Source: an uncultured Phascolarctobacterium sp.
Lineage (GTDB): Bacteria; Bacillota; Negativicutes; Acidaminococcales; Acidaminococcaceae
Direction: 5' to 3' (one strand)
NCBI RefSeq assembly: GCF_900545535.1
Contig: NZ_UQZN01000010.1
Length of the DNA stretch: 64,000 nt
Part shown: positions 1 to 64,000 of the stretch, in pieces
How the letters are laid out: every line of letters begins with the position of its first letter
Numbering within the stretch: position 1 is the first letter of the stretch
Notes under the pieces: model-generated
The model's input: the letters and a program-made list of their open reading frames with translations, nothing else
Database searches by the model: none
What the model was told of the DNA's origin: nothing
Program-made: the position numbers and the translations under genes

Positions 1-1929
1 CAAATTATTGTTGCTCGTTCCGCCAACATTAGCAATATCCTTACGATCGAATAAATTATCGACATCAAAGGTAGCCGTCATATTTTTAGCAACCTTATAA
101 CCAAGATGTAAATTAGACACTAAAAGCGGCGAAGATATTTCTGTTACGGTAATTTTTTCACTGCTGACGCCGTTTTTAAAACGATTACCCCAATAGCTCA
201 GGTTTAAGGCCGCACTAAAATCACGATTCACATAATTTACACCGCCGTTTAGCTGATAACGTCCTAAAGTATCGCTCCAGTCCTGACCTTCTTTATACAT
301 ACGCTGCGGCTTGGCAAACACTGCGCCTACATTATAAGTAAAATGCTTATCGACATCCTGTTCATACCGCAGTTCAATACCAGTATTGCGATATTTTGAA
401 GCATTCATCGTCTTAGATCTTGTACTGCCCCAAACAGAAACAATTTGGTCTTTGATATCTGTCCTAAATGCAGTAAGGTTCAACCGCCTTCCGTTTTCGT
501 TATATTTATAACCAACTTCATAATTCCAACCATATTCCGGCTTTAAATCCGGATTAGGTTCTATCATATTACTGCCATAATAAAGATTACGGAATGTAGG
601 CATCCTGAACGATTTGCCAACGCTTGCATAAACAGAATTATGTTCATCAAATTTGGTTATAGCCTGAACCTGCGGCAAAAACTCATTATAGTCACCGGCA
701 TCAGAACGGAATAAATCCTCACGCGCACTAAAAACTATATTTGTTGCCTGACTCAGCTTACGGTCATACGATCCATATAATGAAAAGCTATTAAGCGCAT
801 AAGTACCAAAATGAGCCTGCGGCTTTAATGCACTGCTACTTGAGTTAGAATTACTAAATTTTTGATTATCATTAACATAAGTTTCTCGTTTAGCGCTGAT
901 ACCAATTAACCCTGTTGCCTTCTCACTACGCCAAACTTTTTTCGTATCCAGCCCATACTGCTTCTGGTCACTTTTCTCCCACTCTACATTCATCGGATTC
1001 ACTACAAAATAATCCGGATTTTCGATTCGTCTCTGATTGTAATAAACTTTAGACTCCCAGCCGTTTTCATCATTATATGCTATCTGTGCAAAATGCTCAC
1101 GGTCATCATACATAAAATGTTTTAACAGCATTTCATCAATATCGTTATAATTTATCGAATATTTCTTTTTATTGAACATATAACTGAATTTAAACCGGTC
1201 ATCAAATTTATAGTTAAAGGCCAGATGATCTTTTTTGCTATCGCCAAAACCAATATAATAGCCAGTCTTAGCAGGAGAATTAATTGTTAAATCACCAATT
1301 TTTTCCGTCATATTGCCGGTAGAACCAAACTCATTTCTTCCAAGAGCCAGGCTTGCTTTACCCATACCTATAGTGGCAGCGTAATCACGCTGTCCTTTGT
1401 TTCCGGCAGCTACACGCAGCGAATTTTTCATCTGAGCTTTAGTTATAATGTTAACAACTCCGCCCAATGCCTCGCTGCCGTAGAGCACTGCCCCCCCACC
1501 CTTGACAATCTCTACTCTTTCCACTTCATCCAAGTTAAGCATATCCAAATGATTGACATTATTAAAAGAAGCAGGCACACCGTTGATCAAAACCAAAGTC
1601 CCACCGTCAATACCGCGCAGATTGATCTGGCTGCTGCCGGTTATCCAGTTTTGATCATGCGGCCCCATATTGGTAAAATAAACCCCGCCCTTGTATTTCA
1701 GGGCATTTGCCACATCGCTGGCACCGGTTTCTTTTAACTGTTCACCTGTATAAACAACAGTATCAGCAGGCGTATCCAAATTACTTTTTTCATACCCCAG
1801 GGCAGTCACATTTATTCCATCCAAAACGAATTCCGATAAATTTTCTTCTGCATAAGCCGATCCTGCTAAAAAGCTCGTTCCCAAAATCACTGTACACATC
1901 AAGCGTCCCAATTCAAATTTTTTCACCAA
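1..1929 (-). CDS. TonB-dependent outer-membrane receptor (BtuB/siderophore-receptor family), C-terminus runs off the window start
   Basis: Minus-strand frame is open from an RBS (AAGGAG) plus TTG/GTG start near 1929 to position 1. Translation shows a signal peptide, the plug motif (DTPADTVVYTGEQL...IRG...VLINGVP...ERVEIVKGGGAVLYGSEALGGVVNIITK) and barrel motifs (NLFDRKD). It is missing from the M-start ORF track because it is truncated at the window edge. Confidence 0.85.
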   Translation of the reverse strand, partial: MVKKFELGRLMCTVILGTSFLAGSAYAEENLSEFVLDGINVTALGYEKSNLDTPADTVVYTGEQLKETGASDVANALKYKGGVYFTNMGPHDQNWITGSSQINLRGIDGGTLVLINGVPASFNNVNHLDMLNLDEVERVEIVKGGGAVLYGSEALGGVVNIITKAQMKNSLRVAAGNKGQRDYAATIGMGKASLALGRNEFGSTGNMTEKIGDLTINSPAKTGYYIGFGDSKKDHLAFNYKFDDRFKFSYMFNKKKYSINYNDIDEMLLKHFMYDDREHFAQIAYNDENGWESKVYYNQRRIENPDYFVVNPMNVEWEKSDQKQYGLDTKKVWRSEKATGLIGISAKRETYVNDNQKFSNSNSSSSALKPQAHFGTYALNSFSLYGSYDRKLSQATNIVFSAREDLFRSDAGDYNEFLPQVQAITKFDEHNSVYASVGKSFRMPTFRNLYYGSNMIEPNPDLKPEYGWNYEVGYKYNENGRRLNLTAFRTDIKDQIVSVWGSTRSKTMNASKYRNTGIELRYEQDVDKHFTYNVGAVFAKPQRMYKEGQDWSDTLGRYQLNGGVNYVNRDFSAALNLSYWGNRFKNGVSSEKITVTEISSPLLVSNLHLGYKVAKNMTATFDVDNLFDRKDIANVGGTSNNNL

Positions 1930-2134
1930 AATACAGCTCCTTTATCACTTACTTTGATATCATAAATCAAACCATTTATCGATGTTTATTTATTAATAAG
2001 CTCTTATTTATGATATCTATTCCCATTGAGTTTGAATTTTAACATTCATAATTTTAACAGTCAATGTTTTTGAATTTTTGCCGATAAAATATTCTTTGTG
2101 CCTACAGTCAGTAAATTGGCATAAACACGCCCTT

Positions 2135-2215
2135 CTTAATACTACTTATAAGTATTATTATCCATATCAAAAAATCTTTTTGAAGAAAATACTACTTATA
2201 AATAGAATAATAAAG
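2135..2215. repeat. Two copies of a 13-bp direct repeat (ATACTACTTATAA) about 45 bp apart in the AT-rich leader of the TBDR gene; possible operator or promoter element
   Basis: Read directly: aatactacttataagtatt ... aaatactacttataaatag, 200 to 280 nt upstream of the receptor start. Confidence 0.25.
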
Positions 2216-2255
2216 CCGTTGATGCATCAAATGTATCAACGGCTTTATTATTTGT
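2210..2255. terminator. Rho-independent terminator (bidirectional hairpin) after the 2264..2635 gene
   Basis: AAAGCCGTTGAT gcatcaaatgt ATCAACGGCTTT, followed by a T/A-rich run on either strand. Confidence 0.6.
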
Positions 2256-2263
2256 CTGTCCTT

Positions 2264-2635
2264 TTATTTCTGCTTATTCGCCTCAAAAAAAGCGTTATAA
2301 TCCTCAACTACTTTATTAGCGCTTGCGATCGCCTTGTTCCGCTGGTCAATGATCTTGTTCAAATCATTGGTAGTACCGTCAATATACTTCTGCACCGCTT
2401 TCAAATAATTATCAACAGCGGCAATATATTCAGTTACGGCCTTAGCGTCTTTTAACGACTCCGGCTTTACAGGCACTACCGGAACAGCCTCTTCAAGCAC
2501 AGGATATACCGCCGTTAAATTGGTAGCATTCGGGTCGACTGGCGTTTCAGCCTGTTTTTCTTCTGCAAAACCAACCGCTGCCAGACTAAAAGTCAATACC
2601 ACAGCCAAAAATAAAGTTGTAATTTGTTTTCTCAT
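2264..2635 (-). CDS. Small secreted or periplasmic protein of unknown function with a signal peptide
   Basis: 123-aa ORF. N-terminal MRKQITTLFLAVVLTFSLAAVGFA signal peptide. Lys/Ala/Glu-rich helical remainder. A terminator follows. Confidence 0.55.
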   Translation of the reverse strand: MRKQITTLFLAVVLTFSLAAVGFAEEKQAETPVDPNATNLTAVYPVLEEAVPVVPVKPESLKDAKAVTEYIAAVDNYLKAVQKYIDGTTNDLNKIIDQRNKAIASANKVVEDYNAFFEANKQK

Positions 2636-2665
2636 AATGCACCATCCTTAATCTATTGATGACCT

Positions 2666-2884
2666 TCAAACGTCATCAATATTTTTTTCTTTTGCTTTCA
2701 ACTTGTCAAGCTCTGCTTCCGCCTGCCTGAAACACCTATAACTGCAATAATACCTGCGCAGCTTGTTGATCGTCCTTTTATAAGTATGCAAACTTTTATT
2801 ACCAAAAAATTCTTTGCCACAGCAGGCACAATTCATCGTTCTGCTGTTTAAAGTACTATCAAGATTATCATATCGTGTCATCAT
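2666..2884 (-). CDS. Small Cys-rich (zinc-ribbon-like) protein
   Basis: Internal start MMTRYDN avoids overlap with tonB. CxxC...C..C pattern (NCACCGKEF...YYCSYRCF) and a basic C-terminus. Confidence 0.35.
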   Translation of the reverse strand: MMTRYDNLDSTLNSRTMNCACCGKEFFGNKSLHTYKRTINKLRRYYCSYRCFRQAEAELDKLKAKEKNIDDV

Positions 2885-2931
2885 CGCAGTCTCAATTCCA
2901 AATTTTTTCAAATTTACCACTCCAACAAATA

Positions 2932-3717
2932 CTAATGCAGTACAAAATTGACCGGCATCGTAATATAACAACGTACAGGACTGCCATATGTATCCTTAGC
3001 CGGGCTGAAGCTCCAATTATAGACAGCCTCAACTGCCGCGCCGTCAAGAGCCTCATTGCCGCTGCTGCGGGCCACAAAAGCATTTTCCACGCTGCCGCCG
3101 CTGCTCACCAGCATCTTTACATACACCGTACCCTCGATCTCACGATTTCTGGCCGCAGCCGGATAACGTGGATCTGTACTGGAAACCAAATAAGGAGGCG
3201 TTACCGGAACGCCGCTGCCGCTGCCCTGACCGGCTCCCTGACCACTGCCGCTCCCGGAACCGCTGCCACTACCCGAGCCGCTGCCTTCACCGCTGCCCTG
3301 ACCTGTTCCTGCCCCGGTCCCTTCACCGCCGCCAGTGCCGCTGCCGTCAGCTTCACCGCTCTTAACATTGCTTTGCGCAGCTTCACTCGCTGTATTGTTT
3401 TGCTGCGTCTGACGCTGCTGCTCCTGCTGCGGCGGCTTTTGTTTCTGATCTACGATATCATCAGCTTTAGGGCGAGCCAGCTGCGTCTTTTCCACCTGCT
3501 GCTGCGCGGCGCCTGGCTGTTGATTTTCGGCCCCTTTTACAGCGGCAGCGCTGCCTTTACCACCGCCGCCACCGCCGCCACCCAAAGTAACCTCTAAAAT
3601 CTGCGGCGGCCTTTGTGTAAAACGGTATCCCAAAACACCCAGCAGAGCAGCGGCAATAATATGCACTGCAAGCGCAATGGCAACACCCTTGCCAAAGCGT
3701 CTGCCTCTATCCGTCAT
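2932..3717 (-). CDS. tonB: TonB energy transducer with an unusual Gly/Ser-rich and Gln-rich linker
   Basis: N-terminal TM helix (VAIALAVHIIAAALLGVL). Gly/Ser-rich (G-S dipeptide) low-complexity linker. C-terminal TonB domain (PPYLVSSTDPRYPAAARNREIEGTVYVKMLV...SSGNEALDGAAVEAVYNWSFSPAKD). Translationally coupled to exbD (3714/3717 overlap). Confidence 0.85.
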   Translation of the reverse strand: MTDRGRRFGKGVAIALAVHIIAAALLGVLGYRFTQRPPQILEVTLGGGGGGGGKGSAAAVKGAENQQPGAAQQQVEKTQLARPKADDIVDQKQKPPQQEQQRQTQQNNTASEAAQSNVKSGEADGSGTGGGEGTGAGTGQGSGEGSGSGSGSGSGSGSGQGAGQGSGSGVPVTPPYLVSSTDPRYPAAARNREIEGTVYVKMLVSSGGSVENAFVARSSGNEALDGAAVEAVYNWSFSPAKDTYGSPVRCYITMPVNFVLH

Positions 3718-4127
3718 TTGCCATCACCCAGATCCGTTGCCAAGCCAAAGCGTGTTACCCCCGCGCCCTTCAATTCATCCATCAGCTTGATAACCGTTTT
3801 ATAATTAGCCTCGCCGTCAGCTCGGATAATCACCGAAAAAGCAGCATCACGTTTACTCTCAGCCGCGGCATTGGCCACCAGCTGTTTCATTTCGATCTTA
3901 TTATCCTCCAAATACAATGCGCCATCTTTTTTAACCGTCACAGCAAAATTACTTTTGCTTACAGTCTCCGAATTCTGCGCCACCGGCAGCCTGATCGGAA
4001 TAGTCTTGATCTCGCTCATATACATAGTACTGACGATAAAAAATACCAGCAGCAGAAAAATCATATCAATCATCGGACTCAGCATCAGCTGCGGCGGCAA
4101 GCTTTGTTTTCTAGGTCGTCTGCGCAT
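3714..4127 (-). CDS. exbD: ExbD/TolR biopolymer transport protein
   Basis: 137 aa with a single TM helix (MIFLLLVFFIVSTMYM). ExbD-family length and architecture. Sits between exbB and tonB. Confidence 0.85.
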   Translation of the reverse strand: MRRRPRKQSLPPQLMLSPMIDMIFLLLVFFIVSTMYMSEIKTIPIRLPVAQNSETVSKSNFAVTVKKDGALYLEDNKIEMKQLVANAAAESKRDAAFSVIIRADGEANYKTVIKLMDELKGAGVTRFGLATDLGDGK

Positions 4128-4142
4128 TTTCTACACCGCCCC

Positions 4143-4781
4143 TCAGTTTTTACTGCCGCCGTTTTTGGCCTGAACGATATCGATCAACACATTGGCAACC
4201 TCGTAAATATTCAGCGAAGCAGTTTTCACCTTACTCGACAAATACGCATAAATGCACATGCCCATGATCGCGATACACAAACCGAAAACCGTAGTGATTA
4301 AAGCCTCGCCGATACCGGCAGTTACCGCCATCGGATTCTGCGCCCGTTCATTCAAAGCGTTGAACGAACTGATCATACCCGTAATAGTACCCAAAAGACC
4401 AAGCATCGGCGCCAGACCGATAACCACACTCAGATAATCAAGATTCTGCTCCATCCCATCAATGGCCCTGTCAGCCTTAGAATAAACGATCGACTCAAGC
4501 CTTTTGCCAAGATCCTCGTTGATATCCAGCGTCTCCACTGCCAGCTCAGCCGCATCACCCTTATTCACCCCGGCAAATTCGCGTGCCCCGACGATATTGA
4601 AATCATTCATCAAATGGCAGAACTCCATAACAAAAGCCGTGCTTGAAAGCGCCTTTTTATAATACAAATACCGCTCCACACCAATAGCAATAGCGGCAAT
4701 CGAACACAGCAGCAACGGCCACATACAAGCCCCGCCCCTTTGAAAATAATCTACAGCACCGGCAAAAATACCCATTTTCAA
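4143..4781 (-). CDS. exbB: ExbB/TolQ/MotA-family proton channel
   Basis: 212 aa, three TM segments, ExbB-like C-terminal half (GLAPMLGLLGTITGMISSF...MAVTAGIGEALITTVFGL). Confidence 0.85.
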   Translation of the reverse strand: MKMGIFAGAVDYFQRGGACMWPLLLCSIAAIAIGVERYLYYKKALSSTAFVMEFCHLMNDFNIVGAREFAGVNKGDAAELAVETLDINEDLGKRLESIVYSKADRAIDGMEQNLDYLSVVIGLAPMLGLLGTITGMISSFNALNERAQNPMAVTAGIGEALITTVFGLCIAIMGMCIYAYLSSKVKTASLNIYEVANVLIDIVQAKNGGSKN

Positions 4782-4792
4782 AAACCTCCCAA

Positions 4793-5770
4793 TTATTTAA
4801 ATCTTTCCGGATAGGCCGCTTCCGCCAGATCCCTGATCGCATAAACTATATAATGAGTCGTACTATATAAATACGTATCACGCAGCTGCACAACTCTTTT
4901 ATTTTTAACAGCATTCACACTTTGATAAGCCCGGTTCTGCAAAATCTCCTCCCGCATTTTCGACGGATCCTGCTCGTTATCATACTTCCAGCTGGGAATA
5001 ACAAGTAAATCAGGATTGAGCCTGATCAGCGTCTCCTCTGAAAAAGTAGCATTAGGCGGCAAATCATACTCAGCCACCACATTCCTGACATTAGCATAAT
5101 TGCAAATATCAGCAAAAGTAGTCCCCCTGGCCCCAAACGGCCCCATATAAGAAAGCGCCATCACGCTGATGCATTCTTCTGCCGGCATATTGCCGACCCT
5201 GGCTTGTACAAACGCCAGCTCCTTCTCCATCTTTGCCACGATCTTCCCACCGGCAACACGCTCATCCACAACATTTGCCAGCTCGCAAATAGTCTGCTTG
5301 ATCTCCTTCACCGTAGTCGGAGTTTTATAAACATAAACAGGCACTTTCGCACCGCGCAAAAGCTCCACAAAATTAAGATCAGTCCAGTCCGGGACCAACA
5401 CCAGATCAGGCTGCTGCGCCAAAACAGACTCCAAACTGCCGCTTTGCACCCGCCCTTTGACCCGCTCCGCTTTAGCCGCAGCAGGCGAGATACCAGCGTC
5501 ATCTGCCAAATAAGTCAACGCCGCGATCCGCTCAGGCTCCACCATATCCAACAGTACCTCATCAGCACTCAACCCCAGCGATACTATACGCTGCGGCTTA
5601 TATGTAAAATCGATCCGTGTTTTAGTCGCATCTGCAACGCTGTAACCGCCGCGTCCTGAAGCCGGAGTCTTGCTTTCAGTGGGCTTACCACACCCTGCAG
5701 CAAACACAGCCGCAACAACGCAAAAAGCAACCAGTACCGCCCTTAATCCCAGCCTGTATTTTTTTATCAC
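4793..5770 (-). CDS. Periplasmic substrate-binding lipoprotein, class III (BtuF/FecB/HmuT-like); no cognate permease or ATPase nearby
   Basis: Lipobox FAAGC after the signal peptide. Two-lobed PBP fold signature (KPQRIVSLGLSADEVLLDM...PDLVLVPDWTD). Lies in a cobalamin-riboswitch-controlled operon. Confidence 0.8.
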   Translation of the reverse strand: MIKKYRLGLRAVLVAFCVVAAVFAAGCGKPTESKTPASGRGGYSVADATKTRIDFTYKPQRIVSLGLSADEVLLDMVEPERIAALTYLADDAGISPAAAKAERVKGRVQSGSLESVLAQQPDLVLVPDWTDLNFVELLRGAKVPVYVYKTPTTVKEIKQTICELANVVDERVAGGKIVAKMEKELAFVQARVGNMPAEECISVMALSYMGPFGARGTTFADICNYANVRNVVAEYDLPPNATFSEETLIRLNPDLLVIPSWKYDNEQDPSKMREEILQNRAYQSVNAVKNKRVVQLRDTYLYSTTHYIVYAIRDLAEAAYPERFK

Positions 5771-5773
5771 AAA

Positions 5774-6766
5774 TTAGCCTCCTTCATCACCGCCCGGTAC
5801 CACTTTACCGCAAGCGGCAAGCTGCAGCGCGATGCTCTGTTCAAAATCATTAAAGTCATTATAAGCAAGCTCATGCACCACATAATCAGGACTGATCGCC
5901 CGCAGCAGCTTCTGCACTGCCGTATCAGAAAACGGCCTGTGCTGATCTATTTTTATTACATGCTTCATCCGCTCGATATTACTGCACTTATCATCATACA
6001 CACGCTTAAAAGTTTTTACATATTCACCGGAAAGCGAACAATTTAAATGTAAACCCCTGATCAGCTTTCTATCCTGACCCAAAGCCTTAACGATCTTTAA
6101 AATATACTCGATCCCGTCCCGTTCCAACTGCAGACTCGGATCAGTATTCATCAAATGCCCCGTGTCCAGCATAATACCAACATTCTTATGTGTGATCTTT
6201 TCAAAAAAAGCCCGCACCACAGCCGGATCAGTAAGCCGCAGCCCCGGCCACCACAAATTTTCAAATAATACCAGCACATCCTCAGGGATCTCATCAGCCA
6301 CCCTGTTAAAAACGGCAGCGGCAGCGGTCACGATCTCCAGATCACTGTGCTTAAACTCAAAAGTAAAAACCTCTTCCAGCGTACACTCAGCTATATGCCA
6401 CACCAGATACTCCGGTTTTTCGACCAGAGCCGACTTGATATTGGCCCTGATACTACGCAGCCAGCCCATACAATAAGTAGTGCCGTAATACTCCTGCAAA
6501 GCCTCTTTCGACGGAAAAAACCTCTGCAGCGTTTTTTTATCATTGCGATACATCGCCAGCCACATCGGCCAGTAATTCAAATGCACCCCCACAGCCAGAT
6601 GCTCAAAAGACTCAAAATAAGGCACGTTCCTGTAAACCATCAGCTCGATCCCATCAAGGCCCAGCCCCGCAACAAACTGCTCCAAAGTTTTACCGGTTTT
6701 TAAAACAGCCTTCTCCTGCCCCGGCACCACACAATAATTAAACAGGTGCTTCACCTTGCGCCTCAT
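5774..6766 (-). CDS. Xylose-isomerase-like TIM-barrel protein (sugar phosphate isomerase/epimerase family)
   Basis: 330 aa. Motifs such as IMLDTGHLMN and GLHLN are typical of the AP-endonuclease-2/xylose-isomerase TIM-barrel fold. Coupled to the downstream binding protein by a 3-nt gap. Confidence 0.45.
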   Translation of the reverse strand: MRRKVKHLFNYCVVPGQEKAVLKTGKTLEQFVAGLGLDGIELMVYRNVPYFESFEHLAVGVHLNYWPMWLAMYRNDKKTLQRFFPSKEALQEYYGTTYCMGWLRSIRANIKSALVEKPEYLVWHIAECTLEEVFTFEFKHSDLEIVTAAAAVFNRVADEIPEDVLVLFENLWWPGLRLTDPAVVRAFFEKITHKNVGIMLDTGHLMNTDPSLQLERDGIEYILKIVKALGQDRKLIRGLHLNCSLSGEYVKTFKRVYDDKCSNIERMKHVIKIDQHRPFSDTAVQKLLRAISPDYVVHELAYNDFNDFEQSIALQLAACGKVVPGGDEGG

Positions 6767-6960
6767 ACAGTCACCGCCTCAGGTTCCTCGCTGTTATCAT
6801 TACTGCGCATTTTTTTACTGCGGGCCGCCGCTCCCCTCTGAGAACATTTAAACCTTAACCTGTTCACCTCGCGTAATAAAGCAATGTAGCTTGCTTTATC
6901 AACAGTGATCATTGTATCGTCATTTTTTTCAATCTCTTTAATGATCTTCTTTAATTTCAT
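6763..6960 (-). CDS. Small hypothetical protein, first gene after the riboswitch
   Basis: ORF overlaps the TIM-barrel gene start by 4 nt (ATGA coupling). Start uncertain (MKLKKIIKEIEK... or the upstream GTG). Confidence 0.3.
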   Translation of the reverse strand: MKLKKIIKEIEKNDDTMITVDKASYIALLREVNRLRFKCSQRGAAARSKKMRSNDNSEEPEAVTV

Positions 6961-7019
6961 ACCCGTATCAGGCTGCGCAGCAAAACAGCCCACCCTCCTT
7001 CAAATGACTTGCGCCGTGT

Positions 7020-7063
7020 ATCCCAAAAACAAAACAGGAAACTGCCAATGCGTCAGTTTCCTG
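7020..7063 (-). terminator. Riboswitch expression-platform terminator hairpin
   Basis: Minus-strand RNA CAGGAAACUG acgcauugg CAGUUUCCUG followed by UUUUGUUUUUGGG. Confidence 0.55.
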
Positions 7064-7210
7064 TCAAAATACATCATCACCACGCACCAGGATACACAGC
7101 CGCCAAGCTGCAAAACACAGCAAAACGCGACAATACCGTTTTTTTAAAACCAATAAAAACAGTACATATGTATCCACCTTGTGCATCGCAAGTCATCACG
7201 GATGTTAAAA

Positions 7211-7345
7211 CAGGCAGTTCTCCTGGCTTCGGATCATTGCTCGGCCACGCCTTCTCAGGTTTCCCCAATGGACAAATGCGGCTTCGCTCCCCGTTACAGT
7301 TGCGGGACAGCGCAGGTCTTACACCTGCTTCTCTATTAAGTCCTC
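7211..7345 (-). promoter_or_regulatory. Cobalamin (adenosylcobalamin) riboswitch
   Basis: Minus-strand RNA AAUAGAGAAGCAGGUGUAAGACCUGCGCUGUCCCGCAACUGUAACGGGGAGCG...GUCCAUUGGGGAAACCUG...GAAGCCAGGAGAACUGCCUG matches the conserved cobalamin-riboswitch core (GGUG.AA.UCC...GC.G.CCCGC.ACUGUAA, B12-box-like GYCAYUG, 3' CCAGGAGA.CUGCC). Confidence 0.8.
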
Positions 7346-7506
7346 CAAGCAATCGCTTTTGGACACCTGCTTTCTTACCATATTAAATTTTAAAATTTGA
7401 TAAAGTCAGCTTATTCATAATAAATTTTAAATAAACTATACAGTCATTATAAACTTCATGCTTTTTGTAGTCAAGCAAAAATTCTAAAATTCACTTTATT
7501 TCTTCA

Positions 7507-8427
7507 TCACGAAAAAATATTTTTAATTCTCTGCATCACAGACACAGTACCGCTTTTTGGGGCAGCTTCACTTTCCACCATCACGATCTCCTGCGCCGAC
7601 AAACCCTTTTTTACATATAAAACCGGCGTATTCTCCTCTGCAATCCCTTTTAAAAGCAACGCCGCCTTCGCCTGGTCAAAAGCCTGCTGCAAATTCTGGC
7701 CAAAACCGACGCTGGAATAAAACTGCGCCGCAAAAACTATGGCCGCCTCATCACCGATCTCAGTATTCATCCCAATAGCAGCCTCAACCTTCTCCACAAC
7801 AGCCTGCGCCTCCTTCTGCGAAAAACAGGCGTTAAAAAAAATCAGCCTCACCTTTTTAGATGCAGAAGCCACAGCGGCAGCCATCGCCTCTTTAGAAACC
7901 ATAGCCATATTACCGCTGCCGTCATCCAAAACGATCTCACCCTTTTCAGAACCATGTCCCGAAAAATGAATGATCTCCGGATCAGTTTCGTTGATCGCCT
8001 GCAAAATATCCAGCGACTGCACAGCCCATCGGCTGAAAAACTCGATCCCGTCGCGCCCCTCCGACCTGCGGATAGCATCAGTTATCGACCTGACTTCCTT
8101 ATCTAAAGCCAGCTTCTGCGTATCCTGCGGATTAGCCGCCAAAAACAAGATCGTCAGCTTATCAACAGGCTGCTGCGGCCTAATCGCCTGCTCGATCTCT
8201 TCCCCCACCTGCAAAGCGCGCTCACGCAGCAGCTGTGATTTTTGACCGCACAAAACGATAAAATCGTTTTCTTCCCCTAAAAGCTCTTTTTCCGTCCTGG
8301 CGATAGCCTGCTCGATCTCGCTCATCTTTTTGCAGGCCTCTGCCCGATCACTGCGCAGCTTCATCAGCTTCGCCTTTTTATTCATGATCGAAGCCTGAGC
8401 CTTCTCAAACTCTTTATCATTCATCAT
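7507..8427 (-). CDS. Coiled-coil plus CHAT (caspase-like) protease domain protein with an intact His/Cys dyad
   Basis: N-terminal ~90 aa is Lys/Glu-rich coiled coil. The C-terminal domain has IIHFSGHGSEKGEIVL (catalytic His) and RLIFFNACFS (catalytic Cys), the hallmark dyad spacing of CHAT/caspase-like peptidases. Start abuts the amidase stop (8427/8431). Confidence 0.55.
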   Translation of the reverse strand: MMNDKEFEKAQASIMNKKAKLMKLRSDRAEACKKMSEIEQAIARTEKELLGEENDFIVLCGQKSQLLRERALQVGEEIEQAIRPQQPVDKLTILFLAANPQDTQKLALDKEVRSITDAIRRSEGRDGIEFFSRWAVQSLDILQAINETDPEIIHFSGHGSEKGEIVLDDGSGNMAMVSKEAMAAAVASASKKVRLIFFNACFSQKEAQAVVEKVEAAIGMNTEIGDEAAIVFAAQFYSSVGFGQNLQQAFDQAKAALLLKGIAEENTPVLYVKKGLSAQEIVMVESEAAPKSGTVSVMQRIKNIFS

Positions 8428-8430
8428 TCA

Positions 8431-8958
8431 TCATGCCTCTACCTGCCTGAAATACTCGCCGATACCGGCCGCAATAGCGCCAGCAAATGCCGGCAGATCA
8501 TTTTCCAAAAGCTCCAGATCATCGTTATTATCAATAAAAGCCAGCTCCACCAAAATAGCCGGCATCACAGTCCGCCGCAGCACATACAGCCCCTGCCGCT
8601 CCTTACAGCCACGGTCTATCGTCGGCACCTTGCCCAAAATCTTCTTCTGCACAGCCTCACCCAAAAGCCGGCCCTGCCCGCTGTAATATAAAGTTTCCGT
8701 ACCACGGGCATTACGGCCCGGCGACGCATTGCAATGCAGCGAAACAAAAATATCAGCCGGCCAGTCATTGGCAGCAGCCACCACAGCAGCCAGATCATCA
8801 TTCTGCAAAAGCCTTACCTCATACCCGGCCCTTTTTAAAGCACGTTCCAACAAAGCACCAGCCTGTTTGGTAACATCCGCCTCACGCACATCATAATCAC
8901 TGTTCACCGCACCGCTGTCAACCGCCGGGTCGTGTCCCGGATTAACAAAAACCTTCAT
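8431..8958 (-). CDS. N-acetylmuramoyl-L-alanine amidase (Amidase_3 family), no signal peptide
   Basis: Amidase_3 motifs VNPGHD, DIFVSLHCNA and GTETLY with the E residue (LVELAFIDN). 175 aa and leaderless, like an endolysin-type amidase. Confidence 0.8.
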   Translation of the reverse strand: MKVFVNPGHDPAVDSGAVNSDYDVREADVTKQAGALLERALKRAGYEVRLLQNDDLAAVVAAANDWPADIFVSLHCNASPGRNARGTETLYYSGQGRLLGEAVQKKILGKVPTIDRGCKERQGLYVLRRTVMPAILVELAFIDNNDDLELLENDLPAFAGAIAAGIGEYFRQVEA

Positions 8959-9022
8959 CGCCCGCGCCCCCTTTCACCTGCATCAACTTTTATTACAATG
9001 TCATAATTCAGTATATTATTTA

Positions 9023-9577
9023 TTATTCTTCGCCTTCCAGCCGCAGCTGCGAAGCGGGAATATGCGTTAAAATCTCCAGCATGATCTCGGCAAAACTGTG
9101 CGCAGGCACAGGCTTCCACGCCGACTTTATATCGCTGCTTTGCAAAACAACGCCATTTTTACTGTAAACTGCATTGTGCAGCTCGCGGTACTGTTTGGCA
9201 CGCAGATTAAACAACAGCACCTGCGTACAATACTCAACACTGTCACCAGCTTTCAGCTTTTGGGCAAATACTTTGGTATCCAAATGTTTTTTAAGTTCCG
9301 GATTCAAAAAAACAGTTTTGACCTCAGCCTGCAGAATATTCCTGTCCTTATCGCCAAAAGCACCCCTGGTCATAAAAACGCTGTCCTTAGCCAGATAATA
9401 CCTGCCGGTCGAATTTTCCATAACCTCCGTCCAGCGGGCCGCCTCTTTTTCAGCCGCCGTCTGCTGCGGATTGACGCTGATCTGCCAGTCCATACCGCTG
9501 CCGCTTTCCTCGGCAGCGAAGCCCTGCGCTGCCATTAAAATACTTAAACTGAAAATAATTGCCGCAATAAATTTCAT
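9023..9577 (-). CDS. Secreted hypothetical protein
   Basis: SD GAGGT before MKFIAAIIFSLSILMAAQGFA (signal peptide). No recognisable domain. Confidence 0.5.
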   Translation of the reverse strand: MKFIAAIIFSLSILMAAQGFAAEESGSGMDWQISVNPQQTAAEKEAARWTEVMENSTGRYYLAKDSVFMTRGAFGDKDRNILQAEVKTVFLNPELKKHLDTKVFAQKLKAGDSVEYCTQVLLFNLRAKQYRELHNAVYSKNGVVLQSSDIKSAWKPVPAHSFAEIMLEILTHIPASQLRLEGEE

Positions 9578-9629
9578 CCTATTACCTCGCAACTTCCACT
9601 ATTTTGCAAATACTGCCGGCAGTTCAGCT

Positions 9630-10247
9630 TCAATTCAAAGCTGCTGCCTGCGGCATGGGCGCGCCGCTGCTGCGCAGACAGTATTTATCCGGGTCAATAT
9701 CATTCCTGAAGCGAAGCACCAGCTTACGCTCGCCTTCCGGCAGCGCCTGCCACACCTTGGCAAAAGCAAAACCGACAGGATTACCGAACCCCAACGCCAT
9801 ATAAAACGGCACCACAAATTTTTTACTGATTTCTGTTTCGCCACGCTGCTGCATACCGATCAAAACAGCAATTTTTCCCTGCGCCGCAGCCAGCTCACTG
9901 TCTTTAACAGCCCCGTTAAAATATACCAGCCTGATCTCATCCACAGCCTGCGCCATTTTTTTCAGCAAGCTGCTTTTACTGCACCAGTCGCTGGTCGTGC
10001 CGTCATCATCCGCAAACACAAAATCGCCTTTAGCCGTACACTCGCCGCAAAAATGCACAATGTCCGGCCGCAGGTTTTTAACAGCCTCTATCACATTATC
10101 AACCTTAACAGCACGCAAGGCAACAACTTCAAAACATCTGCCGCAGGGCTCCGCTGTCAGCTTCTGCTGCAGCAAGGCGGCCTCACCGCGCTCTGCCGGC
10201 GGCACAGCCGCCACCAGCAGTATTTTTATTTTCTGCATCGTTTCCAT
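9630..10247 (-). CDS. CHAT-like pseudo-protease; catalytically dead paralog of the 7507..8427 domain
   Basis: Aligns with the CHAT domain above (IKILLVAAVPP / LTILFLAANPQ; IVHFCGECTAKGDFVF / IIHFSGHGSEKGEIVL; RLVYFNGAVKD / RLIFFNACFSQ). The second His is E and the catalytic Cys is Ala. SD GGGAGGG before METMQKIK. Confidence 0.45.
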   Translation of the reverse strand: METMQKIKILLVAAVPPAERGEAALLQQKLTAEPCGRCFEVVALRAVKVDNVIEAVKNLRPDIVHFCGECTAKGDFVFADDDGTTSDWCSKSSLLKKMAQAVDEIRLVYFNGAVKDSELAAAQGKIAVLIGMQQRGETEISKKFVVPFYMALGFGNPVGFAFAKVWQALPEGERKLVLRFRNDIDPDKYCLRSSGAPMPQAAALN

Positions 10248-10280
10248 AACCATACACCCTCCCAAAATTTATGTTATTCA

Positions 10281-10373
10281 GCTGCCGCAGCCCTTTAGCA
10301 GGCTGCGGCACTTAAATAGCATAACTGCCGTATCAGCCGCCGCACAAGCGGCGGGTAGTGACGATACGGCAGT
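10281..10373 (-). terminator. Pair of GC-rich hairpins between the hypothetical gene and the CHAT cluster (terminator or attenuator)
   Basis: GCTGCCGCAGCC cttta GCAGGCTGCGGCA, and ACTGCCGTATC(agccgccgc acaa gcggcggg)tagtGACGATACGGCAGT. Confidence 0.45.
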
Positions 10374-10426
10374 AAAATAATGCTGAAAACTTAAGTTGGA
10401 AACAAGCTCATCACACAGCGATTTGC

Positions 10427-11752
10427 TTATTTATCCTTTCTTTCCAAATCTTCCGGACGAGCCAGACGTTTAGCGATCTTGGTAACGCTTGCTTTAGCAG
10501 CTGCCAGACCACGTGCAGCAGCAGTTCTTTCAATTACCATAGCCGCAGTATTGATGACATAACCAGTCGCAGTCCCATTTGCAAAGTCGCCTGCAGATTT
10601 AACCGTACTCAAAGCACCTGCAGCATCAATATCTAAAGAAGTATCAATGCTTTGGAACTTCACGCCGTCAACCAGATACAGGTCGTTGCCTTCGCCCGGC
10701 AGTAAAGCAAAGCATGGTGAAGCAGGAGAAACTGTAGCAGTCTTATATTTAGCGCCAGTGCCAAACCCGCCAGCCTGCAAGTCAGCCTCAGTAGTTTGAA
10801 TAACAATATAGCTATATTGAGAATACGCAGTATTATAATGAGCTGCCAACACATACGCTTTGTTATTAACAAAAGCTACATCAACAAAATCGCCACCAAA
10901 ATTATTTGGAATATCCGAAGCAGCAATAGTTTCTGTGAATAAAGGCGTTGCACCAGAAATATCAAATATTTCCAGTTTCGATGCAGGATTGCCATCGGCC
11001 TGCTGTGCGCCGCCAACAGAAGTTACGTAAGCATAATCTCCGTTAACAACTACACCGGTTACATTATTTCCAGCCAAATCCATTTCGGCAGTACCAGTGC
11101 CAGCAAGCGGGATCTTAACAATAGCGGACTCGCCAAAGGTGTATGTCCAACCACTGTTGGTAAAGCGTCCGAAAACTGCAATCAGATAAGCAGAACTGCC
11201 GCTGATTTGCAAATCAAGCCCATAGCCGGCGCCTTTCCATTGCGTAGTATCGCCAGCAATATCCGGCGTAAATTCATAAGCATAACCAGTCTCACTGAAA
11301 GCATCCGCCGCCATGTTATATTTGTAAATATAGCATTTACGGGTAGTAGGATTGCAATCGTTAGCAATCATATACATAACGCCGTCATAAACAACAATAC
11401 CATAAGGATTGGTAGTAGACCATTGCTGCACGCCGGTAACAGGCGAAGTAGCATTACATTGAGCCGTTTGCTTCTGCGACCAGTTGGAAGGATCGTAAAT
11501 ACCATACAAACCTCTGCCAGACTGCCCCAACTCGCCTACGCCGCTGTAATCATAGCTGTTGACCAAAGTACGCAAAGTACCGGTAATACTGATTGGCAAA
11601 ACACGTGGATCTGTAGTCATATTGGTACCGGAAATGATTTGAGTAACAGCTGTTTCCGTAGCCGTCACGCCAACAGTACAAGCACCTACCCAGCCGACGC
11701 TATACCCGCTGTTTACTAATCCTGCTGCTAATTTTTCACTTGCCATTTTCAC
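10427..11752 (-). CDS. Hypothetical 441-aa protein co-transcribed downstream of the autotransporter-TBDR gene
   Basis: Long ORF rich in Gly/Thr/Tyr (beta-rich). No obvious signal peptide. No terminator in the 123-nt gap to the upstream gene. Confidence 0.45.
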   Translation of the reverse strand: MKMASEKLAAGLVNSGYSVGWVGACTVGVTATETAVTQIISGTNMTTDPRVLPISITGTLRTLVNSYDYSGVGELGQSGRGLYGIYDPSNWSQKQTAQCNATSPVTGVQQWSTTNPYGIVVYDGVMYMIANDCNPTTRKCYIYKYNMAADAFSETGYAYEFTPDIAGDTTQWKGAGYGLDLQISGSSAYLIAVFGRFTNSGWTYTFGESAIVKIPLAGTGTAEMDLAGNNVTGVVVNGDYAYVTSVGGAQQADGNPASKLEIFDISGATPLFTETIAASDIPNNFGGDFVDVAFVNNKAYVLAAHYNTAYSQYSYIVIQTTEADLQAGGFGTGAKYKTATVSPASPCFALLPGEGNDLYLVDGVKFQSIDTSLDIDAAGALSTVKSAGDFANGTATGYVINTAAMVIERTAAARGLAAAKASVTKIAKRLARPEDLERKDK

Positions 11753-11875
11753 AACCTCCTTAAAGTTAACTTATCTGCGGTCTGTTCCCGCTGCCATTCA
11801 TTACTGTCTGTATTCAAACAGCATTTATATAAATCAGGTCAGTATCTCTGTACTGGCGCTGTATTATAATAAAAT

Positions 11876-14800
11876 TTAGAAACTATATTCCAGCGTTGTG
11901 TAATACATACGACCGGCAAGCGGATAGAAAGAAGCCGTCTTAGGTCCATAATACATACCGGTAGTGATGAAAACTTCCTTACCTTTATCAAAAACATCAT
12001 TGACGCCGGCGCTTAAACGCCATTTTTTATCAAATTTATATTTGACTCCCAAATCAACGATCGAATAAGAATCGCGCACGTCTATTGCATTGGCATCGCC
12101 AGAATCAGTACCACGCAAGATCTCCTGATCGGTATAACGGTATTCTCCGAAAACGTTCAGTTTGTCACCGGGGAACAGATAATCAACTCTGGCGCTGACG
12201 ACCCATTCAGGTACAAAAGATGCTCCGCCTTGCGCCCAGTTATAGTTATAACCCAAACCGTTACCCACTTCTTTACTTTTCTGCCATGTTGCTGCCAAAG
12301 CCAGGTTCAAGCGCTGCCATTTCATATTATGAGCCAGTTCAAGGCCATATGTTTCAATATTACCTGTCGGGCAATAACAACTTAATCCATCTCCGCCACG
12401 CGGTGTCCACAGTACAAGCTGGTTATTTGCTTTGCGCTGATACCAAGTAAGGATTGTATCCGTATCAGCTCCGGCCAGCTTGCCCTGCCAGTTCAGGCTG
12501 AAATCGAACTGACTGCCTGTTTCCCATAAGCCATTATCAATATTCCCGCCTTTACCGGCAACAGTAAAGACATAGTTTTGCCCAACAAAGCCGCCATCAC
12601 CAAAGATTTCGTAGAAGTTGGGATGCCTGTTATAAGTACCCCAGGTAGATTTAAAGCTCCAGTGGTCGTTGAGCTGCTTCTGCAGCGCCACGCCACCTGA
12701 ATACATCCAGCGGCTATCAGCATCGCCCAAATCACCAAGTCCTTCCATCTCTACTTTATCGGCACGCAGGATCGGTGTCAGCTTAAAATCGCCATCATCA
12801 TTGAGGGTAATAGTGTCCTGCAAGGTCAAATGATATTCACGGTTATTATATTTGGAAAGCATTTTTCTAACGGTTCTATTAACACCAGTTTGACTATCAA
12901 TTTGTTCCTGCGTAAGATCCCATCTGTTGCCATTAGCATCCATAGTTTCACGAGTATAATCCGCATTGAATTCCAGCAGATGGTTGCTGCCCAGCTTCAT
13001 CGCCGTATTCAGATTGCCGTTCCATTTTTTAGAACGCCAGGTTCCCCATAATTCACCCGGCAAATAATCGTTCTCATCCCTTTTTGCAAAAGGATCACCT
13101 GTTATTATTCCATTTTTTGTATCCTCTATTTGCCTGTAACCGCCTATATTAGTATAAGTTTTTTTGCTGTCCAGATAGGCAATATGCCACCCCAGATCAA
13201 GGTTGCCAAGCGTATCGCGACGCCCGATCAAAAATTCTTTATAATCAATATCCATATCAGCATCGAAATAGCCGGAATTTAAATAAGGAATTACATAGGT
13301 TCTATTTACTGCCCTGGCAAGCCCTTCATGCATCTTTTTCCAAACACCTTTAACTGTCCAGTGATCATCCTGCCATTTAAGCATGGCATTATTATTCTGA
13401 TAACCGTTACTTTGGCGTTTGTAAGTGCCTGCAAGTACATTATTTTGGGTATTACTGCTCTGCGGCCAAATATAATCAAAATCTCCATGCCAGATATCAC
13501 GGGCATAGGTAGCAAGCAGACTGCCGCTGCCAAGCGGCATGCTGTATTCATAGGTACTGCTGTAGCCGCCATAGGATTTGACGCCCTGGGTGATATGCCC
13601 GTGCCCTTCGTTGGGCTTTTTAGTGATGATATTGATAACACCGCCTAGTGGCGCACCGGCAAAACGAGCCGGTACATAACCGCGATAGACTTCGATGCGT
13701 TCAATATTATCAGCCGGGATCGCCGACAGATTGACTGCCGCATCACCGGTCAGGTTCATCTGCACGCCGTCCACATAGACGCTGACCTGCGCAGCCGTTG
13801 ACCCACGTACACGCGCTACAGTATAATGTCCGACGCCATTAAGCCGCTGCACGAATAAGCCAGGCACTCTGTCCAGAAGTTCCGGCAGGTTCTTCTGCTC
13901 ACCCTCGAATTGTGCCGGATAAATAACGCTGACCTGACCCGGGCTGAGATTCTTTTCCCAGTCGGGACGTTTGGCTTCAACAGTCAGCCCGCCCAGCTCA
14001 AACTCGCCCATACCGCCGGTGACTGTGCCGCTGACGCTGCCCGTATCATCACGGACAACACTGCTGCCCGCCTCGCCCATATCATAAACAGCCCGGCTGT
14101 CAGCACTTCCGCTTTCAGCAGCAACACTCTGCTGCGCCTGCTGCATCTGCGGCACCTGCACGTTGCCGACCTTGGGCGCCTGCCCCACTACCACGGTGGG
14201 CGCATTGGCTTTGGCAAAGCCGCCACCGTTTACAGACGGCTCCCCGCCTGAAGCATTTACTTTAGCCGCTTTGCTGCCGCCGCTGCCGAAACCGCCCCAG
14301 CTGAAGTCCAGCCCGCCGTTGATGCTCCATTCGTTGCCTACGTCGCTGCCGGTAGTTTTGATAAAATCAAGGTTCAAGGCAGCATTGGGTGAAAGTTTTA
14401 CTTTGCCGCCCACGTTCCATTCCCACCAGCTGTCGCTGCCGCCAACCGTTTCAACCAGTCTGTTTAAAGCCCCATAGCTTTGGTGCAGCTTTTGCCCGCC
14501 GGCAAACTCGTGTCCCCAGCTGACGCCGGCATAGATGTTGCCTTTGTCGCCGATATTTTTACCGGCTTTCAGCCCCAGCTTGCCAATGGCAGTATCATAT
14601 CCCTGTTCGTGTATGCCCAAGCCGTTAGTCAGTTTATAGCTGCTTTCATCCACATGGCCCACATACAGGGATACGGAAGGTTCCCAGAACCAATTAGAAC
14701 TAAGTTCATTGCGCTTGCCGTACTGCGCGCCGATACCGTAGGCCCAGGTACTGTTATCGCCTTTGACCTTGCCGATGCTGCCGTTGCCAGTATTACCGGT

Positions 14801-17074
14801 AAAGTGATAATCATTTTTAAGTTTAAAGGCGTTGACCCCCAGGTCGATAAAGTGCCCTTTGTCGCCCACCCAGCTGCTGTAAACGCCTACGCCATAGCTG
14901 TCCTGCTCACCTTTACCTGCAGCTGTAGTGCTTTTGCCGTCGATCTTGCTGGCATAAAAACCGGTATAGACCTTACCGCCATAGAATTTTTTGCTCAACA
15001 GCTTATCATAACCGACCTGAAAGCCGTTATAAGACTGGTTGGTGCTGCGGGCATAAGCCGCCTTGGCGTCAAATTTGCCGTGCCAGACATCGGCCCATAA
15101 ATTCTCGCGCAGCTCGCCGGCCAGTCCGCTCTCATCATGCTGGGGCCCATTGCCGCCAGCTTCCTGGCGGTTCAATCTTCCGCCGTGCAGGTTTTCGCTG
15201 CGGCGAAAGAGGCTGAGGTTATTGGCTTTGACAAAATTATTCTGCACCGTGCTGTTTTCGGAAACACTTTTACCGCTTTCCGCCATTTCACCCGTATCAG
15301 CATAAGTATAACCTTTTAAATACCACACTGTACCCTGCAAATTATCATAACCAATGATATTCCCCTTATCATCAGTTATGGCCTTGCTATCCGCAGTTTT
15401 AAAATAATTTTCATATTTGCCTACTTCCGGCGTGATTTCATAAACACTAAAAATACCGTCCGCCAAACTGGTTTGACCTGTTACTTCAAAATTATCAGCG
15501 CCATTATAAATACCGATCAAAGCATTAGGAACGATAATATTTCCAAGTTGATTCTTTACTTCATTCGGATTTTTCCATTCACCGAAAAGCGAAGTACCGT
15601 TGACTTCCGGTACATAACCGAGTTGAATATAGAGATTATTTTTAGCATCATCACTGCCATTATTTTTGGCGGCGTCTGTAATGTATACATTGTCATTATC
15701 ACGTACTGGAACGACCCCACTACCTCCAATAAGCGGTTCATAATTTTGATATACGCCAAGCCTGAAGGCAGTATTATCCGCCAGCTTCGCATCATTTACA
15801 AATAAGCTTCTGTTTATTTTGACCTTATTAGTAGCAATGGTTCCTTGTGATGTATCACTTATATATTCAACATTAATCGTATTAGCATTTCCTTCGCTGT
15901 CAGCGCCCTGCAGCACATACGGAGCTTGCCCATCAATACTGTTAGTATTAAGATAGCTCAAATCAATTACACTGCCAGATTCTGTAGTTAATTCACCAAC
16001 TGATATGACAGTCGTAGGAACATTCTCTATGGGTTTAGGACTGTCCAATTCATAATCATTATCCAGCTGCGTATTATCAGTAAAAGAAGAATCAACATCC
16101 GGATCACTCGCACCTATTGCTGTTTTACCGTCTTCAGTTACCCAATTTTTGTCACCCGGTGAATAATCGCCATTCAAATTACTGCTAATAGTTACAGCTC
16201 TGTCCAGCGGTGTCCACCTTTCACCAGCCGCTACTGACTTTTGGTCATAGGTATAACTTTTGCTGCCTCCAGAAAAAGAATCTCCCGTACCTAACTGAAA
16301 TCTTGTTTGTATACTCTCTATAATATCTGGCGAAGCAAAATTAAGACTCGAATCATTCATATAATTTAATACATTGGAGGCAGTAGTATTATTAATCGCA
16401 GCTTTTACCGTAGCTAACTCATCATCACTCAACTTAATATAACACATACTTGGCAGGTATTTTGTCATCCACTCTTGTATCTTCGCATCATCATTATTTT
16501 CAATATATCCATACAGCTCTCTTTGCGCATCAACAGTTGTCATTCCAGTATTTTCATTTAAAAAATTCATCATTTGCGTTCCGGTTATCGCTAAACAGTC
16601 CTTGCTAACATTTCCAACTCCAAGAACTTTATAATAATAAGCGCCGCTGTCAGCATCTCTTATTTTAATTGCAAATGCATTTGCACCCTCAGGAACAAAG
16701 CCTGTTCTCATCAGCGTACGCCATAAAATGCTATTCCATGAGTTTTTTGAGAAACTTGGTTTTACATTACTATTGGTCAATCCTTTATTGGCACCATCAG
16801 GATCAAGTCTAATAGTTTTATATACATTAACAATATTATTTTGCACTATACTAGAATCAGAAAAATTAATAAATGTATCTTGTCCGCCAACCTTATTAGT
16901 ATTGACAGCAGTATTATCATAGTATTGTACGGCATTTCTGCCCAGGGTTTCCGCCGCAAATGCACACTGGGGGGGGGCAAACGGTGCGATTACGCCTAAC
17001 GATAAGGCAATAGCCGCCGGTAATACTTGTAATGTTCTTTGCCTTCTCAAATTTTTCTTCATCATATCCTCCAC
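11876..17074 (-). CDS. 1732-aa fusion ORF: signal peptide, autotransporter passenger (~aa 45-620), autotransporter beta-barrel (~aa 621-926, ends FSW), Gly-rich periplasmic linker, and TonB-dependent receptor plug plus 22-strand barrel (~aa 1041-1732, ends TTLEYSF)
   Basis: Continuous frame with no stop. Extended signal peptide MKKNLRRQRTLQVLPAAIALSLGVIAPFAPPQCAFA. Translocator-like region LWADVWHGKFDAKAAYARSTNQSYNGFQVGYDKL...NLDFIKTTGSDVGNEWSINGGLDFSW. TBDR plug LPELLDRVPGLFVQRLNGVGHYTVARVRGS...VYVDGVQMNL...IERIEVYRGYVPARFAGAPLGGVINIITKKP with C-terminal aromatic F. Approximate nt split: autotransporter part 14297..17074, TBDR part 11876..14296. The start is a GTG at 17074 or the ATG pair just downstream. 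Confidence 0.7.
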   Translation of the reverse strand: MEDMMKKNLRRQRTLQVLPAAIALSLGVIAPFAPPQCAFAAETLGRNAVQYYDNTAVNTNKVGGQDTFINFSDSSIVQNNIVNVYKTIRLDPDGANKGLTNSNVKPSFSKNSWNSILWRTLMRTGFVPEGANAFAIKIRDADSGAYYYKVLGVGNVSKDCLAITGTQMMNFLNENTGMTTVDAQRELYGYIENNDDAKIQEWMTKYLPSMCYIKLSDDELATVKAAINNTTASNVLNYMNDSSLNFASPDIIESIQTRFQLGTGDSFSGGSKSYTYDQKSVAAGERWTPLDRAVTISSNLNGDYSPGDKNWVTEDGKTAIGASDPDVDSSFTDNTQLDNDYELDSPKPIENVPTTVISVGELTTESGSVIDLSYLNTNSIDGQAPYVLQGADSEGNANTINVEYISDTSQGTIATNKVKINRSLFVNDAKLADNTAFRLGVYQNYEPLIGGSGVVPVRDNDNVYITDAAKNNGSDDAKNNLYIQLGYVPEVNGTSLFGEWKNPNEVKNQLGNIIVPNALIGIYNGADNFEVTGQTSLADGIFSVYEITPEVGKYENYFKTADSKAITDDKGNIIGYDNLQGTVWYLKGYTYADTGEMAESGKSVSENSTVQNNFVKANNLSLFRRSENLHGGRLNRQEAGGNGPQHDESGLAGELRENLWADVWHGKFDAKAAYARSTNQSYNGFQVGYDKLLSKKFYGGKVYTGFYASKIDGKSTTAAGKGEQDSYGVGVYSSWVGDKGHFIDLGVNAFKLKNDYHFTGNTGNGSIGKVKGDNSTWAYGIGAQYGKRNELSSNWFWEPSVSLYVGHVDESSYKLTNGLGIHEQGYDTAIGKLGLKAGKNIGDKGNIYAGVSWGHEFAGGQKLHQSYGALNRLVETVGGSDSWWEWNVGGKVKLSPNAALNLDFIKTTGSDVGNEWSINGGLDFSWGGFGSGGSKAAKVNASGGEPSVNGGGFAKANAPTVVVGQAPKVGNVQVPQMQQAQQSVAAESGSADSRAVYDMGEAGSSVVRDDTGSVSGTVTGGMGEFELGGLTVEAKRPDWEKNLSPGQVSVIYPAQFEGEQKNLPELLDRVPGLFVQRLNGVGHYTVARVRGSTAAQVSVYVDGVQMNLTGDAAVNLSAIPADNIERIEVYRGYVPARFAGAPLGGVINIITKKPNEGHGHITQGVKSYGGYSSTYEYSMPLGSGSLLATYARDIWHGDFDYIWPQSSNTQNNVLAGTYKRQSNGYQNNNAMLKWQDDHWTVKGVWKKMHEGLARAVNRTYVIPYLNSGYFDADMDIDYKEFLIGRRDTLGNLDLGWHIAYLDSKKTYTNIGGYRQIEDTKNGIITGDPFAKRDENDYLPGELWGTWRSKKWNGNLNTAMKLGSNHLLEFNADYTRETMDANGNRWDLTQEQIDSQTGVNRTVRKMLSKYNNREYHLTLQDTITLNDDGDFKLTPILRADKVEMEGLGDLGDADSRWMYSGGVALQKQLNDHWSFKSTWGTYNRHPNFYEIFGDGGFVGQNYVFTVAGKGGNIDNGLWETGSQFDFSLNWQGKLAGADTDTILTWYQRKANNQLVLWTPRGGDGLSCYCPTGNIETYGLELAHNMKWQRLNLALAATWQKSKEVGNGLGYNYNWAQGGASFVPEWVVSARVDYLFPGDKLNVFGEYRYTDQEILRGTDSGDANAIDVRDSYSIVDLGVKYKFDKKWRLSAGVNDVFDKGKEVFITTGMYYGPKTASFYPLAGRMYYTTLEYSF

Positions 17075-17445
17075 ACCAACTTAAAAATTCCAGCATTTCT
17101 GTTTTGCCGTTTCTAAACATGATCATCGTTTAGAAACTGTCATTTTACAGCAGTATGTAAGTACGCGTCACTACTCGCATTTTTACCTGCTGCTGTAAAA
17201 TTCGGACACTTTCAGCAAAAAATAACGCCGCATTTTCTACCAGTCCATTCGGTGAAAGTGCAGCGTTTGTTTTTACCAAACAGTCTGCTCCGCTTTTCTG
17301 GTCGAAAATACTAAAATTTCCGCGCTGCTGGTTTCAGCGCATAATCATAGCGTCCGCAGAAATATTTGCCTGACAAAACGCCAAACCTAAATATCTCTGC
17401 AAAATTTTCTCCCAGTCTGTCTACGCAGGCTGTTCAAAAGATAGA

Positions 17446-17570
17446 ACCAGTCAGCACTCTGACTCAAGATCATTACTCCAGCATCCCTTAGTGAAAGGAC
17501 TGCAATGCTGAAGCTCCCTAATACAGTTGCGTGACAGCGCCGGATTCACACCGGACTTCCCTATAAAACT
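17446..17570 (-). promoter_or_regulatory. Cobalamin riboswitch (proximal copy of a tandem pair) upstream of the autotransporter-TBDR gene
   Basis: Minus RNA UAUAGGGAAGUCCGGUGUGAAUCCGGCGCUGUCACGCAACUGUAUUAGGGAGC...GCAGUCCUUUCACUAAGGGAUGC...GAGUCAGAGUGCUGACUGG contains the conserved core and B12-box-like elements. Confidence 0.7.
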
Positions 17571-17744
17571 TTGGATTTCTACATTCCAAAATACCCAGCT
17601 CTAATTTTTCATTTTTGAAATTGTCAATGGACACGTCATTTATTACTCCAGCACTTGTGACCGCAAGCATGGATGCCGCCACCCCAGCGGCACCACGCCC
17701 AAAGGTCTGAGTTGAGTGGAGTTTGCAGGCTATGACTGAACCTG

Positions 17745-17784
17745 CAGGAAATAAGAACTGCCCCCCTGCTAACGCAGAGGGGCA
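17745..17784 (-). terminator. Terminator hairpin of the distal riboswitch expression platform
   Basis: Minus RNA CUGCCCCUCUGC guuag GCAGGGGGGCAG followed by UUCUUAUUUCC. Confidence 0.5.
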
Positions 17785-17829
17785 GAAAAACTTGCATAAC
17801 AAGCGTATACCAGTTTTTCCAACTCTCTG

Positions 17830-17945
17830 TCTCTCGCAGTAGTTAGACTGTCAGGCTGATTGCTGGCTTTAGGGCTAAACCCCTTACAGCGCCGGGAGCG
17901 CAGCGGAATTGCACCGCTTCTCATTTTGTGATTACCACCTGATAA
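17830..17945 (-). promoter_or_regulatory. Cobalamin riboswitch (distal copy of the tandem pair)
   Basis: Minus RNA AUCAGGUGGUAAUCACAAAAUGAGAAGCGGUGCAAUUCCGCUGCGCUCCCGGCGCUGUAAGGGGUUUAGCCCUAAAGCCAGCAAUCAGCCUGACAGUCUAACUACUGCGAGAGACAG matches the conserved core. Confidence 0.7.
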
Positions 17946-17966
17946 ACATTACTATTTTCTTGATAT

Positions 17967-18001
17967 GTTAAATCATACAACTTACTTTTACTTATGTCAA
18001 C
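17967..18001 (-). promoter_or_regulatory. Candidate sigma-70-type promoter for the tandem riboswitch leader
   Basis: Minus strand TTGACA, 17 nt, TATGAT, ending about 10 nt before the first aptamer. Confidence 0.35.
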
Positions 18002-18156
18002 CTGTTTTTCAAGTATGTATACAATATTCTTTTTCGTTTTATTAAATATTTTCTAATGAAATTTAATTTATAAAAAACTAAATTGTATAAATCTAATATC
18101 AGTATTTTGTCAAAACTGCTTATGTACAGCCCGCTTATAACCATATCTTCCAGCGG

Positions 18157-19449
18157 CTAGTTTTTATAAAAAATTTTACCTGTCATTTTTAAATAAATAA
18201 ACTGTTTCAGCTGGCTGAATGTGCTTTGCATAAAATAAGCCCAGCCGTTGATGCCAGCATAGGTTTCCCTGTTAATATGCAGTCTGGCTGCAGGCATTGC
18301 CAAATTAAAATAAATTGTTTTTTCGATGTCGCCTATTTCTATCCGTTCTCTATCGGTGCCGCAAAAAATCTGATATTCATCGCTATCCAGTTGGGGCAAG
18401 TCGTCAGCATACTGCCACTTGTGATAATTGTTTTCATCTGCATTCCGGCAGCTGTTACTGATCCGTACAAAACATTTTTCCGGCAGCGGCAGATCATAGG
18501 CGGCAGCTTGTGCCAGGCTGCGGGCACAGCTGCTGCCAGCCGAAATAACCATCCGTTTGAGCTGCCAGTTATTATCATAGTCGCGCAGTGCTGCAAAGGT
18601 ATCAAAAATGCTGTCCTGAAAGATTTTTATTTCTGTCAGCAGGTAGTCTGCATTGCAGTCCAGATCCAGTGCTGCCGTTATTTTCCGCAGCCATTCAATA
18701 CTTTGCGAAAAGCCATAGGGTGTGTCGGCGATAATATATTTCTGCTGCAGCTTTTCCTGCAGCCATTCGGCAACGGGCAGTCCCAGTTCTTCATTTATTA
18801 CTACGTTCAGTTCTGCTTTGCCTGTCTTTTTTAAATCTTCCCAGTCTGTACCATTATCAAGCAGGCAGAGGTTTACTTTTACGCCTACACTTTTTAGCAT
18901 TCGTTTAAGTTCCAGCATATCGCCTTCCCAGTTTGGATAGCAGGTGCTGCTGCCTATCAGGTTGACTGATGAAGGTTCAGGTGCAGCAGGCTGCAGGCCG
19001 CTGCATTCAAGTAACTCTATCACAGCCCTGCTCCAGCCGTTCCAGTATTCACCGCTCAATCCTCCTGCATCCACGGCAATTATCGGGCAGCCCGGCTGCA
19101 GGTTTTTACAGACGCCTTTGATGTCGTCGCCGATCAGGCTTAATGAACAGCTTGTAAGCACTGCCAGCAAAGAATTTTGCGGGGATGCGCAGGCTTCTGC
19201 TATTGCCTGTTTAAGTTTTTCACTTACGCCGTATAGAAGGTCTGGTTCCAAAACTTCTGAGCAAAAAAGCCTTTGTTCATATTCTTTAACTGCGTTTGCC
19301 AGTTCGCGTTCGGCCAATACGGCGCACCAGCGGGGGCAGTTCATAACTACTTTACTGCCTGTAACGCTTAAAAAAGCAGAGGCCGCACCTGTCATTTGGC
19401 AATAGCCTTGGCAGGGCTGCCAGCGTTTTAATTTTTCATCTGTTTTCAT
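18157..19449 (-). CDS. Nitrogenase component-1-like oxidoreductase, NifK/NifN/BchB-like subunit (Oxidored_nitro family)
   Basis: 430 aa. N-terminal Cys cluster QPCQGYCQMTGAASAFLSVTGSKVVMNCPRWC. LTSCSLSLIGDD and CPIIAVDAGG motifs typical of NifK/NifN-type subunits. Overlaps the D-like gene by 14 nt. Confidence 0.75.
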   Translation of the reverse strand: MKTDEKLKRWQPCQGYCQMTGAASAFLSVTGSKVVMNCPRWCAVLAERELANAVKEYEQRLFCSEVLEPDLLYGVSEKLKQAIAEACASPQNSLLAVLTSCSLSLIGDDIKGVCKNLQPGCPIIAVDAGGLSGEYWNGWSRAVIELLECSGLQPAAPEPSSVNLIGSSTCYPNWEGDMLELKRMLKSVGVKVNLCLLDNGTDWEDLKKTGKAELNVVINEELGLPVAEWLQEKLQQKYIIADTPYGFSQSIEWLRKITAALDLDCNADYLLTEIKIFQDSIFDTFAALRDYDNNWQLKRMVISAGSSCARSLAQAAAYDLPLPEKCFVRISNSCRNADENNYHKWQYADDLPQLDSDEYQIFCGTDRERIEIGDIEKTIYFNLAMPAARLHINRETYAGINGWAYFMQSTFSQLKQFIYLKMTGKIFYKN

Positions 19450-20716
19450 ATACCAGTTCCCTTTGCTCAGTTAATGTTTCAGCTAATTTCAGCAAAAAGT
19501 TTTCGCTTCCTTTTCTTCCTACTCTTCTAAAGCCAATGCAGTATTGCGGACGCGAGCATTTTTTAGGTGCAGTTGTTATCACAAGATCAACAAAAGTATT
19601 TTGCAGCTTTGTTTCGTCGTAATAGTTTGTTTTTAAATTTTTTCCCAGCAGCTTTTTATGCATCAGCTGTTCGGCAGTAGTCAGTTCGTCGCAAAAAATT
19701 ATTCCCTGCAGCTTTAAGCCGGCTTCTTCCAGCATTTTTATTATCGGCAGCGGTTCAAAATATCTCTGCGGCAAACTAATAGCCAAAATATAGCTCTTGC
19801 CCTGAAGCAAGGCAGTGATGTTCTGTAAAAATTCGCTGTAGGCCAGACGTTCTTTTTCTACTGCTTTTATAGCTTCTTGCTTTCTGCCTAAAGCAGTTCC
19901 AAGGTCCAAAAGCCATTCATATGTTGCTTCAAGGCTGCTGGGGATACCTAAATTTATGTAGCTTATCTGCATGGTTTCGGCAAACTGTCTGGCAAAAACC
20001 CGCACTGCTTCAAGATTTTTGGGGATGAATCCTATAGCTGTAACTGCACTGACTGCGGCAGTTTCCTGCAGCTGCTTTAAAGTCATGCCGCCAGGAGGAT
20101 AATAGATATTTTTAAATCCGAACAATCCTAACAGTCTGTTGATTTCATCGATCTCACTTTCGCGGCTGAAAATGACGTTGATACCAAATACTGCCAGTGC
20201 CGCTGGATTTTTAGCAGTACCGCTTAAAGGATAGACGAGCTTTTGACATAAAGCTTTGGTGACTGACAGTACGCCGTCCACCGCTTTTTGATTCATAAAG
20301 CCTGAGCCTTCGACACATAAAACAGGTATACCTGTACTGGCTTCAGTTTCTCTGCAGATCGCTTCAACATCGTCGCCAATAACTCCGGCGGCACAGCCTG
20401 CCGCTACGATGATATATTCCGGTTTCCGTACTGCGGCAATGTCCAGCAGACATGCTTTTAAGAGTTTTTCGCCGCCAAAAATAGCTTCTTTATCTGCCAG
20501 CCCGGTAACAAACAGGTTGCTGCCATCACATTGGCCGTTAAAATATTTATTAGTGGTAATTTTAAGGCGCATTTCCCAAAATGCGTTGTGTGCGATGTGC
20601 GAACATGACTTGGGAGCATGAAAGACTATTGAAGCCCGAGGATTATAAGCGGCAGCCAGAAAAACACTCATCAAGTTACAGTGAATAACTTTTTTCCGTT
20701 CTGAATTTCTGATCAT
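19436..20716 (-). CDS. Nitrogenase component-1-like oxidoreductase, NifD/NifE/BchN-like subunit (Oxidored_nitro family)
   Basis: 426 aa. KVIHCNL...HAPKSCSH (HGPxGC-like P-loop Cys motif). VAAGCAAGVIGDD (the IGDD motif of NifD/E). 4-nt overlap (ATGA) with the upstream binding-protein gene. Confidence 0.75.
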   Translation of the reverse strand: MIRNSERKKVIHCNLMSVFLAAAYNPRASIVFHAPKSCSHIAHNAFWEMRLKITTNKYFNGQCDGSNLFVTGLADKEAIFGGEKLLKACLLDIAAVRKPEYIIVAAGCAAGVIGDDVEAICRETEASTGIPVLCVEGSGFMNQKAVDGVLSVTKALCQKLVYPLSGTAKNPAALAVFGINVIFSRESEIDEINRLLGLFGFKNIYYPPGGMTLKQLQETAAVSAVTAIGFIPKNLEAVRVFARQFAETMQISYINLGIPSSLEATYEWLLDLGTALGRKQEAIKAVEKERLAYSEFLQNITALLQGKSYILAISLPQRYFEPLPIIKMLEEAGLKLQGIIFCDELTTAEQLMHKKLLGKNLKTNYYDETKLQNTFVDLVITTAPKKCSRPQYCIGFRRVGRKGSENFLLKLAETLTEQRELVYENR

Positions 20717-21696
20717 TTTTTCGTCCCATTCGTATTTTCATAAACTATTGCATATAATTTTTCTATTCCTGCGGCGGCGTGGTGTGACAGGCAATTGACA
20801 TAGCTTTGCGGTATAACTACAGCCTGACGTTTTTGAATGGCGGTTATACCGGCATAGGCCGGGTCATTATATATTTCTTCCAGTTGTTCTTCGCTGTTTT
20901 TATATGCCCCGCCTTGCGACCATGAGCCAAGCAGTAGAAATTCCGGGTTGGTTTTGATAACTTCTTCTTTACTCAAAATACGGCTGGTGCCTGCATAGTC
21001 TTTGGTAACAGGGCGTGCCTGTTCATAGCAGTCGTCGATGCCGGCCGCAGTCATGATGTCGTTATAGATGCATCCTGCTCCGCCTATAGCTCCAAAGCGC
21101 AGGAAAAGCAAGGCTGAGCGGCGCTGCTGCGGTGGTATGGCTGCTACTTTGGCCTGCATTGCAGCGAGCCTTGCCTGCATATTTTTTACGATCTGCTCTG
21201 CCTGTTCGTTTTCGCCTACTGCGGCGCCCATACTGCGTACTAAGGCAGGGATTTCGTCGAGTCTGGAGATGTATTTAAAAACATATACTTTTATGCCTAC
21301 TTCTTCCAGGCTGTCTATATATTCACGCTTGGCAGTGTCCGGCACAAAAAGCAGATCAGGTTTCAATGCTACTATGGCTTCAAGGTTATTTTCTACTATG
21401 CCCTGTACGTCTGCAGCTTGTTTATAAGCCATCGACAGCCCCTGGTCGTGTACCCATTTACTGACGCCTGCTATTTTTTGATGCTCAACAAGGTCTAGCA
21501 ATATTTCATCGGCATAAACAAAGCTGCTGGCAATATGTTCAGGCTTTTTTTGAAAGCTGATTTCTTTACCGCGGAGGTCGCGTACTGTGTAACTTTGTTG
21601 CTGCTGCCCGCTAGATGGCAGCAGGTCAATATTTTTACTGCAGCCGCTTAGGCAGAAGGCCAGCGTCAATAGCAGGTACAGCAAATATTTGGGCAT
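20713..21696 (-). CDS. Periplasmic substrate-binding lipoprotein, class III (BtuF/FecB/HmuT-like)
   Basis: Lipobox LSGCS. Paralog of 4793..5770 and 31958..32947 (shared motifs LKPDLLFVPD, VYVFKY). Confidence 0.8.
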   Translation of the reverse strand: MPKYLLYLLLTLAFCLSGCSKNIDLLPSSGQQQQSYTVRDLRGKEISFQKKPEHIASSFVYADEILLDLVEHQKIAGVSKWVHDQGLSMAYKQAADVQGIVENNLEAIVALKPDLLFVPDTAKREYIDSLEEVGIKVYVFKYISRLDEIPALVRSMGAAVGENEQAEQIVKNMQARLAAMQAKVAAIPPQQRRSALLFLRFGAIGGAGCIYNDIMTAAGIDDCYEQARPVTKDYAGTSRILSKEEVIKTNPEFLLLGSWSQGGAYKNSEEQLEEIYNDPAYAGITAIQKRQAVVIPQSYVNCLSHHAAAGIEKLYAIVYENTNGTKK

Positions 21697-21734
21697 CGAC
21701 GGTCATCTCCCTTCGTTCAAAATATACTCTTTAT

Positions 21735-23552
21735 TTAAAAGGTGCGTTCATAGGTCAGCATCCAGTTGCGTTCTTCCAGCAATGCGCCGGAAGTACCGTT
21801 GCTGGAACCGGTTCTGATATCGTCTCTGTTCAGCAGATTATACACAGTCAGTCTTAAAGTGTCTTGATCTGTCAGTTTATGCGCAATGTTCATGTTAATG
21901 TCAAGCATCGGTTTGGTTCCATTTACGCGGCCTGCCATATAGTTGGCAAAAATATTGGCTGAAGTTTTTGCAAGTTTATAGCCTACGCCAGCGTTCAACC
22001 CCAGTTTAAAATCAGTGCGTTCCCATTCTCCGCTGCCAATGGTTTTCTGCTGCGGGTTGGCATAGGAAACTCCTAAATTGTAGCTGAATTTCTGGCTCAA
22101 AGCTTTTTCATAGCTCAGTTCAACGCCGGTATTACGGTATTTTTCGGCATTTTTATAAATATTAAGGCCAGTGGCACTATCTTTGGCACGATAGATCCTG
22201 TCATCGATTTCCATATGGAAAACATTTAATTTAAGCAGATCGCTGTCGGTAAATTTCTTTTTCCAGCCCAGTTCATAGTTCCAGCCGCTTTCTGCTTTCA
22301 GGTCAGGGTTCATGACCTGGGTAGATGTGCCCCATTGTTCGTTGACGTTGGGAGCGCGCATCGATTTATTGATGTTCAGGTAAAGATTTTCATTTTCTCT
22401 GAGGTTTTGCAATATTTGAAGCTGCGGGCAGAATTTACTGCCTGATTCTTCTACATATGCTTCGCGGGCGCCTAAAAACAGTTTTGTTTTGGCACCCAGC
22501 TGCGTTTCGGTCATGAAGAATACTGCACCGCTGTCACGTTTGGCGCTTTCAGCTCCGACAGTATTTTTGGTGTCTTCATTTTCATAGTTGGCGCCGGCCG
22601 TTAAAACAACCTTTCCCAGCTGCCATTTATTTTGAATATCGGCACCGATATTATGACCTTTTTGATGTGTAGTAGTATTGTATTTCCAATCTCTGCTGCG
22701 CATATATACGGCAGCGGATAAATCATTATTGTTATAGCGCATTTGCCCAAAATGATATTGGATATTGCTATGGAAACCAGGTGCATATTGCCCATTATTT
22801 AATTTGGAGCAGTCGGAAATCTTTTTGCTGTACATATATTGAAACAGCAAATTATCGGTTATATTATATTGCAGATTCAAGCTGTCTTTTTCCAGGTTAT
22901 CTCCCATATAAAAACTTGTAGGATTGGACTGATACACTTTGCCGCGCCCTTTGGATTGCTGACGGCTGTAACTGATTTGTAATTTATCGGTCGCAACATT
23001 GACTGCGCCTTTGAACTTATTTTTATCGCCCCAGCCTGCAAGGACTTTGGTTTTGCCCTGTTTTTTATTGGTTATGATATTGATGACACCGGCACTGGCG
23101 TTAGAGCCATATAATACTGCCGAGCCGCCTTTTACTACTTCGATCCTGTCAATGATGTCGGTCGAAATGGATTCAAGATCATAGTTACCGTCCTGATTGA
23201 GCGGAATGCCGTTGACTAAAATAGCAACATTATCCTTGGATACGCCTCTAAAACCAATATATGTGTTGCCCGTAGGCGAAGCAGTCAGCGTAAAGCCGGG
23301 TATATTTCTAACTACTTCCATGACATTGTTGGCACCCAAGCGTTCAATTTTTTCCTGGTCAAATATTTCCGTTGCCGCAGGGATCTCAAGGTCACGTGTT
23401 TCATAGCGCGTAGCAGTAACTAACACAGGGTCCAGTTCAAAGCGTTCTATCTCGTTTTGTTGTTTGTCAGCAAATGCTGTACCCCCCCAGATGACACTCC
23501 CGCTTATCAATGCTACCATCAGTGTACTTTTACTCAAACTTTTCTTCATCAT
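21735..23552 (-). CDS. TonB-dependent receptor (BtuB-like)
   Basis: SD AAGGAG before MMKKSLSKSTLMVALISGSVIWGGTAFA. TonB-box region LDPVLVTATR. Plug and barrel motifs. C-terminal LTYERTF. Confidence 0.85.
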   Translation of the reverse strand: MMKKSLSKSTLMVALISGSVIWGGTAFADKQQNEIERFELDPVLVTATRYETRDLEIPAATEIFDQEKIERLGANNVMEVVRNIPGFTLTASPTGNTYIGFRGVSKDNVAILVNGIPLNQDGNYDLESISTDIIDRIEVVKGGSAVLYGSNASAGVINIITNKKQGKTKVLAGWGDKNKFKGAVNVATDKLQISYSRQQSKGRGKVYQSNPTSFYMGDNLEKDSLNLQYNITDNLLFQYMYSKKISDCSKLNNGQYAPGFHSNIQYHFGQMRYNNNDLSAAVYMRSRDWKYNTTTHQKGHNIGADIQNKWQLGKVVLTAGANYENEDTKNTVGAESAKRDSGAVFFMTETQLGAKTKLFLGAREAYVEESGSKFCPQLQILQNLRENENLYLNINKSMRAPNVNEQWGTSTQVMNPDLKAESGWNYELGWKKKFTDSDLLKLNVFHMEIDDRIYRAKDSATGLNIYKNAEKYRNTGVELSYEKALSQKFSYNLGVSYANPQQKTIGSGEWERTDFKLGLNAGVGYKLAKTSANIFANYMAGRVNGTKPMLDINMNIAHKLTDQDTLRLTVYNLLNRDDIRTGSSNGTSGALLEERNWMLTYERTF

Positions 23553-23712
23553 CAGCTCTAACTCCTTGCCATTTAATGTGTAATACAGTAAAATCATATT
23601 AGTCACTATTATGCACGTTTTTTCTTTTTGATAATTTATTTAATTAGCTTTTGTTACTGTATTACTTATCTAATGATAAAGTATATAATGCTTATAGTGT
23701 CAAGGTGGTTTT

Positions 23713-24552
23713 ATGCAAAATATATCAAAAAATTATTTTACGCCCGGGGAACTTGCCAAATTAACTGGCATTTCCAAGCAGATTCTTCTTTATTATGATA
23801 AAAACAATATTTTTTCGCCTACCTTTGTCGATGACAAAGGTTATCGTTATTATTCTTTATCGCAGTATTTTTCTTTAGAAATTCTTATAACCATGCGTAA
23901 ACTGGATATTCCGCTTCAAGACATCATGGCGTATCTGCATAATAAAAATCTTCAGGACCTTAAAAAGATCTACAGTCAAAAATTAAGCGAATATCGATAT
24001 AAAATAAAGCAGCTGCAGCAATACGAAGCGGCGCTTGAAAAACGTCTGACCCGTTTGGATAAAATAGAAAACATACGCCTTGATCAGATAATGCTGTCTG
24101 AAGAGCCTGAACAGTTATATTATCAAAGCAAGGAAATTTTTTTAACCCAACCCACTAAAATACGGATTTTAAAAATTGCAGAGTATATGCTGCCGCATTT
24201 ACGTTCCCAGTTTTTAGAGGATTGTGTTATTGGTTTTTCGTTAGACCAGAATGAATTTCTTGACTGCGGCAAATTATCCAGATACAGGATCTTTGTACAG
24301 ATAGACGACTGTAATATAGATGCTGTTGCTGATATTCTCTGTAAAAAATCCGGCTTATATCTTTCGTTGTATTGTAATTGCCATTATGGGCTTATTGATG
24401 ATGACATCAAATTGAAAATTAAAAATTTCCTTGAACTGAATCATTTGAAGCCTTGCAGTGATATTTTTGTATTTCCTATCAGGAATTATTGGTCTGCCAC
24501 TACTACTAAAGAAGAAATTTCCCAGATTTGTCTGCAGGTAGAATATATTTGA
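23713..24552 (+). CDS. MerR-family transcriptional regulator with a C-terminal GyrI-like/effector-binding domain (BmrR/TipA-type)
   Basis: N-terminal HTH (YFTPGELAKLTGISKQILLYYDKNNIFSP...DDKGYRYYSLSQYFSLEILITMRKLDIPLQDI), coiled-coil dimerisation helix and a ~150-aa C-terminal ligand-binding domain. Divergent to the TBDR operon with only 106 bp between starts. Confidence 0.75.
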   Translation: MQNISKNYFTPGELAKLTGISKQILLYYDKNNIFSPTFVDDKGYRYYSLSQYFSLEILITMRKLDIPLQDIMAYLHNKNLQDLKKIYSQKLSEYRYKIKQLQQYEAALEKRLTRLDKIENIRLDQIMLSEEPEQLYYQSKEIFLTQPTKIRILKIAEYMLPHLRSQFLEDCVIGFSLDQNEFLDCGKLSRYRIFVQIDDCNIDAVADILCKKSGLYLSLYCNCHYGLIDDDIKLKIKNFLELNHLKPCSDIFVFPIRNYWSATTTKEEISQICLQVEYI

Positions 24553-24762
24553 TAAGGTGTACAATGATTGTATACTTTTTATATTTTGCTTATACTTGTT
24601 TTTAGCCGTAAAAAAAACTCTGAGTATTTTGGGACTATACCCCGAAAAACGGACAGTGAAATAAAACACCTCCTGTTGTAGAATAGAAACTACAGCCGGA
24701 GGTGTTGTTATGTCCTGAAAATATACCAGGGTTGCAAATTTTAGTGAAGAAGTGCTTAGACG

Positions 24763-24806
24763 AAAAGCAGCAGGCGGCGCCCAAGCGCTGCCTGCTGCTT
24801 TTTTTA
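24763..24806. terminator. Bidirectional Rho-independent terminator between the merR-like gene and the convergent TBDR gene
   Basis: AAAAGCAGCAGGC ggcgcccaagcgct GCCTGCTGCTTTTTTT. Confidence 0.7.
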
Positions 24807-26702
24807 AAAGGTTCTGGTATAGGTTATTTTCCAGTTAAATGGTAAATCAAGGTTACCATATCTGTTAGAATAGTTATCCCTGTCAAACAAATTATTCATC
24901 GTCAGGGTTATGTTGTCATTCTTAGTCAAATCATACGAAGTATTCCAGGTCAAACGGTTTCTTGACGGGACGTCATGCCCGCCGTAATATTCCCTGTCGC
25001 CTAAATATTTATATGTAAGGCCGCTTGTAAGCTTGCTGATAGAATAAAAAACCGAAGCTGATACATCTATCCTGCCGTCATCCTGCACCCATTTGGGGTT
25101 GGCAGCGGAAGGATCTTTTACTTCGGGGTTGCCATAGCCAATTCCCAAAGAATAGCGCCATTTATCATTTACATTATGGGTAAATTCTGCTTCGATACCG
25201 GTATTTCTAAAATCGCCTTTGTTTATGGCATACTGTTCACCGGTACCGGGATCTTTATCGCTCCAGCCTATTTTATTTTCAAAATCCATATGGAAGACTG
25301 CAAGCTTGATGCTTTTGTTATCGTAGATTTTTTTGATACCTGTTTCATAGGTCCAGCCTTCTTCGGGCTTTAATGTACCGGCCGCGGCTTTTTTGCCATA
25401 GTATGAATCTACTGTTGGCATTTGGAAAGCTTTGCCGATGTTTATGTACCACGAGGTATTGTCGTTGATTTTATACAGGGTTTGGAACTGCGGGTTCAGT
25501 ATATTTTCGCTTTTTACCGGGTCGTCGATTATTTCGCCGCGCAGCCCCAGGGTAGCACTGAATTTATCGCTGAACACGTTGTTATACGAAAGGTAGATGG
25601 CGTTACTGGTTCTGTGGGCTTTATTGGCTTTGGTAACCAGATTTTCATAGTTTTCGCGTCTTAGGCTGTAGCCGGTTATAAGGGTATTTTTTCCCAGTTT
25701 CCAGGTCTTTTGTACGTCACCGATATAGCTTGATAAATCGGCTGATGAGCTTACAGGGCCTGGTGTGGCTGCGGTAAAGTCGTAGCCTTCAGTACGGCGG
25801 TAGTTATAACCTACTATGGCTTTGATGCCGTTAGATTTGCCATCGTAGGTCAGTCCTGTAGTAATGCGTTTGTCGTCATAACGATAATTATATTTTTTAT
25901 AGACTGAGCCTACTTTTTTGGCATCGTTATTGCTGCCACGGGTAATATTGCCGTCCTGATAGATGAAAGTAAAACCGATCTCATCTGTCAGCGCGGCGGA
26001 GATCCCGGCTCTGTTTTTCTGTCCTTTGCCTACCCACCAGTCGGTAGACGAGCCTTCCGGATAAGCGTTGCTGTGGGTAAGCTTGTTGGAATATTCTTTA
26101 GATGCGGTTACGATAAGTTTTTCACCCGCATAAGTAACGCCGTAATCTTTATAATAGTTGCCGACGGTTCCTTTTACTTTGACCTGAGTTTTGCCACCTG
26201 GCTTTTTAGTAATAATATTAACTACGCCACCCATAGCTTCGCTGCCGTACAGGGTTCCAGCGGCGCCTTTTATGATTTCTATTTGCTGTACCATATCTAT
26301 GGGGATACCGTCTAAGGAGTTATAGTTTTTAAGGTTCATGGGGATACCGTCTACCATGATCAGGGTGCCACGGTCGTAGCCGCGGATAACGGTGCGGCCT
26401 GAACTGAAACCAAAATCCTGACCGGCGTCGCCGTAACCGGTACTTGTTAGGCCTACTTGATGTTCGATAGCGTCAAAAACGTTCTTATAGCCGGCTTCTT
26501 TGATATTTTGTTCAGTAATGATATTAGTGGTTGCCGGTGTATCCAGGTCTCTGGTTTCTGTTCTTTGAGCAGTTACGATCATTGGGTCGAGCGTAAAGGC
26601 CTGATTTGGTTCCTCAGCATGTACTGCAGTACCCCCCCAGATGACATTGCCAGTTATCAGTGCTACCATCAGTACACTTTTACTCAAATTCTTTTTTGAC
26701 AT
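24804..26702 (-). CDS. TonB-dependent receptor (BtuB-like), controlled by a cobalamin riboswitch
   Basis: SD AAAGGAAG before MSKKNLSKSVLMVALITGNVIWGGTAVHA. TonB box LDPMIVTAQR. Plug (IIKGAAGTLYGSEAMGGVVNIITKK). C-terminal KITYTRTF. Confidence 0.85.
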   Translation of the reverse strand: MSKKNLSKSVLMVALITGNVIWGGTAVHAEEPNQAFTLDPMIVTAQRTETRDLDTPATTNIITEQNIKEAGYKNVFDAIEHQVGLTSTGYGDAGQDFGFSSGRTVIRGYDRGTLIMVDGIPMNLKNYNSLDGIPIDMVQQIEIIKGAAGTLYGSEAMGGVVNIITKKPGGKTQVKVKGTVGNYYKDYGVTYAGEKLIVTASKEYSNKLTHSNAYPEGSSTDWWVGKGQKNRAGISAALTDEIGFTFIYQDGNITRGSNNDAKKVGSVYKKYNYRYDDKRITTGLTYDGKSNGIKAIVGYNYRRTEGYDFTAATPGPVSSSADLSSYIGDVQKTWKLGKNTLITGYSLRRENYENLVTKANKAHRTSNAIYLSYNNVFSDKFSATLGLRGEIIDDPVKSENILNPQFQTLYKINDNTSWYINIGKAFQMPTVDSYYGKKAAAGTLKPEEGWTYETGIKKIYDNKSIKLAVFHMDFENKIGWSDKDPGTGEQYAINKGDFRNTGIEAEFTHNVNDKWRYSLGIGYGNPEVKDPSAANPKWVQDDGRIDVSASVFYSISKLTSGLTYKYLGDREYYGGHDVPSRNRLTWNTSYDLTKNDNITLTMNNLFDRDNYSNRYGNLDLPFNWKITYTRTF

Positions 26703-26909
26703 ACTCAACTTCCTTTCACTACATTTTTATTATTGAAATAAAGACATTTCCTGTACTCATTCTTTATGACCGCACATTATTTGCCTTTACTTGCAATCAC
26801 CCAAAATAAAAATACCTTCTGCGCTAAGGCAAAAGGCATTGAACAGCTTAATTCAAAATAAAAGAAGCCGATAACATTACCTAACTGTCTCACGCAGCAG
26901 TAAAGTAAT

Positions 26910-27055
26910 TATCAGGCAGTTCTTCTGACTCAAGTTCATCATTCATCCAAGCCTTCCCAGATAAATTCCAGTGGCATATTTTGGATGAACTCACTTTTAC
27001 AGCGACGGGATCGTGTGGGTTTTACACCCAGCTTCTCTATTAAGACCTGTGTCAC
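26910..27055 (-). promoter_or_regulatory. Cobalamin riboswitch
   Basis: Minus RNA UUAAUAGAGAAGCUGGGUGUAAAACCCACACGAUCCCGUCGCUGUAAAAGUGAG...AUGCCACUGGAAUUUAUCUGGGAAGGCUUGG...GAGUCAGAAGAACUGCCUG, with a canonical GCCACUG B12 box. Confidence 0.8.
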
Positions 27056-27169
27056 CTGATAATATTCATATACATTTATTTTGCAAGTATACTATAAATA
27101 ATTTTACAATGCAATCTTTTATTTTTATTTGTTATTTAATTTTCTTTTTCAATAACTATTTTGTTGCAT

Positions 27170-27215
27170 AAAAAGAACCCGCGCAAGCTTGCTTGCGCGG
27201 GTTCTGAGATTATTC
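27170..27215. terminator. Rho-independent terminator after the skp/ompH-like gene (palindromic)
   Basis: GAACCCGCGCAAGC ttgc TTGCGCGGGTTC flanked by A and T runs. Confidence 0.65.
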
Positions 27216-27221
27216 TGTATT

Positions 27222-27659
27222 TTATTTCAGCAATTCAGCAATTACATCGTTGGTCAGGTCTTTGCCGCCATACAGCATTGCGCTGCTGTCAACTACGCTG
27301 CTGATGCCGGCACGTTTGGCTACTGTGGCAATAGCTTTCTGAACTTTTTTCTGGATCGGCCCCATCAGGTCCTGTTCGCGTTTGGCTACCTGCTGCGACA
27401 GTTTTTCGCCTAATGCCTGTTTACCGCTGTCATCTAAAGAGGCTGCCTTGCTTTCAAATTCCTGCTGCGCTTTTTGGCGTTCCAGGTCAACAGCGCTCAT
27501 GGTAGTTTTGATATCAGGATAGCTTTGAAATACCTGCTGGACATTAACGTAACCTACCATATTTCCGGCTTCGGCGGCTGATACAGCGCCGCAAATGCCC
27601 AGTGCCATGACAATCGTCAAAATAAAGGTCATAATTTGTTTTTTCATCGTTTCCAACAC
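27222..27659 (-). CDS. OmpH/Skp-family periplasmic chaperone
   Basis: 145 aa. Signal peptide followed by a Gln/Lys/Ala-rich helical body (VNVQQVFQSYPD...QKKVQKAIATVAKRAGI), characteristic of Skp/OmpH. Confidence 0.7.
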   Translation of the reverse strand: MLETMKKQIMTFILTIVMALGICGAVSAAEAGNMVGYVNVQQVFQSYPDIKTTMSAVDLERQKAQQEFESKAASLDDSGKQALGEKLSQQVAKREQDLMGPIQKKVQKAIATVAKRAGISSVVDSSAMLYGGKDLTNDVIAELLK

Positions 27660-27690
27660 TCCTTAATTTTTGTTTATAATAAATTTATTA

Positions 27691-28371
27691 TTACCGTTTT
27701 TTATCCCGAACTGCCGCAATAAATTTAGCCGCCGCCATATCCGTCAGGCCGTAATCAGCAAACTTCAGCAACAGCTCCTGCACCAGCTGCATTTGTTCTG
27801 CTGAGCCATGAGCTGCGATATACCTGGTAATCCGATTATTCTTTTTCTTATAATCAAGATACAGCGCTATCCCTTTGTCCAAAAGTTCATTGCCAGTCAC
27901 AAACCGCTGACGGTCAAGCAGGACTTTGGTATAGCATTTTTTATAATTTCCCAAAATCACAGGCAACGTATCAAGGACTTTAACTGTCCCATCAGCTTCC
28001 AACAGCTGAAATTTTATCTGCCCCGGATATTCTGCCTGTTCTAAAAAGGCAAGCAATGTTATTACATTTACTGCGCAGAACATATCATAGTCAAAATACA
28101 AATGTAGAGTATCATAATTCTTCAAGCAGCTTTGCAGAAAGTTACCTGGAGATTTCTGCAGATATTCCTGTAAAGGAACTTCATAGGCAGCAGCTCTTAA
28201 ACGATAAAATGCGTCTGAAAATATTTCTGCGCAGGTTTCACCTTCGCACATCGCTTCGTTAAAAGGCAATATATCGTCCTGTGGGAGTTGCTTTTTAAGC
28301 TGATTTGCAGTTATTTCCCCGCTTGTAATATGCAGGATATTTTCCGGACTGATCTGTTTATTGTTCTGCAT
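27691..28371 (-). CDS. Hypothetical cytoplasmic protein (DUF1835-like)
   Basis: 226-aa ORF, no signal peptide, no catalytic motif recognised. Confidence 0.45.
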   Translation of the reverse strand: MQNNKQISPENILHITSGEITANQLKKQLPQDDILPFNEAMCEGETCAEIFSDAFYRLRAAAYEVPLQEYLQKSPGNFLQSCLKNYDTLHLYFDYDMFCAVNVITLLAFLEQAEYPGQIKFQLLEADGTVKVLDTLPVILGNYKKCYTKVLLDRQRFVTGNELLDKGIALYLDYKKKNNRITRYIAAHGSAEQMQLVQELLLKFADYGLTDMAAAKFIAAVRDKKR

Positions 28372-28581
28372 TTGTATCGTTGCCTGTTTCCTTAAAATAT
28401 ACTACTATATTTTGTCTGCTTGCACATGTAGATTATTATAAACGGTTTGCAGTCATCAGTCAATAATCATTGCTATTTATATTATTATATTATTTGATTG
28501 ACTTTTCATCTGATTGGCAGTATTTTATAATTAGTTGTATTAGATTAAGTTTTCTATTTTTAATTAAAAGGAGGTTTGTTT

Positions 28582-29364
28582 ATGCCTGATTTTGTCAGTG
28601 ATTCTATTTTTAAAGACGCATTCTTAAGGGCTTCTCGTCATTATATAGAGGCATTAGATTTGCCTGCATTTGATTCGAGGCGTTCTTCTGATGCGAAAGA
28701 GGCTATTGATTCTGCTGCCTGTATCAACAACAGAATGCTGCAAAGCTTTGCCGCCGATTTGAACGAGCAGCAAAAAAGCGATGTTTTGAATTCAACTTTA
28801 TTGGCTCAATTAGCGGCAGATAAAGCTTATCCAAAAGATGAACACGGCCGTTATGACGTGAAAGGCTGGTACAATAAATTTTCAGAGGTTCTGCTGAATT
28901 TAGGCTGGGTAAGCCAGAATACGGCTTTCTGGCAATATAAAATACATGGTAAAAGCTTTACGGCCGACAAGGCTATTTTAGAAATCATCAACGGCCTGCT
29001 GCAAAACAACGCCTTGCTTTTAGCGCAGGCAACGATCAATGCTTTAAAAAATTTGCCCGAAAATGATTCTAAGCTCACTCTGTTTAAATTTAATACGTGT
29101 TCTGACCAAATGGGTAATATCAGTCTTGGTGTCTGCACGCAAAAGAACAGTCTGATAGAGTATGATTTTGCAGCGCTTTATCTGGAGACAAAAAAGAATT
29201 TTAAGCAGATTTTGTTTATTGATTTTTCAACTTCTGATTTTAAGCTGTTCGCAGGCACAAACACTATCACTCTTAATCCCGACGTTTACAGCATCGTTCG
29301 CGATCAGGTAGCGCAAAAGCTTCACGACAGGGTTGGCAGTTATCTTGCGGGGCTTGATATTTAA
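28582..29364 (+). CDS. Hypothetical protein
   Basis: 260-aa ORF preceded by SD AAGGAGG. Followed by a strong terminator. No recognised domain. Confidence 0.5.
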   Translation: MPDFVSDSIFKDAFLRASRHYIEALDLPAFDSRRSSDAKEAIDSAACINNRMLQSFAADLNEQQKSDVLNSTLLAQLAADKAYPKDEHGRYDVKGWYNKFSEVLLNLGWVSQNTAFWQYKIHGKSFTADKAILEIINGLLQNNALLLAQATINALKNLPENDSKLTLFKFNTCSDQMGNISLGVCTQKNSLIEYDFAALYLETKKNFKQILFIDFSTSDFKLFAGTNTITLNPDVYSIVRDQVAQKLHDRVGSYLAGLDI

Positions 29365-29380
29365 GGAGTATATATGTTAA

Positions 29381-29420
29381 TGGCAGGGCCTATAAGTGCC
29401 CTGCCATTTTTTATTTTTTG
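29381..29420. terminator. Rho-independent terminator shared by convergent genes
   Basis: GGCAGGGC ctataagt GCCCTGCC TTTTTTATTTTTTG. Confidence 0.65.
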
Positions 29421-30691
29421 TTGTTATTTATATATTCTAGCGTATTGATCTGATCGATAAGCAGCTGCATAAAATTTTGCCAGCCTCTTATACCGGCAAA
29501 AAAGATGTTTTTTGATTTTATTTTACAGGATGGCATGGAAAAGTTTAAATATAAAGTTTTGTCAAAATCGCCAATTGCCATTCGTTCTCTTTCACTGCCT
29601 AAAAACAGCTGGTAATTATCAGGTTTTAATTGCTCCAATACCATACTTTCGTCCCAATAGCGATATTTATTACTACAGCTGTCATTTTCCTGTATACTTC
29701 TTTTTAAATAAAATTCCTCAGCCAGCAAAAGTTCACATTCACTGTTTTGTATTCCCCTAAGTATACTATCGGCTATTGAGCAGGGTGCTGTTGTAATTAT
29801 GCGTTGTAATCTGTATTCTAAATAGTTATGTTTTACCAGGCAGCATTCATCAAAAATATCCTTTGCAGCTATTTCTATCTCGCTGTTAACAGCTTTTAAT
29901 TTTGGTGGCTGTTGTAATGCTTCACCTACAGCCTGCAGCCATGCAACAGTATTTGTAAAGCCATATGGCCAGGGAGCTATAATATATCGCTGCCCTGTTT
30001 GTTCATAAATACTTTCGGCGATCAAGCTGCCCATTTCTGGTGTCAGTACTATATTCAGTGCAGCTTCTGATAGTTTTTCCAGTTCTGCCAGTTCCAGCTG
30101 ATCTTCACCTAGTACAATACCTATTTCGTAACCTGCTGCTGAGAGAAGTCTTTTTATTTCTGCTAAATCTCCCTGCCAATGTGGAAAGCATGTACAGATT
30201 CCCAAAAGGTTGACTTTATTTTTTTGTCTGCTTGTAGAAACTTTAAAAGTACTTTTTTTGAGAAGCTCCAATAGCGCTTTTTGATAGCCATTTGCAAAAG
30301 CTCCTGTAAATCCACCTGTTTCTATGGCCAGAATAGGGCAAGTTACATTATTTTTTTTGCAAATCCCTTCTATATCGTCACCGATAAGGCTCATGGAACA
30401 ACTGGTTAAAACTGCAAGTAAGCTTGGATTGTTTACGTTTAATACTTCTGCCAGGCTGGCTGATAATGATTCTTCAACTCCATATAAAATATCTTTTTGC
30501 CTTGCTTCTGAACAGAAGAGCCTTGTTTCATAGTTTTTTACTGCATTTGTAAGTTCGCGTTCGCCTATTACTGCGCACCATCTGGGGCTGTTAAGGATAA
30601 CGCTTGTATTTTTAACGCTTAATATTGCTGCGGCTGCTCCAATCATTTGGCAATATCCTGTACATGGGCGAAATTTATTCAAATTATTCAT
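29411..30691 (-). CDS. Nitrogenase-like NifK/NifN/BchB-like subunit, paralog 2
   Basis: 426 aa. FRPCTGYCQMIGAAAAILSVKNTSVILNSPRWC. LTSCSMSLIGDD and CPILAIETGG motifs. Paralog of 18157..19449. 8-nt overlap with the D-like gene. Confidence 0.75.
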   Translation of the reverse strand: MNNLNKFRPCTGYCQMIGAAAAILSVKNTSVILNSPRWCAVIGERELTNAVKNYETRLFCSEARQKDILYGVEESLSASLAEVLNVNNPSLLAVLTSCSMSLIGDDIEGICKKNNVTCPILAIETGGFTGAFANGYQKALLELLKKSTFKVSTSRQKNKVNLLGICTCFPHWQGDLAEIKRLLSAAGYEIGIVLGEDQLELAELEKLSEAALNIVLTPEMGSLIAESIYEQTGQRYIIAPWPYGFTNTVAWLQAVGEALQQPPKLKAVNSEIEIAAKDIFDECCLVKHNYLEYRLQRIITTAPCSIADSILRGIQNSECELLLAEEFYLKRSIQENDSCSNKYRYWDESMVLEQLKPDNYQLFLGSERERMAIGDFDKTLYLNFSMPSCKIKSKNIFFAGIRGWQNFMQLLIDQINTLEYINNNKK

Positions 30692-31961
30692 GGATAAGAC
30701 TCCTGTTTTCCTTAAATAACAGATATAATTTTTCCAAAAATCTTATACTGCCGCCGATACCAATTCGTTTTCTTTTTATGCAATATTGATGTTTAAATGT
30801 TTCACGATAGTCACTTGTAATGATTATATCTTTTTCTGCATCTATTGGCAAAGGATAGTTTTCGTGATCTATTTTTAACTGCAAATTGTTTTTTGATATG
30901 AAATCTACGTATTCAGATTTTTCTTTTGCGGTGAGTTCGTTTAGTAAAATTACATGTTTTAGTTGTATACCAGCTTCCTGCAATAATGCAATAAATTCCA
31001 GCAGATTCCAAAATTTTATAGAGTGGCTGATAGCAAGCACGCAGCTTTTGCCATTTAAATAGCTTCGTAATTCAGTTATTTTACTCTGCCAGCGTTTTGT
31101 TTCGCATAAAATGGCTTGATCCGCAAGTTCTTTTTGATTGAGTTTAGCTCCCAGTTCTTGTAAATAAGCCAGCGTTTCCGTAATCGTCAATGGCAGACGT
31201 TTTTCAATGAACGGAATCTGCAGTTTTTGGGCAAAACCGGCAGCAAAATATTTATATTCATTTAATTTACTGTCAATAATAGAGTTCACGCCAACTACAC
31301 TGGCACTGCTAAGTTCCTGCATCTCTTTTATCGTCATCCCGCATGGCGGCAGCATAATATCATCAATGCCAAAATAATGGTACATTCTTCTTATTTCTTC
31401 TATGTCTTCTGTCATTAAATAGAACTTGTTAATACCAAAAATAACTGCACTTTTACTATTTTTAATAGCAGAAGAAGTCATAAATTTTTCCAGAAAATAC
31501 TTTGTTGTAAGCAAAAGCCCTTCCTGCTGCTGATTACTCATAAAACCGGCTCCGGGAATATGTATTACGGGTATTTTAAAATTCGCTTCTGTCTTTGCGC
31601 ATATCGCTTGAATATCATCACCTATGACACCAGCAGCACAACCTGATAAAACTACCAGGCATTCAGGGTTCTTAGCTTTGATTATCTCAGCCAAACTATT
31701 TTGCAGCAGTTTTTCTCCGCCAAAAATAGCTTCTCTATCTGTGATTCCTGTAATAAAAAGGTTATCATAATTTGGTGGTAATTTCTTTTTATATCTAAGT
31801 CTTATTCTTCGCCTGCTTTCAAGCAGAGCGTTGTACACTATGTGCGAGCACGACTTAGGTGCATGCAGTACGACTACTATTCCTTTATTAAAGGCAACCG
31901 ACATATAGATGTCACTTAAGTTACAATGAATAACTTTTTTACGATTTGTTTTCTTTATCAT
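30684..31961 (-). CDS. Nitrogenase-like NifD/NifE/BchN-like subunit, paralog 2
   Basis: 425 aa. KVIHCNL...HAPKSCSH. LSGCAAGVIGDD. Paralog of 19436..20716 (clearly homologous along the full length). 4-nt overlap with the binding-protein gene. Confidence 0.75.
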   Translation of the reverse strand: MIKKTNRKKVIHCNLSDIYMSVAFNKGIVVVLHAPKSCSHIVYNALLESRRRIRLRYKKKLPPNYDNLFITGITDREAIFGGEKLLQNSLAEIIKAKNPECLVVLSGCAAGVIGDDIQAICAKTEANFKIPVIHIPGAGFMSNQQQEGLLLTTKYFLEKFMTSSAIKNSKSAVIFGINKFYLMTEDIEEIRRMYHYFGIDDIMLPPCGMTIKEMQELSSASVVGVNSIIDSKLNEYKYFAAGFAQKLQIPFIEKRLPLTITETLAYLQELGAKLNQKELADQAILCETKRWQSKITELRSYLNGKSCVLAISHSIKFWNLLEFIALLQEAGIQLKHVILLNELTAKEKSEYVDFISKNNLQLKIDHENYPLPIDAEKDIIITSDYRETFKHQYCIKRKRIGIGGSIRFLEKLYLLFKENRSLIHE

Positions 31962-32947
31962 ATCTGTTTTGCCTGCTTTATCGATCCAATTTTTGCAAAA
32001 TATTCTGGATATGTTTTTTGAGCTATGTCTAAGATACCGTCACCTATATATTGCGAAGCCGCATATCTGTAGCGATCTTTTATGATAATGACATTATTAT
32101 TTTTGATTGCTTTGATGCTCTGCAGTGCCGGGTCTTTTAAAACTTCTTTTCTAAAAAGTACGGTATCGCCTTCCTGGGTCGAACTGTAATCTGGAAACAT
32201 CAAAACGTCAGGGTTGACTTCTACTATTTTTTCTTTGCTTAGATGTTCACCACGAACAAGGCCCGCTACGGCAGCGCCGTTGATTACGCCGGCATTGATA
32301 CAGATGTCGTTGAACAGACCTTCTGCACTTCCAAAAACCCCCAGCAGCGAATACCCCATCAATATCTTTTTTTCTTCTGCCGGTATTGCACCGATCACGT
32401 CTTTTACAAGCTTTGTTTTATGATCCAATTCGTCAATTATTCTGTTTCCCTGCTGCTGTTCATTTACAGCCACCGATAAATTAATTATTCTTTGACGTAC
32501 CATGTCCAGCGTGGTAGGCACTTTGGTTATATATACCTTTAGCCCCACATCTTTTAAGGCTTGGATAAATGCTGTGTTTGAGTTTTCCTGCACGATCACA
32601 AGGTCGGGTTTAAGGGCAAGAATTTGTTCTACGCTTACTTTTTGCGGAAGTTTCAGGGGAATCTGCGCAGCTTTATCGATAATCAATGATGTTTTAGGAT
32701 CAGCAGCTGGTTCCGAGATTGCTGCAATGCGTTTTAAAGGAACCATATCTGTGAGTATTTCTTCAAGACTGAGCGTTGTGGCATAGATTCGTTTAGGGGA
32801 TTCGCTAAAATGCAGAATATTCCCTTTGTCGTCAGTTACCTGATACTGAGTTTGAACTGCCGTGTTTTCAATAACAGTGTTTGGTTTTTCAAAGCTGCAG
32901 CCTGTTACCGCTAGTATCATGATTATTGCTAAAATAAAACTGCGCAT
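31958..32947 (-). CDS. Periplasmic substrate-binding lipoprotein, class III (BtuF/FecB-like), paralog
   Basis: Lipobox VTGCS. Motifs LKPDLVIVQE and KVYITKVP. Confidence 0.8.
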   Translation of the reverse strand: MRSFILAIIMILAVTGCSFEKPNTVIENTAVQTQYQVTDDKGNILHFSESPKRIYATTLSLEEILTDMVPLKRIAAISEPAADPKTSLIIDKAAQIPLKLPQKVSVEQILALKPDLVIVQENSNTAFIQALKDVGLKVYITKVPTTLDMVRQRIINLSVAVNEQQQGNRIIDELDHKTKLVKDVIGAIPAEEKKILMGYSLLGVFGSAEGLFNDICINAGVINGAAVAGLVRGEHLSKEKIVEVNPDVLMFPDYSSTQEGDTVLFRKEVLKDPALQSIKAIKNNNVIIIKDRYRYAASQYIGDGILDIAQKTYPEYFAKIGSIKQAKQI

Positions 32948-32979
32948 TCTGTTCTCCTGTCAAAAATTTTTATTGATTT

Positions 32980-34884
32980 TTAAAATAAAATTTTATAACC
33001 GATTTCAAAGTTTCTACCTAAAGAAATATACCTGGAAGATACATGGGAAGTAATATCTCGTCTATTTAATAAATTATCGACATTTAAGAAAATTTCATGA
33101 TTTTTTACAGGTCTATAGGCGGCATGTAAGCTTGTGTAGAAATAAGGTTTAATCTTCTCTTGATATTTTTGCAAAACACGATCTGCCATAAAACTTCCAT
33201 TTAGACTTACATTAAATTTATCCTGCTGATAATTTAGTCCGCCGTTCAACAACCATCTACCATAATTTCTTTTCCACTTACCATCATCTTCATCTGCAGA
33301 TTTATATTTAGGATTACTGTAAGATACGCCCCAATTACTACTGAATCCATTTTTACCAGTTACTTCACAATTAATTTCAATTCCCATGTTTTTTGTATCC
33401 TCATTGACTGCATATGTTTCTCCTGTTGCTGCGACAGTAGCACCAGTAATAAAATCTTTTACATCACTTTTAAACAGCGCTAACTTCCAGGAATGAATAC
33501 CAGAAATATATTTTAAACCAGTTTCATAATGCATACCAACTTCCGGTCTGATTTGTGTATTTTTTATTATCTGATCTTTACCATACATATCAGTCAATGT
33601 TGGCAGTGTAAAAGATTTACCTACACTGGCATAAGCACTTAAATCGTCTGTCATTTTATGTAAATACTGAATCTGTGGAGTAAATTCACTGTAATTAGTA
33701 CCATCTGGACTACTGCCTGTCCATGTTTCTCTCGCTCCAAGGATCAGATTATTTTTTTTATCAAATTTATGATCTACCTGTGCAAAAAAAGAATATACAT
33801 TTCTGTCATAGTCATACTCTAGTTTCGGTTGTTTTTTATAGGCAGGATCATAGAAGTTATAATAATTATAGCCTTCGTTGTACATTTTTACCCCAACAAG
33901 TACTGTATCATTTTTAGTTTCAAATTCTTTCGTTACATCTAAGCCCATTACCTTATCATCATTTCCGTAGAAATATGCATCTTTAAAAATTATATTATTT
34001 TTCCAATAATGATATTTGGTATCAGAACTGGATTTATGATAAAAAGCATTAGCATTCCAGCCGTCTTTATGATAACTTAGTACAAATTTATATTCTTCTT
34101 TATCTAAGAATCTTTTATCAGTTGGCAAGCCAGTACTTGTTTGATTATAGCTTCTTTTATAATCATAATTATTGTAATCGGCAGTAACTCTCCACGCATC
34201 ATCAAATTTATAATTCATAGACAGGATAGTTTTTTCACCGCCTAAAAAATTAAAATATTTATCACCTTCTGAAGTATGGTATATATTACCTTTTTTATTC
34301 CAGTTGGCACCAATCCCTAATTTACCTGCTTGTAAAGATGTCGCATATTTTTGTACTCCATAATTACCTACTGTTGCTGAGATACTATTAGTTCTTTTAT
34401 TTTTTGTAATAATGTTTATAACACCACCAGTTGCATCACTGCCATAAAGCACGGCACCACCACCACGTACTATTTCAATACGCTCTACATCTGCAATATT
34501 TATTCTGTCAAGATCATAATAACCGGTTCTGACATTTAATGGCACACCATCAACTAACACCATAGTTCCACGCCGTTTTCCTCTAATTAAAAATTCACCG
34601 CCGCCATCTCCTGCAGTTTCTGATTTATAGACAATACCGGCAGCATATTTTAAAGCACCTTCAACTGTTGTCGCACCTGTATCTTCCAATTGTTTACTTG
34701 TATAAACACTTGTCGTAGCAGGTACATCTAAATCTCTTTTTTCAGTTCTGGTAGCAGTTACAACCATTGGATCCAGAGTAAAAATCTGTTCCGGTTCTTC
34801 TGCATGTACTGCTGTGCCCCCCCAGATGACACTACCAGTTATCAGTGCTGCCATAAGCGCGCTTTTGTTCAAGCTTTTCTTCAT
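32980..34884 (-). CDS. TonB-dependent receptor (BtuB-like), paralog
   Basis: SD AAAGGAAG before MKKSLNKSALMAALITGSVIWGGTAVHA. TonB box LDPMVVTATR. Plug (VRGGGAVLYGSDATGGVINIITK). C-terminal IGYKILF. Confidence 0.85.
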   Translation of the reverse strand: MKKSLNKSALMAALITGSVIWGGTAVHAEEPEQIFTLDPMVVTATRTEKRDLDVPATTSVYTSKQLEDTGATTVEGALKYAAGIVYKSETAGDGGGEFLIRGKRRGTMVLVDGVPLNVRTGYYDLDRINIADVERIEIVRGGGAVLYGSDATGGVINIITKNKRTNSISATVGNYGVQKYATSLQAGKLGIGANWNKKGNIYHTSEGDKYFNFLGGEKTILSMNYKFDDAWRVTADYNNYDYKRSYNQTSTGLPTDKRFLDKEEYKFVLSYHKDGWNANAFYHKSSSDTKYHYWKNNIIFKDAYFYGNDDKVMGLDVTKEFETKNDTVLVGVKMYNEGYNYYNFYDPAYKKQPKLEYDYDRNVYSFFAQVDHKFDKKNNLILGARETWTGSSPDGTNYSEFTPQIQYLHKMTDDLSAYASVGKSFTLPTLTDMYGKDQIIKNTQIRPEVGMHYETGLKYISGIHSWKLALFKSDVKDFITGATVAATGETYAVNEDTKNMGIEINCEVTGKNGFSSNWGVSYSNPKYKSADEDDGKWKRNYGRWLLNGGLNYQQDKFNVSLNGSFMADRVLQKYQEKIKPYFYTSLHAAYRPVKNHEIFLNVDNLLNRRDITSHVSSRYISLGRNFEIGYKILF

Positions 34885-34989
34885 CAAATTCAACTTCCTT
34901 TCAATTTTCAATTTACTTTCACCTTGCTTTAAAAGTGTTAAAAAATAGAAAAGCCCCCTTTTCCAAAAAACAGATAAGGAGGAATAGAG

Positions 34990-35115
34990 GCTAAATTCGT
35001 GCCTGTTCTCCCCTATACTGTCTCTCGCAGAAATAGAGTTACTGGTAAAAGCTGACTTAAGCAGTATTTTACTGCTAATACAGCGGCGGGACCGTGTTAG
35101 ATTCTCACTAACTTT
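34990..35115 (-). promoter_or_regulatory. Divergent or possibly shortened cobalamin-riboswitch-like leader
   Basis: Minus RNA GUGAGAAUCUAACACGGUCCCGCCGCUGUAUUAGCAGUAAAAUACUGCUUAAGUCAGCUUUUACCAGUAACUCUAUUUCUGCGAGAGACAG aligns with the 17830..17945 aptamer (CCCGCCGCUGUA, hairpin, GUCAGC, identical 3' CUGCGAGAGACAG). The GGUG-containing P2/P3 segment appears reduced. Confidence 0.4.
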
Positions 35116-35220
35116 TATTTATTATACATTACCAGTATCAAATATCAAATTTATTTTTCTACTATGTGTGATATAATACTATGTATAGTCATTAGACAGT
35201 CAAGAGGTTGGTGAAAATTT

Positions 35221-36051
35221 ATGGAGAAAAATAAAAAAAAATTATTTACGACCGGTGAGCTGGCTTCTTTATGTAAAATCCACAGAAAAACTTTGCTTTT
35301 TTATGACAGGCTTGGTTTGATCACACCGGAATTTATCGATGCTAACGGTTATCGTTATTATTCGAGAAGGCAGTTTTTTTCTTTAGAAATCATTTTGGCA
35401 TTACGTAAATTAGATGTATCATTACCTGAAATAGCGGAATATCTTAAGCATAAATCCACCTCTAATTACAAAAATTTACTTACAAGACGTGCCAATATAT
35501 TAGATCAGATTTTATCTGATCTTCAAAAAATGCGTAATGAACTCAGCGAGAGAATATGTTTTTTGGAAAATACCGAAACTTTTCCTCTGGAAATAATAAC
35601 TTTGATAAATGAAGAGGAAGATTATCTTTGTCTAAGTGATCCGGTGCCACAGAATGCTGATTTAAAAATCAGAACAAAAATTTCCGCTAAACATTTATTA
35701 ACTTTATCAGATTATATAACTTTTAATAATCACGTTTCTGGTTATATACTTGATAAAAATTCTTTTCTGGCTTGTGAACGTCCGTATACTAAATATTTTT
35801 ATCAATCCTTTACACAGCCTTTTGACTTACCTTATTTTTTCCTTAAACCTGCAGGATTATATGCCACAATTTACTTTAAAGGTATTTATTGCTCGTATGG
35901 CAAACCTTATATTGATCAGTTATATAGATATCTACAGGAAAACAATTTACAGGCTGTCAGTGATATTTACATGACTTCGATCAGAAATCATTGGGTCACT
36001 GATGATAACGGCAGTTATTTAAATAAATTATCAATACAGGTAAAAAAATAA
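35221..36051 (+). CDS. MerR-family regulator with a GyrI-like effector domain, paralog of 23713..24552
   Basis: LFTTGELASLCKIHRKTLLFYDRLGLITPEF...ANGYRYYSRRQFFSLEIILALRKLDVSLPEI. Same architecture. Divergent to the TBDR operon. Confidence 0.75.
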   Translation: MEKNKKKLFTTGELASLCKIHRKTLLFYDRLGLITPEFIDANGYRYYSRRQFFSLEIILALRKLDVSLPEIAEYLKHKSTSNYKNLLTRRANILDQILSDLQKMRNELSERICFLENTETFPLEIITLINEEEDYLCLSDPVPQNADLKIRTKISAKHLLTLSDYITFNNHVSGYILDKNSFLACERPYTKYFYQSFTQPFDLPYFFLKPAGLYATIYFKGIYCSYGKPYIDQLYRYLQENNLQAVSDIYMTSIRNHWVTDDNGSYLNKLSIQVKK

Positions 36052-36087
36052 AGCAGAACTTTGAAAGTTCTGCTTTATTTTTTTACT
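36048..36087. terminator. Bidirectional Rho-independent terminator
   Basis: AAAGCAGAAC tttgaa AGTTCTGCTTTATTTTTTT. Confidence 0.7.
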
Positions 36088-36870
36088 TTATTCGGTTACG
36101 GCTACAGCACCCTGTTCGCTGAAGTTGATAACTGTATTCGCCGGCAATTCTATTTCAAGGCCATTATTTTTCCACTTTAAAGCTTCTTTAGTCGTGCAGC
36201 TGGTTACTTCACCAGCAGGTGTTAAGCTGACTGTACTCTTAGCTTTAAATTCTACAAAACCGGCATTTTCCATGTCAATGGCATTATTTTGCCAACCTAC
36301 CGGCCGCAGTTTGGTATCTTCTGCCAGTGTGCCCATCTTTACTGCGCCATTATCATAGAAATCCAGAGCTGTACCGCTTTTAAATGCTACAAAGCCATAC
36401 TCGTTCTCTCCAAGTCCAATTGTTGTTTCGTCGGCAATAGTGCCGTTGAGAACTGTGCCCTGCTCGCTGAAGGTTACAGCTGTGCCGCCTTTATAACGAA
36501 TATGTCCATAACTGGATAACGCTATGTTATAGGTGCTGTTGTTGTTCCAATAACGGTAATAACGCGGGAAAAACGGGCTGCGATTGGTATAGGCTGAAAC
36601 AAAATAGTAATCGTTAATGATACGCTGCCAGCCCTGCGGCCGCAGATATGTATCGCTTGCCAGCACACCACTGACAACGGCTCCATTATCATTCAGGCTG
36701 GCTGTCGTGCCTTTTTTAAATTTTATCTGATCGCCTACCGACCAGCCTTGAGGATAAAGTTCTTCATTCTTTGTAAGAGTTTTGGCTGCTGGGGCTGCAA
36801 ATACACTGCCGCAGAAAGCGCACAGGCTTAGGACTATTGCAGTTTTAGCCAGGATCTTTTTTGTTTGCAT
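36088..36870 (-). CDS. Secreted protein with internal repeats (GxVxxGxLAxDTxLRPxGWQ); unknown function
   Basis: Signal peptide MQTKKILAKTAIVLSLCAFCGSVFA. Three to four degenerate ~45-aa repeats. Confidence 0.5.
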   Translation of the reverse strand: MQTKKILAKTAIVLSLCAFCGSVFAAPAAKTLTKNEELYPQGWSVGDQIKFKKGTTASLNDNGAVVSGVLASDTYLRPQGWQRIINDYYFVSAYTNRSPFFPRYYRYWNNNSTYNIALSSYGHIRYKGGTAVTFSEQGTVLNGTIADETTIGLGENEYGFVAFKSGTALDFYDNGAVKMGTLAEDTKLRPVGWQNNAIDMENAGFVEFKAKSTVSLTPAGEVTSCTTKEALKWKNNGLEIELPANTVINFSEQGAVAVTE

Positions 36871-37057
36871 TGTGATCAGTCCTTTCAATATTTTATGATT
36901 CTTAATTTAGCACTTTTATTTTAGTTGTTCCATTTAGTTTAATTACAAAAGAACTAAATTATTTTTTTGTTTAATTTTTTAGTTATTGAAAGCGATGTAC
37001 TGATAGTTTTTACTATTTATATTGTAGCATGTTTTCTTCATATTGATTTCAAATTTT

Positions 37058-37097
37058 TTGCAAAAAAAATGCTCCCGACTATATTATGCGGGAGCCT
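37058..37097 (-). terminator. Rho-independent terminator after the permease gene
   Basis: Minus RNA GCUCCCGCAUAAUAUAGUCGGGAGC followed by AUUUUUUUUGC. Confidence 0.65.
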
Positions 37098-37194
37098 GGA
37101 TCAAAGCTGTTTATGCCATGTCTCAAAACATAAACGTCTGATCCAAAAAGGAGAAGGTATTATAATCTATTTTTGAAGGATAAGATTTAGTAAA

Positions 37195-38472
37195 TTATGC
37201 GCTGGCTGGGAAAAACGGCCAGACGACAGGAATAACGATAATAGACACTATAAGGCACACTGCTACCAGTCCAGTGCCTGCTTTTAAATAATCCATAAAT
37301 TTATAACCGCCGGGGCCCAGGACTAAAGTATTGGGCGGCGTTCCTACCGGAGAAGCAAATGCACAGGAGGAGGCGATCAAAATGGCCATGAGTACCGCTT
37401 TGGGCGATGCACCCATTTGCGCAGAAAGTGCAATACCTACCGGGCATAATAAGGCTTTAGAGGCTGTATTAGACATAAACTGCGTAAGTAAAACCGCAAG
37501 CGCAAACAAAACTGCAGTTACTACATACGGTGAAGGATCACCGCCCAGCATTTTTACTGTGGCTTCAGCAATCAGTTTGCCAGCGCCGCTGGTATTCATG
37601 GCCGTTGCTACAGGAATCATTCCAGCAAAAAGAAAGATCGTGACCCAGTCGATGGAATTATAGGCTTGCTTTTCTGTAAGGCAACCTGTGAGCACCGCAA
37701 CAACTGCGCCTACAACTGCAGCGATTTCCAACGGCACGACGCCTGTCGCCATACTGCCGATAACACCGATCATAATGATCCCACAGATAATCTGCTTTTT
37801 AGTGCTCGTTTCATTTTCTAAAATTTCTTCATCGATTTCAAGATTCAGGTTACTGCTTTCTTTCGGCAGCAGATATTTGCCGATAAACATCATATAAACG
37901 ATGCCGGCGATAGTAATAGGGATACCGATCCAGGCGTATTCAAAAAAGCCAAATTGCAATTCCGGCATACCTGCCGCTTTCAAAGCTACGTTAGCCAAAA
38001 TATTAGGCGGCGTACCAATAAGCGTGATCGTTCCGCCAAGTCCGGCGGCAAAAGCCAAAGGCATCAATTCGCGTGAAGCTGAAATTTTGGCATTGGCACA
38101 GATACCAATAACTACAGGTATCAGACAAGCGGTAGTACCTGTATTGGAAAGTACTGCGGACATCAGTGCGGCGATGACCATGATACCAAACATCAGGCTG
38201 TTTTCACCTTTGCCAAACATCCGGACAACGCCGCCGCCAATTTTTTGAGCCAGACCGGTATAAAACATTGCGGCCCCGACTACAAACATACCTCCGAAAA
38301 GAACCACGGTCGAATCAGCCAGTCCCAAAAAAATCTGGCTTTCAGGAACAAGCCCTAAAGCGCAGCAGGCAATCGATGCTCCAATTGCTGTCATTGCCAG
38401 AGGAATCATTTCTGTTACAAATAAAAGTGCGACGATCGCTAATAATATTAAACATTTGATTGCGGGTGTCAT
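37195..38472 (-). CDS. ArsB/NhaD/SLC13-superfamily anion permease (about 12 TM segments)
   Basis: 425-aa polytopic membrane protein. Internal two-fold repeat with GTPPN motifs (IGTPPNILAN ... VGTPPNTLVL) typical of DASS/ArsB-NhaD permeases. Confidence 0.65.
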   Translation of the reverse strand: MTPAIKCLILLAIVALLFVTEMIPLAMTAIGASIACCALGLVPESQIFLGLADSTVVLFGGMFVVGAAMFYTGLAQKIGGGVVRMFGKGENSLMFGIMVIAALMSAVLSNTGTTACLIPVVIGICANAKISASRELMPLAFAAGLGGTITLIGTPPNILANVALKAAGMPELQFGFFEYAWIGIPITIAGIVYMMFIGKYLLPKESSNLNLEIDEEILENETSTKKQIICGIIMIGVIGSMATGVVPLEIAAVVGAVVAVLTGCLTEKQAYNSIDWVTIFLFAGMIPVATAMNTSGAGKLIAEATVKMLGGDPSPYVVTAVLFALAVLLTQFMSNTASKALLCPVGIALSAQMGASPKAVLMAILIASSCAFASPVGTPPNTLVLGPGGYKFMDYLKAGTGLVAVCLIVSIIVIPVVWPFFPASA

Positions 38473-38483
38473 TCTTTTCCCTC

Positions 38484-38669
38484 CTATTTTTCTTTAAACA
38501 GATTAACATATTGAAACGTGTTTAAAAACAATCTTCCGTCTTCACCCCGATGCGGAAAAACACTACCTGCAGCCTGCCGGTTTTGAATAGCCCTGTGGTA
38601 GTATTTTTTATCAACTTGTTTGAGGAACTCTTTTATTTTAGATATTTCTTTCTTATCTTCATCCGGCAT
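38484..38669 (-). CDS. Small protein with a VFPHxGExG motif (paralog A)
   Basis: SD AAGGAGG before MPDEDKK. Shares ...AGSVFPHRGEDGRLF... with the protein at 38982..39182 (..AARVFPHCGERGYSF..). Confidence 0.4.
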   Translation of the reverse strand: MPDEDKKEISKIKEFLKQVDKKYYHRAIQNRQAAGSVFPHRGEDGRLFLNTFQYVNLFKEK

Positions 38670-38981
38670 TTTTGCTATCCTCCTTTTCGCCATTTTTAAG
38701 AGTACCTTTCACTGGAAAAGAGTATATAATAAATTCCTAAATAATAAAAATACCTATTCTTCATCAAAGTTATGCTAAATTTGCATACTGTAAAAATCCT
38801 GATAAAAAATTGAAACAGATCTGAATTTTCAGATCTGTTTCAATAAAGGAACAGCTTCCCAGTACAGTAACTATTGTTATTAAAATCCATCACAGTAAAA
38901 TAGTCTTGATATAGTTTCGATAAAAATCACTTTCAAAAATCTTGCAGTAATTCATCAGCACTCCTAAAATACTGCTGCAGC

Positions 38982-39182
38982 TCATTCTCTTTTGAGAGCC
39001 TTAAGTGCTTCAGCCGGAAGTTCACAGCCTTGTACGCGACGGATAAAGCTGTATCCGCGTTCGCCGCAGTGTGGGAAAACCCTGGCTGCCATTTGGCGTT
39101 GTTTACGCAGATGACTGAACAGGAATCCTTCTCCTTCGTTATTGATTTTTACGGAATTGTTGGCCATTGTTGCTTCTGTCAT
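38982..39182 (-). CDS. Small protein with a VFPHxGExG motif (paralog B)
   Basis: SD AAGGAG before MTEATMANN. Conserved block ARVFPHCGERGY. Confidence 0.4.
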   Translation of the reverse strand: MTEATMANNSVKINNEGEGFLFSHLRKQRQMAARVFPHCGERGYSFIRRVQGCELPAEALKALKRE

Positions 39183-39579
39183 CAAAATCACTCCTTAAAA
39201 ATTTTCTTTATAAGTACCGATAGTGTTTACTGCTTAAGACACCTAAAGTATACCCCAGAGCTTAAAATAATAAAAATATCCATTAGGAATTTAAGTTATA
39301 ACATTTAGGAAAAACTAACAATTATTTTTATGATCAAATAATATTTTATATTGACACAGAATAAAGGAGTGATTAAAATAAGAGACAGTTACAAGTGAAC
39401 ATTGCTGAAACAATCCGGCCAAAGTCATTTGATGACACGGTCCCGCCGCTGTAAAGTCAGCATAGCCAGATTGTTTGTCTTTTGCTGCGAGCGACAGTAA
39501 AAAAGATCATAACCATTAACTTTGTTTATTTTCTTTACGTCCGCGCAGGACGTTTTTTTATTATTGGGAGGTTATTGAA

Positions 39580-40512
39580 ATGGAATTGGAAAGCTATAGA
39601 AATTTTTTGGCTATTATTGAAGCGGGAAGCTTTACCGGAGCAGCAGAATGTGTACACGTTGCACAGCCTGCACTTAGCAAACAGTTAAAGACATTGGAAA
39701 ATTTTTTTGGGGCCAAGCTTATTCTTACGACTCGTGGCAGCCGCCAGCTTATTTTGACGGAAGCAGGACGGATCCTTTATCAAAAAGCTAAATATATCTG
39801 CTCTTTGGAAGATCTGGCGCGCAATGAAATAGATAATATTATAGGCGGCGCCGTTGGTACGCTGCGTATCAGCGCTGCTAATTCCAGATCTGCCCTGTTT
39901 ATCAGCACATCATTAAAAGATTTCTGTCAATTATATCCAAAGGTGACTTACGAAATCTATGAAGGCGGTATTGCCGAGCAGGCGCAGCAGCTTTTAAATG
40001 GTATTACTGAACTTGGGATTTTAAGTGTTCCCATTACTCATGAGGACAGTTTTGAAGTGCTTTTCCAACGTCGTGAAGAATTATCGGCTGTTTTCCACAA
40101 AGAAGCCGTATGGCTTGATCATTCTAAAGCTGATATTACTCTGAAAGAACTGGCAGAAATGCCGCTGAGTGTTTCTGCCGGTTGCTGTGACCTGCTGAAA
40201 AAATGCTGTGCTGAAGCTTCTCTCTCTCCGCAAATACTAAGTATCAACACCACTCGCAACACCACTTTACAGTGGGCTTACGAAAGAACCGCTGTTGCTG
40301 TAGTGCCTATCGAACCCGGAGAGTTTTTGGGACCTGATCTGGTAACAAAAAAAATATCTGATACCAACATTGATCTTTTTAAAACCATTGTCAAGGTTAA
40401 AGACCGTCCGTTATCGGTTATTGCTCAAAAGTTTTTAAAATTTTATTCTCAAAAACGCAACTCTCAGCAGGTATGTGATTTGCAGAAGCTGCTTGGTAAT
40501 CTACATTCATAA
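39580..40512 (+). CDS. LysR-family transcriptional regulator
   Basis: SD GGGAGG. N-terminal HTH LESYRNFLAIIEAGSFTGAAECVHVAQPALSKQLKTLENFFGAKL. LysR substrate-binding domain. Confidence 0.85.
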   Translation: MELESYRNFLAIIEAGSFTGAAECVHVAQPALSKQLKTLENFFGAKLILTTRGSRQLILTEAGRILYQKAKYICSLEDLARNEIDNIIGGAVGTLRISAANSRSALFISTSLKDFCQLYPKVTYEIYEGGIAEQAQQLLNGITELGILSVPITHEDSFEVLFQRREELSAVFHKEAVWLDHSKADITLKELAEMPLSVSAGCCDLLKKCCAEASLSPQILSINTTRNTTLQWAYERTAVAVVPIEPGEFLGPDLVTKKISDTNIDLFKTIVKVKDRPLSVIAQKFLKFYSQKRNSQQVCDLQKLLGNLHS

Positions 40513-40544
40513 CAAAAAAACAGACCGTATAAACGGTCTGTTTT

Positions 40545-41183
40545 TTATTTTGCTTTTTTATTTTGTTCCTTAAATGCGGCTTCCTGCCACAAATACCAGA
40601 CGCCTAAAGAACGCCAGGGTCGCCATGTTTCTGTAAGCGTGCTTATTTGCCCGCGTTTTGGAATATCACTTAATCCCTTAAGTTCTTTCAATTCTTTCTT
40701 AAAGATAAAATCTGCTGATGGCACTACGTCTGTACGGCATAAGGCAAGTAACAGAAACATTTCAATAGTCCACTGCCCCAAACCGCGAATCTGGACAAGC
40801 TGTTTGGTGATTTCAGCATCAGTCATTTCAGAAAATTTTTCTATAGTTACCTTTCCTGCGACAACTGCCTCAGCAAAGCTTTTCAGGTACTCGGCTTTTT
40901 GTTTTACCAGTCCCTGTTCGCATAAGTCTTCAATAGAAACATCCAATACGGCCTGCGCTTGCAGCGGCGTGCCCAAAAACTTTCCTAATTTTTCCAGTAA
41001 TTGCATACTTACATCCGGCGGCAGCTGCTGCGAAACGATACCTGTGACCAAGGTCCCGAAATATTTCTCCTGCGGCTCCGGCTTCAATACACATACAGGA
41101 AACCTATCGATCAACGGGATCAGCTCAGGCGCATGTTCACGCAGATATTTGGCTCCTTCAGCCCAATCTGGGGTTTTGAGCAT
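40545..41183 (-). CDS. DNA-3-methyladenine glycosylase II-like (HhH-GPD superfamily, AlkA-type)
   Basis: HhH-GPD motif LVQIRGLGQWTIEMFLLLAL..D and the C-terminal WRPWRS...YLW typical of AlkA-like glycosylases. Confidence 0.7.
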   Translation of the reverse strand: MLKTPDWAEGAKYLREHAPELIPLIDRFPVCVLKPEPQEKYFGTLVTGIVSQQLPPDVSMQLLEKLGKFLGTPLQAQAVLDVSIEDLCEQGLVKQKAEYLKSFAEAVVAGKVTIEKFSEMTDAEITKQLVQIRGLGQWTIEMFLLLALCRTDVVPSADFIFKKELKELKGLSDIPKRGQISTLTETWRPWRSLGVWYLWQEAAFKEQNKKAK

Positions 41184-41372
41184 GATACATCCTCCTTATT
41201 ACTTTTGATTATTATTCAGCGAAACAGTACTATCGCTGATGTTACTTATGATTATACGCTAAAACGGTTATTTTGCAAAGCCGCTAAAAGTAATTTAGTA
41301 AATTTGCAGAAAAGCCTTGCATCATTCATGGTTTTATGGTATTATTTATATCTGTCAGGACTACTGACAAAT

Positions 41373-41449
41373 GGCCCGGTGGTTCAGTTGGTTAGAATGC
41401 CGCCCTGTCACGGCGGAGGTCGTGGGTTCGAGTCCCATCCGGGTCGCCA
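41373..41449 (+). tRNA. tRNA-Asp (GUC)
   Basis: Cloverleaf: acceptor GGCCCGG/CCGGGTC, anticodon arm CCGCC-CUGUCAC-GGCGG, T-arm GTGGG TTCGAGT CCCAT, CCA encoded. Confidence 0.9.
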
Positions 41450-41452
41450 TTT

Positions 41453-41527
<75 letters not shown>

Positions 41528-41531
41528 TTTT

Positions 41532-41607
41532 AGGGGTATAGCTCAACTGGTAGAGTAGCGGTCTCCAAAACCGTTGGTTGTGGGTTCGATTCCTACTGCC
41601 CCTGCCA
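41532..41607 (+). tRNA. tRNA-Trp (CCA)
   Basis: Acceptor AGGGGTA/TGCCCCT. Anticodon arm GCGGT-CTCCAAA-ACCGT. TTCGATT T-loop. CCA encoded. Confidence 0.85.
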
Positions 41608-41614
41608 CGCAAAC

Positions 41615-41655
41615 GTAAGCTGCAGACTATGTCTGCAGCTTTTTTATTTTTATTC
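41615..41655 (+). terminator. Rho-independent terminator after the tRNA cluster
   Basis: AGCTGCAGAC tatg TCTGCAGCT TTTTTATTTTTATT. Confidence 0.75.
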
Positions 41656-41709
41656 ATATATGAGGTAACACAAAAGGCAGCCGGTAATTTGACCTGGCTG
41701 CCTTTTATT

Positions 41710-41949
41710 TTATCCTTCCAAAAAAGGACTGTCCTTACTTTGATAATCTATTTTATATTTCTCCGGGTCGCCTTTAATAACGGCGACTAAAGCCTTCCCT
41801 TCACTGCCATGCTCACCTGCCTGCGCTTTTACTTCGTTTTGCAGGTCAAGCATCCACGGCACTAAAGGCGGCATCCATCTCAGCAAACAGGCTGCCAGTT
41901 CCTCGATATTCTCTCCTTCTAAAATATGATCTCTGATCACGACATGCAT
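41710..41949 (-). CDS. Small hypothetical protein (79 aa)
   Basis: ORF with SD GGGGTGGG before MHVVIRDHILEGEN. No recognised domain. Confidence 0.4.
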   Translation of the reverse strand: MHVVIRDHILEGENIEELAACLLRWMPPLVPWMLDLQNEVKAQAGEHGSEGKALVAVIKGDPEKYKIDYQSKDSPFLEG

Positions 41950-42057
41950 TTTCCCACCCCTTTCACACAATCTTTATTATAACAAAAATCACATAAAAAG
42001 AAAGACCGATCGCCTGATCAGCAATCGGCCCTGATAATCAATCCGTCAACGCTTCTG

Positions 42058-42633
42058 TTATTTACCGGTACGCCCGCGTTTAGTGAAAGGCTTACCTTCT
42101 TTGCAAAGAGGACATTCCTCTTCTTTGAACGTCGGTACGTCAAGATGCAGCAAAGCTTCAGTACGAATACCGAAATCCACCTTGCCGCCGCTGCGGTCGA
42201 CCAGAAGGCCGATGCCTACCGGTACCCCGCCGTGTTCCTTAACAACGTCCAATACTTCCATTACACTGCCGCCTGTCGTAACAATATCTTCGACGATCAG
42301 CACGCGCGTGCCTTTGGGAATCTCAAAACCGCGTTTCAAAGTCATTTTACCGTTTTCACGTTCAGTAAAAATAGCGCGGGTATCCAGTGCTTTACCTACT
42401 TCATGCGCCAGCAAAATGCCGCCTGTCATCGGTCCGATAACCAGCTCTACATTGTCGGCAGCATAACGTTCTGCCAGTTCCTGACAAAGCTTTTCCGTAT
42501 ATTTAGGATGCTGCAGCACGTTGAATTTTTCTACATACATGGGGCTGTGCAGCCCGCTGGTCAGTAAAAAATGTCCGTGCAGTACGGCTTCGGTTTCTTC
42601 TAAAAGCTGCATTACTTCTTTTTCCTGCAACAT
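42058..42633 (-). CDS. pyrE: Orotate phosphoribosyltransferase
   Basis: PRPP-binding motif VLIVEDIVTTGGS. Last gene of the pyr operon. Start adjusted to MLQEKEV to abut the pyrF stop. Confidence 0.85.
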   Translation of the reverse strand: MLQEKEVMQLLEETEAVLHGHFLLTSGLHSPMYVEKFNVLQHPKYTEKLCQELAERYAADNVELVIGPMTGGILLAHEVGKALDTRAIFTERENGKMTLKRGFEIPKGTRVLIVEDIVTTGGSVMEVLDVVKEHGGVPVGIGLLVDRSGGKVDFGIRTEALLHLDVPTFKEEECPLCKEGKPFTKRGRTGK

Positions 42634-42634
42634 G

Positions 42635-43351
42635 TCAAACACCTCTGATTTCTGCCGCGATACTTTGAGCCGCAGCAATTTTATCTTCCGCTTTCGTAAT
42701 CGGCCGCCCCACTACGATATGGCTGGAACCATTTTTAAACGCACCGGCCGGAGTAGCAATACGGCTTTGATCGTCGATAGAAGCACCCGCCGGACGAACG
42801 CCCGGGGTAACGATCAAAAATTCCGGTCCGCAGGCTTTGCGGATCGCGGCAGCTTCCTGCGGCGAAGCAACAACGCCGTCCATGCCGGCTTCCTGAGCCA
42901 GTTTTGCCAAAGCAATGACCTGCTCGGCAATAGTATTTTTATAGTTGAGATCGCCAAACTGTTCATCGTCCATACTGGTCAAAATAGTAACGGCGATGAG
43001 TTTGGGAGCCGGACGGCCAAGTTTTTCCGCAGCTTCATGCACAGCTTTTACTGCCGCCTGCATCATTTTTTTGCCGCCTACGGCGTGCACGTTCATCATA
43101 TCAGCACCCAAGCCTGTAAGCACTGCTAGAGCGCCGGCAACAGTATTGGGGATATCCTGCAATTTCAAGTCAAGAAACACCTGCTTGTTGTGTCCCTTTA
43201 AAAAGCGGATCATTTCGCTTCCTGCTGCATAATAAAGCTCCATCCCTACTTTGTAGTGGCTGACACTGTCACCAAGCTCTAAAACAAGGGCCTTAGCCTG
43301 CTCCATCGTGGGGAAATCCAAAGCTACGATCAAACGATCATCGTGGTTCAT
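42635..43351 (-). CDS. pyrF: Orotidine 5'-phosphate decarboxylase
   Basis: LIVALDFPT...KVGMELYY...DLKLQDIPNTV motifs. Confidence 0.9.
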   Translation of the reverse strand: MNHDDRLIVALDFPTMEQAKALVLELGDSVSHYKVGMELYYAAGSEMIRFLKGHNKQVFLDLKLQDIPNTVAGALAVLTGLGADMMNVHAVGGKKMMQAAVKAVHEAAEKLGRPAPKLIAVTILTSMDDEQFGDLNYKNTIAEQVIALAKLAQEAGMDGVVASPQEAAAIRKACGPEFLIVTPGVRPAGASIDDQSRIATPAGAFKNGSSHIVVGRPITKAEDKIAAAQSIAAEIRGV

Positions 43352-43362
43352 CCTGCACCCCC

Positions 43363-44325
43363 TTAACGTTTTACGGCGCGTTTCAAGTTGATCTTACCTT
43401 CCGGCAGCGCCAGGCCGATCATATCTTTAAGTTTTTTGATACCATGTCTGTCCATGTATTCCAAAATTCCATGCGCAATAGTTTCTGCAATACAGGGATC
43501 AGTAAAATTGGCTGTACCGACAGCGACGGCACTGGCACCAGCCAGGAAAAATTCTATCGCATCTTCCGCCGTCATAATGCCGCCCATGCCGATGATTGGC
43601 ACACGCACGTTCTGCGCCACCTGATAGCACATCCGCACTGCGACAGGACGTACTGCCGGGCCGCTGAGACCGCCGATAACATTGCCCAAGACAGGTTTCT
43701 GCCTGTCAATATCGATCTTCATCCCTATCAGGGTATTGATCAGGGAAATGGCATCAGTTCCAGCCGCTTCGACAGCCTGCGCCATAGCCACGATATCGGT
43801 AACATTTGGCGAAAGCTTGGTGATCACCATTTTGGAAGTGTTGCCTTTTACCGCTTGCACGACTTCGGCAGCACTGTCGGGACAGGTACCGAAAACAAGG
43901 CCGCCTTCTTTGACGTTAGGGCAGGAAATATTGATTTCCAAAGCGTCAACGCCGTCTACGTCCAGTTTTTTGGCAACTTTGCCGTAATCCTCATAGGAGT
44001 GGGCATAAATATTCACGATCACCGGTACGTCATACTGGCGCAGCTGCGGTAAGGTCGTTTCCAGAAAATAATCAACGCCGGGATTTTCGAGCCCGATACT
44101 GTTGAGCATTCCCGAAGGAGTTTCGACAGCACGCTGACCTTTATTACCGGGCTGTGGTTCCAGAGAGGTACCCTTGACCGTGACGGCGCCCACTTTTTCC
44201 AGATCAAGAAAATCAGTAAATTCAAGGCCGAAACCAAAAGTACCGGAAGCAGTCGTGATCGGCGTTTTCATTTTTAAACCAGCGATATTAGTCGCCAAAC
44301 GGCCGTCATACAATGCTTTTACCAT
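43363..44325 (-). CDS. pyrD: Dihydroorotate dehydrogenase 1B catalytic subunit
   Basis: [17 protein letters not shown]...NSIGLENPG...IIGMGGI. Start taken as MVKALYD, 3 nt after the pyrK stop. Confidence 0.85.
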
Positions 44326-45092
44326 TCGCCCACCTCCTCGGCCCAAAATACCGGGCCGTCGGTACAAACCTTGAGCCGCTTGCCAATACCGCTGCACGAG
44401 CAGGACAGGCAGGCCCCCAGGCCGCAGGCCATATATTTTTCCAGTGATACCTGGCATTTGATCTTTTTAGCGGCAGCCACTTCAGCCACAGCTTTCATCA
44501 TGGGTACAGGGCCGCAGACATAGATGCAGTCATATTTGCCGCTGTCTAAAAGCTGCGGCAGCAGCGCAATGACTGTCCCTTTAGTACCGCAGCTGCCATC
44601 ATCCGTTGTAATATGGATATTCTGGCAGATGTCTTCATATAGCTCCGTCCAGAACAGTTCTTCTTCACAGCGTCCGCCGATCAAGATTTCTATGGGCTTT
44701 TGCTGCGCGCAGAAGCCTTCTGCCAAATACAGCAGCGGCGCCAGTCCCAGACCGCCGCCAACCAGCAGCGGGCGTTCAGCCTCCATGGCAAAGCCATGCC
44801 CCAAGGGGCCTACGATACTCAGCTTGTCACCGCTGCATACTTCGGCCAGAATATGCGTAGCTTCACCAATAATGCGGTAAATCATCGTAAAAGTGCCGTT
44901 GTCAGCATTTACTCCGGCCACACCAAAAGGACGGCGCAGCAGCGGCGCAGTATTTTTGCAGACCTGCACGTTCACAAATTGCCCCGGGACCGCCGTTTGG
45001 GCGATCGCAGGAGCATAAACTTCTATCAATTTCGTAGTAGCGTTCAAAACACGCTGACCAATAACAGTGGCGTTCGTAATAGTTTTTGGCAC
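44319..45092 (-). CDS. pyrK: Dihydroorotate dehydrogenase electron-transfer subunit (FAD/2Fe-2S)
   Basis: C-terminal [11 protein letters not shown] 2Fe-2S motif. Ferredoxin-NADP-reductase-like fold. Confidence 0.85.
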
Positions 45093-45096
45093 GGGC

Positions 45097-48000
45097 TTAT
45101 CCCTCCCAGGCTAAATCCTGCAGCGCAACGATACTGACCACGCGGCGACGGCGCATAGCCGACATAACATGCTGCAATTCGCGTGCTGTATCCATGGAAG
45201 TCAGGCAGGCAATAGCATGCTCGACTGTAGAACGTCTGATTTTAAAGCCGTCACGTTCGGCATCGCGACCGTGATTAGTAGTGTTGATAACCATGCTGAT
45301 GCGGCCTTCTTTGATGTCGTCAAGGATATTGGGGCTGCCTTCGCTGACTTTGGTGGCTACAGTCACCTTAACGCCTTTTTCCTGCAGATATTCAGCCGTA
45401 CCGCCGGTAGCCATGATCTCATAACCCAGGTCGGCAAACCCGGCTGCGATCTCTGCCGCTTCAGGTTTATCCATATCGGCAACAGTGATCAGGATCGCGC
45501 CTTCATGCGGCACATTGATGCCGGAAGCGATGCAGGCTTTATACAAAGCGCGGGAATACTGATAGTCAACGCACATTACTTCGCCTGTCGATTTCATCTC
45601 AGGCCCTAAAGTAATATCGACGTTGCTCATCTTGTTGAAAGAGAACACCGGCGCTTTGACTGCATAATAATCAGGGAAGAAGCCCAGTCCCGGCTTGTAG
45701 CCCTGTTCACGCAGTGAATGGCCCATAGCGGCCTTCGTAGCCACGTTGATCATCGGGATATTCGTAACTTTACTGAGGAAAGGCACGGTACGGGAAGAAC
45801 GAGGATTTACCTCGATAACATAAACCTCGTTATTGCGCACGATATACTGGATATTGATCATGCCCTTTACTTCCAGGCCCAGAGCCATTTTATTTGTATA
45901 CTCAATGATCGTTTTGATAACAGACTCGGACAGATTGCGCGGCGGATAGACGGCAATAGAGTCGCCTGAATGTACGCCGGCACGTTCGATATGCTCCATA
46001 ATGCCGGGGATCAGAACTTCGGTACCATCGCAGATAGCGTCGACTTCGACCTCTGTACCCTGCAGGTAATGATCGACCAGGACAGGATGCTCGCGGGAAG
46101 CTTTAACAGCGCTGGACATATAGTGTTTCAGTTCTTCATCGTTATAAACGATTTCCATTGCCCGGCCGCCTAAAACATAAGACGGACGCACCATGACCGG
46201 ATAGCCTACATCAGCGGCAGCTTTTAAAGCGCCTGGCGTATCAAAAACGGTATGTCCTTTCGGGCGCGGGATGTTGCAGTCTGTCAGCAGCTGCTCAAAG
46301 CGTTCTCTGTCTTCCGCCCGATCGATACTGTCGACACTGGAGCCAAGTATTTTAACGCCGGCTTCAGCCAAAGGACCTGCCAGATTGATAGCTGTCTGGC
46401 CGCCGAACTGCACGATAACGCCTTCCGGCTGCTCTTTATCAAGGATATTCAAAACATCTTCTACTGTCAGCGGTTCAAAATACAGACGGTCAGAAGTATC
46501 AAAGTCGGTACTTACCGTTTCCGGGTTATTGTTGATGATGATAGTTTCATAACCCAATTCTTTCAGCGCCCAGACGGAATGTACTGAACAATAGTCAAAT
46601 TCTACGCCCTGCCCGATACGGATCGGGCCGCTGCCCAAAACGGCAACCTTCTTTTTGTCGCTGACCCGTACTTCATCTTCCACAGCGTAGGTGGAATAGT
46701 AGTATGGAGTTTCCGCTTCAAACTCGGCGGCACAGGTATCAACCATTTTATAGGTCGGGATAATGCCCCACTCTTTACGCATAGCGCGTACTTCCATCAT
46801 CGGTTTGCCAATGTATTCGCCAATAACCACGTCAGCAAAGCCCATGCGTTTAGCTTTGCGCATGATCTCCTGCGTCATCGGCTCAGTTTTCAAAACAGTT
46901 TCCATCTTGACGATGTTCAGTATTTTCTGCAGGAACCATCTGTCGATCATGGTTATCGTATGGATCTCTTCCAGAGTAATACCACGGCGCAGCGCTTCGG
47001 CAAGTACAAAGATACGTTCGTCATCTATTTTGGAGATACGCGCACGGATCTCTTCGTCATTCAGGGCTTTCAACTCCGGCATTTCCAGATGAGTCAGGCC
47101 TATTTCCAGAGACCGGATCGCTTTGAGCATTGCGGCTTCCAGATTGCGTTCAATAGCCATAACCTCGCCTGTAGCCTTCATTTGGGTACCCAAAGTACGG
47201 TCGGCAGTAACAAATTTATCGAAAGGCCAGCGCGGGAATTTCAGTACGACATAGTCGATAGAAGGTTCAAAGCAGGCTGTTGTCTTTTTAGTTACAGCGT
47301 TCTGGATCTCATCCAGATTGTAGCCGATCGCGATCTTACTGGAAACCTTGGCGATCGGATAACCGGTCGCTTTGGAGGCCAGCGCCGAAGAACGGCTGAC
47401 ACGCGGATTCACTTCGATAACATAATAGCGTTCGGAATTAGGGTCCAGCGCCAGCTGTACGTTACAACCGCCGCGCACTCCCAGTTCGCGGACGATATCA
47501 ATGGAAGCCTGACGCAGCAGCTGTACTTCACGATCGCTCAGAGTCTGTGCCGGAGCGACAACGATGGAATCGCCGGTATGTACGCCTACAGGATCAAGGT
47601 TTTCCATTGAGCAGACAGTGATGCAGTTATCGGCGGCATCACGCAGAACTTCAAATTCGATCTCTTTCCAGCCTGCTACGCTGCGTTCGATCAACGCCTG
47701 ACCGATCAGACTATATTTCAGGCCTTTATTAACGATTTCATCCAGCTCATCTTCGCTTTCAGCGATACCGCCGCCGGTACCGCCCAAAGTATATGCCGGG
47801 CGGACGATCAGCGGGAAGCCGACCTTACGGGCAAATTCTTTGGCAGCCGCCATGGTCTCAACGATAGCGCTTTCCGGAATCGGCTGATTGATTTTTTCCA
47901 TAGTTTCTTTAAACAGCTCACGGTCTTCCGCTCTCTTGATGCTGTAGATCTGAGTACCCAAAAGCTGCACATTATATTCGCGCAGGATACCTTTTTCTTC

Positions 48001-48306
48001 CAGATCGATAGCGAGGTTCAAACCGACCTGCCCGCCCAGAGTGGCCAGCAGGGAATCAGGACGCTCGCGTTTGATAACGCTTTCCAAAAATTCAACATTA
48101 ACAGGCTCGATATAAACACGGTCGGCAATATGCACGTCCGTCATGATCGTAGCCGGGTTGCTGTTGACAAGTACTACTTCCAGTCCTTCTTCTTTCAAAG
48201 AACGGCAGGCCTGTGTACCGGCATAGTCAAACTCGGCAGCCTGGCCGATAATGATCGGGCCGGAACCGATAACAAGAACTTTTTTGATATTTTGCAGCTT
48301 CGGCAT
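45097..48306 (-). CDS. carB: Carbamoyl-phosphate synthase large subunit
   Basis: 1069 aa. Duplicated ATP-grasp domains ([30 protein letters not shown]... and [22 protein letters not shown]...). MGS-like C-terminus. Confidence 0.95.
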
Positions 48307-49385
48307 CAGTTTTGGCCTCCCATCATTTTTACAAAACGCTTAAATAAATATTCATGGCCGCCTGGTCCGGGGCTTGCCTCCGGGTGATACTGCACGGCGA
48401 AAGAAGGATGATCGAGATAACGCAGGCCTTCGATCGTGCCGTCATTCAGCGAAACATTGGTTATTTCTACATTCAATCCTGCCAAAGATTTTTCATCAAC
48501 GGCATAGCCGTGGTTTTGCGAGCTGATCAGCACTTTATTTTCCAGCAGGTCTTTGACCGGATGGTTGACGCCGCGATGACCAAATTTCATTTTAAAGGTA
48601 TCGGCGCCGCAGGCTAAAGCCAGAATCTGATGCCCCAGGCAGATACCGAAAATAGGTTTCTTGCCGATCAGCTTCTTAACTTCTGCTATGATCGGCTGCA
48701 GATCCTTCGGGTCGCCAGGGCCATTGGCCAGGAAAATACCGTCCGGGCGCACTGCTAAGATCTCCTCCGCAGTTGTATAAGCGGGGAAAACTGTTAAATG
48801 GCAGTCGAAGCTGGCCAGATATTCAAGAATATTTTGTTTGATGCCAAAATCCATGACAGCCACATGGAATTTACCATTGCCCAGCGTATAAATTTCAGGT
48901 GTTGTTACTGTCGCCACCTGATCATGCACTTCCGGCGTAGCCAGCAGCTTTTCAACTTCTGCCTGCGGCATTTCTGCCGGCACGATAACGCCCTGCAGAA
49001 CACCATAATTACGCAGTTTGCGGGTGATTGCCCGTGTATCTACGCCTGTCAGTACAGGCACATCCTGCTCATCTAAAAACTGTTCCAGTGTTTTTTCACA
49101 GCGCCAGTTGCTGGGATGATCGCACAGCTCACTGATCACATAACCCTGGAAAAAGGACTTGCGGCCCTGGTTAAAAAGCTCGCTGGTACCATAATTACCT
49201 ACCAGAGGATAAGTCATAACAACGATCTGCCCGCAAAAGGACGGGTCGGTAAGAGTTTCCTGATAACCGCTCATGCCGGTAGTAAAAACAACCTCGCCTA
49301 CCGCATTGCGTTTACCATACAGATCGCCTTCATAAACGCTGCCGTCTTTTAATACCAATTTACCTTTTCTTGCTACCGTTTGCAT
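48306..49385 (-). CDS. carA: Carbamoyl-phosphate synthase small (glutamine amidotransferase) subunit
   Basis: 359 aa. GATase triad region GICLGHQ. Coupled with carB. Confidence 0.9.
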
Positions 49386-50665
49386 ACTTCACCATCTCTC
49401 ATCACGAATTTACCTGCTACCATCGTAGCTACGGCTTTGCCTTTACAATGTTTTCCCTGGAAAGGAGTTACCTTGCCGCGTGTATAAAATTTCGTATTAT
49501 CAACAGTCCATTCTTTCTCAAGGTCGATAATAGTTACATCTGCCGGATAGCCAACTTTTAAACTTCCAGCTTTTAATGCAAAAATATTCGCAGGTTCTGT
49601 ACTCATTTTACCAATAATTTCGTTAATTGTGAAGATGTTTGTATGATAAAGATCAGTTAAAACTACACCAACTGATGTTTCCAGACCTGTAAAGCCACAG
49701 GGGGCATAGCGGAATTCAACGTCTTTTTCTTCCGGCGCATGCGGAGCGTGGTCGGTGACGATAGCATCTACAGTGCCGTCTTTAACTGCGGCACGCAGAG
49801 CCTCCACATGGTCCTTGCTGCGCAGCGGCGGTGAAACCCTGGTAGCACTGCTGTAAGTAGCGCAGGCCTCATCGGTCAGGGTAAGATGATGTACCGTAAC
49901 TTCACAGGTCACATTGACGCCTTTTTTCTTGAATTCGCGAATAATATCGATCGCGCCTTTGCTGGCAACATGCGCAATATGTACATGCGCGCCGGTATAT
50001 TCAGCGATCAGGCAGTCGCGGGCTACGGCAATATCTTCTGCCACAGCGGGGATACCAGGCACACCGATCCGTGCGGAAACAGCGCCCTCATGCATATAGC
50101 CTTCATGGTCTAGCTCCGGTTCGATCGCATGGGAGATCAGAACTTTATCGAAAGCGCCGATATATTTGGCGGCAAGCGTAAACAGACGCGGGCTGTTGAC
50201 AAAGTGGCCGTCATCAGAAAATGCCATCGCGCCTTTTTCCGACATATCGATCATTTCGGCCAGCTCTTTGCCTTCTTCACCTTTGCTGATCGCGCCGATA
50301 ACTTCCACATTGACATAACCTTCACGGGCAGCACGCTCTTTAATACCCGAAACAACGATCGAATTATCAATGACAGGCTTGGTATTAGGCATACAGGCGA
50401 TAGTCGTAACACCGCCGGCCGCAGCAGCCATAGTACCGGTCACGATATCTTCCTTAGCTTCCAGTCCGGGCTCGCGCAGATGCGTATGCACGTCCACCAG
50501 ACCGGGCGCCACTACAAGGCCTTTTGCGTCATATACTTCATCGGCAGCCGTTTTAATCCCTGCCGCAACTTCTTTGATAACGCCGTCTTCCACAAGTACG
50601 TCCATAACGGCGTCAATATTTTGGCTGGGGTCGATGACACGACCATTTTTAATCAATGTTTTCAA
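49373..50665 (-). CDS. pyrC: Dihydroorotase
   Basis: Amidohydrolase metal ligands: GLVDVHTHLREPG, ISHAIEPELDHEG, IVTDHAPH. Confidence 0.9.
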   Translation of the reverse strand: MKTLIKNGRVIDPSQNIDAVMDVLVEDGVIKEVAAGIKTAADEVYDAKGLVVAPGLVDVHTHLREPGLEAKEDIVTGTMAAAAGGVTTIACMPNTKPVIDNSIVVSGIKERAAREGYVNVEVIGAISKGEEGKELAEMIDMSEKGAMAFSDDGHFVNSPRLFTLAAKYIGAFDKVLISHAIEPELDHEGYMHEGAVSARIGVPGIPAVAEDIAVARDCLIAEYTGAHVHIAHVASKGAIDIIREFKKKGVNVTCEVTVHHLTLTDEACATYSSATRVSPPLRSKDHVEALRAAVKDGTVDAIVTDHAPHAPEEKDVEFRYAPCGFTGLETSVGVVLTDLYHTNIFTINEIIGKMSTEPANIFALKAGSLKVGYPADVTIIDLEKEWTVDNTKFYTRGKVTPFQGKHCKGKAVATMVAGKFVMRDGEVCKR

Positions 50666-51605
50666 TTTGCTTACCCCCTGTCAAAGTCAAGAATAAGAGT
50701 GCCATACGTACTGCTACGCCGTTTTGCACTTCGTCACGAATAGCGGCATTATCGCAGTAACCGACCTCCCAGGAAATTTCCAGGCCGCGGTTCATCGGGC
50801 CGGGATGCAGGACAGTAACATCGGGTTTGGCCAGCGCCAGACGCTTCTCATTCAGACCGAAGATCCGCGCATACTCACGCGGAGAGGGGAACAGGCCTTT
50901 TTTCTGACGTTCCAGCTGAATACGCAGCACATCGATAACATCCGCACCTTCGATAGCGTCTTCAACACGTTTATGCACGGTCACGCCCAGACTTTCGATA
51001 TCGTGCGGCAGCAGTGTCATCGGACCTGCCACATGTACGTCCGCGCCCATTTTTGTCCAGGCTGCGATATTAGTACGGGCAACGCGGCTGTACAGCACAT
51101 CGCCTAAAATCGCCATTTTTAAACCTTTCAGGTCTTTGCCCTGCTCACGAATAGTGAACATATCCAGCAAGCCCTGCGAAGGATGCGCATGCGCTCCGTC
51201 ACCGGCGTTGATGATAACAGGATCAGCAACCTCCGCAGCATAAGCGGCAGCGCCTTCGATAGGATGGCGCATAACGATCGCGTCACAGGCCATAGATTGT
51301 ACGGTAAGAATAGTATCGCGCAGGCATTCGCCTTTAACGACGCTGGAGCTGGCAGTCGTGATATTGACTACGTCAGCGCCAAGATATTTGCCGGCCAGTT
51401 CAAAAGAAGTTCTTGTTCTGGTACTGGGCTCATAAAAAAGGTTGATAATGGATTTGCCCCGCAGTGACGGCACCTTTTTGATATCACGTTTCATGATTTT
51501 CTTCATTTCTGCTGCAGTCTGCAGAATCAGTTCATATTCCTCGATGGAAAGTGAATCCAGATCAAGGATATCTCTGCCACCCAGAGATACGTTTGCTTTT
51601 GCCAT
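50649..51605 (-). CDS. pyrB: Aspartate carbamoyltransferase catalytic subunit
   Basis: SD AGGAGG before MAKANVSLGGRDIL. STRTR and HPxQ/LHPGP motifs (FYEPSTRTRTSFE; VLHPGPMNRG). Confidence 0.9.
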   Translation of the reverse strand: MAKANVSLGGRDILDLDSLSIEEYELILQTAAEMKKIMKRDIKKVPSLRGKSIINLFYEPSTRTRTSFELAGKYLGADVVNITTASSSVVKGECLRDTILTVQSMACDAIVMRHPIEGAAAYAAEVADPVIINAGDGAHAHPSQGLLDMFTIREQGKDLKGLKMAILGDVLYSRVARTNIAAWTKMGADVHVAGPMTLLPHDIESLGVTVHKRVEDAIEGADVIDVLRIQLERQKKGLFPSPREYARIFGLNEKRLALAKPDVTVLHPGPMNRGLEISWEVGYCDNAAIRDEVQNGVAVRMALLFLTLTGGKQIENID

Positions 51606-51619
51606 TGTCCTACCTCCTA

Positions 51620-51725
51620 TTTGATCACATAAAAAAGCCTTCTGTGCCTGCAAGATGGCAAAGAAGGCTTGTAGTACAAGTTACCTAAAAGTCTACCTTA
51701 CAGTCTCACAGGACCGCTTTAAAGG
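51620..51725 (-). promoter_or_regulatory. pyr operon leader: PyrR-binding loop plus attenuator terminator
   Basis: Minus RNA contains GGUCCUGUGAGACUG (a PyrR box UCCNGNGAGG-like). Then the hairpin AAGCCUUCU uugccaucuugcaggcac AGAAGGCUU followed by UUUUUUAUG, immediately before the pyrB SD. Confidence 0.6.
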
Positions 51726-51817
51726 TAATATTCTATTGGTAATATTCTACCATTCATTGGTTCGTACGTCAAACCAAAATAAAAATTTTTACCGGGATTT
51801 TTCCTTAAATTTTCTAA

Positions 51818-51852
51818 CAGCAAAAATCCCATTGCCCTTACGGACAATGGGA
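51818..51852 (-). terminator. Rho-independent terminator after ppsA
   Basis: Minus RNA CCCAUUGUCCGUAAGGGCAAUGGG AUUUUUGCUG. Confidence 0.65.
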
Positions 51853-51863
51853 TCTGTTATTAC

Positions 51864-54251
51864 TTATTTCCAGTCAAGATCTTCGACTTCTTTGCGGCCG
51901 CGGCCAGTTAAAGCGTCGAGCATAACGCGCTGTTCCACCTGGGCAACCAGTTTCTTGGTAAATTTAACAGTATCAGGATTGACGGAGATACTGTCGATAC
52001 CGCTCTTAATAAGGAACTCGCAGAATTCAGGATAAACGCTGGGAGCCTGACCGCAGATAGAAACGGTTTTGCCTTCGCTGTGGGCAACCTCGATAAGGTG
52101 ACGCACTGCGCGGCGTACTGCCAGATTACGTTCATCATAGATATGGGAAACGGTATCGTTATCACGGTCGCAGCCCAATACCAGCATGGTCAGGTCGTTG
52201 GAACCGATGGAATAACCGTCTACATATTTATTGAACTGGTCAGCCAGAATGATATTGGAAGGAATTTCAGCCATCAGCCAGACTTTGAAATCTTTACCGC
52301 GCTGCAAACCTTCACCTGCCATAATAGCAACAACTTTTTCACATTCTTCCACATTGCGGCAGAAGGGGATCATTACGTTGAGGTTTTTCAGGCCGAACTC
52401 TTCACGAACTTTACGAACAGCCTGACATTCCAGTTTGAAAGCTTCGATGTATTTAGGATCGTAGTAACGGGAAGCGCCGCGCCAGCCTAAAAGTGCGGAA
52501 GGCTCATAGGGCTCAAACTCGTCGCCGCCTTTCAGATCGCGATATTCGCTGGATTTGAAATCGCTGAAACGCAGGGTGACCGGTCTGGGTGCCATAGCCT
52601 GGCAAACCTGACGCATACCTTCTGCCAGCTGATTGACAACTTTTTCCGGATGGCCGGTTTTAATGAGATACAGAGGATGTTCATGGATATAAGTAGTCCA
52701 GATGAACTCTTCACGCATCAAACCGATACCATCGCATGGCAGTACGGAATATTTTTCAGCCAGTTCCGGGTCGCCCAGATTCATATAAACCTTAGTTCCT
52801 GTCGGCGGGAAGTATTCGGCAACTGCTACAGCAGCGCCGGCCTGATTTTCTTTTTTAGCTTCTTCGATAATGCCTTCATAAACTACGCCATGAGTAGCAT
52901 CGATAGTTACGTCGATACCGTCAGGAATAGTAGTGGTAGCAGCCTCACCGCGGCTCTTGGTGCCAACGATACAGGGAATGCCCAATTCGCGGCTGACGAT
53001 GGAAGCGTGGCAGGTCATACCGCCGCTGTCAGTAACGATAGCTTTGGCTTTTTTCATTGCAGGCACCCAGTCAGGAGCAGTCATCTCGGTAACCAGGATC
53101 TCGCCTTCTTTGAATTCGTCGATACGGGAAGGATCAAGGATAACGTGCACGCGGCCGGAAACTTTACCAGGGCTGGCCGGCAAACCTTTCACGATAACTT
53201 TATGATCAGTAGTAGTCATAGATTTGCTTTCCTGCACTTTTGCTCCTCCTTCTTTATTGCGGCGGCTCCATACGGTTTCCGGACGGGCCTGCAGAATCCA
53301 GATTTTATTAGTGCGTTCATCAACGCCCCATTCCATATCCATATAGCAGCCATAATGTTTTTCAATCTTTTTAGCATAATCAGCCAGTTCCAGAATCTGC
53401 TCGTCAGTCAAAGTCTGCACTTTGCGCAGTTCTTCAGGAACCTGCACTTCTTCGCAGTCGCCGCCTTTTTTACGTACCAGCATAACATCCTGCTCATTTA
53501 CGCAGCGGTCGATGATTTTATGGTCATGTTTGGAAACAGTATAATTATCGGGAGTGACAGTACCCTGAACAACATATTCGCCCAGTCCAAAGGCTGCCTC
53601 GATCAAAATGTTATTATCGTCGCCGGTAGCAACATTAACGGTGAACATGACACCGGCAGATTTAGAGAATACCATCATTTGCACAACAGCGCTCAAAGCA
53701 ACTTCGATATGATCGAAGCCCTGTTTTTCACGGTAATAAACGGCACGGTCAGTAAAGCAGGAAGCGTAGCATTCCTTTACTTTGGCAATGATAGTCTCCG
53801 CACCCTGTACGTTCAGATAGGTATCCTGCTGGCCGGCGAAGCTGGCATCAGGTAAATCTTCAGCAGTAGCACTGGAGCGAACGGCAACGTACGGATTTTC
53901 TTCGCCTACTCTTTTGCCCAATTCCACATAAGCGGCGCCAATAGCGTCCTGCAGGTCCTGCGGCATTTTTTCTGCCATGATCGCTTCACGCAGACGAGCG
54001 CTGACATCACGCAGCAAAGCGCTGTTTTCAACGTCAGTCAGTTCATACAGAATCGTGCGCATCTTTTCTTCAAGACCGCTTTCTTTAATAAAGTATCTAT
54101 AAGCGTAAGCCGTGGTAGCAAAACCATAGGGAACCGGAACATCCGTCTTAGCAGTCATTTCACCAAGGGAAGAGGATTTACCGCCAACGATGTCAACGTC
54201 TTTTCTTTCTAATTGCTCAAACCAGAGAAGAAACTGTTCTTCTTTTTTCAT
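51864..54251 (-). CDS. ppsA: Phosphoenolpyruvate synthase (pyruvate, water dikinase)
   Basis: 795 aa. N-terminal LLWFEQLERKDVDIVGGKSSSLGEM closely matches the PpsA N-terminus. Phospho-histidine domain (TDSGGMTCHASIVSRELGIPCIVG). PEP-utilising TIM-barrel C-terminus. Confidence 0.85.
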   Translation of the reverse strand: MKKEEQFLLWFEQLERKDVDIVGGKSSSLGEMTAKTDVPVPYGFATTAYAYRYFIKESGLEEKMRTILYELTDVENSALLRDVSARLREAIMAEKMPQDLQDAIGAAYVELGKRVGEENPYVAVRSSATAEDLPDASFAGQQDTYLNVQGAETIIAKVKECYASCFTDRAVYYREKQGFDHIEVALSAVVQMMVFSKSAGVMFTVNVATGDDNNILIEAAFGLGEYVVQGTVTPDNYTVSKHDHKIIDRCVNEQDVMLVRKKGGDCEEVQVPEELRKVQTLTDEQILELADYAKKIEKHYGCYMDMEWGVDERTNKIWILQARPETVWSRRNKEGGAKVQESKSMTTTDHKVIVKGLPASPGKVSGRVHVILDPSRIDEFKEGEILVTEMTAPDWVPAMKKAKAIVTDSGGMTCHASIVSRELGIPCIVGTKSRGEAATTTIPDGIDVTIDATHGVVYEGIIEEAKKENQAGAAVAVAEYFPPTGTKVYMNLGDPELAEKYSVLPCDGIGLMREEFIWTTYIHEHPLYLIKTGHPEKVVNQLAEGMRQVCQAMAPRPVTLRFSDFKSSEYRDLKGGDEFEPYEPSALLGWRGASRYYDPKYIEAFKLECQAVRKVREEFGLKNLNVMIPFCRNVEECEKVVAIMAGEGLQRGKDFKVWLMAEIPSNIILADQFNKYVDGYSIGSNDLTMLVLGCDRDNDTVSHIYDERNLAVRRAVRHLIEVAHSEGKTVSICGQAPSVYPEFCEFLIKSGIDSISVNPDTVKFTKKLVAQVEQRVMLDALTGRGRKEVEDLDWK

Positions 54252-54561
54252 GATCGTAGCACTCCTTTATATTATACTTTTTGGGCCGCGCCCTTAATAT
54301 AGTGTATACTATATCATATTTGTACACCACATTCAAGGACTTTTTTCAGCGTTTTTTAACTTTTTGTGTTAAATTTTACAAAACCGGCTTATTTTAAGCG
54401 CTTCCCTCCTCTGCTGTTCAAATACTATCTTCGCCATCGAAAAACAAAGTATATATATTAGTATACACTAAATAATGTCCAGAAAAAAGTAAAATCAACA
54501 TCACCGACCTAAAAAGCAGCAAAACAAAAACAAAATCGTGCAGTTTGCCGCAGCTACGCGA

Positions 54562-54628
54562 AAGGCCCCCGATTACAGACACACCGCGTACTAAGTGTAC
54601 GCAAGTGTTTGTAATCGGGGGCCTGACA
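54562..54628 (-). terminator. Long GC-rich stem-loop downstream of glyS (candidate terminator)
   Basis: AGGCCCCCGATTACAGACAC ...loop... GTGTTTGTAATCGGGGGCCT, a ~20-bp stem. The U tract is weak. Confidence 0.4.
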
Positions 54629-54652
54629 AAGTAGATGCCGTAAAATGCGCGA

Positions 54653-56800
54653 TTATAGAACGATGCAGCTCAAATCGCCCACAGCATTAGCAACCTCTTT
54701 CGCCTGCTCAAGAAGCGCCAGACGGTTATTTTTAACAGCAACATTTTCATCCATGACCATAACGCTGTCAAAGAATTTATTGACAGGTTCAACTACCTGC
54801 TCGGCAAGCTTCAAAGCCGCAGCGTAGTTGTAAGTCACAATGTCGGGGATCAGCTCTTTGTTAAGACGGATCAGCACGTCATGCAGCTCCTGCTCTGCCG
54901 GATCGGCAAACAGCGCGCTGCTGATAGCAACCTCCGTATCGATTTTTTTGCAGAGATTGCAGACACGGATCGAAGCCTGAATAACAGCTTCGGCTTCCGG
55001 TAAAGCCACATATGCGTTCAGAGCCTGGCAGCGGGCATAAATATCAACCAGATCATCGTTACGTTCATCGGCAAAAACAGCGTCAACAACATCATAACGG
55101 ATACCCTGCTCGATCATCAGATTCTTCAAACGTAATTTAAAGAACTCCAAAATCTGCGGGATCAGTTTACCGGTATCTTCCGGTTTGATATTGAGCAGAT
55201 AGAGAGCGCCTGCCAGAATTTTGATCAGTGGCAGATGATAGTTACTGCTGATCAAAATATTGATGATGCCAAGAGCCTGACGGCGCAGGGCATAGGGGTC
55301 CTGCGATCCGGTCGGCGCAAGTCCGCGGCTGAAGGTAGCAACGATATTATCCAGTTTATCACTGATACCGACGATACGGCCGATAGTCCCCTGCGGCAGC
55401 TCGTCGCCGGCAAAACGCGGCAGATAGTGTTCGTAGATACCTGCTGCAACCTCGGCAGGCTCGCCGTCCAATTTGGCATATTCACGCCCCATAACGCCCT
55501 GCAGCTCGGTAAACTCAACAACCATTCCGGCCACAAGGTCGGTTTTGGCAAGCAGCGCAGTACGTTTGAGATTAGCGTCGTCAACTTTGACATTGATGGC
55601 AAACTTGACCATTTCAGCCAGTTTGGTCAAACGCTCGCTCTTATCATACATATTGCCCAGGCCTTCCTGGAAGGAAACTGTTTTAAGTTTTTCCAGACGG
55701 TCTTCCAGTTTGATTTTACGGTCTTCATTAAAGAAAAATTCAGCATCGCTGAGACGGGCACGCAAAACACGTTCGTTGCCGTGGGCAACCACATCCAAAA
55801 ATTCTTTGCCGCCATTGCGGACAGTAATAAATTTATTCAGCAGTCTGCCTTCGGCATCGACTACCGGGAAATAGCGTTGATGTTCACGCATGGGGGTAAT
55901 AATGGCTTCCTTCGGCAAGGACAGGAATTTTTCTTCAAACTTTCCGCACAGAGCCGTCGGATATTCAACAAGGTAATTGACCTCTTCCAGCAGATCCTCA
56001 TCGATTTCAGCAATACCGCCTTCGGCGGCTGCCAGCTCGGTCACCTGCTGGCGAATCAATTCACGGCGGGCATCCTGATCGACCAGTACGAAGTTATCAG
56101 CCAGTGCCTGCACATAAGCATCAGCATTGGGTATTTCCACAGCGCCCTGCATCCCCATAACGGCGGAATGCACGACATTGCCGACTTTATTGAGAGCCGC
56201 ACTCAGCAGACCTTTGTTCTCTACAGCTTCTTTCATCGACTGCTGCATAAAACGGTGGCCCATTGAATACCTGCCGGATTTCACGCCGGTGATCTCCACC
56301 GGTACGACCTTATCGCCAAACAACGCTACCAGCCAGCGGATCGGACGTACGAAACGAAAATCATAATCGGCCCAGCGCATATTTTTCGGGAAAGACAACG
56401 ACTCCAGAATATCAAGCAGCAAAGCCGGCAGCAAATCGGCAACAGGCTGACCTGCCAAATGTTTTACGGCATAGACATATTCGCCGCGTACTTCCAGCTC
56501 GTTGACGTCTACGCCCTGTCCGCGGGCAAAGCCTATAGCTGCTTTGGAAGGAGCGCCGCTGACGAAAGCGATCTTGACAGAAGGTCCTTTAGCTTCGATA
56601 GTACTGTCAGCCTGTGTCTCTGCCACACCTGCGGCAATAAAAGTCATACGGCGGGGGGTGCCATAAACCGTGATGTTCTCAAACGGAATCCGCAGCTCCT
56701 GCATTTTGCCTGCCGCCAGTTCCTGTAATTGTTTGAGAATGCCCGGCATAAATTTTGCGGGGATCTCTTCAGTACCGATTTCAAATAATAATTTTTCCAT
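54653..56800 (-). CDS. glyS: Glycine--tRNA ligase beta subunit
   Basis: 715 aa. [20 protein letters not shown]-terminus typical of GlyS. Overlaps the glyQ stop. Confidence 0.9.
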   Translation of the reverse strand: MEKLLFEIGTEEIPAKFMPGILKQLQELAAGKMQELRIPFENITVYGTPRRMTFIAAGVAETQADSTIEAKGPSVKIAFVSGAPSKAAIGFARGQGVDVNELEVRGEYVYAVKHLAGQPVADLLPALLLDILESLSFPKNMRWADYDFRFVRPIRWLVALFGDKVVPVEITGVKSGRYSMGHRFMQQSMKEAVENKGLLSAALNKVGNVVHSAVMGMQGAVEIPNADAYVQALADNFVLVDQDARRELIRQQVTELAAAEGGIAEIDEDLLEEVNYLVEYPTALCGKFEEKFLSLPKEAIITPMREHQRYFPVVDAEGRLLNKFITVRNGGKEFLDVVAHGNERVLRARLSDAEFFFNEDRKIKLEDRLEKLKTVSFQEGLGNMYDKSERLTKLAEMVKFAINVKVDDANLKRTALLAKTDLVAGMVVEFTELQGVMGREYAKLDGEPAEVAAGIYEHYLPRFAGDELPQGTIGRIVGISDKLDNIVATFSRGLAPTGSQDPYALRRQALGIINILISSNYHLPLIKILAGALYLLNIKPEDTGKLIPQILEFFKLRLKNLMIEQGIRYDVVDAVFADERNDDLVDIYARCQALNAYVALPEAEAVIQASIRVCNLCKKIDTEVAISSALFADPAEQELHDVLIRLNKELIPDIVTYNYAAALKLAEQVVEPVNKFFDSVMVMDENVAVKNNRLALLEQAKEVANAVGDLSCIVL

Positions 56801-57678
56801 TATTTATTCTCCCCTTTCAATAACGGGAAGCCAAGTTTTTCCCTTTGTTCAACATAGGCAGCGGCGCATAAACGGGCCATAGCGCGCACACGGCCGATGA
56901 AAGCGGTTCTTTCGCTGACGCTGATAGCGCCGCGGGAATCTAAAAGGTTGAAGGTATGCGAGCATTTCAGCACATAATCGTAGGCCGGACGGATATAACC
57001 GGCTTCGATAACGCGTTTGGCCTCTGCCTCATATTTATCGAACAGATCAAACAACAGTGCTGTATCCGCTATCTGGAAATTATAAAAAGACTGCTCTACT
57101 TCGTTAGTATGGAAGACGTCGCCATAAGTTACTCCGTCCACCCATTCGATATCAAAAACATTTTCGACGCCCTGGATATACATAGCCAGACGTTCCAGAC
57201 CATACGTGATCTCAACCGTGACCGGTTTCACGTCGATACTGCCAACCTGCTGGAAATAGGTGAACTGCGTGATCTCCATACCATCCAGCCAGACCTCCCA
57301 GCCCAGTCCCCAGGCTCCCAAAGTCGGAGATTCCCAGTTATCCTCAACAAAACGGATATCGTGTTCTTCCTGCCGGATGCCCAGCTCAGCCAGGCTCTGC
57401 AGATACAGCTCCTGGATATTATCAGGAGACGGCTTGATAATGACCTGATATTGATGATGCTGGAATAACCGGTTGGGGTTATCACCATAACGTCCGTCAG
57501 CCGGACGGCGGGACGGCTCTACATAAGCCACACGCCAGGGTTCCGGTCCTAAAACGCGCAGAAAGGTAGAGGGGTTCATAGTACCCGCACCTTTTTCAAC
57601 GTCATAGGGCTGGCCCATGATGCAGTTCTGGTCTGCCCAGAATTTCTGGAGCTTCAAAATAATTGTTTGAAAATTCAT
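56800..57678 (-). CDS. glyQ: Glycine--tRNA ligase alpha subunit
   Basis: 292 aa. [26 protein letters not shown]...[27 protein letters not shown] conserved GlyQ motifs. Confidence 0.9.
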
Positions 57679-57694
57679 GTTCTGCCTCCTATTT

Positions 57695-57950
57695 TATTCG
57701 TTACAACGACAAAAACAAAAAGTCTCCGTCCCTGTAACAATTAAGTTACAGGGACGGAGACATCAATCACTCCGCGGTTCCACCCTGCTTGACCGCTGCC
57801 GCGGCCCGCCTCGATGTTTATAAAGTTTCCGCTCCCGGGTGCCTTTTGTTTTCTTATCTGCCGGCTTGCACCATCCCGGCTCGCTAAAACAGAAAACTAC
57901 TTATCCCTTTCATCGCTTAAAAGAAAATATATCAAATCAGGCGTCCTTTG
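57695..57950 (-). promoter_or_regulatory. T-box riboswitch leader (tRNA-Gly-responsive) upstream of glyQS
   Basis: Minus RNA contains the T-box sequence AGGGUGGAACCGCGG. It is followed by the terminator hairpin GUCUCCGUCCCUGUAAC uuaauu GUUACAGGGACGGAGAC plus a U run. Candidate GGC specifier in ...AAAGGCA.... Confidence 0.75.
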
Positions 57951-57959
57951 TCAATGCTT

Positions 57960-58694
57960 TTACAGCCCTAATTGCGCTAAAAAGCTTAAACTTTTTAAAG
58001 GCCGATCGATCTGATAGACGATAAAACGGTACAGGATCTGTTCCAGCTGCATCAGATCACCGCCGCGTACAGTAAAAGGCTGCGGTTTGTCAAAGTTCAA
58101 AGCCACCAGCTCATGCATCAATTTCTGAGCGCCGCTGCCAAACGGCAATTCCTCGCCGCCGTGACAGGCTTCACAAACCAGTCCGCCCTGCACGACACTG
58201 AAAAAAGCATCGCCCTCAGACGCTTTCCCACAGTTGACGCAGGCATCATAAACAGGCGCAAAACCAGTCAATACAAGCAGCTTGCAGATAGCCGACAGCG
58301 CGACCAGCCGCGGATTATTACTGGAAAGTATCCGAACGCCCCCTACCAGCAATTCGTAGATTTCTTCCTGCGGTTCATGTGCTTCGGTCAGCGCTTCCGT
58401 CACTTCAGCTATCACCGAGGCATAAGCCATCTGCTTAATGTCCATTTGCTGCGGCAGCGCGATAAGCTCGCAGCTTTTCATGCTGTCCAGACGCTTGCCT
58501 GAATATAGCTGCATATCAAGCCGTGCAAAAGGCTGGATCAAGCGGCCCCCGGTAGTGCGCGCATAACGGGCGCCATAAGCCAGAAAGGGTATTTTGCCAT
58601 GGGTACGCGAAAAACAGACTGCGTATTTATCCGCAGTCTGCCAGTCTTTCACTTTCAAAATAATTACTTCATCCTGATACGCAGTACTACTCAT
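57960..58694 (-). CDS. recO: DNA repair protein RecO
   Basis: OB-fold N-terminus (VIILKVKDWQTADKYAVCFSRTHGKIPF). C-terminal zinc finger CVNCGK...CEAC. Confidence 0.8.
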   Translation of the reverse strand: MSSTAYQDEVIILKVKDWQTADKYAVCFSRTHGKIPFLAYGARYARTTGGRLIQPFARLDMQLYSGKRLDSMKSCELIALPQQMDIKQMAYASVIAEVTEALTEAHEPQEEIYELLVGGVRILSSNNPRLVALSAICKLLVLTGFAPVYDACVNCGKASEGDAFFSVVQGGLVCEACHGGEELPFGSGAQKLMHELVALNFDKPQPFTVRGGDLMQLEQILYRFIVYQIDRPLKSLSFLAQLGL

Positions 58695-60009
58695 CAGTTT
58701 CTGCTGCAGCACCATCCTCAGTCAGTCTGGTCGCTTTCACTCTCGTCACCCTGAAGCCCTCTGCTTCAGTGACCTCAAAACGCCAGCCATCTGTGACGAC
58801 CCTGTCACCTTCTTCAGGCTTACGCCCTAAAAGTCCAAAGACAAAACCGCCGATGGTGTCTTCCTCCGGTTCGTCAAATTCAATATTTAAAAGTTCAGAA
58901 ATCTCGTCCAGCAGGACCAGACCGTCAAATTCATAACTGTCGTCACCTAAACGCAGAATATCTGCTGTTTCTTCCTCATCATGCTCGTCCTGAATATCGC
59001 CGACGATCTCTTCCAAAAGGTCTTCCATTGTCACAAGTCCGGCCGTGCCGCCGTATTCATCGGCAACTACCGCGATCTGGATCCTTTTGTGCTGCATCAT
59101 CTGCAGTACTTTAGCTGTCGACATACCTTCGGGGACCACAACGATATTGCGCATGATCGTCCGCAGATCAAAGGCAGGATCGTACCCGTCATCCAGGTCC
59201 ATCAGATCACGCACGTGAATAACGCCTAAAACATGATCTTTGTCTTCCATACACAAAGGATAACGCGTGTGCCTGCTTTCGCGCACAGCCTGCAGATTCT
59301 CCTGCAGCGTATCATCAGTATACAGGCAAATCATATCCTGCCGCGGCACCATTACTTCACGCGCTACACGGTCAGCAAAATCGAAAACATTATCGATCAG
59401 GCGGCTTTCCATATGGTCAAGCTTACCGCCGCGTTCGCTGGCGCTGACGATCATTCGCAGTTCGTCTTCACTGCGTGAAATATCTTCGTCAGGAACAGGA
59501 TCAACTCCCAACAGGCACAATACCGCATGGGCTATACGGTTAAACAGCACTACCAGCGGATATAAAAGATAATGGAAAAAGACCAACGGATAAGCAACCG
59601 CCATCGCCACCTGCTCGACCTTGCCCAAAGCGATAGTGCGCGGCACCAGTTCGCCGAAAACAACATGCAGGAAAACGATGATCAGAAAAGCACAGGCAAA
59701 AACCAGCGAATGATCATACCAGCTTCCGGTACTGATACCAAAAAAGCCACGGAACATTCCCGCCAGAAGCGGGCCGCCAAACCAGCCCAAAAGCAGCGAT
59801 GAAGCAGTGATACCAAGCTGAGTCGCACTCAGATAAGTATCAAGCTTTTCACTCATTTTCAAAACTGTGCCGGCTCTGCTTTTGCCCTGCTGAATCAATT
59901 CCTCCAGCCTGCTTTTTCTGATTCTGACCAGAGAATATTCAGCCATAACAAAAAAGCCGTTCAACAAAGTGATCAATAATGCGATAGACAGCTCCAGTAA
60001 GCATGTCAA
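58687..60009 (-). CDS. HlyC/CorC-family transporter (DUF21 TM domain plus CBS pair plus CorC_HlyC)
   Basis: N-terminal DUF21 TM region (LLITLLNGFFVMAEYSLVRIRKSRLEEL). CBS domains. C-terminal transporter-associated domain. Confidence 0.8.
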   Translation of the reverse strand: MTCLLELSIALLITLLNGFFVMAEYSLVRIRKSRLEELIQQGKSRAGTVLKMSEKLDTYLSATQLGITASSLLLGWFGGPLLAGMFRGFFGISTGSWYDHSLVFACAFLIIVFLHVVFGELVPRTIALGKVEQVAMAVAYPLVFFHYLLYPLVVLFNRIAHAVLCLLGVDPVPDEDISRSEDELRMIVSASERGGKLDHMESRLIDNVFDFADRVAREVMVPRQDMICLYTDDTLQENLQAVRESRHTRYPLCMEDKDHVLGVIHVRDLMDLDDGYDPAFDLRTIMRNIVVVPEGMSTAKVLQMMQHKRIQIAVVADEYGGTAGLVTMEDLLEEIVGDIQDEHDEEETADILRLGDDSYEFDGLVLLDEISELLNIEFDEPEEDTIGGFVFGLLGRKPEEGDRVVTDGWRFEVTEAEGFRVTRVKATRLTEDGAAAETDE

Positions 60010-60111
60010 AGCGGGGTCGCCGTCGATAGGTCATCTCTCCTTACTTTTCATAAACTTAATAAATTGATATTGGCATAAGCATACCATATCACTGCAAACT
60101 GCGTCAACAAA

Positions 60112-61017
60112 TCAGCCTTCGTAGCCAAATTGCTTCAAGGCCTTGTCTTTATTGCGCCAGTCAGGTTTTACTTTTACCCATAGATCAAGAAACACTTTAT
60201 TGCCAAGCAGCGATTCAATATCTCTGCGGGCCTGTTCCCCGATTTTTTTCAGCAGACTGCCTTTGGCGCCGATAACGATCCCCTTTTGGGATTCACGTTC
60301 TACAAAAATATTGGCGCGAATATAAATATCGTCATTATCGCGCACCTTGAATTCATCGATCTCCACCGCAATGGAATGCGGCACCTCGTCACGCGTCAGG
60401 CGCAGTACCTTTTCACGAATCATTTCCGCAGCGATCACCCGTTCCGGCTGGTCAGTGATCATATCCTCAGGGAAATAAGCCGGCCCCTCCGGCAAATACC
60501 TGGTGATCTCAGTTACCAGTCCCGGGAACTCCGTGTCCTGCAACGCAGATACCGGCACTACTGCCGCAAAAGTAAAATCTTTGGTATAGCTTTCGATAAT
60601 ACTGAAAAGCTTGCCTTTATCAGCCAGTTTATCGATCTTATTCGCGACCAGAATAACCGGAGTTTTCACTTTGCGCAGCTGCTCAAGGATATAATCCTCG
60701 CCGGCGCCGCGCTTTTCTGAAACATCCACGACAAACAGGATCACATCTACCTCGTGCAGCGTGCTTTCAGCAGCACGCACCATATACTGTCCCAGCTTAT
60801 GCTGAGGCTTATGGATACCCGGCGTATCTAAAAACATGATCTGGGCATTGTCAGTATTCATAATGCACATGATCTTATTGCGCGTCGTCTGCGGGCGGTC
60901 GCTCATGATCGCGATCTTCTCACCGATCAGGCCATTCGTCAGCGTTGATTTTCCTACGTTCGGGCGGCCAACAATAGCCGCAAAACCAGAATAGTGTTTG
61001 TTTTCCTGCTTATTTAT
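60112..61017 (-). CDS. era: GTPase Era; the full-length frame, including the G1 P-loop, has no canonical start codon
   Basis: KH domain at the C-terminus. G motifs DTPG, NKID. The G1 motif GRPNVGKST lies upstream of the first ATG. The open frame extends to an in-frame TGA with only ATA/ATT candidates, after SD AAAGGAG. Confidence 0.65.
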   Translation of the reverse strand: MNKQENKHYSGFAAIVGRPNVGKSTLTNGLIGEKIAIMSDRPQTTRNKIMCIMNTDNAQIMFLDTPGIHKPQHKLGQYMVRAAESTLHEVDVILFVVDVSEKRGAGEDYILEQLRKVKTPVILVANKIDKLADKGKLFSIIESYTKDFTFAAVVPVSALQDTEFPGLVTEITRYLPEGPAYFPEDMITDQPERVIAAEMIREKVLRLTRDEVPHSIAVEIDEFKVRDNDDIYIRANIFVERESQKGIVIGAKGSLLKKIGEQARRDIESLLGNKVFLDLWVKVKPDWRNKDKALKQFGYEG

Positions 61018-61046
61018 ACTAATCGCTCCTTTATTTATACTTAACT

Positions 61047-61442
61047 TTATTTTTCAAGCTCCAAAGCTTCCGGGCCAAAACCATACGGCAGCAGCTCTGC
61101 CACTGTCATGATCTTTGTCAGACCCTTACAATTTGCCAGAATTATTTTTTCAAACGGAAACTCTGCCAGTACCTGACGACAGGCACCGCAGGGAGCCACC
61201 GGCTCCTCCGTATCCGCAACCACGCACAGGGCTTTGAAGCTACGGGCGCCGCTGCCGATAGCGGCAAAGACCGCATTACGTTCTGCGCAGCAAGTCAGGC
61301 CATAGGAAGCATTTTCAACATTACAGCCCGTAAAGATATGGCCATCAGCAGTTTCTACTGCCGCTCCGACTTTAAATTTAGAATAAGGCGCATAGGCATT
61401 TTCACGCGCAGCCAGCGCCGCTGCTAACAACTTCTTGTCCAT
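61047..61442 (-). CDS. cdd: Cytidine deaminase
   Basis: Zinc-binding CAERNA ... PCGACRQ motifs. 131 aa. Confidence 0.9.
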   Translation of the reverse strand: MDKKLLAAALAARENAYAPYSKFKVGAAVETADGHIFTGCNVENASYGLTCCAERNAVFAAIGSGARSFKALCVVADTEEPVAPCGACRQVLAEFPFEKIILANCKGLTKIMTVAELLPYGFGPEALELEK

Positions 61443-61453
61443 AGCCGCTCCTT

Positions 61454-61939
61454 TTACTGCCCCAGAAATTCTTCCGAAAGCCTGATCTCCCTTAAAGCTT
61501 CTTCTTCTTTAGCACGCATCACTGCTTTATCCTCGTCAGTCATATGGTCATAGCCCAGAAGATGCAGCAGGCCGTGTACGGCTAAATAAACGATTTCGCG
61601 TTCCAATCCATGTCCAAATTCTTCCGCCTGTCTGGCGGCCGTTTCGGCGCTGATAATGATATCTCCTAAAAGATGCTCTTCCGGCCCTCCTAAAAGCTCC
61701 GGTTCATCTTCGCCTGCTTCGTCAAGCGCAAAGGACAGCACGTCCGTCGGCCTGTCAACATTACGGTAATCACGGTTCAGCATATGTATTTCTTCATCAT
61801 CAACGATAGTGATATCCACTTCGGTCTGACCGGACAGCCTGTGCAGCCTCGCTACTACATTCAGTCCATCAGTCAGCAGCTGCTCCAGTTCAGCACTGAT
61901 CCGCAGCTTCTCCTGGTCATTTTCCAGCGTTATTATCAT
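61454..61939 (-). CDS. ybeY: Endoribonuclease YbeY (rRNA maturation factor)
   Basis: HGLLHLLGYDH metal-binding motif. SD GGGAGG before MIITLEND. Confidence 0.85.
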   Translation of the reverse strand: MIITLENDQEKLRISAELEQLLTDGLNVVARLHRLSGQTEVDITIVDDEEIHMLNRDYRNVDRPTDVLSFALDEAGEDEPELLGGPEEHLLGDIIISAETAARQAEEFGHGLEREIVYLAVHGLLHLLGYDHMTDEDKAVMRAKEEEALREIRLSEEFLGQ

Positions 61940-62927
61940 TGTCTGCCTCCCGCTGTTTCTGCCGCCGGCTGTCATAATTTTCATAGGCCCTGATAATAGC
62001 CGCTACGATCTCATGACGCACGACATCAGCCTCACCAAAACGAATAATACCTACCCCCGGCGTTTTCTGCAAGACGTAAGCGGCCTGTTTTAAGCCGCTG
62101 TTTTTACCGCTTGGTAAGTCTATCTGCGTAATATCGCCGGTGATCACCATTTTCGAACCAAAGCCAAAACGCGTCAAAAACATCTTCATTTGTTCCGGCG
62201 TCGTATTCTGCGCCTCATCAAGAATAATAAAGGAATCGTTCAAAGTACGTCCGCGCATATAAGCTAAAGGCGCAACCTCGATCGTCCCTCTGGCAACATA
62301 CTTCTGAAAAGTTTCGCTGCCCAGCATATCGTATAACGCATCATACAGCGGACGCAGATAAGGATCGACCTTGTCCTGCATATCCCCCGGCAAAAAGCCG
62401 AGTTTTTCTCCCGCTTCAACAGCAGGGCGCGTCAAAACGATTCGTTCAACCTCTTTATTTTTCAGCGCTTTCACCGCTAAAGCGACCGCCAGATAGGTTT
62501 TGCCCGTACCGGCAGGACCGATACCGATAGTAACATTACTGCGCTTGATGGTTTCGACATATTCCCACTGGCCCAGAGTCTTCGCTTTGACCTGGCGGCC
62601 TCGGTTCGTAACGATTATCGTATCGGCATACATACGGTGCAGACTTTCCAGACGCCCTTCCGCGATCATGCGTATACTGTATCTGACATCGTGCGTCGTC
62701 AGCGGCATTCCCTGGCGGTACAAAAAGAGCAGTTCCTTGAACAGCGTTTCGATCTGCCCCACTTCGTTATCTTCGCCGCTGAAAACGATCACATTGCCGC
62801 GCGCAACGATAACGCTGTCATAATGCTCCTTGATAACACGCAGCAGCTCGTCGTTACGGCCTAAAATGCCCACCATTTCCTGTTGGTCCTGTACTTCAAT
62901 GATCCGTTCACTCTGTAAAAAGGACAA
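61917..62927 (-). CDS. PhoH-like ATPase (PhoH/YbeZ family)
   Basis: Walker A GPAGTGKTYLAVALAV. Conserved PhoH body. In the phoH-ybeY-(cdd)-era neighbourhood typical of Firmicutes. Confidence 0.85.
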   Translation of the reverse strand: MSFLQSERIIEVQDQQEMVGILGRNDELLRVIKEHYDSVIVARGNVIVFSGEDNEVGQIETLFKELLFLYRQGMPLTTHDVRYSIRMIAEGRLESLHRMYADTIIVTNRGRQVKAKTLGQWEYVETIKRSNVTIGIGPAGTGKTYLAVALAVKALKNKEVERIVLTRPAVEAGEKLGFLPGDMQDKVDPYLRPLYDALYDMLGSETFQKYVARGTIEVAPLAYMRGRTLNDSFIILDEAQNTTPEQMKMFLTRFGFGSKMVITGDITQIDLPSGKNSGLKQAAYVLQKTPGVGIIRFGEADVVRHEIVAAIIRAYENYDSRRQKQREADNDNNAGK

Positions 62928-62947
62928 ATTCGTGCTCCTTTCCTGCG

Positions 62948-63520
62948 TTACCCCTCTTTAATAATAATAGTTTTGATCGTTACCGGCTCAAGCGGCTTAT
63001 CATTGCCGTCAGTCTGTACTTTGCCGATTTTATAAACAACATTCATGCCTTTAATGACTTTGCCAAACACAGCGTGCTTACCGTCCAGCCAGGGACAGGC
63101 ACGCAGAGTGATAAAAAACTGACTGCCGCCCGTATTCGGCCCGGCATTGGCCATCGAAAGAATACCTGCGCCTTCATGCGTCAGCTTACTGCTGAATTCG
63201 TCTTTGATAGTATAACCCGGGCCGCCTGTACCTGTTCCGGTAGGATCACCGCCCTGGATCATAAAATTATCAATGACACGATGAAAAGTAACGCCATTAT
63301 AAAAACCTTTTTTAGCCAGCTCAATAAAATTCTCACAGGTTTTAGGCGCCAGCTCAGTTGCCAATTTAACTTCAAAAGTGCCCATAGAGGTTTCAAAAAC
63401 AGCAGTTGCCGGCTTCAGCGGTACCGCAGCAGGCTCATTTTTAGTTTCACTGCCGCAGGCAATCACACTGAAGCTGCAGAAAATCACTAAGCATAATATC
63501 AATAATTTTTTCAAAATCAT
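62948..63520 (-). CDS. Cyclophilin-type peptidyl-prolyl cis-trans isomerase, lipoprotein
   Basis: Lipobox VIACGS. Cyclophilin core [25 protein letters not shown]...[17 protein letters not shown]. Confidence 0.85.
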
Positions 63521-63656
63521 ATCCTCCTGTTTATAGCTATTAATATTATACCACAAGGGTATGTATGTGTGCTAAATTCGTAAAGACCTCATTAAGCACC
63601 CAAACGATACCACAAGGGCATGTATTCTCACTAGGCTCGAAAATATGCCAGTATTT

Positions 63657-64000
63657 TCATCCCAGCCTGTCTTTCAGCCAAGCGACCACCTCTGCCGCAG
63701 CTTTATTCCCATGATTAGTAAAGCTGTGGTCGCCGCCGTTGATAAGCACCAGCTTTTTGGGGACTCCAGCCAGTGCAAAGGACAACCGCGCCTGCTCTAC
63801 AGTTACAGTTTCGTCTTTTTCCCCATGCAGAATCAGCAAAGGCCGCTTCCGCCAGTTACGCAAAAGAACCTGCAGATCATACCTGGCAAAATCTGTCAGA
63901 AAATCAGGCGTTAAAGCCAGCTCTCCCCGTTCATCGTTTAAATACAGCGTCTGTCCTGCAAGTAAAGCATCGTAGTTTTCATCACCAAGAGCCTTTCTAA
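63657..64000 (-). CDS. Alpha/beta-hydrolase (dienelactone-hydrolase/peptidase S9-like), N-terminus beyond the window end
   Basis: Minus-strand frame is open from 64000 to the stop at 63657. C-terminal motifs PLLILHGEKDETV and GGDHSF (catalytic Asp/His region). Confidence 0.6.
   Translation of the reverse strand, partial: RKALGDENYDALLAGQTLYLNDERGELALTPDFLTDFARYDLQVLLRNWRKRPLLILHGEKDETVTVEQARLSFALAGVPKKLVLINGGDHSFTNHGNKAAAEVVAWLKDRLG

Follow-up and report, generated by a model that had tools for sequence, protein, structure and literature searches.

Group IV nitrogenase-like (NFL) enzymes such as MarBHDK and IsrBHDK are encoded beside genes for transporters of their substrates, are induced by nutrient limitation and reductively cleave imported small sulfur compounds, and most Group IV enzymes keep all six P-cluster-type cysteines (PMC13474568). 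For the Group VI NFL proteins of Elusimicrobia, Meheust et al., 2020 predicted tetrapyrrole reduction from gene context. Heliophilum fasciatum has five NflDK pairs and one NflH (PMC9147875), a precedent for a single NifH-like protein serving several D/K pairs. Among uptake systems, the Bacteroidetes hmu/btuS loci link a TonB-dependent receptor (TBDR) to CobN-like HmuS/BtuS, some behind a cobalamin riboswitch, and Bacteroides CobN-like proteins take iron out of haem (PMC10100974). The published table of 282 homologs of Akkermansia CbiR includes zero Negativicutes genera (PMC7733943).

Here we compare these systems with a locus in a 64-kb stretch of DNA (the window) from an uncultured gut Phascolarctobacterium sp. 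Five TBDRs, of which one is truncated at the edge and another is an autotransporter fusion, lie in the window alongside a TonB-ExbBD set, three BtuF-like binding lipoproteins (PBPs), five cobalamin riboswitches (RF00174, E 1e-7 to 2e-26) and two nitrogenase-like D/K pairs. ExbB is the sole polytopic membrane protein within 1-36.9 kb. The BtuB/BtuF-like receptors and binding proteins, TonB-ExbBD and the riboswitches support reading the locus as a corrinoid/tetrapyrrole uptake island. The receptor and TonB genes are:

1..1929, minus strand: edge-cut receptor TBDR0 (plug and barrel called on metagenome contigs L094/L095)
2207..2251, no strand given: terminator-like hairpin, 20-bp stem, separating the 123-aa gene from TBDR0 (position calculated from L094 10385-10429)
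2264..2635, minus strand: 123-aa secreted protein, final gene of the riboswitch-controlled TonB operon
2932-3717, minus strand: tonB (Pfam TonB_C 7.7e-21)
3714-4127, minus strand: exbD (Pfam ExbD 1.7e-29)
4143-4781, minus strand: exbB (Pfam MotA_ExbB 1.5e-27)
4793..5770, minus strand: PBP1, class III BtuF-like lipoprotein (Peripla_BP_2 9.6e-21; both lobe glutamates)
5774..6766, minus strand: endonuclease-IV-like TIM-barrel metalloenzyme (PF01261, 33.5 bits)
7196..7385, minus strand: cobalamin riboswitch before the small ORF-TIM-PBP1-exbBD-tonB operon (RF00174, 102.6 bits)
10427..11752, minus strand: all-beta protein, 441 aa (cluster c21, 7 loci, invariably downstream of a fusion-type receptor)
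11876..17074, minus strand: autotransporter-TBDR fusion, 1732 aa (Pfam Autotransporter, Plug and TBDR)
17433-17613 and 17837-17957, minus strand: tandem cobalamin riboswitches upstream of the fusion receptor (RF00174, 42.6 and 43.8 bits)
24804..27074, minus strand: stand-alone BtuB-like TBDR (24804-26708; Pfam) with its own cobalamin riboswitch (26898-27074; RF00174, 109.1 bits)
27222..27659, minus strand: OmpH/Skp-like periplasmic chaperone adjoining the receptor genes (PF03938 6e-20)

The initial annotation had proposed an uptake island, a reading that is strengthened by CbiZ, CobN, ChlID, CobO and CbiK in relatives, and Pfam confirmed the gene content it listed (TonB-ExbBD, three PBP lipoproteins, the fusion, the D/K operons). 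Its count of four TBDRs was too low. It gave two receptors a B12 riboswitch of their own; of the five riboswitch hits, one (35006-35130) fronts operon B, so TBDR_B is riboswitch-controlled as well. The near-identical receptor N-termini it described were recovered, with 65-79% identity over the first 60 residues versus 34-38% overall. On L094 the full TBDR0 gene encodes 658 aa. The fusion comprises a signal peptide, a passenger (~aa 41-650), an autotransporter beta-domain (659-903), a ~100-aa Gly/Gln-rich linker, a TonB box (ELGGLTVEAKRPDWEK), a plug (1044-1146) and a barrel (1269-1692). The same type of fusion occurs in L008, L010, L011, L094 and L095, and the tandem riboswitch arrangement is conserved across L007-L011. 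The all-beta protein has a Sec signal peptide in its Sporomusa homolog that is absent from the window copy.

Lipoboxes read from the binding proteins at 4793-5770, 20713-21696 and 31958-32947 are AAGC, LSGC and VTGC, respectively. Both lobe glutamates, which from BtuF-BtuC we take to be the docking sites of BtuF-type proteins on FecCD permeases, are kept in 84/87 binding proteins of related loci, including all three in the window; judged by this conservation, the island's binding proteins are predicted to be ordinary ABC partners. The TIM barrel (AF2 pLDDT 92.6; top PDB folds endonuclease IV) gave no NCBIfam match, has invariant residues H62, H124, E169, D201, H204, H240, D274, H276 and E299, and its family occurs in 14 of the 78 related loci described below. 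By analogy it is a candidate cobamide nucleotide-loop phosphodiesterase, CbiR-like in action, which does not imply CbiR membership.

Two operons combine receptor, binding-protein and D/K genes:

18157..23552, minus strand: operon A, with TBDR_A 21735-23552, PBP_A 20713-21696, D-like 19436-20716 and K-like 18157-19449 (Pfam, coordinates)
23673..23703, minus strand: promoter-like TTGACA-19 bp-TATCAT of operon A (sequence reading)
23713..24552, plus strand: divergent MerR-family regulator A, 279 aa (MerR_1 1.7e-9)
29411..35130, minus strand: operon B including its riboswitch, with TBDR_B 32980-34884, PBP_B 31958-32947, D-like 30684-31961 and K-like 29411-30691 (Pfam, Rfam)
35006-35130, minus strand: AdoCbl riboswitch in the operon B leader (RF00174)
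35173..35203, minus strand: promoter-like TTGACT-19 bp-TATTAT preceding the riboswitch of operon B (sequence reading)
35221..36051, plus strand: divergent MerR-family regulator B, 276 aa (MerR_1 3.5e-12)

The PBP gene overlaps the D gene by 4 nt in operon A and operon B alike, and the D and K genes of operon A overlap by 14 nt. Operon B is an old paralog of operon A, with identities of 39% (D), 41% (K) and 29% (PBP). No riboswitch was found upstream of operon A in an Rfam search, even at E<=1; the 19-bp promoter spacer there is, by its sequence, MerR-type. The C-terminal ~165 aa of regulator A gave no Pfam match, and a divergent MerR gene is present in 34/78 related loci.

Neither an ABC signature nor a NifH P-loop turned up in the six reading frames of the 64-kb window, FecCD, ABC ATPase and NifH proteins of related loci had no tblastn match there at E<=0.01, and CobN was not found in it. 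The exact sequence of the 123-aa protein, used as a query, retrieved metagenome contigs L094 and L095, which have 100.000% DNA identity to window 1-12635 and both extend leftwards. They carry, in leftward order, ATPase_2, PBP4, a NifH-like gene, PBP5, FecCD, ABC_tran and two Oxidored_nitro genes (a third D/K pair), with the FecCD permease and ABC_tran ATPase 4.6-6.4 kb before the window begins. The missing ABC importer is therefore an edge artefact. In NCBIfam, the permease matches FhuB/BtuC/FecD (~250 bits), the ATPase matches FecE, haem and corrinoid ATPase models (190-260 bits), the NifH-like protein matches CfbC best (342 bits) and then nifH (337 bits), and PBP5 is similar to the haem binder IsdE. 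Strains 98-99% identical in the overlap supply the left end: K3, a ChaN-like protein (PF04187), a sixth TBDR, known solely from these strains beyond L094/L095, and five tRNAs. The whole island is modular and spans ~54 kb between two tRNA clusters, with ~41 kb inside the window. It totals six TBDRs, one TonB-ExbBD set, five BtuF-type lipoproteins, one ChaN-like haem binder, one FecCD, one ABC ATPase, one NifH-like gene, three paralogous D/K pairs, one endonuclease-IV-like TIM barrel, five cobalamin riboswitches and two divergent MerR regulators.

The lack of a permease and ATPase pointed out initially thus holds for the window and fails for the island, and the binding proteins lose their supposed orphan status, since a NifH-PBP-FecCD-ABC_tran-D-K operon lies just past the left edge on identical contigs. 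Two alternatives had been offered: inner-membrane transport encoded elsewhere proved correct in a trivial form, immediately beyond the edge, and ligand hand-off to the nitrogenase-like enzymes did not survive. A btuCD-like operon with a B12 riboswitch had been named as what would make the orphan status trivial; the operon is present, the riboswitch before it is not. A MerR gene is likewise absent upstream of this operon (NifH-PBP5-FecCD-ABC-D3-K3), so its shared regulation with the B12 modules stays putative. Strains L090 and L092 lack the entire NifH/FecCD/ABC block and keep the other modules, which implies another importer and NifH elsewhere in those genomes, or idle modules.

With the D profile we found 78 related species loci, which contain transport genes (61/78), B12 enzymes (49/78), NifH (58/78) and FecCD (35/78). 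By type the B12 enzymes are CobN (38), CbiZ (20) and ChlI/D (14), CobN being the most frequent enzyme neighbour; the family adjoins NifH, FecCD, CobN, ChlID and CbiZ genes, CobO and CbiK also recur, and a radical SAM gene is nearby in many loci. The recurrent neighbours noted included no genes of sulfur metabolism or of the NifB type. In Sporomusa, riboswitches immediately precede NifH-D-K-FecCD-ABC, and in the closest relative (L011) NifH lies directly 3' of K. FecCD is within 10 kb of the PBP in 31/52 PBP-bearing loci. Among 42 species loci 18 kb or longer, nearby FecCD is missing in 11/33 with a binding protein and a nearby ATPase in 18/26 with FecCD; incomplete ABC sets are normal for this clade.

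An alignment of 80-81 sequences revealed six invariant cysteines at P-cluster-type positions of D/K (in operon A, D C13/C38/C108 and K C17/C42/C101) and no conserved cysteine at the FeMo-cofactor (complex-cluster) position. D/K thus looks like a working redox enzyme. We read neither a Sec nor a Tat signal in D and K, and to our knowledge all characterised enzymes of the nitrogenase-like superfamily require an ATP-dependent NifH partner; these observations, with the invariant Fe-S cysteines, place D/K in the cytoplasm. The best solved relatives of the D profile are the 'Nitrogenase' PDB entries 9d9u/9fmg, NifE and NifD. It matches BchB at merely E ~1e-4, with no BchN/ChlN or CfbD chain among the matches listed, and weakly matches the iron-binding PBP 4m7o (E 0.0017). 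Since D is nearer Nif/NifE than the tetrapyrrole reductases, homology alone gives no tetrapyrrole substrate. D/K scores fall far under every curated NCBIfam cut-off, and a literature search returned no published function for the Negativicutes family. The novelty lies in this small D/K family, restricted to Negativicutes, whose genes are translationally coupled to those for receptors and binding proteins and are under B12-riboswitch and MerR-type control.

We put a probability of roughly 0.6 on a modular tetrapyrrole-acquisition island in which a shared importer and NifH-like ATPase serve D/K pairs that reduce imported macrocycles; the D/K pairs are most likely, from sequence and context, cytoplasmic reductases processing imported tetrapyrroles. 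Under cobamide scarcity, the riboswitches would lift repression of the TonB operon, of the genes for the fusion and stand-alone receptors and of operon B, and the MerR proteins would activate operons A and B in a substrate-dependent way via the 19-bp-spacer promoters. Outer-membrane passage would be receptor-specific, each TBDR admitting its own corrinoid or other tetrapyrrole, and the cognate binding lipoprotein would pass this ligand on to the FecCD/ABC importer that all of them share. Inside the cytoplasm, one NifH-like ATPase common to all pairs would supply electrons to the D/K pair encoded in the same operon, and that pair would reductively convert the macrocycle into a cell-usable form; the TIM-barrel enzyme would probably strip an unsuitable nucleotide loop.

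The alternative that survives best, although we consider it unlikely, is that D/K acts on no transported tetrapyrrole and is a Mar/Isr-type small-molecule reductase or a B12-independent substitute that merely shares B12-responsive regulation. The nearest solved relatives are indeed not DPOR/COR or CfbD, the six P-cluster-type cysteines are retained as in most Group IV enzymes, and B12 riboswitches often govern B12-independent isozymes. However, PBP genes are translationally coupled to D in both operons, linkage to TBDR, PBP, FecCD, CobN, ChlID and CbiZ recurs across Negativicutes, sulfur-metabolism and NifB-type neighbours were not noted, and the complex-cluster cysteine used by Mar and Nif is not conserved.

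Slightly less probable is a role for the operon A and B proteins as non-catalytic, NifEN-like cytoplasmic holders or scaffolds receiving imported tetrapyrrole. This would explain why these operons have no NifH of their own (20/78 related loci likewise have none nearby) and would suit the NifE match and the fold's relation to binding proteins; the NifH right after K in L011, the NifH-like gene on the same island and the invariance of the inter-subunit cluster cysteines, consistent with electron transfer, argue against it. We give equally low odds to an island that serves iron rather than cobamide supply, importing haem or iron-tetrapyrroles from which nitrogenase-like reduction of ring or metal would free iron anaerobically. 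The leftmost module (module 3), with its IsdE-like PBP, ChaN-like protein and lack of a riboswitch, and the Bacteroides precedent for iron removal by CobN-like proteins fit this idea, but five cobalamin riboswitches control the remaining modules and related loci repeatedly carry CbiZ, CobO and CbiK. Limited to the leftmost module, iron acquisition is a serious possibility, if somewhat short of even odds, and given PBP5 and the ChaN-like gene after K3 the sole visible permease may be haem-dedicated instead of shared. Direct hand-off from truly orphan PBPs to the nitrogenase-like enzymes with no ABC importer, suggested by the importer-free window, the 4-nt PBP/D overlap and the remote kinship of the Oxidored_nitro and Peripla_BP_2 folds (4m7o), is barely credible against FecCD/ABC_tran on the identical contigs, different compartments for signal-less D/K and periplasmic PBP lipoproteins, the conserved lobe glutamates and the nearness of FecCD in most PBP loci.

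Compared with known systems, the island shares with MarBHDK/IsrBHDK NFL genes adjoining transporters and P-cluster-type cysteines, but its transporters belong to the TonB/BtuF/FecCD type, which takes up large ligands, its regulation relies on B12 riboswitches, and a NifB/MarB-type gene and complex-cluster cysteines are missing. DPOR (BchLNB), COR (BchXYZ) and CfbCD, like the island's enzymes, combine an Oxidored_nitro D/K heteromer that has an Fe-S site between its subunits with a NifH-like partner (best NCBIfam match on the island CfbC), lack FeMo-cofactor ligands and stand in a tetrapyrrole gene context. The DPOR cluster is held by three Cys and one Asp, whereas the island D/K has six cysteines, is nearer the Nif/NifE type, falls under curated cut-offs and is linked to import instead of biosynthesis. 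Group VI of Elusimicrobia resembles the island in its uncharacterised NifH/D/K paralogs, tetrapyrrole-related neighbours and radical SAM gene near many loci; it differs in phylum, lacks several of the P-cluster cysteines that D/K keeps, and has no uptake genes or riboswitches noted in the accessible part of the Elusimicrobia paper. In likeness to Akkermansia CbiR, the window TIM barrel is a PF01261 member with complete His/Asp/Glu candidate metal ligands and is encoded alongside genes for corrinoid transport that follow a B12 riboswitch, but its nearest solved fold is endonuclease IV and NCBIfam gives it no family. The CobN-type chelatase homolog in 38/78 D/K loci resembles the receptor-linked one of Bacteroidetes hmu/btuS, although the window has no CobN and hmu loci have no nitrogenase-like genes. 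With E. coli-type BtuB-TonB/ExbBD and BtuFCD the island shares plug-barrel receptors that carry a TonB box, class III PBPs with the lobe Glu pair, a FecCD permease and ABC ATPase (off-window) and riboswitch leaders; in contrast to that system, its components score far under the BtuB/BtuF/BtuC/BtuD equivalog cut-offs, it has six receptors and five PBPs for just one visible permease/ATPase pair, and it adds nitrogenase-like genes inside uptake operons together with MerR regulators.

The noteworthy feature of this region is a nitrogenase-like protein family, specific to the Negativicutes, that is wired into B12-regulated and haem-type uptake modules. Nearly every gene in the first 36 kb lies on the minus strand, and for this part the gene inventory of the initial annotation was right and its label of a corrinoid/tetrapyrrole uptake island holds. 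The remainder of the window, from 36 to 64 kb, carries housekeeping genes (CitMHS, tRNAs, pyr-type ORFs, PPDK, glyQS, recO, era, ybeY and phoH). The features of the island are listed below; TBDR stands for TonB-dependent receptor, PBP for BtuF-like class III binding lipoprotein, and D and K for the two nitrogenase-like subunits.

Features of the window (coordinates, strand, description)
1-1929, minus: TBDR0, a receptor truncated by the window edge (translation)
Minus: riboswitch-headed TonB operon of a 76-aa ORF, TIM barrel, PBP, exbB, exbD, tonB and two small proteins (Pfam)
4793-5770, minus: Peripla_BP_2 lipoprotein (Pfam)
5774-6766, minus: xylose-isomerase-like TIM barrel (Pfam)
7196-7385, minus: cobalamin riboswitch, head of the TonB operon
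7507-10265, minus: block of CHAT, amidase_3 and small lipoprotein genes (Pfam)
10427-11752, minus: 441-aa all-beta protein
11876-17074, minus: fusion receptor, 1732 aa, Autotransporter beta-domain plus Plug plus TBDR barrel (Pfam)
17433-17613 and 17837-17957, minus: tandem cobalamin riboswitches upstream of the fusion receptor
18157-23552, minus: operon A (TBDR, PBP, two Oxidored_nitro), with a divergent MerR gene alongside
23703-23673: sigma-70-like promoter of operon A, TTGACA-19-TATCAT
24804-26708, minus: solo TBDR (Pfam), with an OmpH-like chaperone nearby
26898-27074, minus: cobalamin riboswitch upstream of the solo receptor
29411-34884, minus: operon B, same four gene types as operon A, with a second divergent MerR gene
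35006-35130, minus: cobalamin riboswitch upstream of operon B
35203-35173: sigma-70-like promoter of operon B, TTGACT-19-TATTAT

The mid-island block at 7507-10265 (minus strand) encodes a CHAT-domain protein, an N-acetylmuramoyl-L-alanine amidase, an Adhesin_E-like lipoprotein and a 211-aa protein without assignment, and the CHAT, amidase and small-protein genes are kept there in every strain variant examined. At the island's right edge lies a gene for a 266-aa secreted repeat protein (36088-36888, minus strand) with no family match, which is also found near a D/K operon on other Phascolarctobacterium contigs (cluster c36, L001-L003).

The initial annotation had treated the binding lipoproteins as orphans, encoded without an ABC permease or ATPase. 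Inside the window this absence was borne out: a six-frame scan found neither an LSGGQ-type signature nor a NifH P-loop; tblastn at E<=0.01 gave no match to FecCD, ABC ATPase, NifH, CobN, ChlI or CbiZ queries from related loci and found no remnants of these or of radical SAM, CN-hydrolase, CobO or CbiK; and ExbB was the sole polytopic membrane protein in a hydropathy scan of 1-36.9 kb. As an anomaly, the missing importer did not survive. With the exact 123-aa protein encoded at 2264-2635 we retrieved two contigs, L094 (human gut, 100.5 kb) and L095 (149 kb), which show 100.000% identity to window 1-12635 and reach 7.7 kb beyond its left edge. In leftward order they carry the complete 658-aa TBDR0, an ATPase_2/DUF234 protein, PBP4, a 256-aa NifH-like protein, PBP5, a FecCD permease, an ABC ATPase and a third Oxidored_nitro pair.

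Features to the left of the window (coordinates on contig L094)
15317-15383: hairpin and promoter-like site, ~2.7 kb left of window position 1
15477-16247: NifH-like protein, 256 aa, 2.8-3.6 kb left of the window
17235-18239: FecCD permease, 334 aa, PF01032, 4.6-5.6 kb left of window position 1
18229-19008: ABC ATPase, 259 aa

The permease and ATPase genes together lie 4.6-6.4 kb from window position 1. Matches to NCBIfam models support these assignments at the family level: with FhuB, BtuC and FecD the permease aligned over its full length at ~250 bits; models of FecE, haem and corrinoid ATPases gave the ATPase 190-260 bits (FecE 261); and the NifH-like protein reached 342 bits with CfbC and 337 bits with nifH. 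The translated ATPase shows GPNGSGKST (Walker A), SGGESQR (signature) and LFLDEPT (Walker B). The absence of an importer is an artefact of the window edge; binding proteins without an importer, in the form in which the problem was posed, are ordinary, and the case illustrates how a boundary of this kind can make genes seem absent. Among related loci an incomplete ABC set is the usual situation: in species loci of at least 18 kb (n=42), no FecCD lies within 10 kb in 11 of the 33 that have a PBP, and an ATPase is missing from 18 of the 26 that have FecCD.

The three Peripla_BP_2 proteins of the window (E 1e-20 to 2e-25) each carry a lipobox, and two further PBPs are encoded on L094. All five have one glutamate in each lobe, including the PBP encoded beside FecCD. 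We take these columns to be equivalent to BtuF E72 and E202, which form salt bridges to permease arginines in BtuF-BtuC. The island PBPs are ordinary partners of an ABC importer, and the suggestion that they hand their ligand to the nitrogenase-like enzymes is rejected, since the N-termini of D and K read as having no Sec or Tat signal, the PBPs carry lipoprotein signals, and both lobe glutamates are present in 84 of 87 aligned PBPs from these loci.

Two near-identical strains, L097 and L098, retrieved with a DNA pattern from the L095 end, were 99.1% and 98.4% identical to L094 in the overlap and add K3, a ChaN-like haem-binding protein (PF04187), a sixth TBDR, a 223-aa protein and five tRNAs, followed by housekeeping genes. 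With the left side thus complete, the island measures ~54 kb and is bounded by a tRNA cluster on either side (right-hand cluster at window 41373-41604). The binding protein of the third D/K operon is IsdE-like, and this module looks tied to haem rather than to B12. The ChaN-like protein and sixth TBDR are encoded after the third D/K pair, at L097 2881-5659, ~9.2-11.9 kb left of window position 1. The island is modular: strains L090 and L091 (~97% identical) have neither operon A nor the solo receptor nor the autotransporter part, and the entire block from NifH to the sixth receptor is absent from L090 and L092. The two flanking tRNA clusters are similar to each other, and G+C is 34-37% in the operon B region (28000-36000) against ~49% in the housekeeping part. 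Together with the strain-specific insertions and deletions of blocks, the low G+C and similar tRNA flanks suggest that the modules were horizontally acquired.

We next consider the D and K proteins, paired subunits of the Oxidored_nitro family (PF00148, E 1e-40 to 1e-50). Across 80-81 sequences the invariant cysteines are C13, C38 and C108 in D and C17, C42 and C101 in K, which we take to be the six P-cluster-type positions (NifD/NifK numbering); the D alignment has no conserved Cys at the FeMo-cofactor position (Cys275 equivalent). Both proteins miss every curated NCBIfam model by a wide margin. A nitrogenase proper (NifDK, VnfDK or AnfDK) is not indicated by the 48.7 bits of D against curated nifD (cut-off 653), nor is a DPOR, COR or CfbCD by the 19-88 bits of D/K against BchN/B, BchY/Z and CfbD (cut-offs 268-529). 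The best PDB matches of the D profile were ‘Nitrogenase’ entries 9d9u/9fmg, 9p1x, NifE and NifD, with BchB appearing only at E ~1e-4. Judged by their identities (D 39%, K 41%, PBP 29%, MerR 33%), operons A and B are old paralogs.

Relatives of D numbered 39 in a search of 5.8 billion proteins, 106 at E<=1e-30 among 1.84 billion cluster representatives, and 156 in a D-profile scan of one genome per species, the closest being 67% identical (uncultured Phascolarctobacterium UMGS1431). For neighbour counts we retained 78 loci from the profile scan and clustered all their ORFs. Nearly all come from Negativicutes (Phascolarctobacterium, Dialister, Selenomonas, Sporomusa, Pelosinus, Veillonella, Succiniclasticum, Megamonas and Anaerospora), with a few bins labelled otherwise. 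A NifH-like partner, absent from the window and present once on L094, adjoins D/K in 58 of the 78 loci. The other neighbours were a binding protein (52/78), TBDR (42/78), CobN (38/78), FecCD (35/78), MerR (34/78), a SPASM-type radical SAM protein (30/78), CbiZ and CN-hydrolase (20/78 each), and ChlI/ChlD and the TIM-barrel family of window 5774-6766 (14/78 each); CobO, CbiK and ExbBD-TonB also occur nearby. A common layout is a divergent MerR gene followed by NifH, D, K, PBP, FecCD, CobN, radical SAM, CN-hydrolase and TBDR in one direction. L011, the closest relative, shares the gene order of the window except that NifH stands immediately after K, and Sporomusaceae loci contain four or five riboswitches in 20 kb, some of them in tandem directly before NifH-D-K-FecCD-ABC. 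In another Negativicutes arrangement (L004-L006, the P0017 loci), CbiZ-CobN-D-K lies behind a MerR gene and is immediately followed by a riboswitch-controlled TBDR-PBP-ChlI-ChlD-NifH operon, the tightest link of D/K to a CobN-type chelatase seen here.

Five cobalamin-type riboswitches in the window reached the Rfam gathering score. Riboswitch leaders precede the fusion, solo and operon B receptors; none was found upstream of operon A and its receptor or of the NifH-FecCD operon, even at E<=1. In operon A as in operon B, a sigma-70-like promoter whose elements are 19 bp apart stands beside the divergent merR start, the arrangement of MerR-type promoters. Operon B is also under an AdoCbl riboswitch and so would need inducer and low cobamide together, being on only in that combination, as for a salvage route. 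The C-terminal (effector) domains of the MerR proteins had no Pfam match; their resemblance to a GyrI-like fold is only an impression. Directly upstream of the NifH-FecCD operon, a promoter-like TTGACA-17-TAAAAT overlaps a perfect hairpin with a 20-bp stem, which could either terminate the unit before it or act as an operator. Tandem aptamers within one leader are conserved across the window lineage, and also occur in Sporomusa before an extended receptor and before a NifH-D-K operon (L043 3202-3383/3543-3726 and 8226-8408/8738-8919).

We propose, tentatively and with a probability of roughly one in three, that these loci encode an undescribed system of Negativicutes for the salvage of foreign tetrapyrroles, in which several TBDR/PBP pairs would each be hard-wired to a D/K pair of their own. 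The D/K pairs, served by one common NifH-like ATPase, would carry out an ATP-driven reduction of imported corrinoid (or haem) at very low potential. Analogues or oxidised forms of no use as such would thereby become cobamide precursors that the cell can use, or else the metal would be labilised for (de)chelation of the CobN type. If true, an uncharacterised clade of nitrogenase-like (NFL) systems would gain its first physiological function, and a new kind of cofactor salvage would be defined. The D/K family also occurs in the culturable genera Veillonella, Sporomusa and Selenomonas, of which Veillonella is genetically tractable, so that a direct test of its function is possible.

The genetic context of D/K is unusually explicit, with B12 riboswitches and BtuB/BtuF-type uptake genes, and with CobN, ChlID and CbiZ in relatives. 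A 2026 NFL review places the function of uncharacterised systems among the field's greatest challenges, describes genetic context as of little help, and lists clades still without function (PMC13474568). Tetrapyrrole reduction has been predicted from context for the Group VI NFL of Elusimicrobia, and in a 2021 paper Phascolarctobacterium and Selenomonas ‘nifD without nifK’ appear merely as outliers. Among open-access papers and bioRxiv we found none in which nitrogenase-like proteins are connected with the uptake of B12 or haem. The sharing of cobamides shapes gut communities, and Phascolarctobacterium requires a B12 enzyme to convert succinate to propionate (PMC7568257, PMC10881866). A reductive salvage route would alter predictions of which corrinoids Phascolarctobacterium-like gut bacteria can use.

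Pfam assigned Plug and TonB_dep_Rec_b-barrel domains to all five TBDRs of the window, in which the TonB box reads LDP(V/M)(L/I/V)VTA. The shared signal peptide and TonB-box region noted earlier for the paralogs was confirmed, the first 60 residues being 65-79% identical against 34-38% overall. TBDR_A, the operon A receptor, scored 138 bits against the BtuB equivalog TIGR01779 (cut-off 599.7), below equivalog level, and by this measure is BtuB-like only. TBDR0 sits beyond a terminator-like hairpin downstream of the riboswitch-controlled operon.

The fusion receptor is a single 1732-aa ORF with two outer-membrane barrels in one chain. Its autotransporter part comprises a signal peptide, a passenger and a PF03797 beta-domain (2.4e-32) ending in GLDFSW; this end is internal rather than C-terminal, and is followed by a Gly/Gln-rich linker of ~100 aa, a TonB box, the plug and the second barrel. 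Unfused relatives of the receptor have their own signal peptide and then the same TonB box. At least five assemblies, from two species, encode the fusion as one ORF (L008, L010, L094/L095 and, from the other species at 91% identity, L011). A two-barrel fusion is feasible in terms of outer-membrane topology, as both ends at the junction would be periplasmic. Nearly unique, the passenger had just four homologs in a search of 5.8 billion proteins, and Pfam assigned no domain to it. Its role as a tethered surface capture domain is speculative, and the fusion suggests a means by which a diderm Firmicute could tether such a domain to a receptor. A split pair in L089 (autotransporter, 889 aa; TBDR, 826 aa) was rejected as a natural two-gene form because the break deletes the final strands of the autotransporter barrel and the contig coverage is 2.7x. 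The 441-aa all-beta protein was always encoded downstream of this receptor type (7 loci), with a Sec signal peptide in the Sporomusa homolog and none in the window copy. We considered it as a BtuG-like surface or periplasmic partner; its single-sequence model reached a pLDDT of 35 only.

Finally, the TIM-barrel protein encoded behind the cobalamin riboswitch (5774-6766, minus strand, PF01261) gave a confident model (pLDDT 92.6) whose best structural matches were endonuclease IV enzymes. Residues H62, H124, E169, D201, H204, H240, D274, H276 and E299 are invariant in its family, and we take the order of these ligands to be that of the trinuclear site of endonuclease IV. The protein had no NCBIfam match. 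More than 1100 proteins belong to the family, and those few listed with a public name go by generic ones: ‘TIM barrel protein’, ‘sugar phosphate isomerase/epimerase’ and ‘hypothetical protein’. We regard it as a candidate new clade of cobamide phosphodiesterases. Membership in CbiR had no support at the BLAST level, and a comparison through the genera of the published table of 282 CbiR homologs found no Negativicutes genus (Table S1, PMC7733943), so the protein is not filed as a CbiR member. In Akkermansia, the PF01261 phosphodiesterase CbiR cleaves the nucleotide loop of cobamides, and it is often encoded beside transporters (PMC7733943). By analogy the window protein may work in the same way: like CbiR, it has the PF01261 fold and conserved His/Asp/Glu residues as candidate metal ligands, and is encoded with cobamide genes.

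Follow-up and report, generated by a model that had tools for sequence, protein, structure and literature searches.

The caspase-like proteases of bacteria that have been characterised to date are parts of multi-gene immune systems (type III CRISPR, CBASS and gasdermin systems). One of these is SAVED-CHAT (PDB 8TL0), a short-subtype CHAT protease from the type III-B CRISPR/CBASS hybrid of Haliangium ochraceum, which becomes active on oligomerisation and has an abortive phenotype. In gasdermin and Craspase (TPR-CHAT/Csx29) pairs, a caspase-like or CHAT protease is likewise encoded beside a potential lytic effector. Other defence genes are embedded in type I restriction-modification loci, as are PrrC and RloC, which are anticodon nucleases and not proteases. 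In Bacteroides, the BtuB-BtuG and XusA-XusB pairs combine a TonB-dependent receptor under a B12 riboswitch with a beta-propeller protein, and pseudo-caspases such as c-FLIP keep the caspase fold after the loss of both catalytic residues.

The locus described here lies in a stretch of 64,000 nucleotides (the window) from an uncultured Phascolarctobacterium sp. (contig NZ_UQZN01000010.1). Its coiled-coil CHAT protein (CC-CHAT, ORF1) is of the same short subtype as SAVED-CHAT, but an N-terminal helical, coiled-coil-like region of ~85 residues replaces the SAVED sensor, the window region lacks a PCaspase substrate gene and any partner of the nucleotide cyclase, Cas10 or gRAMP kind, and the setting is a B12-uptake operon. 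TPR and Csx30 are likewise absent, the cluster neighbours give no gasdermin match in Pfam or PADLOC, and the candidate effector is an amidase (ORF2) without a removable inhibitory segment. Distant CC-CHAT relatives sit inside restriction-modification loci in the PrrC/RloC manner, whereas the window copy does not. ORF2 is a leaderless Amidase_3 protein of phage-endolysin size, but holin, spanin and other phage genes are missing from the window, and the amidase-CHAT pair is chromosomal and conserved across species. Unlike BtuG and XusB, the propeller has neither signal peptide nor lipobox, and its structural matches are of a generic kind; the receptor carries a fused autotransporter barrel, and the cassette adds a dead caspase-fold protein (ORF4). 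The latter resembles pseudo-caspases in its lost catalytic residues and in being under purifying selection, but is not consistently found with an active paralogue and keeps an invariant His/Cys/Cys/Cys set.

Layout and predicted regulation of the operon

From their sequence context, the four genes appear to form the tail of an outer-membrane uptake operon of gut Phascolarctobacterium that is controlled by cobalamin riboswitches. The first-pass annotation had described four tightly packed minus-strand genes, all of which are present (7507-8427, 8431-8958, 9023-9592 and 9630-10265), in the following arrangement.

7196..7474, minus strand: the following operon's promoter (TTGACT-17-TATAAT) and cobalamin riboswitch, which bound the cluster on its 3' side
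7507..8427, minus strand: ORF1, coiled-coil plus CHAT caspase-like protease, 306 aa (Pfam CHAT, PADLOC 'chat')
8421..8434, minus strand: 7-nt tandem duplication (ATGATGA twice) at the amidase/CHAT junction (sequence, strain comparison)
8431..8958, minus strand: ORF2, leaderless Amidase_3, 175 aa, catalytic domain only, endolysin-type (Pfam, PHROG 435)
9023..9592, minus strand: ORF3, exported protein, 189 aa as called (hydropathy, weak Adhesin_E)
9630..10253, minus strand: ORF4, dead CHAT, 207 aa, reading frame open to 10265 (BLASTP, AF2/Foldseek)
10270..10385, minus strand: conserved RNA element of two hairpins, in the gap that separates the propeller and dead CHAT genes
10427..11752, minus strand: p441, leaderless beta-propeller protein (AF2 model)
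11876..17074, minus strand: fusion of autotransporter barrel and Plug/TonB-dependent receptor, 1732 aa, first gene of the operon (NCBIfam)
17433..17957, minus strand: tandem cobalamin riboswitches upstream of the receptor operon (Rfam RF00174)

The RF00174 matches lie at 17433-17613 and 17837-17957. The tandem arrangement is repeated in seven related loci, and tandem riboswitches lie upstream at every Negativicute locus examined. A search of the intergenic gaps of the window operon found no promoter-like sites, and in two related loci (L056 and L034) the gaps before the amidase gene, of just ~25-44 nt, are too small to hold a separate promoter. The cluster appears to be co-transcribed with the upstream riboswitch-controlled receptor operon. 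The cluster had been placed between two B12-regulated operons, in accessory DNA bracketed by terminator hairpins. Rfam confirms riboswitches on both sides, but the cluster is seemingly the continuation of the upstream operon and not an island. The upstream hairpins are a conserved two-hairpin element and not a canonical terminator; downstream, where only the promoter and riboswitch of the following operon are found, there is no convincing terminator. Nor is the DNA accessory in the sense of sporadic, as the amidase-CHAT pair is fixed at the same position across the genus. All four reading frames are under purifying selection (dN/dS 0.08-0.12), and the locus is a recombination mosaic, with a dS of 0.125 for p441 and 2.1 for the dead CHAT gene against the same comparison strain. 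Beyond the cluster itself no defence genes were found in the window, and the neighbours are nutrient-uptake genes.

The encoded proteins

ORF1 is a member of the CHAT/caspase fold and, by sequence, a predicted protease. It matches Pfam CHAT (PF12770) over residues 80-258 with 36.2 bits against a cut-off of 24, as well as the PADLOC 'chat' HMM (1.7e-10), and a profile built from its orthologues matches SAVED-CHAT 8TL0 at E 3e-21. The His158/Cys201 dyad (H154-F-S-G-H158-G and N199-A-C201) is unchanged across 9 orthologues, its motifs HFSGH158G and NAC201FS align with HFIGHG and NACC of 8TL0, and dN/dS is 0.075. The N-terminal 90 residues, 42% of which are E, K, R or Q, give weak coiled-coil matches only; no SAVED or TPR sensor was found in ORF1, and the SAVED_CHAT model matches its CHAT part alone (E 0.0039). 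A signal peptide is absent and the protein is predicted to be cytoplasmic. The earlier description of a coiled coil joined to a CHAT domain with an intact dyad is in agreement with these results.

Judged by its sequence and AF2 model, ORF4 is a CHAT/caspase-fold protein without both catalytic residues. Pfam, which had been suggested as a check on both proteins, recognises ORF1 and not ORF4; searches of NCBIfam, PADLOC and PHROG with ORF4 were likewise negative. The fold is supported by BLASTP to ORF1 (31% identity over 124 aa, E 4e-18) and by Foldseek with the AF2 model (pLDDT 92), where the best match is SAVED-CHAT 8TL0 (E 9e-14, TMq 0.73-0.75), followed by caspases and separase, and a profile search returned 4325 short-CHAT relatives. 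Both proteins have the fold, and the proposed dead paralogue is borne out by both substitutions: the His site reads HFCGEC (His to Glu) and the Cys site FNGAVK (Cys to Ala). Every ORF4 orthologue has lost the dyad, with Glu, Asn, Lys or Ser in place of His and Ala, Thr, Val or Lys in place of Cys, while H67, C69, C72 and C91 are invariant and dN/dS is 0.12. Translation probably starts at the ATG at 10253, which has GGGAGGG ahead of it.

ORF2 matches Pfam Amidase_3 with 126 bits over residues 3-166 of 175 (profile positions 1-172 of 174). Its best match is the PHROG 435 endolysin family (182 bits); it scores far higher with endolysins than with the CwlD/AmiA-C families of the host, its identity to phage endolysins is at most 43%, and dN/dS is 0.11. 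Hydropathy reveals no N-terminal hydrophobic segment, so that the amidase is leaderless, as had been claimed. The accompanying suggestion that the protease activates this lytic effector finds no support: proteolytic activation was rejected because the Amidase_3 domain covers the entire protein and leaves no pro-peptide or extension to remove. In a PHROG search, no ORF other than the amidase matched above noise, and its neighbours are ORF3 and CHAT, with no holin. In most strains the amidase and CHAT genes are translationally coupled; of five close strains compared, four have an ATGA stop/start overlap.

The third protein, ORF3, was described as secreted, and a signal peptide is indeed predicted from its N-terminal hydrophobic segment MKFIAAIIFSLSILMAAQGFA (hydropathy). 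The probable start is the ATG at 9577, which gives ~184 aa, and its match to Adhesin_E is weak and under the cut-off. Paralogues of 33-35% or ~90% identity occur in 38 of 40 loci; ORF3 belongs to a paralogous family that is represented in all the receptor cassettes and is not specific to the four-gene set. With the PADLOC-DB v2 models, applied at the level of single models, ORF1 alone is recognised, by the generic 'chat' model; ORF2 and ORF4 have no match, and the one match of ORF3 (Specificity_I, E 0.029) is at chance level.

Two modules and their relatives

The co-occurrence comparison covered about 100 related loci, mostly metagenome contigs. In 51 of 54 close relatives the amidase gene immediately precedes CHAT, an adjacency that persists at 62% identity (L011/L069). 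The dead CHAT gene, by comparison, is present in just 7 of the 40 close loci carrying amidase-CHAT and occurs without any CC-CHAT in L097 and L096; its companions are always an AT-TonB receptor, a leaderless beta-propeller and the two-hairpin RNA element. With these counts, an obligate partnership of dead and active CHAT was rejected. The four genes are not co-inherited, because the dead CHAT follows the receptor cassette and is absent from most amidase-CHAT strains. The four-gene cluster of the first-pass annotation is therefore not a unit, the ORF3 family being cassette-wide as well, and testing the four genes as a single cassette would address the wrong unit. Based on gene content, we propose a module A, in which dead CHAT and exported ORF3 would be accessory genes of a swappable receptor cassette, and a module B, in which amidase and CC-CHAT form a constant gene pair. 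A dead-CHAT profile scan of genome contigs recovered one locus only, a sign of thin taxon sampling among isolate genomes, and the Pectinatus homologue (P0034) had no match in the contig index.

Outside the close relatives, the amidase is absent from Sporomusa, where active and dead CHAT paralogues are adjacent, from L009, and from 27 of 27 distant loci with sufficient upstream sequence. Some cassettes carry no protease at all (L097 and L098), and in L096 a leaderless papain-like Peptidase_C1 occupies the CHAT position. In no fewer than four lineages of Negativicutes (Phascolarctobacterium, Sporomusa, L009 and L011), CC-CHAT stands at the end of a B12-regulated receptor operon, and the intervening genes differ. 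The comparison thereby identifies a lineage in which CC-CHAT and an endolysin-type amidase are fixed inside a nutrient-regulated uptake operon, and a conserved pseudo-caspase that travels with an AT-TonB receptor fusion and a leaderless propeller.

Within this cassette, the receptor has an autotransporter barrel (residues 582-926) and a TonB-B12 domain (1030-1247) in NCBIfam, an architecture shared with L002, L009, L096-L098 and L100. The p441 protein, which its distribution suggests is the constant partner of the receptor, has an all-beta AF2 model (pLDDT 85, pTM 0.90) with generic propeller matches in Foldseek that include BtuG2 and XusB (TM about 0.4), and a conserved, charged C-terminal tail. 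In the 22 clusters of its family, the members that could be named or located belong to the Negativicutes. A VGAC motif was considered as a signal peptide or lipobox and rejected, as the Cys is unconserved and the N-terminus forms propeller strands in the model. The two-hairpin motif occurs in 10 of 10 sequences bearing dead CHAT and in 0 of 89 other loci. It has a folding z-score of -6.9, a hairpin 1 stem that is identical across three genera, and 10 pairs with compensatory changes, 9 of them in hairpin 2; an Rfam search gave no match at E<=1. The hairpin 1 arms are unlikely to be a DNA operator, because the spacing between them varies (about 12, 24 and 27 nt).

Distant CC-CHAT relatives (43-58% identity, other phyla) are solo genes without a receptor or B12 context. 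They lie between hsdS and hsdR of type I restriction-modification loci (L087, L088 and L094), beside hsdR (L092), near an HsdS-like ORF (L078) and next to integrases (L004-L006), and the family is found on 80 plasmid records. In the sole viral-contig locus (L099, IMG/VR), tail genes, a holin-like ORF and a 175-aa Amidase_3 are followed by CC-CHAT. A tblastn search of 50,697 phage records gave 0 matches, and a phage origin, with CC-CHAT as a phage lysis gene, was rejected because the family is nearly absent from viral collections. The contexts point to a widespread, uncharacterised family of horizontally mobile solo caspase-like proteases that occupies defence-type settings in other phyla. The restriction-modification, integrase, plasmid and prophage-lysis contexts support a conflict or abortive-infection role of the family. 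The abortive-infection reading suggested earlier finds support in the distant relatives and not as a four-gene module, and the function itself is inferred.

Explanations for the locus

Our preferred explanation, held tentatively, is that the genes are the 3' part of a corrinoid-uptake operon with two separable modules, of which CC-CHAT and the amidase act as an abortive-infection-type pair. CC-CHAT would be cytoplasmic and latent until a trigger, upon which its N-terminal helical domain would drive oligomerisation, as proposed by analogy with the filament activation of SAVED-CHAT, its closest solved relative. Proteins of the cell or of an invader may then be cut by the oligomerised protease. 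In this view the endolysin-type amidase would be an addition specific to the lineage, probably acquired jointly with CC-CHAT from the terminal part of a prophage lysis cassette, and may speed lysis after a breach of the inner membrane. The receptor is a possible entry point for phages, and its co-transcription with the pair would arm the latter whenever the receptor is expressed. Against this stand the lack of other defence genes in the window, the conserved hairpins ahead of the gene for the dead CHAT, which may terminate transcription, and the need of a leaderless amidase for a holin or membrane damage to reach peptidoglycan, with no holin at the locus. A defence role of solo CC-CHAT also has no experimental or literature support: our literature search on CHAT plus amidase, solo CC-CHAT defence and P. 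faecium expression found nothing relevant.

A possible, if rather doubtful, alternative is that protease and amidase serve corrinoid acquisition, either by processing a partner (e.g. the p441 tail) or by lysing some cells under B12 limitation, which would free the leaderless propeller to capture corrinoids as a shared protein, for import via the receptor. The recurrence of CC-CHAT at receptor-operon ends in at least four lineages, linked to riboswitch-controlled receptor/propeller cassettes, together with the substitute protease of L096, argues for a physiological link and not an incidental defence gene. The short intergenic gaps, a propeller that co-varies with an outer-membrane receptor in spite of having no signal peptide, and its weak likeness to the receptor-capping B12/siderophore binders BtuG2 and XusB point the same way. 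However, the relatives in other phyla have no such context, some cassettes are protease-free, the matches of the propeller are generic, neither a holin nor an export route was identified, and the position could reflect vertical inheritance and a place at a recombination boundary. We consider it unlikely that the pair is a domesticated prophage remnant without joint function, an endolysin and a moron gene left at a recombination hot spot and kept by position. The gene order of L099, the endolysin-like amidase and the mosaic dS values would fit such a remnant, but the strong purifying selection that acts on the two genes (dN/dS 0.075-0.11) and their catalytic residues, retention of the pair to 62% identity, the conserved ATGA overlap and the absence of other phage genes nearby do not.

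A single four-gene abortive-infection module, in which the dead paralogue regulates the active CHAT and the latter activates the amidase by cleaving it, is distinctly improbable and already largely refuted by the co-occurrence data. Both CHAT paralogues do stand in one gene string here and adjacent in Sporomusa, protease cascades such as SAVED-CHAT acting on PCaspase exist, and the amidase is leaderless and endolysin-like. But the dead CHAT is found in 7 of 40 close loci and twice without CC-CHAT, the amidase is missing from Sporomusa, L009 and the 27 distant loci, it is a bare domain without pro-peptide, and three of the four proteins have no PADLOC match. We give least credence to housekeeping wall turnover, in which a cytoplasmic amidase would recycle muropeptides and the peptidase degrade the released stem peptides. 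It would suit two proteins predicted to be cytoplasmic and an intact Amidase_3 domain, but recycling genes (permease, NagZ, Ldc, Mpl-type) are absent from all loci, the recycling operons with signal-peptide amidases envisaged at first pass were not encountered, and ORF2 is far closer to endolysins than to CwlD/AmiA-C. CHAT proteases are not known to recycle peptides.

More speculatively, and with little expectation that it is correct, the caspase-like protease and leaderless endolysin could be wired to B12 sensing, for sacrificial lysis that shares the propeller or for receptor-coupled immunity. Scarce corrinoid would open the riboswitch, and receptor, leaderless corrinoid-capturing propeller and latent lysis module would then be made. 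A regulatory or adaptor role specific to the cassette could fall to the dead CHAT, which has an invariant His/Cys3 site and a conserved RNA element of its own. Should the linkage prove functional, scarcity of a cofactor, the diversity of receptors and programmed proteolysis or lysis would be tied together in Phascolarctobacterium, an abundant human gut genus whose propionate production depends on B12.

A minor feature of the window is the amidase/CHAT junction itself, where the 7-nt duplication turns the ATGA overlap into a 3-nt gap, a change otherwise found only in L018 when compared with L001, L016, L008 and L019.

Products of the four genes

The first-pass annotation had described four minus-strand genes at 7507-10265 as a single abortive-infection-like module. 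The genes themselves are present as described, and the ORF, domain and fold results, together with strong purifying selection on all four (dN/dS 0.075-0.12), confirm that observation. The genes and the elements around them are as follows.

7196-7385: cobalamin riboswitch (Rfam), directly downstream of ORF1 and heading the next operon
7507-8427, minus strand: ORF1, coiled-coil plus CHAT protease (CC-CHAT), 306 aa
8431-8958, minus strand: ORF2, Amidase_3 amidase, 175 aa
9023-9592, minus strand: ORF3, exported protein
9630-10253, minus strand: ORF4, dead CHAT
10270-10385, minus strand: two-hairpin element, lying between the genes for the propeller and the dead CHAT
10427-11752, minus strand: p441, beta-propeller protein, 441 aa
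11876-17074, minus strand: autotransporter-TonB receptor fusion, 1732 aa (barrel residues 582-926; Plug/TonB-dependent receptor from about residue 1030)
17433-17613 and 17837-17957: tandem cobalamin riboswitches (Rfam), upstream of the receptor fusion

ORF1 is a member of the Pfam CHAT family (36.2 bits against a threshold of 24), and the PADLOC 'chat' model also hits it (1.7e-10). Its reported catalytic dyad, H158 within HFSGHG and C201 within FFNACFS, is intact and invariant in nine orthologues with identities down to 50%. A profile built from the orthologues gave one strong match to a solved structure, the activated SAVED-CHAT filament 8TL0 (E 3e-21), and the N-terminal ~90 residues, 42% of which are E, K, R or Q, match coiled-coil proteins weakly. 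These results support a predicted function of ORF1 as a caspase-like protease in the cytoplasm, of the SAVED-CHAT subtype. In SAVED-CHAT, filament formation switches the activity on; ORF1 carries a helical N-terminal region in place of the SAVED sensor. ORF2 consists of a whole Amidase_3 domain and no other part (126 bits; the match spans 1-172 of the 174 profile positions), and no hydrophobic segment was found at its N-terminus, in agreement with its description as leaderless. It scores far higher with the endolysin family PHROG 435 (182 bits) than with CwlD, an example of the host families (73 bits). Together, these results support a predicted role as a cytoplasmic endolysin-type amidase without a pro-segment. 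Since such a segment is missing, the proposal that the protease activates the amidase by cleavage is unlikely.

The N-terminus of ORF3 is clearly signal-peptide-like, as expected of the secreted protein it was taken to be. ORF4 matched nothing in the model libraries; it is nevertheless a paralogue of ORF1 (31% identity over 124 aa, E 4e-18), with the catalytic His replaced by Glu and the Cys by Ala. The top match of its AF2 model (pLDDT 92) is again 8TL0 (E 9e-14, TMq 0.73-0.75), with caspases, separase and DdvA ranking next, and the loss of both catalytic residues is kept in every orthologue, including those of Sporomusa and of an Avacidaminococcus-like locus. ORF4 is a caspase-fold pseudoenzyme lying outside the Pfam model. 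Around the former active site (HFCGxC...DxC), H67, C69, C72 and C91 are invariant, and this His and the three Cys could form a metal- or ligand-binding site.

Neither Pfam nor PADLOC revealed a SAVED, TPR, gRAMP, cyclase or gasdermin component among the four proteins, and three of the four lack a meaningful PADLOC match (none for ORF2 and ORF4, one at chance level for ORF3). These genes belong to no described CHAT-containing system. Caspase-like conflict proteases are known; what is unusual here is the operon context and the newly noted pseudo-caspase/receptor cassette.

A receptor cassette beside an amidase-CHAT pair

Downstream of the tandem riboswitches, the receptor fusion, p441, ORF4, ORF3, ORF2 and ORF1 follow one another on one strand, and no promoter-like sites were found in the gaps from the receptor fusion to ORF1. 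The strains become homologous only ~20-40 nt ahead of the amidase start codon, and the spacer that separates the amidase from its upstream neighbour measures ~25 nt in one related locus (L056) and 44 nt in another (L034), which leaves too little space for a promoter of the amidase's own. The simplest reading of the sequence is that all these genes would be co-transcribed from the riboswitch promoter. In all loci for which that region is available, the receptor has tandem cobalamin riboswitches ahead of it.

About 100 related loci were gathered and each was scored for the window's proteins; they are mostly metagenome contigs, and a scan of isolate genomes gave one locus. An uncultured Phascolarctobacterium is the nearest isolate-type record, and where near-identical contigs name a source, it is mostly a human gut metagenome. 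In close relatives, defined by a CHAT identity of 75% or more, the amidase is the gene immediately upstream of CHAT in 51 of the 54 loci with enough sequence and the riboswitch operon lies downstream in 42 of 42, whereas the dead CHAT occurs in only 7 of 40. Wherever found, the dead CHAT is accompanied by an autotransporter-fused receptor and a p441-type partner; most strains instead have a receptor that is 856-979 aa long and 29-58% identical, together with a 413-aa p441 homologue and a 184-aa ORF3 paralogue, to which some add an ORF3-type gene and a gene for 172-174 aa. Outside the genus, in Sporomusa termitida, the receptor fusion, p441 and dead CHAT are followed by CC-CHAT, and the amidase is absent. 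The dead CHAT likewise stands behind the receptor fusion and p441 in L097, where CC-CHAT and amidase are both missing, and in the Avacidaminococcus-like contig L096. Two Negativicute contigs read receptor-propeller-OmpH-TPR protein-small protein-CC-CHAT (L009) and receptor-propeller-amidase-CC-CHAT (L011). These counts and gene orders refute the view of the four genes as one unit and indicate two modules side by side: the dead CHAT and ORF3 are a cassette tail exchanged along with the receptor, and the amidase and CC-CHAT are a constant pair at the border with the next operon.

The receptor, propeller and small exported protein cassettes alternate among strains of one species (the 11876-17074 region compared with L001, L016, L019, L029, L034 and L056); the amidase-CHAT pair and the next operon are 82-99% identical across those strains, unlike the receptor (29-58%). 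Synonymous divergence spans a ~17-fold range along the locus: against one other strain, dS is lowest in p441 (0.125), intermediate in ORF3 and ORF2 (0.4-0.5) and ORF1 (0.9), and highest in the dead CHAT (2.1), and a mosaic is visible in this unevenness. The surface-receptor locus is a recombination hot spot. At the amidase/CHAT junction, four of five close strains compared have an ATGA stop/start overlap. A 7-nt tandem duplication (ATGATGA; 8421-8434, minus strand) at the amidase stop and CHAT start, common only to the window and L018, removes this overlap and leaves both reading frames intact.

Several further observations concern the surroundings. In L096, a leaderless papain-family cysteine protease (Peptidase_C1, 11381-12280) follows p441 and the dead CHAT where CC-CHAT would stand, and may be a non-orthologous replacement. 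In the contig L059 (5095-7081), Cus-like efflux genes and a regulator of the AraC type take the place of the CHAT 5' end and the amidase, with the downstream riboswitch operon still present; either the strain is rearranged or the assembly is chimeric. The riboswitch at 7196-7385 is preceded by a promoter (TTGACT-17-TATAAT), and the first gene behind it (5774-6766, minus strand) encodes a 330-aa AP_endonuc_2 protein, a xylose-isomerase-like TIM barrel. CbiR, the cobamide-remodelling enzyme of Akkermansia, belongs to the same superfamily (bioRxiv 10.1101/2020.09.02.280537), so this product may be a CbiR-like enzyme. A Peripla_BP_2 binding protein is encoded 3' of it, followed in L001 by ExbB/ExbD. 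The window holds at least five cobalamin-family riboswitches (at 7196, 17433, 17837, 26898 and 35006) and several more TonB-receptor-sized ORFs, and its B12-regulated uptake loci, noted for the interval 17433-35130, are unusually dense.

Receptor fusion, propeller and two-hairpin element

The receptor fusion begins with a passenger-like region ahead of the autotransporter beta-barrel, and the same fusion occurs in Sporomusa and in the related loci L009, L096-L098 and L100. To our knowledge, an autotransporter barrel fused to a Plug/TonB-dependent receptor has no previous description. Its partner p441 is confidently modelled as an all-beta propeller (pLDDT 85, pTM 0.90), and among its generic or weak fold matches are XusB and BtuG2, a B12 binder. 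It has no signal peptide, bears a charged, conserved C-terminal tail (KxAKRLARPEDLE) and is a constant neighbour of the B12-regulated receptor; its family comprises only 22 clusters, and the named or located members are Negativicutes.

Between p441 and ORF4, the intergenic sequence forms two predicted GC-rich hairpins (z-score -6.9), and the relatives carry the element at these positions.

L002: 5075-5175
L096: 10430-10520
L097: 10375-10500
L008: 9864-9985

All 10 sequences bearing a dead CHAT have the motif, and none of the 89 other loci does. The basal stem of hairpin 1 (ACUGCCGU[A/G]UCG...) is sequence-identical in three genera, whose flanking proteins are ~50% identical, and a comparison of three independent lineages shows compensatory changes at ten pairs, nine of them within hairpin 2. 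The element has no Rfam match; candidate roles are terminator, attenuator or 5' UTR regulator.

Possible roles of CC-CHAT and the amidase

We tentatively propose that the amidase-CC-CHAT pair may be a conflict or abortive-infection-type module expressed with the receptor, a reading we favour while holding it to be somewhat short of an even chance. The CC-CHAT would act as the effector responding to a trigger, and the amidase, produced jointly with it and the receptor, would aid lysis by speeding it after the membrane is compromised. The wider family provides the background to this proposal. ORF1 has more than 1400 relatives, and proteins of ~350 aa with an ORF1-like helical N-terminus and a CHAT domain 43-58% identical are found in Stenotrophomonas, Paenibacillus, Leptospira, clostridia, Shewanella and others. 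The distant members are solo genes, and no recurrent neighbour gene family was found across their loci. CC-CHAT separates hsdS from hsdR within type I R-M operons, as verified by Pfam, in L087 (1750-7177), L088 and L094, adjoins hsdR in L092 and is near an HsdS-like ORF in L078 (Pfam). It also occurs beside tyrosine integrases, with TIR proteins close by, and on 80 plasmid records, the Shewanella plasmid copy adjoining HNH and DUF2326 genes. Such R-M, integrase, plasmid and viral-contig settings are the usual signature of conflict genes.

In the main rival account, which is less probable and which we regard as rather unlikely, the proteases and the amidase would work for the uptake system itself when B12 is limiting. 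In its favour, CC-CHAT is tied to receptor/propeller cassettes in four lineages with differing intervening genes, a papain-like protease substitutes for it in L096, and the constant partner of the receptor is the leaderless propeller.

An amidase lies directly upstream of CC-CHAT in 0 of 27 distant loci with enough upstream sequence, which restricts the partnership to the Phascolarctobacterium-like clade. No paper characterising the CC-CHAT family or the CHAT-amidase pair was found in the literature, and a search of 50,697 phage records returned no CC-CHAT. In one prophage-like IMG/VR contig (L099, 4733-6837), tail genes, an 84-aa holin-like ORF and a 175-aa Amidase_3 endolysin precede a CC-CHAT that is 41% identical to ORF1, and the amidase-CHAT pairing may derive from a prophage end of this type.

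Follow-up and report, generated by a model that had tools for sequence, protein, structure and literature searches.

The window, which is the whole stretch of DNA that was analysed (64,000 nucleotides of contig NZ_UQZN01000010.1), comes from a human-gut Phascolarctobacterium. Members of this genus convert succinate to propionate via a B12-dependent route and compete for corrinoids in the gut. The minus strand of the window carries a gene for a receptor fusion protein of 1728-1732 aa, in which a passenger, an autotransporter beta-domain, a Plug domain, and a TonB-dependent receptor barrel are joined (Pfam matches PF03797 at residues 659-903, PF07715 at 1044-1146, and PF00593 at 1269-1692). The start codon of this gene is the ATG at 17062 (or 17065), and an ATG equivalent to 17062 was common to all relatives; the Shine-Dalgarno sequence is GGAGG at 17072-17068. 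A poly-C tract in the signal-peptide codons (16977..16969) has 8, 9, or 10 C depending on the assembly. The leader of the receptor gene is about 900 nt long and contains, on the same minus strand, two cobalamin aptamers in series, which are called RS1 (distal) and RS2 (proximal) here. The features of the locus are as follows.

17972..18000, minus strand: sigma-70-type promoter, with -35 TTGACA at 18000-17995, a 17-nt spacer, and -10 TATGAT at 17977-17972
17837..17957, minus strand: RS1, a minimal cobalamin aptamer of 121 nt (RF00174)
17827..17839, minus strand: P13-like mini-hairpin of RS1, CUG-CGAGAGA-CAG, with stem co-variation read from the alignment
17775..17829, minus strand: antiterminator of RS1, a long imperfect hairpin whose 3' arm includes the 5' arm of the terminator
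17747..17785, minus strand: intrinsic terminator of RS1, CUGCCCCUCUGC-GUUA-GCAGGGGGGCAG followed by UUCUUAUUUCC, with the hairpin at 17785..17758
17614..17746, minus strand: inter-aptamer spacer, structured and non-coding (fold z = -2.6)
17433..17613, minus strand: RS2, a long divergent cobalamin aptamer of 181 nt (RF00174)
17409..17432, minus strand: P13/L13 hairpin of RS2, CAGCCUG-CGUAGA-CAGACUG, and then a conserved GGGAG, from co-variation and folding
17073..17408, minus strand: structured remainder of the leader, with hairpins A-E
17400-17356, minus strand: hairpin A, in the leader after RS2
17340-17322, minus strand: hairpin B, in the leader after RS2
17267-17224, minus strand: hairpin C, terminator-like, followed by AUUUUUU at 17223-17217 (-26.7 kcal/mol)
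17200-17143, minus strand: hairpin D, in the leader after RS2
17137-17109, minus strand: hairpin E, a 10-bp perfect stem
11876..17072, minus strand: the regulated receptor gene with its Shine-Dalgarno sequence

The family membership of the two aptamers was examined by Rfam scans of the whole window and of local segments. When the whole window was compared with 4227 families, RS1 matched RF00174 with 43.8 bits (E=1e-07) and RS2 matched it with 42.6 bits (E=2.2e-07), and both scores were above the curated gathering score of 31.5 bits. The cores of RS1 and RS2 showed 76% identity over 25 nt. An earlier note had described tandem cobalamin riboswitches in the leader of the autotransporter-receptor gene, and this description was borne out, with the pair conserved in the orthologous leaders. 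The span that it gave, 17446-17945, misses about 12 nt of the pair at each outer end. The other cobalamin-clan matches in the window, at 27074..26898, 7385..7196, and 35130..35006, were all single, in agreement with its view that a tandem occurs only here in the window.

The same short-plus-long pair preceded the orthologous gene in five close relatives (L001, L010, L011, L022, and L023), and both elements were above the RF00174 threshold in every orthologous leader examined. The orthologous copies scored 37.9-44.3 bits for RS1 and 35.4-38.9 bits for RS2. The pair was also present in another genus, Ca. Avacidaminococcus (L003), in which the protein is 66% identical, RS1 scored 37.9 bits, and the counterpart of RS2 has a canonical architecture and scored 106 bits. 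Divergence among the close relatives is only 8-12%, independent lineages are few, and the covariation described below is therefore a handful of events read by eye. A protein search for extra orthologues returned two proteins, both with tandem leaders. In L022, the upstream neighbour is different and the whole leader has been kept with the gene, and therefore the leader travels with the gene. The nucleotide identity of the leader among close relatives was 88-90%, in comparison with 92% for the coding sequence, and conservation of the leader above that of the coding sequence was rejected. Before the paralogous genes, only the RS2 type was found. Independent tandems of canonical cobalamin aptamers before a TonB receptor gene were found in Sporomusa (L005) and at a metagenomic locus (L019).

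The TTGACA/TATGAT promoter that the earlier note had placed ahead of the distal aptamer is the only promoter-like site upstream of both aptamers and agrees with the consensus at 11/12 positions. Its hexamers were invariant across six related leaders, while the spacer between them varies. A consensus scan found no promoter-like site between the aptamers, from 17957 to 17433, and a second promoter at this place was not supported, the TTGACA at 17626 being without a usable -10. The two RF00174 matches are 223 nt apart, with a core-to-core spacing of 352 nt (repeat D1), one downstream ORF, and no intervening ORF. Comparison with the related leaders showed that none of the leader ORFs of at least 20 aa is preserved in all relatives. 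The ORFs of 53, 94, 51, 44, 22, and 21 aa gain stops or frameshifts in the relatives diverged by 8-12%, and those of 28 and 32 aa fall within aptamer segments that do not vary, and L002 and L003 do not keep them. With the 53-aa and 94-aa ORFs broken in this way, the aptamers have no conserved small gene between them. Neither of the two outcomes that the earlier note had named as refuting, an aptamer below the RF00174 threshold or a small gene in between, was found, and the tandem claim stands. From this layout of the sequence, a single transcription unit that spans both aptamers and the gene is predicted.

The two aptamers would not be in series on the gene if a promoter lay between them or at 17171-17142, or if the leader gave a separate B12-responsive non-coding RNA, made by RS1 or by RS1 and RS2 together with its end at hairpin C. 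Riboswitch-controlled sRNAs are known from the Listeria and Enterococcus eut loci, and a leader transcript could stop at hairpin C, which has a U6 tail. A promoter-like site at 17171-17142, 3' of both aptamers and of hairpin C, consists of GTGACG, an 18-nt spacer, and TAAAAT (9/12), with hexamers conserved in the relatives. However, sites of this kind were at chance level (3 found vs 3.0 expected in shuffles), and this one falls inside the conserved RNA hairpin D. This explanation is also opposed by the clean scan between the aptamers and by L022, where the gene and its whole leader have moved as one unit into other surroundings. In addition, cobalamin riboswitches ahead of TonB-dependent receptors normally act in cis, a pattern that the other receptor genes of the window follow. 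We consider it very unlikely that the aptamers are not in series on the receptor gene.

The core consensus that was compared with each aptamer consists of the T-loop GGUG..AA.CC (L4), a CCC-containing L5, ACUGUAA, and the B12 box AGCCAGGAGACCUGCC. In RS1, GGUGCAAUUCC, UCCCG (in L5), and GCUGUAA are present, the B12 box is shortened to AGCCAGCAA-UCAGCC, and GAGA stands for GGGAA at a conserved position. The P2 of RS1 is a hairpin of 3-5 bp and its P6 is a 4-bp hairpin without a peripheral extension (AGGG-GUUUAG-CCCU), in which 6 nt stand for 61 RF00174 model positions of the P6 extension. In the alignment with RF00174, the P6 extension is thus reduced to a small hairpin, as in Cbl-II/yvrC-like aptamers; overlapping matches within the clan, such as those to RF01689 or RF01482, are suppressed in the Rfam scan. 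The P2 and P6 stems differ in sequence and keep their pairing in L001, L022, and L003; P6 co-varies to GGC/GCC in L022 and to GAAG/CUUC in L003. The P13-like stem, read from the alignment, is CUG/CAG in the window, CCG/CGG in L003, and CCA/UGG in L012. Its loop CGAG(A/C)GA is conserved, with CGGGCGA in L022. Pairing of the window loop CGAGAGA with L5 UCCCG is imperfect, and the L022 loop CGGGCGA matches.

The upstream aptamer had been credited with its own terminator, and the analysis supports this. The hairpin 17785..17758 is built from 12 pairs (9 G-C), is followed by the tail UUCUUAUUUC, and has a folding energy of -26.1 kcal/mol. In the close relatives, both arms have changed and remain complementary (CUGCCUCCCUG / CAGGGAGGCAG, C-G to U-A), and at the equivalent position L003 carries a strong terminator that ends in U7. 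The terminator is accompanied by a complementary antiterminator. This is the inverted repeat I2, with 24-nt arms that are 75% complementary, and, as long as the 3' arm of the terminator has not been made, it was the structure of lowest energy for the nascent RNA (-19.4 kcal/mol). The analogous pairing in L003 is CGGAG with CUCCG. RS1 would be an OFF switch at the level of transcription. In the absence of ligand, the 5' arm of the terminator would be taken up by the 3' arm of the P13-like hairpin and the next bases, and this antiterminator, 17829..17775, would let the polymerase read on. With ligand, the RS1 aptamer and its hairpin would be held, the terminator would form, and transcription would stop.

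RS2 has a longer and more divergent structure. Its P1 is UAGAGCUGG/CUGGUUCUA, and a G-U to A-U change in the relatives retains the pairing. The P2 hairpin is present, and the P6 extension is reduced and has no GCCACUG motif; the RF00174 alignment gave 9 nt for 22 model positions of this extension, with low posterior probabilities. The RS2 core contains GGUGUGAAUCC, GGGAA, and ACUGUAU, together with L5 UCACG and a B12 box AGUCA-GAGUGCUGAC that has a 1-nt deletion. The conserved core had been reported for both aptamers, but in RS2 the L5 is CACGC, not CCCGC, and the B12 box is altered (GAGUCA-GAGUGCUGAC). The P13/L13 hairpin of RS2 (17432..17413) was the first to form in co-transcriptional folds, and the duplex of L5 with L13 had an energy of -10.9 kcal/mol. 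The kissing pair is L5 ACGC with L13 GCGU in the window and UCGC with GCGA in L002, one compensatory change by alignment, and the P13 stem of L002, also read from the alignment, co-varies with that of RS2 (AACCUG/CGGGUU). RNAalifold applied to the RS2-type sequences did not give the riboswitch fold but a long non-native helix that joins the aptamer core to the post-P1 region, and its value was limited to revealing that complementarity.

RS2 has neither an adjacent canonical terminator nor an anti-Shine-Dalgarno sequence, and the P13 hairpin was the only piece of its platform that was identified. The weaker hairpin with a U tract that the earlier note had seen after the proximal aptamer proved to be a by-product of the aptamer consensus. 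This hairpin, 17465..17444, consists of the B12 box and the P1 3' strand and lies inside the aptamer, and it was rejected as the RS2 terminator. The candidate outputs, hairpin B and hairpin C, are 90-220 nt downstream, in the leader of about 370 nt that follows RS2 (17432..17063). The remainder of this leader is strongly structured. The minimum free energy of 17073..17408 was -138.3 kcal/mol, in comparison with -95.8 ± 5.6 for shuffles (z = -7.56), and hairpin C has been kept with wobble and compensatory changes in paralog L012. Rfam returned no known RNA family for the 370-nt post-RS2 leader at E<=1, and a search for this region gave no counterpart in the rest of the window and, among other loci, only the orthologues. 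Ligand binding by RS2 would be read out via the L5 kissing hairpin, which would refold the long leader, and the final output is probably attenuation at the terminator-like hairpin C, about 17267..17215.

The folds also offered a different logic for RS2. In the thermodynamic folds, segment 17289-17277 has two alternative partners, the 5' arm of the RS2 P13 region and that of hairpin C. Minimum-energy folding from RS2 to hairpin C indicated that a stabilised P13 favours the anti-terminator of hairpin C, which would be ON logic if taken literally. With RS1 OFF and RS2 ON, the gene would be expressed in an intermediate corrinoid range only, as in a band-pass. However, the footing of this model consists of minimum-energy predictions for a 400-nt RNA, and the long-range helices that it needs are not conserved in L002 or L003. 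Such behaviour is not known for any cobalamin riboswitch that precedes an uptake gene, and opposite polarity of the two switches appears extremely improbable.

The scores of 43.8 and 42.6 bits are only 10-12 bits above the threshold, whereas the other RF00174 members in the window reached 102-109 bits. Low scores of this kind would be expected if only one element works and its partner is a duplicate in decay that has kept a likeness to the family, either RS2, which would have lost a proper terminator in this lineage, or RS1, with its weak kissing loop. The homologue of hairpin A in L003 is a U5-tailed terminator directly after RS2, whereas hairpin A of the window has no U tract, and the paralog L012 has a non-riboswitch element and a terminator where RS1 would be. 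Apparent aptamer debris was found as well. The spacer contains a 12-nt copy of RS2 (17653-17642 = 17483-17472, repeat D2), the score of which was reached by 1/500 shuffles, and between the aptamers of L003 lies a fragment that combines a B12 box with GGUGAAAAACC and ACUGUAA, for which the local alignment was not significant. The copy and the fragment hint at a past duplication in the sequence. A third aptamer in the spacer was rejected, as Rfam gave nothing at E<=5 for the spacers of the window and L003. Decay is opposed by the paralogous receptor genes, at which the RS2 type is the sole riboswitch (34.6 bits in L012; 68.3 bits in L002 and L014) and has a nearly invariant core; because the RS2 type serves these genes alone, it is not a dead relic. 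Likewise, P2, P6, the P13-like stem, and the terminator of RS1 have changed with their pairing preserved in two genera, and the orthologous leaders all retain two elements above the curated threshold. Decay of one of the two elements is therefore judged unlikely.

The reading that we favour, and hold to be probable, is that one promoter drives a leader of about 900 nt with two independent corrinoid riboswitches in series, which multiply the OFF checkpoints on one gene. Transcription from the promoter at about 18000 would pass through RS1 and then RS2 ahead of the autotransporter-TonB-dependent-receptor gene. Transcripts that escape RS1 would reach RS2, whose type controls the paralogous receptor genes by itself. 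The two checkpoints would multiply, and shut-off would be fuller and would take place over a narrower corrinoid range than with one switch.

Tandem AdoCbl riboswitches are pseudo-cooperative systems, of which 26 doublets were catalogued by Sherlock et al. 2022 (PMC9481103); by the account in that paper, such doublets were first noted by Sudarsan et al. 2006, and the tandem TPP riboswitches of Bacillus anthracis are a further same-ligand example. As in these systems, two aptamers of one family share one leader without an intervening ORF before a single downstream gene, and the first aptamer has its own intrinsic terminator. The data confirmed that RS1 and RS2 are a real, conserved example of this already catalogued arrangement. 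Unlike the known tandems, RS1 and RS2 are not near-copies, one being minimal without a P6 extension and the other long and divergent, and next to RS2 no obvious expression platform is seen, with 370 nt of structured leader after it. A steeper response is a general property of other tandem riboswitches and needs two switches of similar sensitivity (PMC9481103). Equal sensitivity of RS1 and RS2 cannot be assumed, because one is a minimal aptamer and the other a long divergent one. By analogy with the known tandems, a steeper, "digital" response may be inferred for the pair, and especially tight repression of this costly surface protein would be reasonable to infer.

Each aptamer also resembles known single switches. 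RS1 is similar to Bacillus subtilis yvrC (PMC7367189) in its P2 stem-loop and in the small hairpin that replaces the large P6 extension, and to the Cbl-II (IIa/IIb) classes (Chan and Mondragon 2020, PMC7367189) in having no peripheral extension. Unlike that of yvrC, the P2 of RS1 has only 3-5 bp, and RS1 has a terminator, whereas yvrC acts on translation. Selectivity among class-II members extends from AdoCbl to MeCbl (PMC6158498), and therefore architecture is no predictor of the ligand form. The leader resembles those with canonical Cbl-I riboswitches before btuB-type receptors, namely E. coli btuB and Sporomusa ovata btuB2 (the latter tested by Kennedy et al. 2022, PMC9600662), in that a corrinoid aptamer, here with a putative kissing loop between L5 and L13, precedes an outer-membrane receptor gene, and by this analogy B12 repression of the receptor gene is expected. 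In contrast to Cbl-I/btuB, the P6 extension of RS2 is reduced and has no GCCACUG, its L5 reads CAC where CCC is usual, and its B12 box is altered, and the target here is a receptor fused to an autotransporter.

The unlike architectures may also mean that RS1 and RS2 differ in corrinoid selectivity or affinity and form a two-sensor gate, not a simple sharpening device, which we regard as conceivable but doubtful. The difference could lie between Ado- and methyl- or aquo-forms, or between base-on cobamides and base-off or incomplete corrinoids. In the summary given in PMC9481103, Bacillus clausii metE is a SAM-I/AdoCbl two-input NOR gate (Sudarsan 2006), and the model for RS1 and RS2 is like it in that two independent OFF switches stand in series and either ligand would be enough for shut-off. 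However, the ligands at metE are chemically unrelated, RS1 and RS2 are both of the cobalamin family, and they would be a true two-input gate like metE only if their corrinoid selectivity differs. No mixed tandem of an AqCbl-type and an AdoCbl-type riboswitch has been reported in the literature, and AqCbl is among the classes never seen in tandem according to the list in PMC9481103. If the two-sensor gate were true, the receptor gene would be shut off by a wider set of gut corrinoids or, alternatively, in two steps across a wide concentration range, and the short-then-long order conserved in two genera would reflect a division of labour.

The known principles of riboswitch control are unchanged by this locus, as published work already covers tandem AdoCbl switches and the behaviour expected of them; the locus gives a Negativicutes example with the minimal form as the first aptamer. 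The window holds five corrinoid riboswitches ahead of receptor operons, which indicates that corrinoid uptake is heavily regulated, and the only tandem stands before the largest and oddest of the receptors, the autotransporter fusion. If both switches work, this leader would be a compact natural test of two unlike aptamers for one cofactor family, and the outcome of their combination may be tighter repression or broader ligand coverage.

The whole window was scanned with Rfam 15, which gave five cobalamin-clan matches. Two of them, a minimal aptamer (RS1; 17957..17837, 43.8 bits, E=1e-07) and a long, divergent aptamer (RS2; 17613..17433, 42.6 bits, E=2.2e-07), lie in the leader of the gene for an autotransporter beta-domain and TonB-dependent receptor fusion. 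Both exceeded the RF00174 gathering score of 31.5, which confirmed the earlier note's claim of tandem cobalamin aptamers in this leader. The region it had named was right, while its span was about 12 nt off at each end and its strand label was wrong; both aptamers are on the minus strand, and transcription therefore runs from right to left. The remaining three matches (27074..26898, 7385..7196 and 35130..35006) are each single, and a permissive Rfam rescan of 17000-18300 gave only chance-level matches beyond RS1 and RS2.

Features of the leader, in the direction of transcription
18000..17972, minus strand: promoter-like site, TTGACA, 17-nt spacer, TATGAT (11/12 consensus positions)
17957..17837, minus strand: RS1 aptamer (Rfam)
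17839..17827, minus strand: small hairpin directly 3' of RS1; stem co-varies CUG/CAG, CCG/CGG, CCA/UGG, loop CGAG(A/C)GA conserved
17829..17775, minus strand: imperfect 24-nt inverted repeat, its 3' arm including the 5' arm of the terminator
17785..17758, minus strand: RS1 terminator hairpin, G+C-rich, U-rich tail (terminator scan)
133 nt, minus strand: spacer between the RS1 terminator and RS2
17613..17433, minus strand: RS2 aptamer (Rfam)
17432..17413, minus strand: hairpin CAGCCUG-CGUAGA-CAGACUG directly after RS2 P1, then conserved GGGAG
about 370 nt, minus strand: further leader 3' of RS2
17267..17224, minus strand: terminator-like hairpin C (-26.7 kcal/mol), with AUUUUUU at 17223-17217
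17137-17109, minus strand: perfect 10-bp stem GTTTCTAAAC-N9-GTTTAGAAAC, invariant in relatives
17072..17068, minus strand: GGAGG
17062, minus strand: start codon of the regulated gene (17062..11876)

The window also contains two paralogous operons on the minus strand (18157-23606 and 29411-34911), each with genes for a TonB-dependent receptor, a PF01497 periplasmic binding protein and two oxidoreductase proteins of the nitrogenase-component-1 type (PF00148). Operon 29411-34911 lies behind the RF01482 AdoCbl riboswitch 35130..35006; for operon 18157-23606 the Rfam window scan showed no riboswitch.

The closest genome matches were an uncultured Phascolarctobacterium (L001), whose protein is 91% identical, and Ca. 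Avacidaminococcus intestinavium (L003, 66%); more distant relatives occur in Sporomusa, and further near-orthologues on contigs of human-gut metagenomes. The same pair, an aptamer of about 120 nt followed by one of about 181 nt, was detected by Rfam in five orthologous leaders (L001, L010, L011, L022 and L023). The gene next upstream is a different one in L022, encoding another receptor, and therefore promoter, leader and gene move as a unit. In L003 two aptamers, first a short one (421-543, 37.9 bits) and further on a second, long aptamer (1012-1188, 106 bits), precede the orthologous gene.

RS1 is a minimal aptamer, in which the P2 of the model is shrunk to a 3-5 bp hairpin and 6 nt stand in place of 61 model positions of the P6 extension. 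Pairing in P2, P6 and the flanking stems is kept despite differences among the window, its close relatives and L003. Before the 3' arm of the terminator is made, the nascent RNA at minimum energy folds into the inverted repeat after RS1 (-19.4 kcal/mol); the terminator itself reaches -26.1 kcal/mol. At the terminator position, close relatives carry CUGCCUCCCUG/CAGGGAGGCAG, with differing arms and complementarity kept. The L003 platform follows the same logic, with CGGAG pairing with CUCCG and a terminator with U7. As folded, the RS1 platform is predicted to be a transcription-terminating OFF switch of standard layout.

RS2 departs from the canonical form in several elements. Its P1 is UAGAGCUGG/CUGGUUCUA, one G-U pair of which is replaced by A-U in relatives; L5 reads UCACG, compared with the usual CCC-containing loop; the B12 box reads GAGUCA-GAGUGCUGAC; and the P6 extension is without GCCACUG. 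Paralogous genes (L002, L012 and L014, 59-61% identical) have this same variant, its core nearly unchanged, as their sole riboswitch, which argues that RS2 is probably a working lineage-specific form. The loop of the hairpin at 17432..17413 is complementary to RS2 L5 (-10.9 kcal/mol). Between the window and L002 both loop partners change, from ACGC/GCGU to UCGC/GCGA, and the hairpin stem changes with compensation; this hairpin is the predicted P13/L13 kissing hairpin. In one anatomical detail the earlier note was wrong: its 'weaker hairpin plus U tract' (17465..17444) forms when the P1 3' strand pairs with the B12 box, and is no separate terminator.

No output element of RS2 was identified in the downstream leader by folding and alignment. 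This leader (17073-17432) is strongly structured, with several long hairpins and a folding energy of -138.3 kcal/mol versus -95.8 ± 5.6 kcal/mol for shuffled sequences (z = -7.56), and it matched no Rfam family. Hairpin C is conserved in paralog L012. Thermodynamic folds contain competing pairings, of ambiguous polarity, that link the P13 region with hairpin C, and conservation of these long-range helices does not extend to L002 or L003. The segment could hold the platform of RS2 or a further regulatory element.

All leader frames of at least 20 aa were traced through a six-sequence alignment. Those of 53, 94, 51, 44, 22 and 21 aa have stops or frameshifts in relatives differing by only 8-12%. 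Two short frames remain open, within invariant aptamer sequence, and are not kept in L002 or L003; the L003 leader has no frame comparable to those of the window. Thus no conserved small gene, which the earlier note had raised as an objection to a tandem, intervenes between the aptamers. The promoter scan found no site between RS1 and RS2, and in the relatives' alignment the hexamers of the upstream promoter are invariant and its spacer variable. A 9/12 promoter-like site at 17171..17142 might start transcripts downstream of both aptamers; this has a low probability, since the site scores at chance level and lies inside a conserved hairpin.

In paralog L012 (1709-1935), a promoter, a structured element of about 150 nt and a strong terminator precede the single RS2-type aptamer, at the place that RS1 would occupy. 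The element shares the CGAGCGA-loop hairpin with the RS1 platform and has a UCCCG hairpin resembling L5, is without T-loop and B12 box, and had no Rfam match at E<=5; it may represent RS1 in degenerate form or else a leader element of no known class. The inter-aptamer spacer of the window repeats 12 nt of RS2 exactly (TGCTGGAGTAAT; 17642-17653 = 17472-17483), and that of L003 contains a fragment (760-845) in which GGUGAAAAACC, ACUGUAA and AAGCCAGGACAGACUGCC occur along with a short hairpin, without a 5' half or an Rfam match. Both may be remnants of a third aptamer once present.

The regulated protein joins a passenger of 640 aa that matched nothing in Pfam to an autotransporter beta-domain, a linker rich in Gly, Ser and Ala, and a complete Plug and TonB-receptor barrel. 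L022 (3001-8086, 713+996 aa) and L023 (1203-6342, 889+826 aa) each have two genes called in this region. A poly-C tract in the signal-peptide codons GCC CCC CCC CAG (16977..16969, minus strand) varies in length between assemblies. With 9 C the frame is intact in the window, L001, L009 and L011 (1721-1728 aa); L015 (a 1125-nt contig) and L023 (split downstream) also have 9 C, and their frames end for other reasons. With 10 C (L010, L022) the frame stops after 47 aa, and with 8 C (L013) after 83 aa. Such differences suggest slipped-strand phase variation of the gene under riboswitch control, though assembly error in the homopolymer is another possible source.

Tandem AdoCbl riboswitches have been on record since 2006, and a systematic search yielded 26 doublets (PMC9481103), so the arrangement as such is known. 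It also recurs in the relatives sampled, since independent canonical tandems lie before a TonB-dependent receptor gene in Sporomusa sp. KB1 (L005 2263-2761) and in metagenomic L019 (3409-3888), with full-length aptamers of 98-116 bits each, 96-137 nt apart. What is less usual at this locus is that the partners are unlike each other. RS1 is built like Cbl-II riboswitches or the B. subtilis yvrC hybrid, combining a P2 stem-loop with a P6 hairpin that is small (PMC7367189), whereas RS2 resembles Cbl-I in reduced form. The selectivity of class-II members ranges from AdoCbl to MeCbl (PMC6158498), and cobalamin riboswitches vary in lower-ligand range, those of Negativicutes being mostly promiscuous (PMC9600662); architecture is therefore no predictor of ligand. 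RS1 and RS2 might divide corrinoid sensing between them, a reading of low probability.

The tandem feature is real and conserved, and had been correctly identified in outline. We infer ligand binding, polarity and a single transcript for RS1 and RS2, and the best-supported model is two independent corrinoid-responsive OFF switches acting one after the other on a single transcript. Termination at 17758-17747 would be the first decision, and transcripts reading through would then meet the second at RS2. The stretch from the end of the upstream operon (18157) to the promoter contains no predicted terminator, so the switches would gate upstream read-through as well. 'Pseudo-cooperative' behaviour is known for tandem TPP and other riboswitches (PMC9481103), and the functional reading of the earlier note, a steeper response and especially tight repression, is plausible: the two decisions would multiply to give tighter repression of this receptor gene and, if the sensitivities of RS1 and RS2 are similar, also a steeper response.
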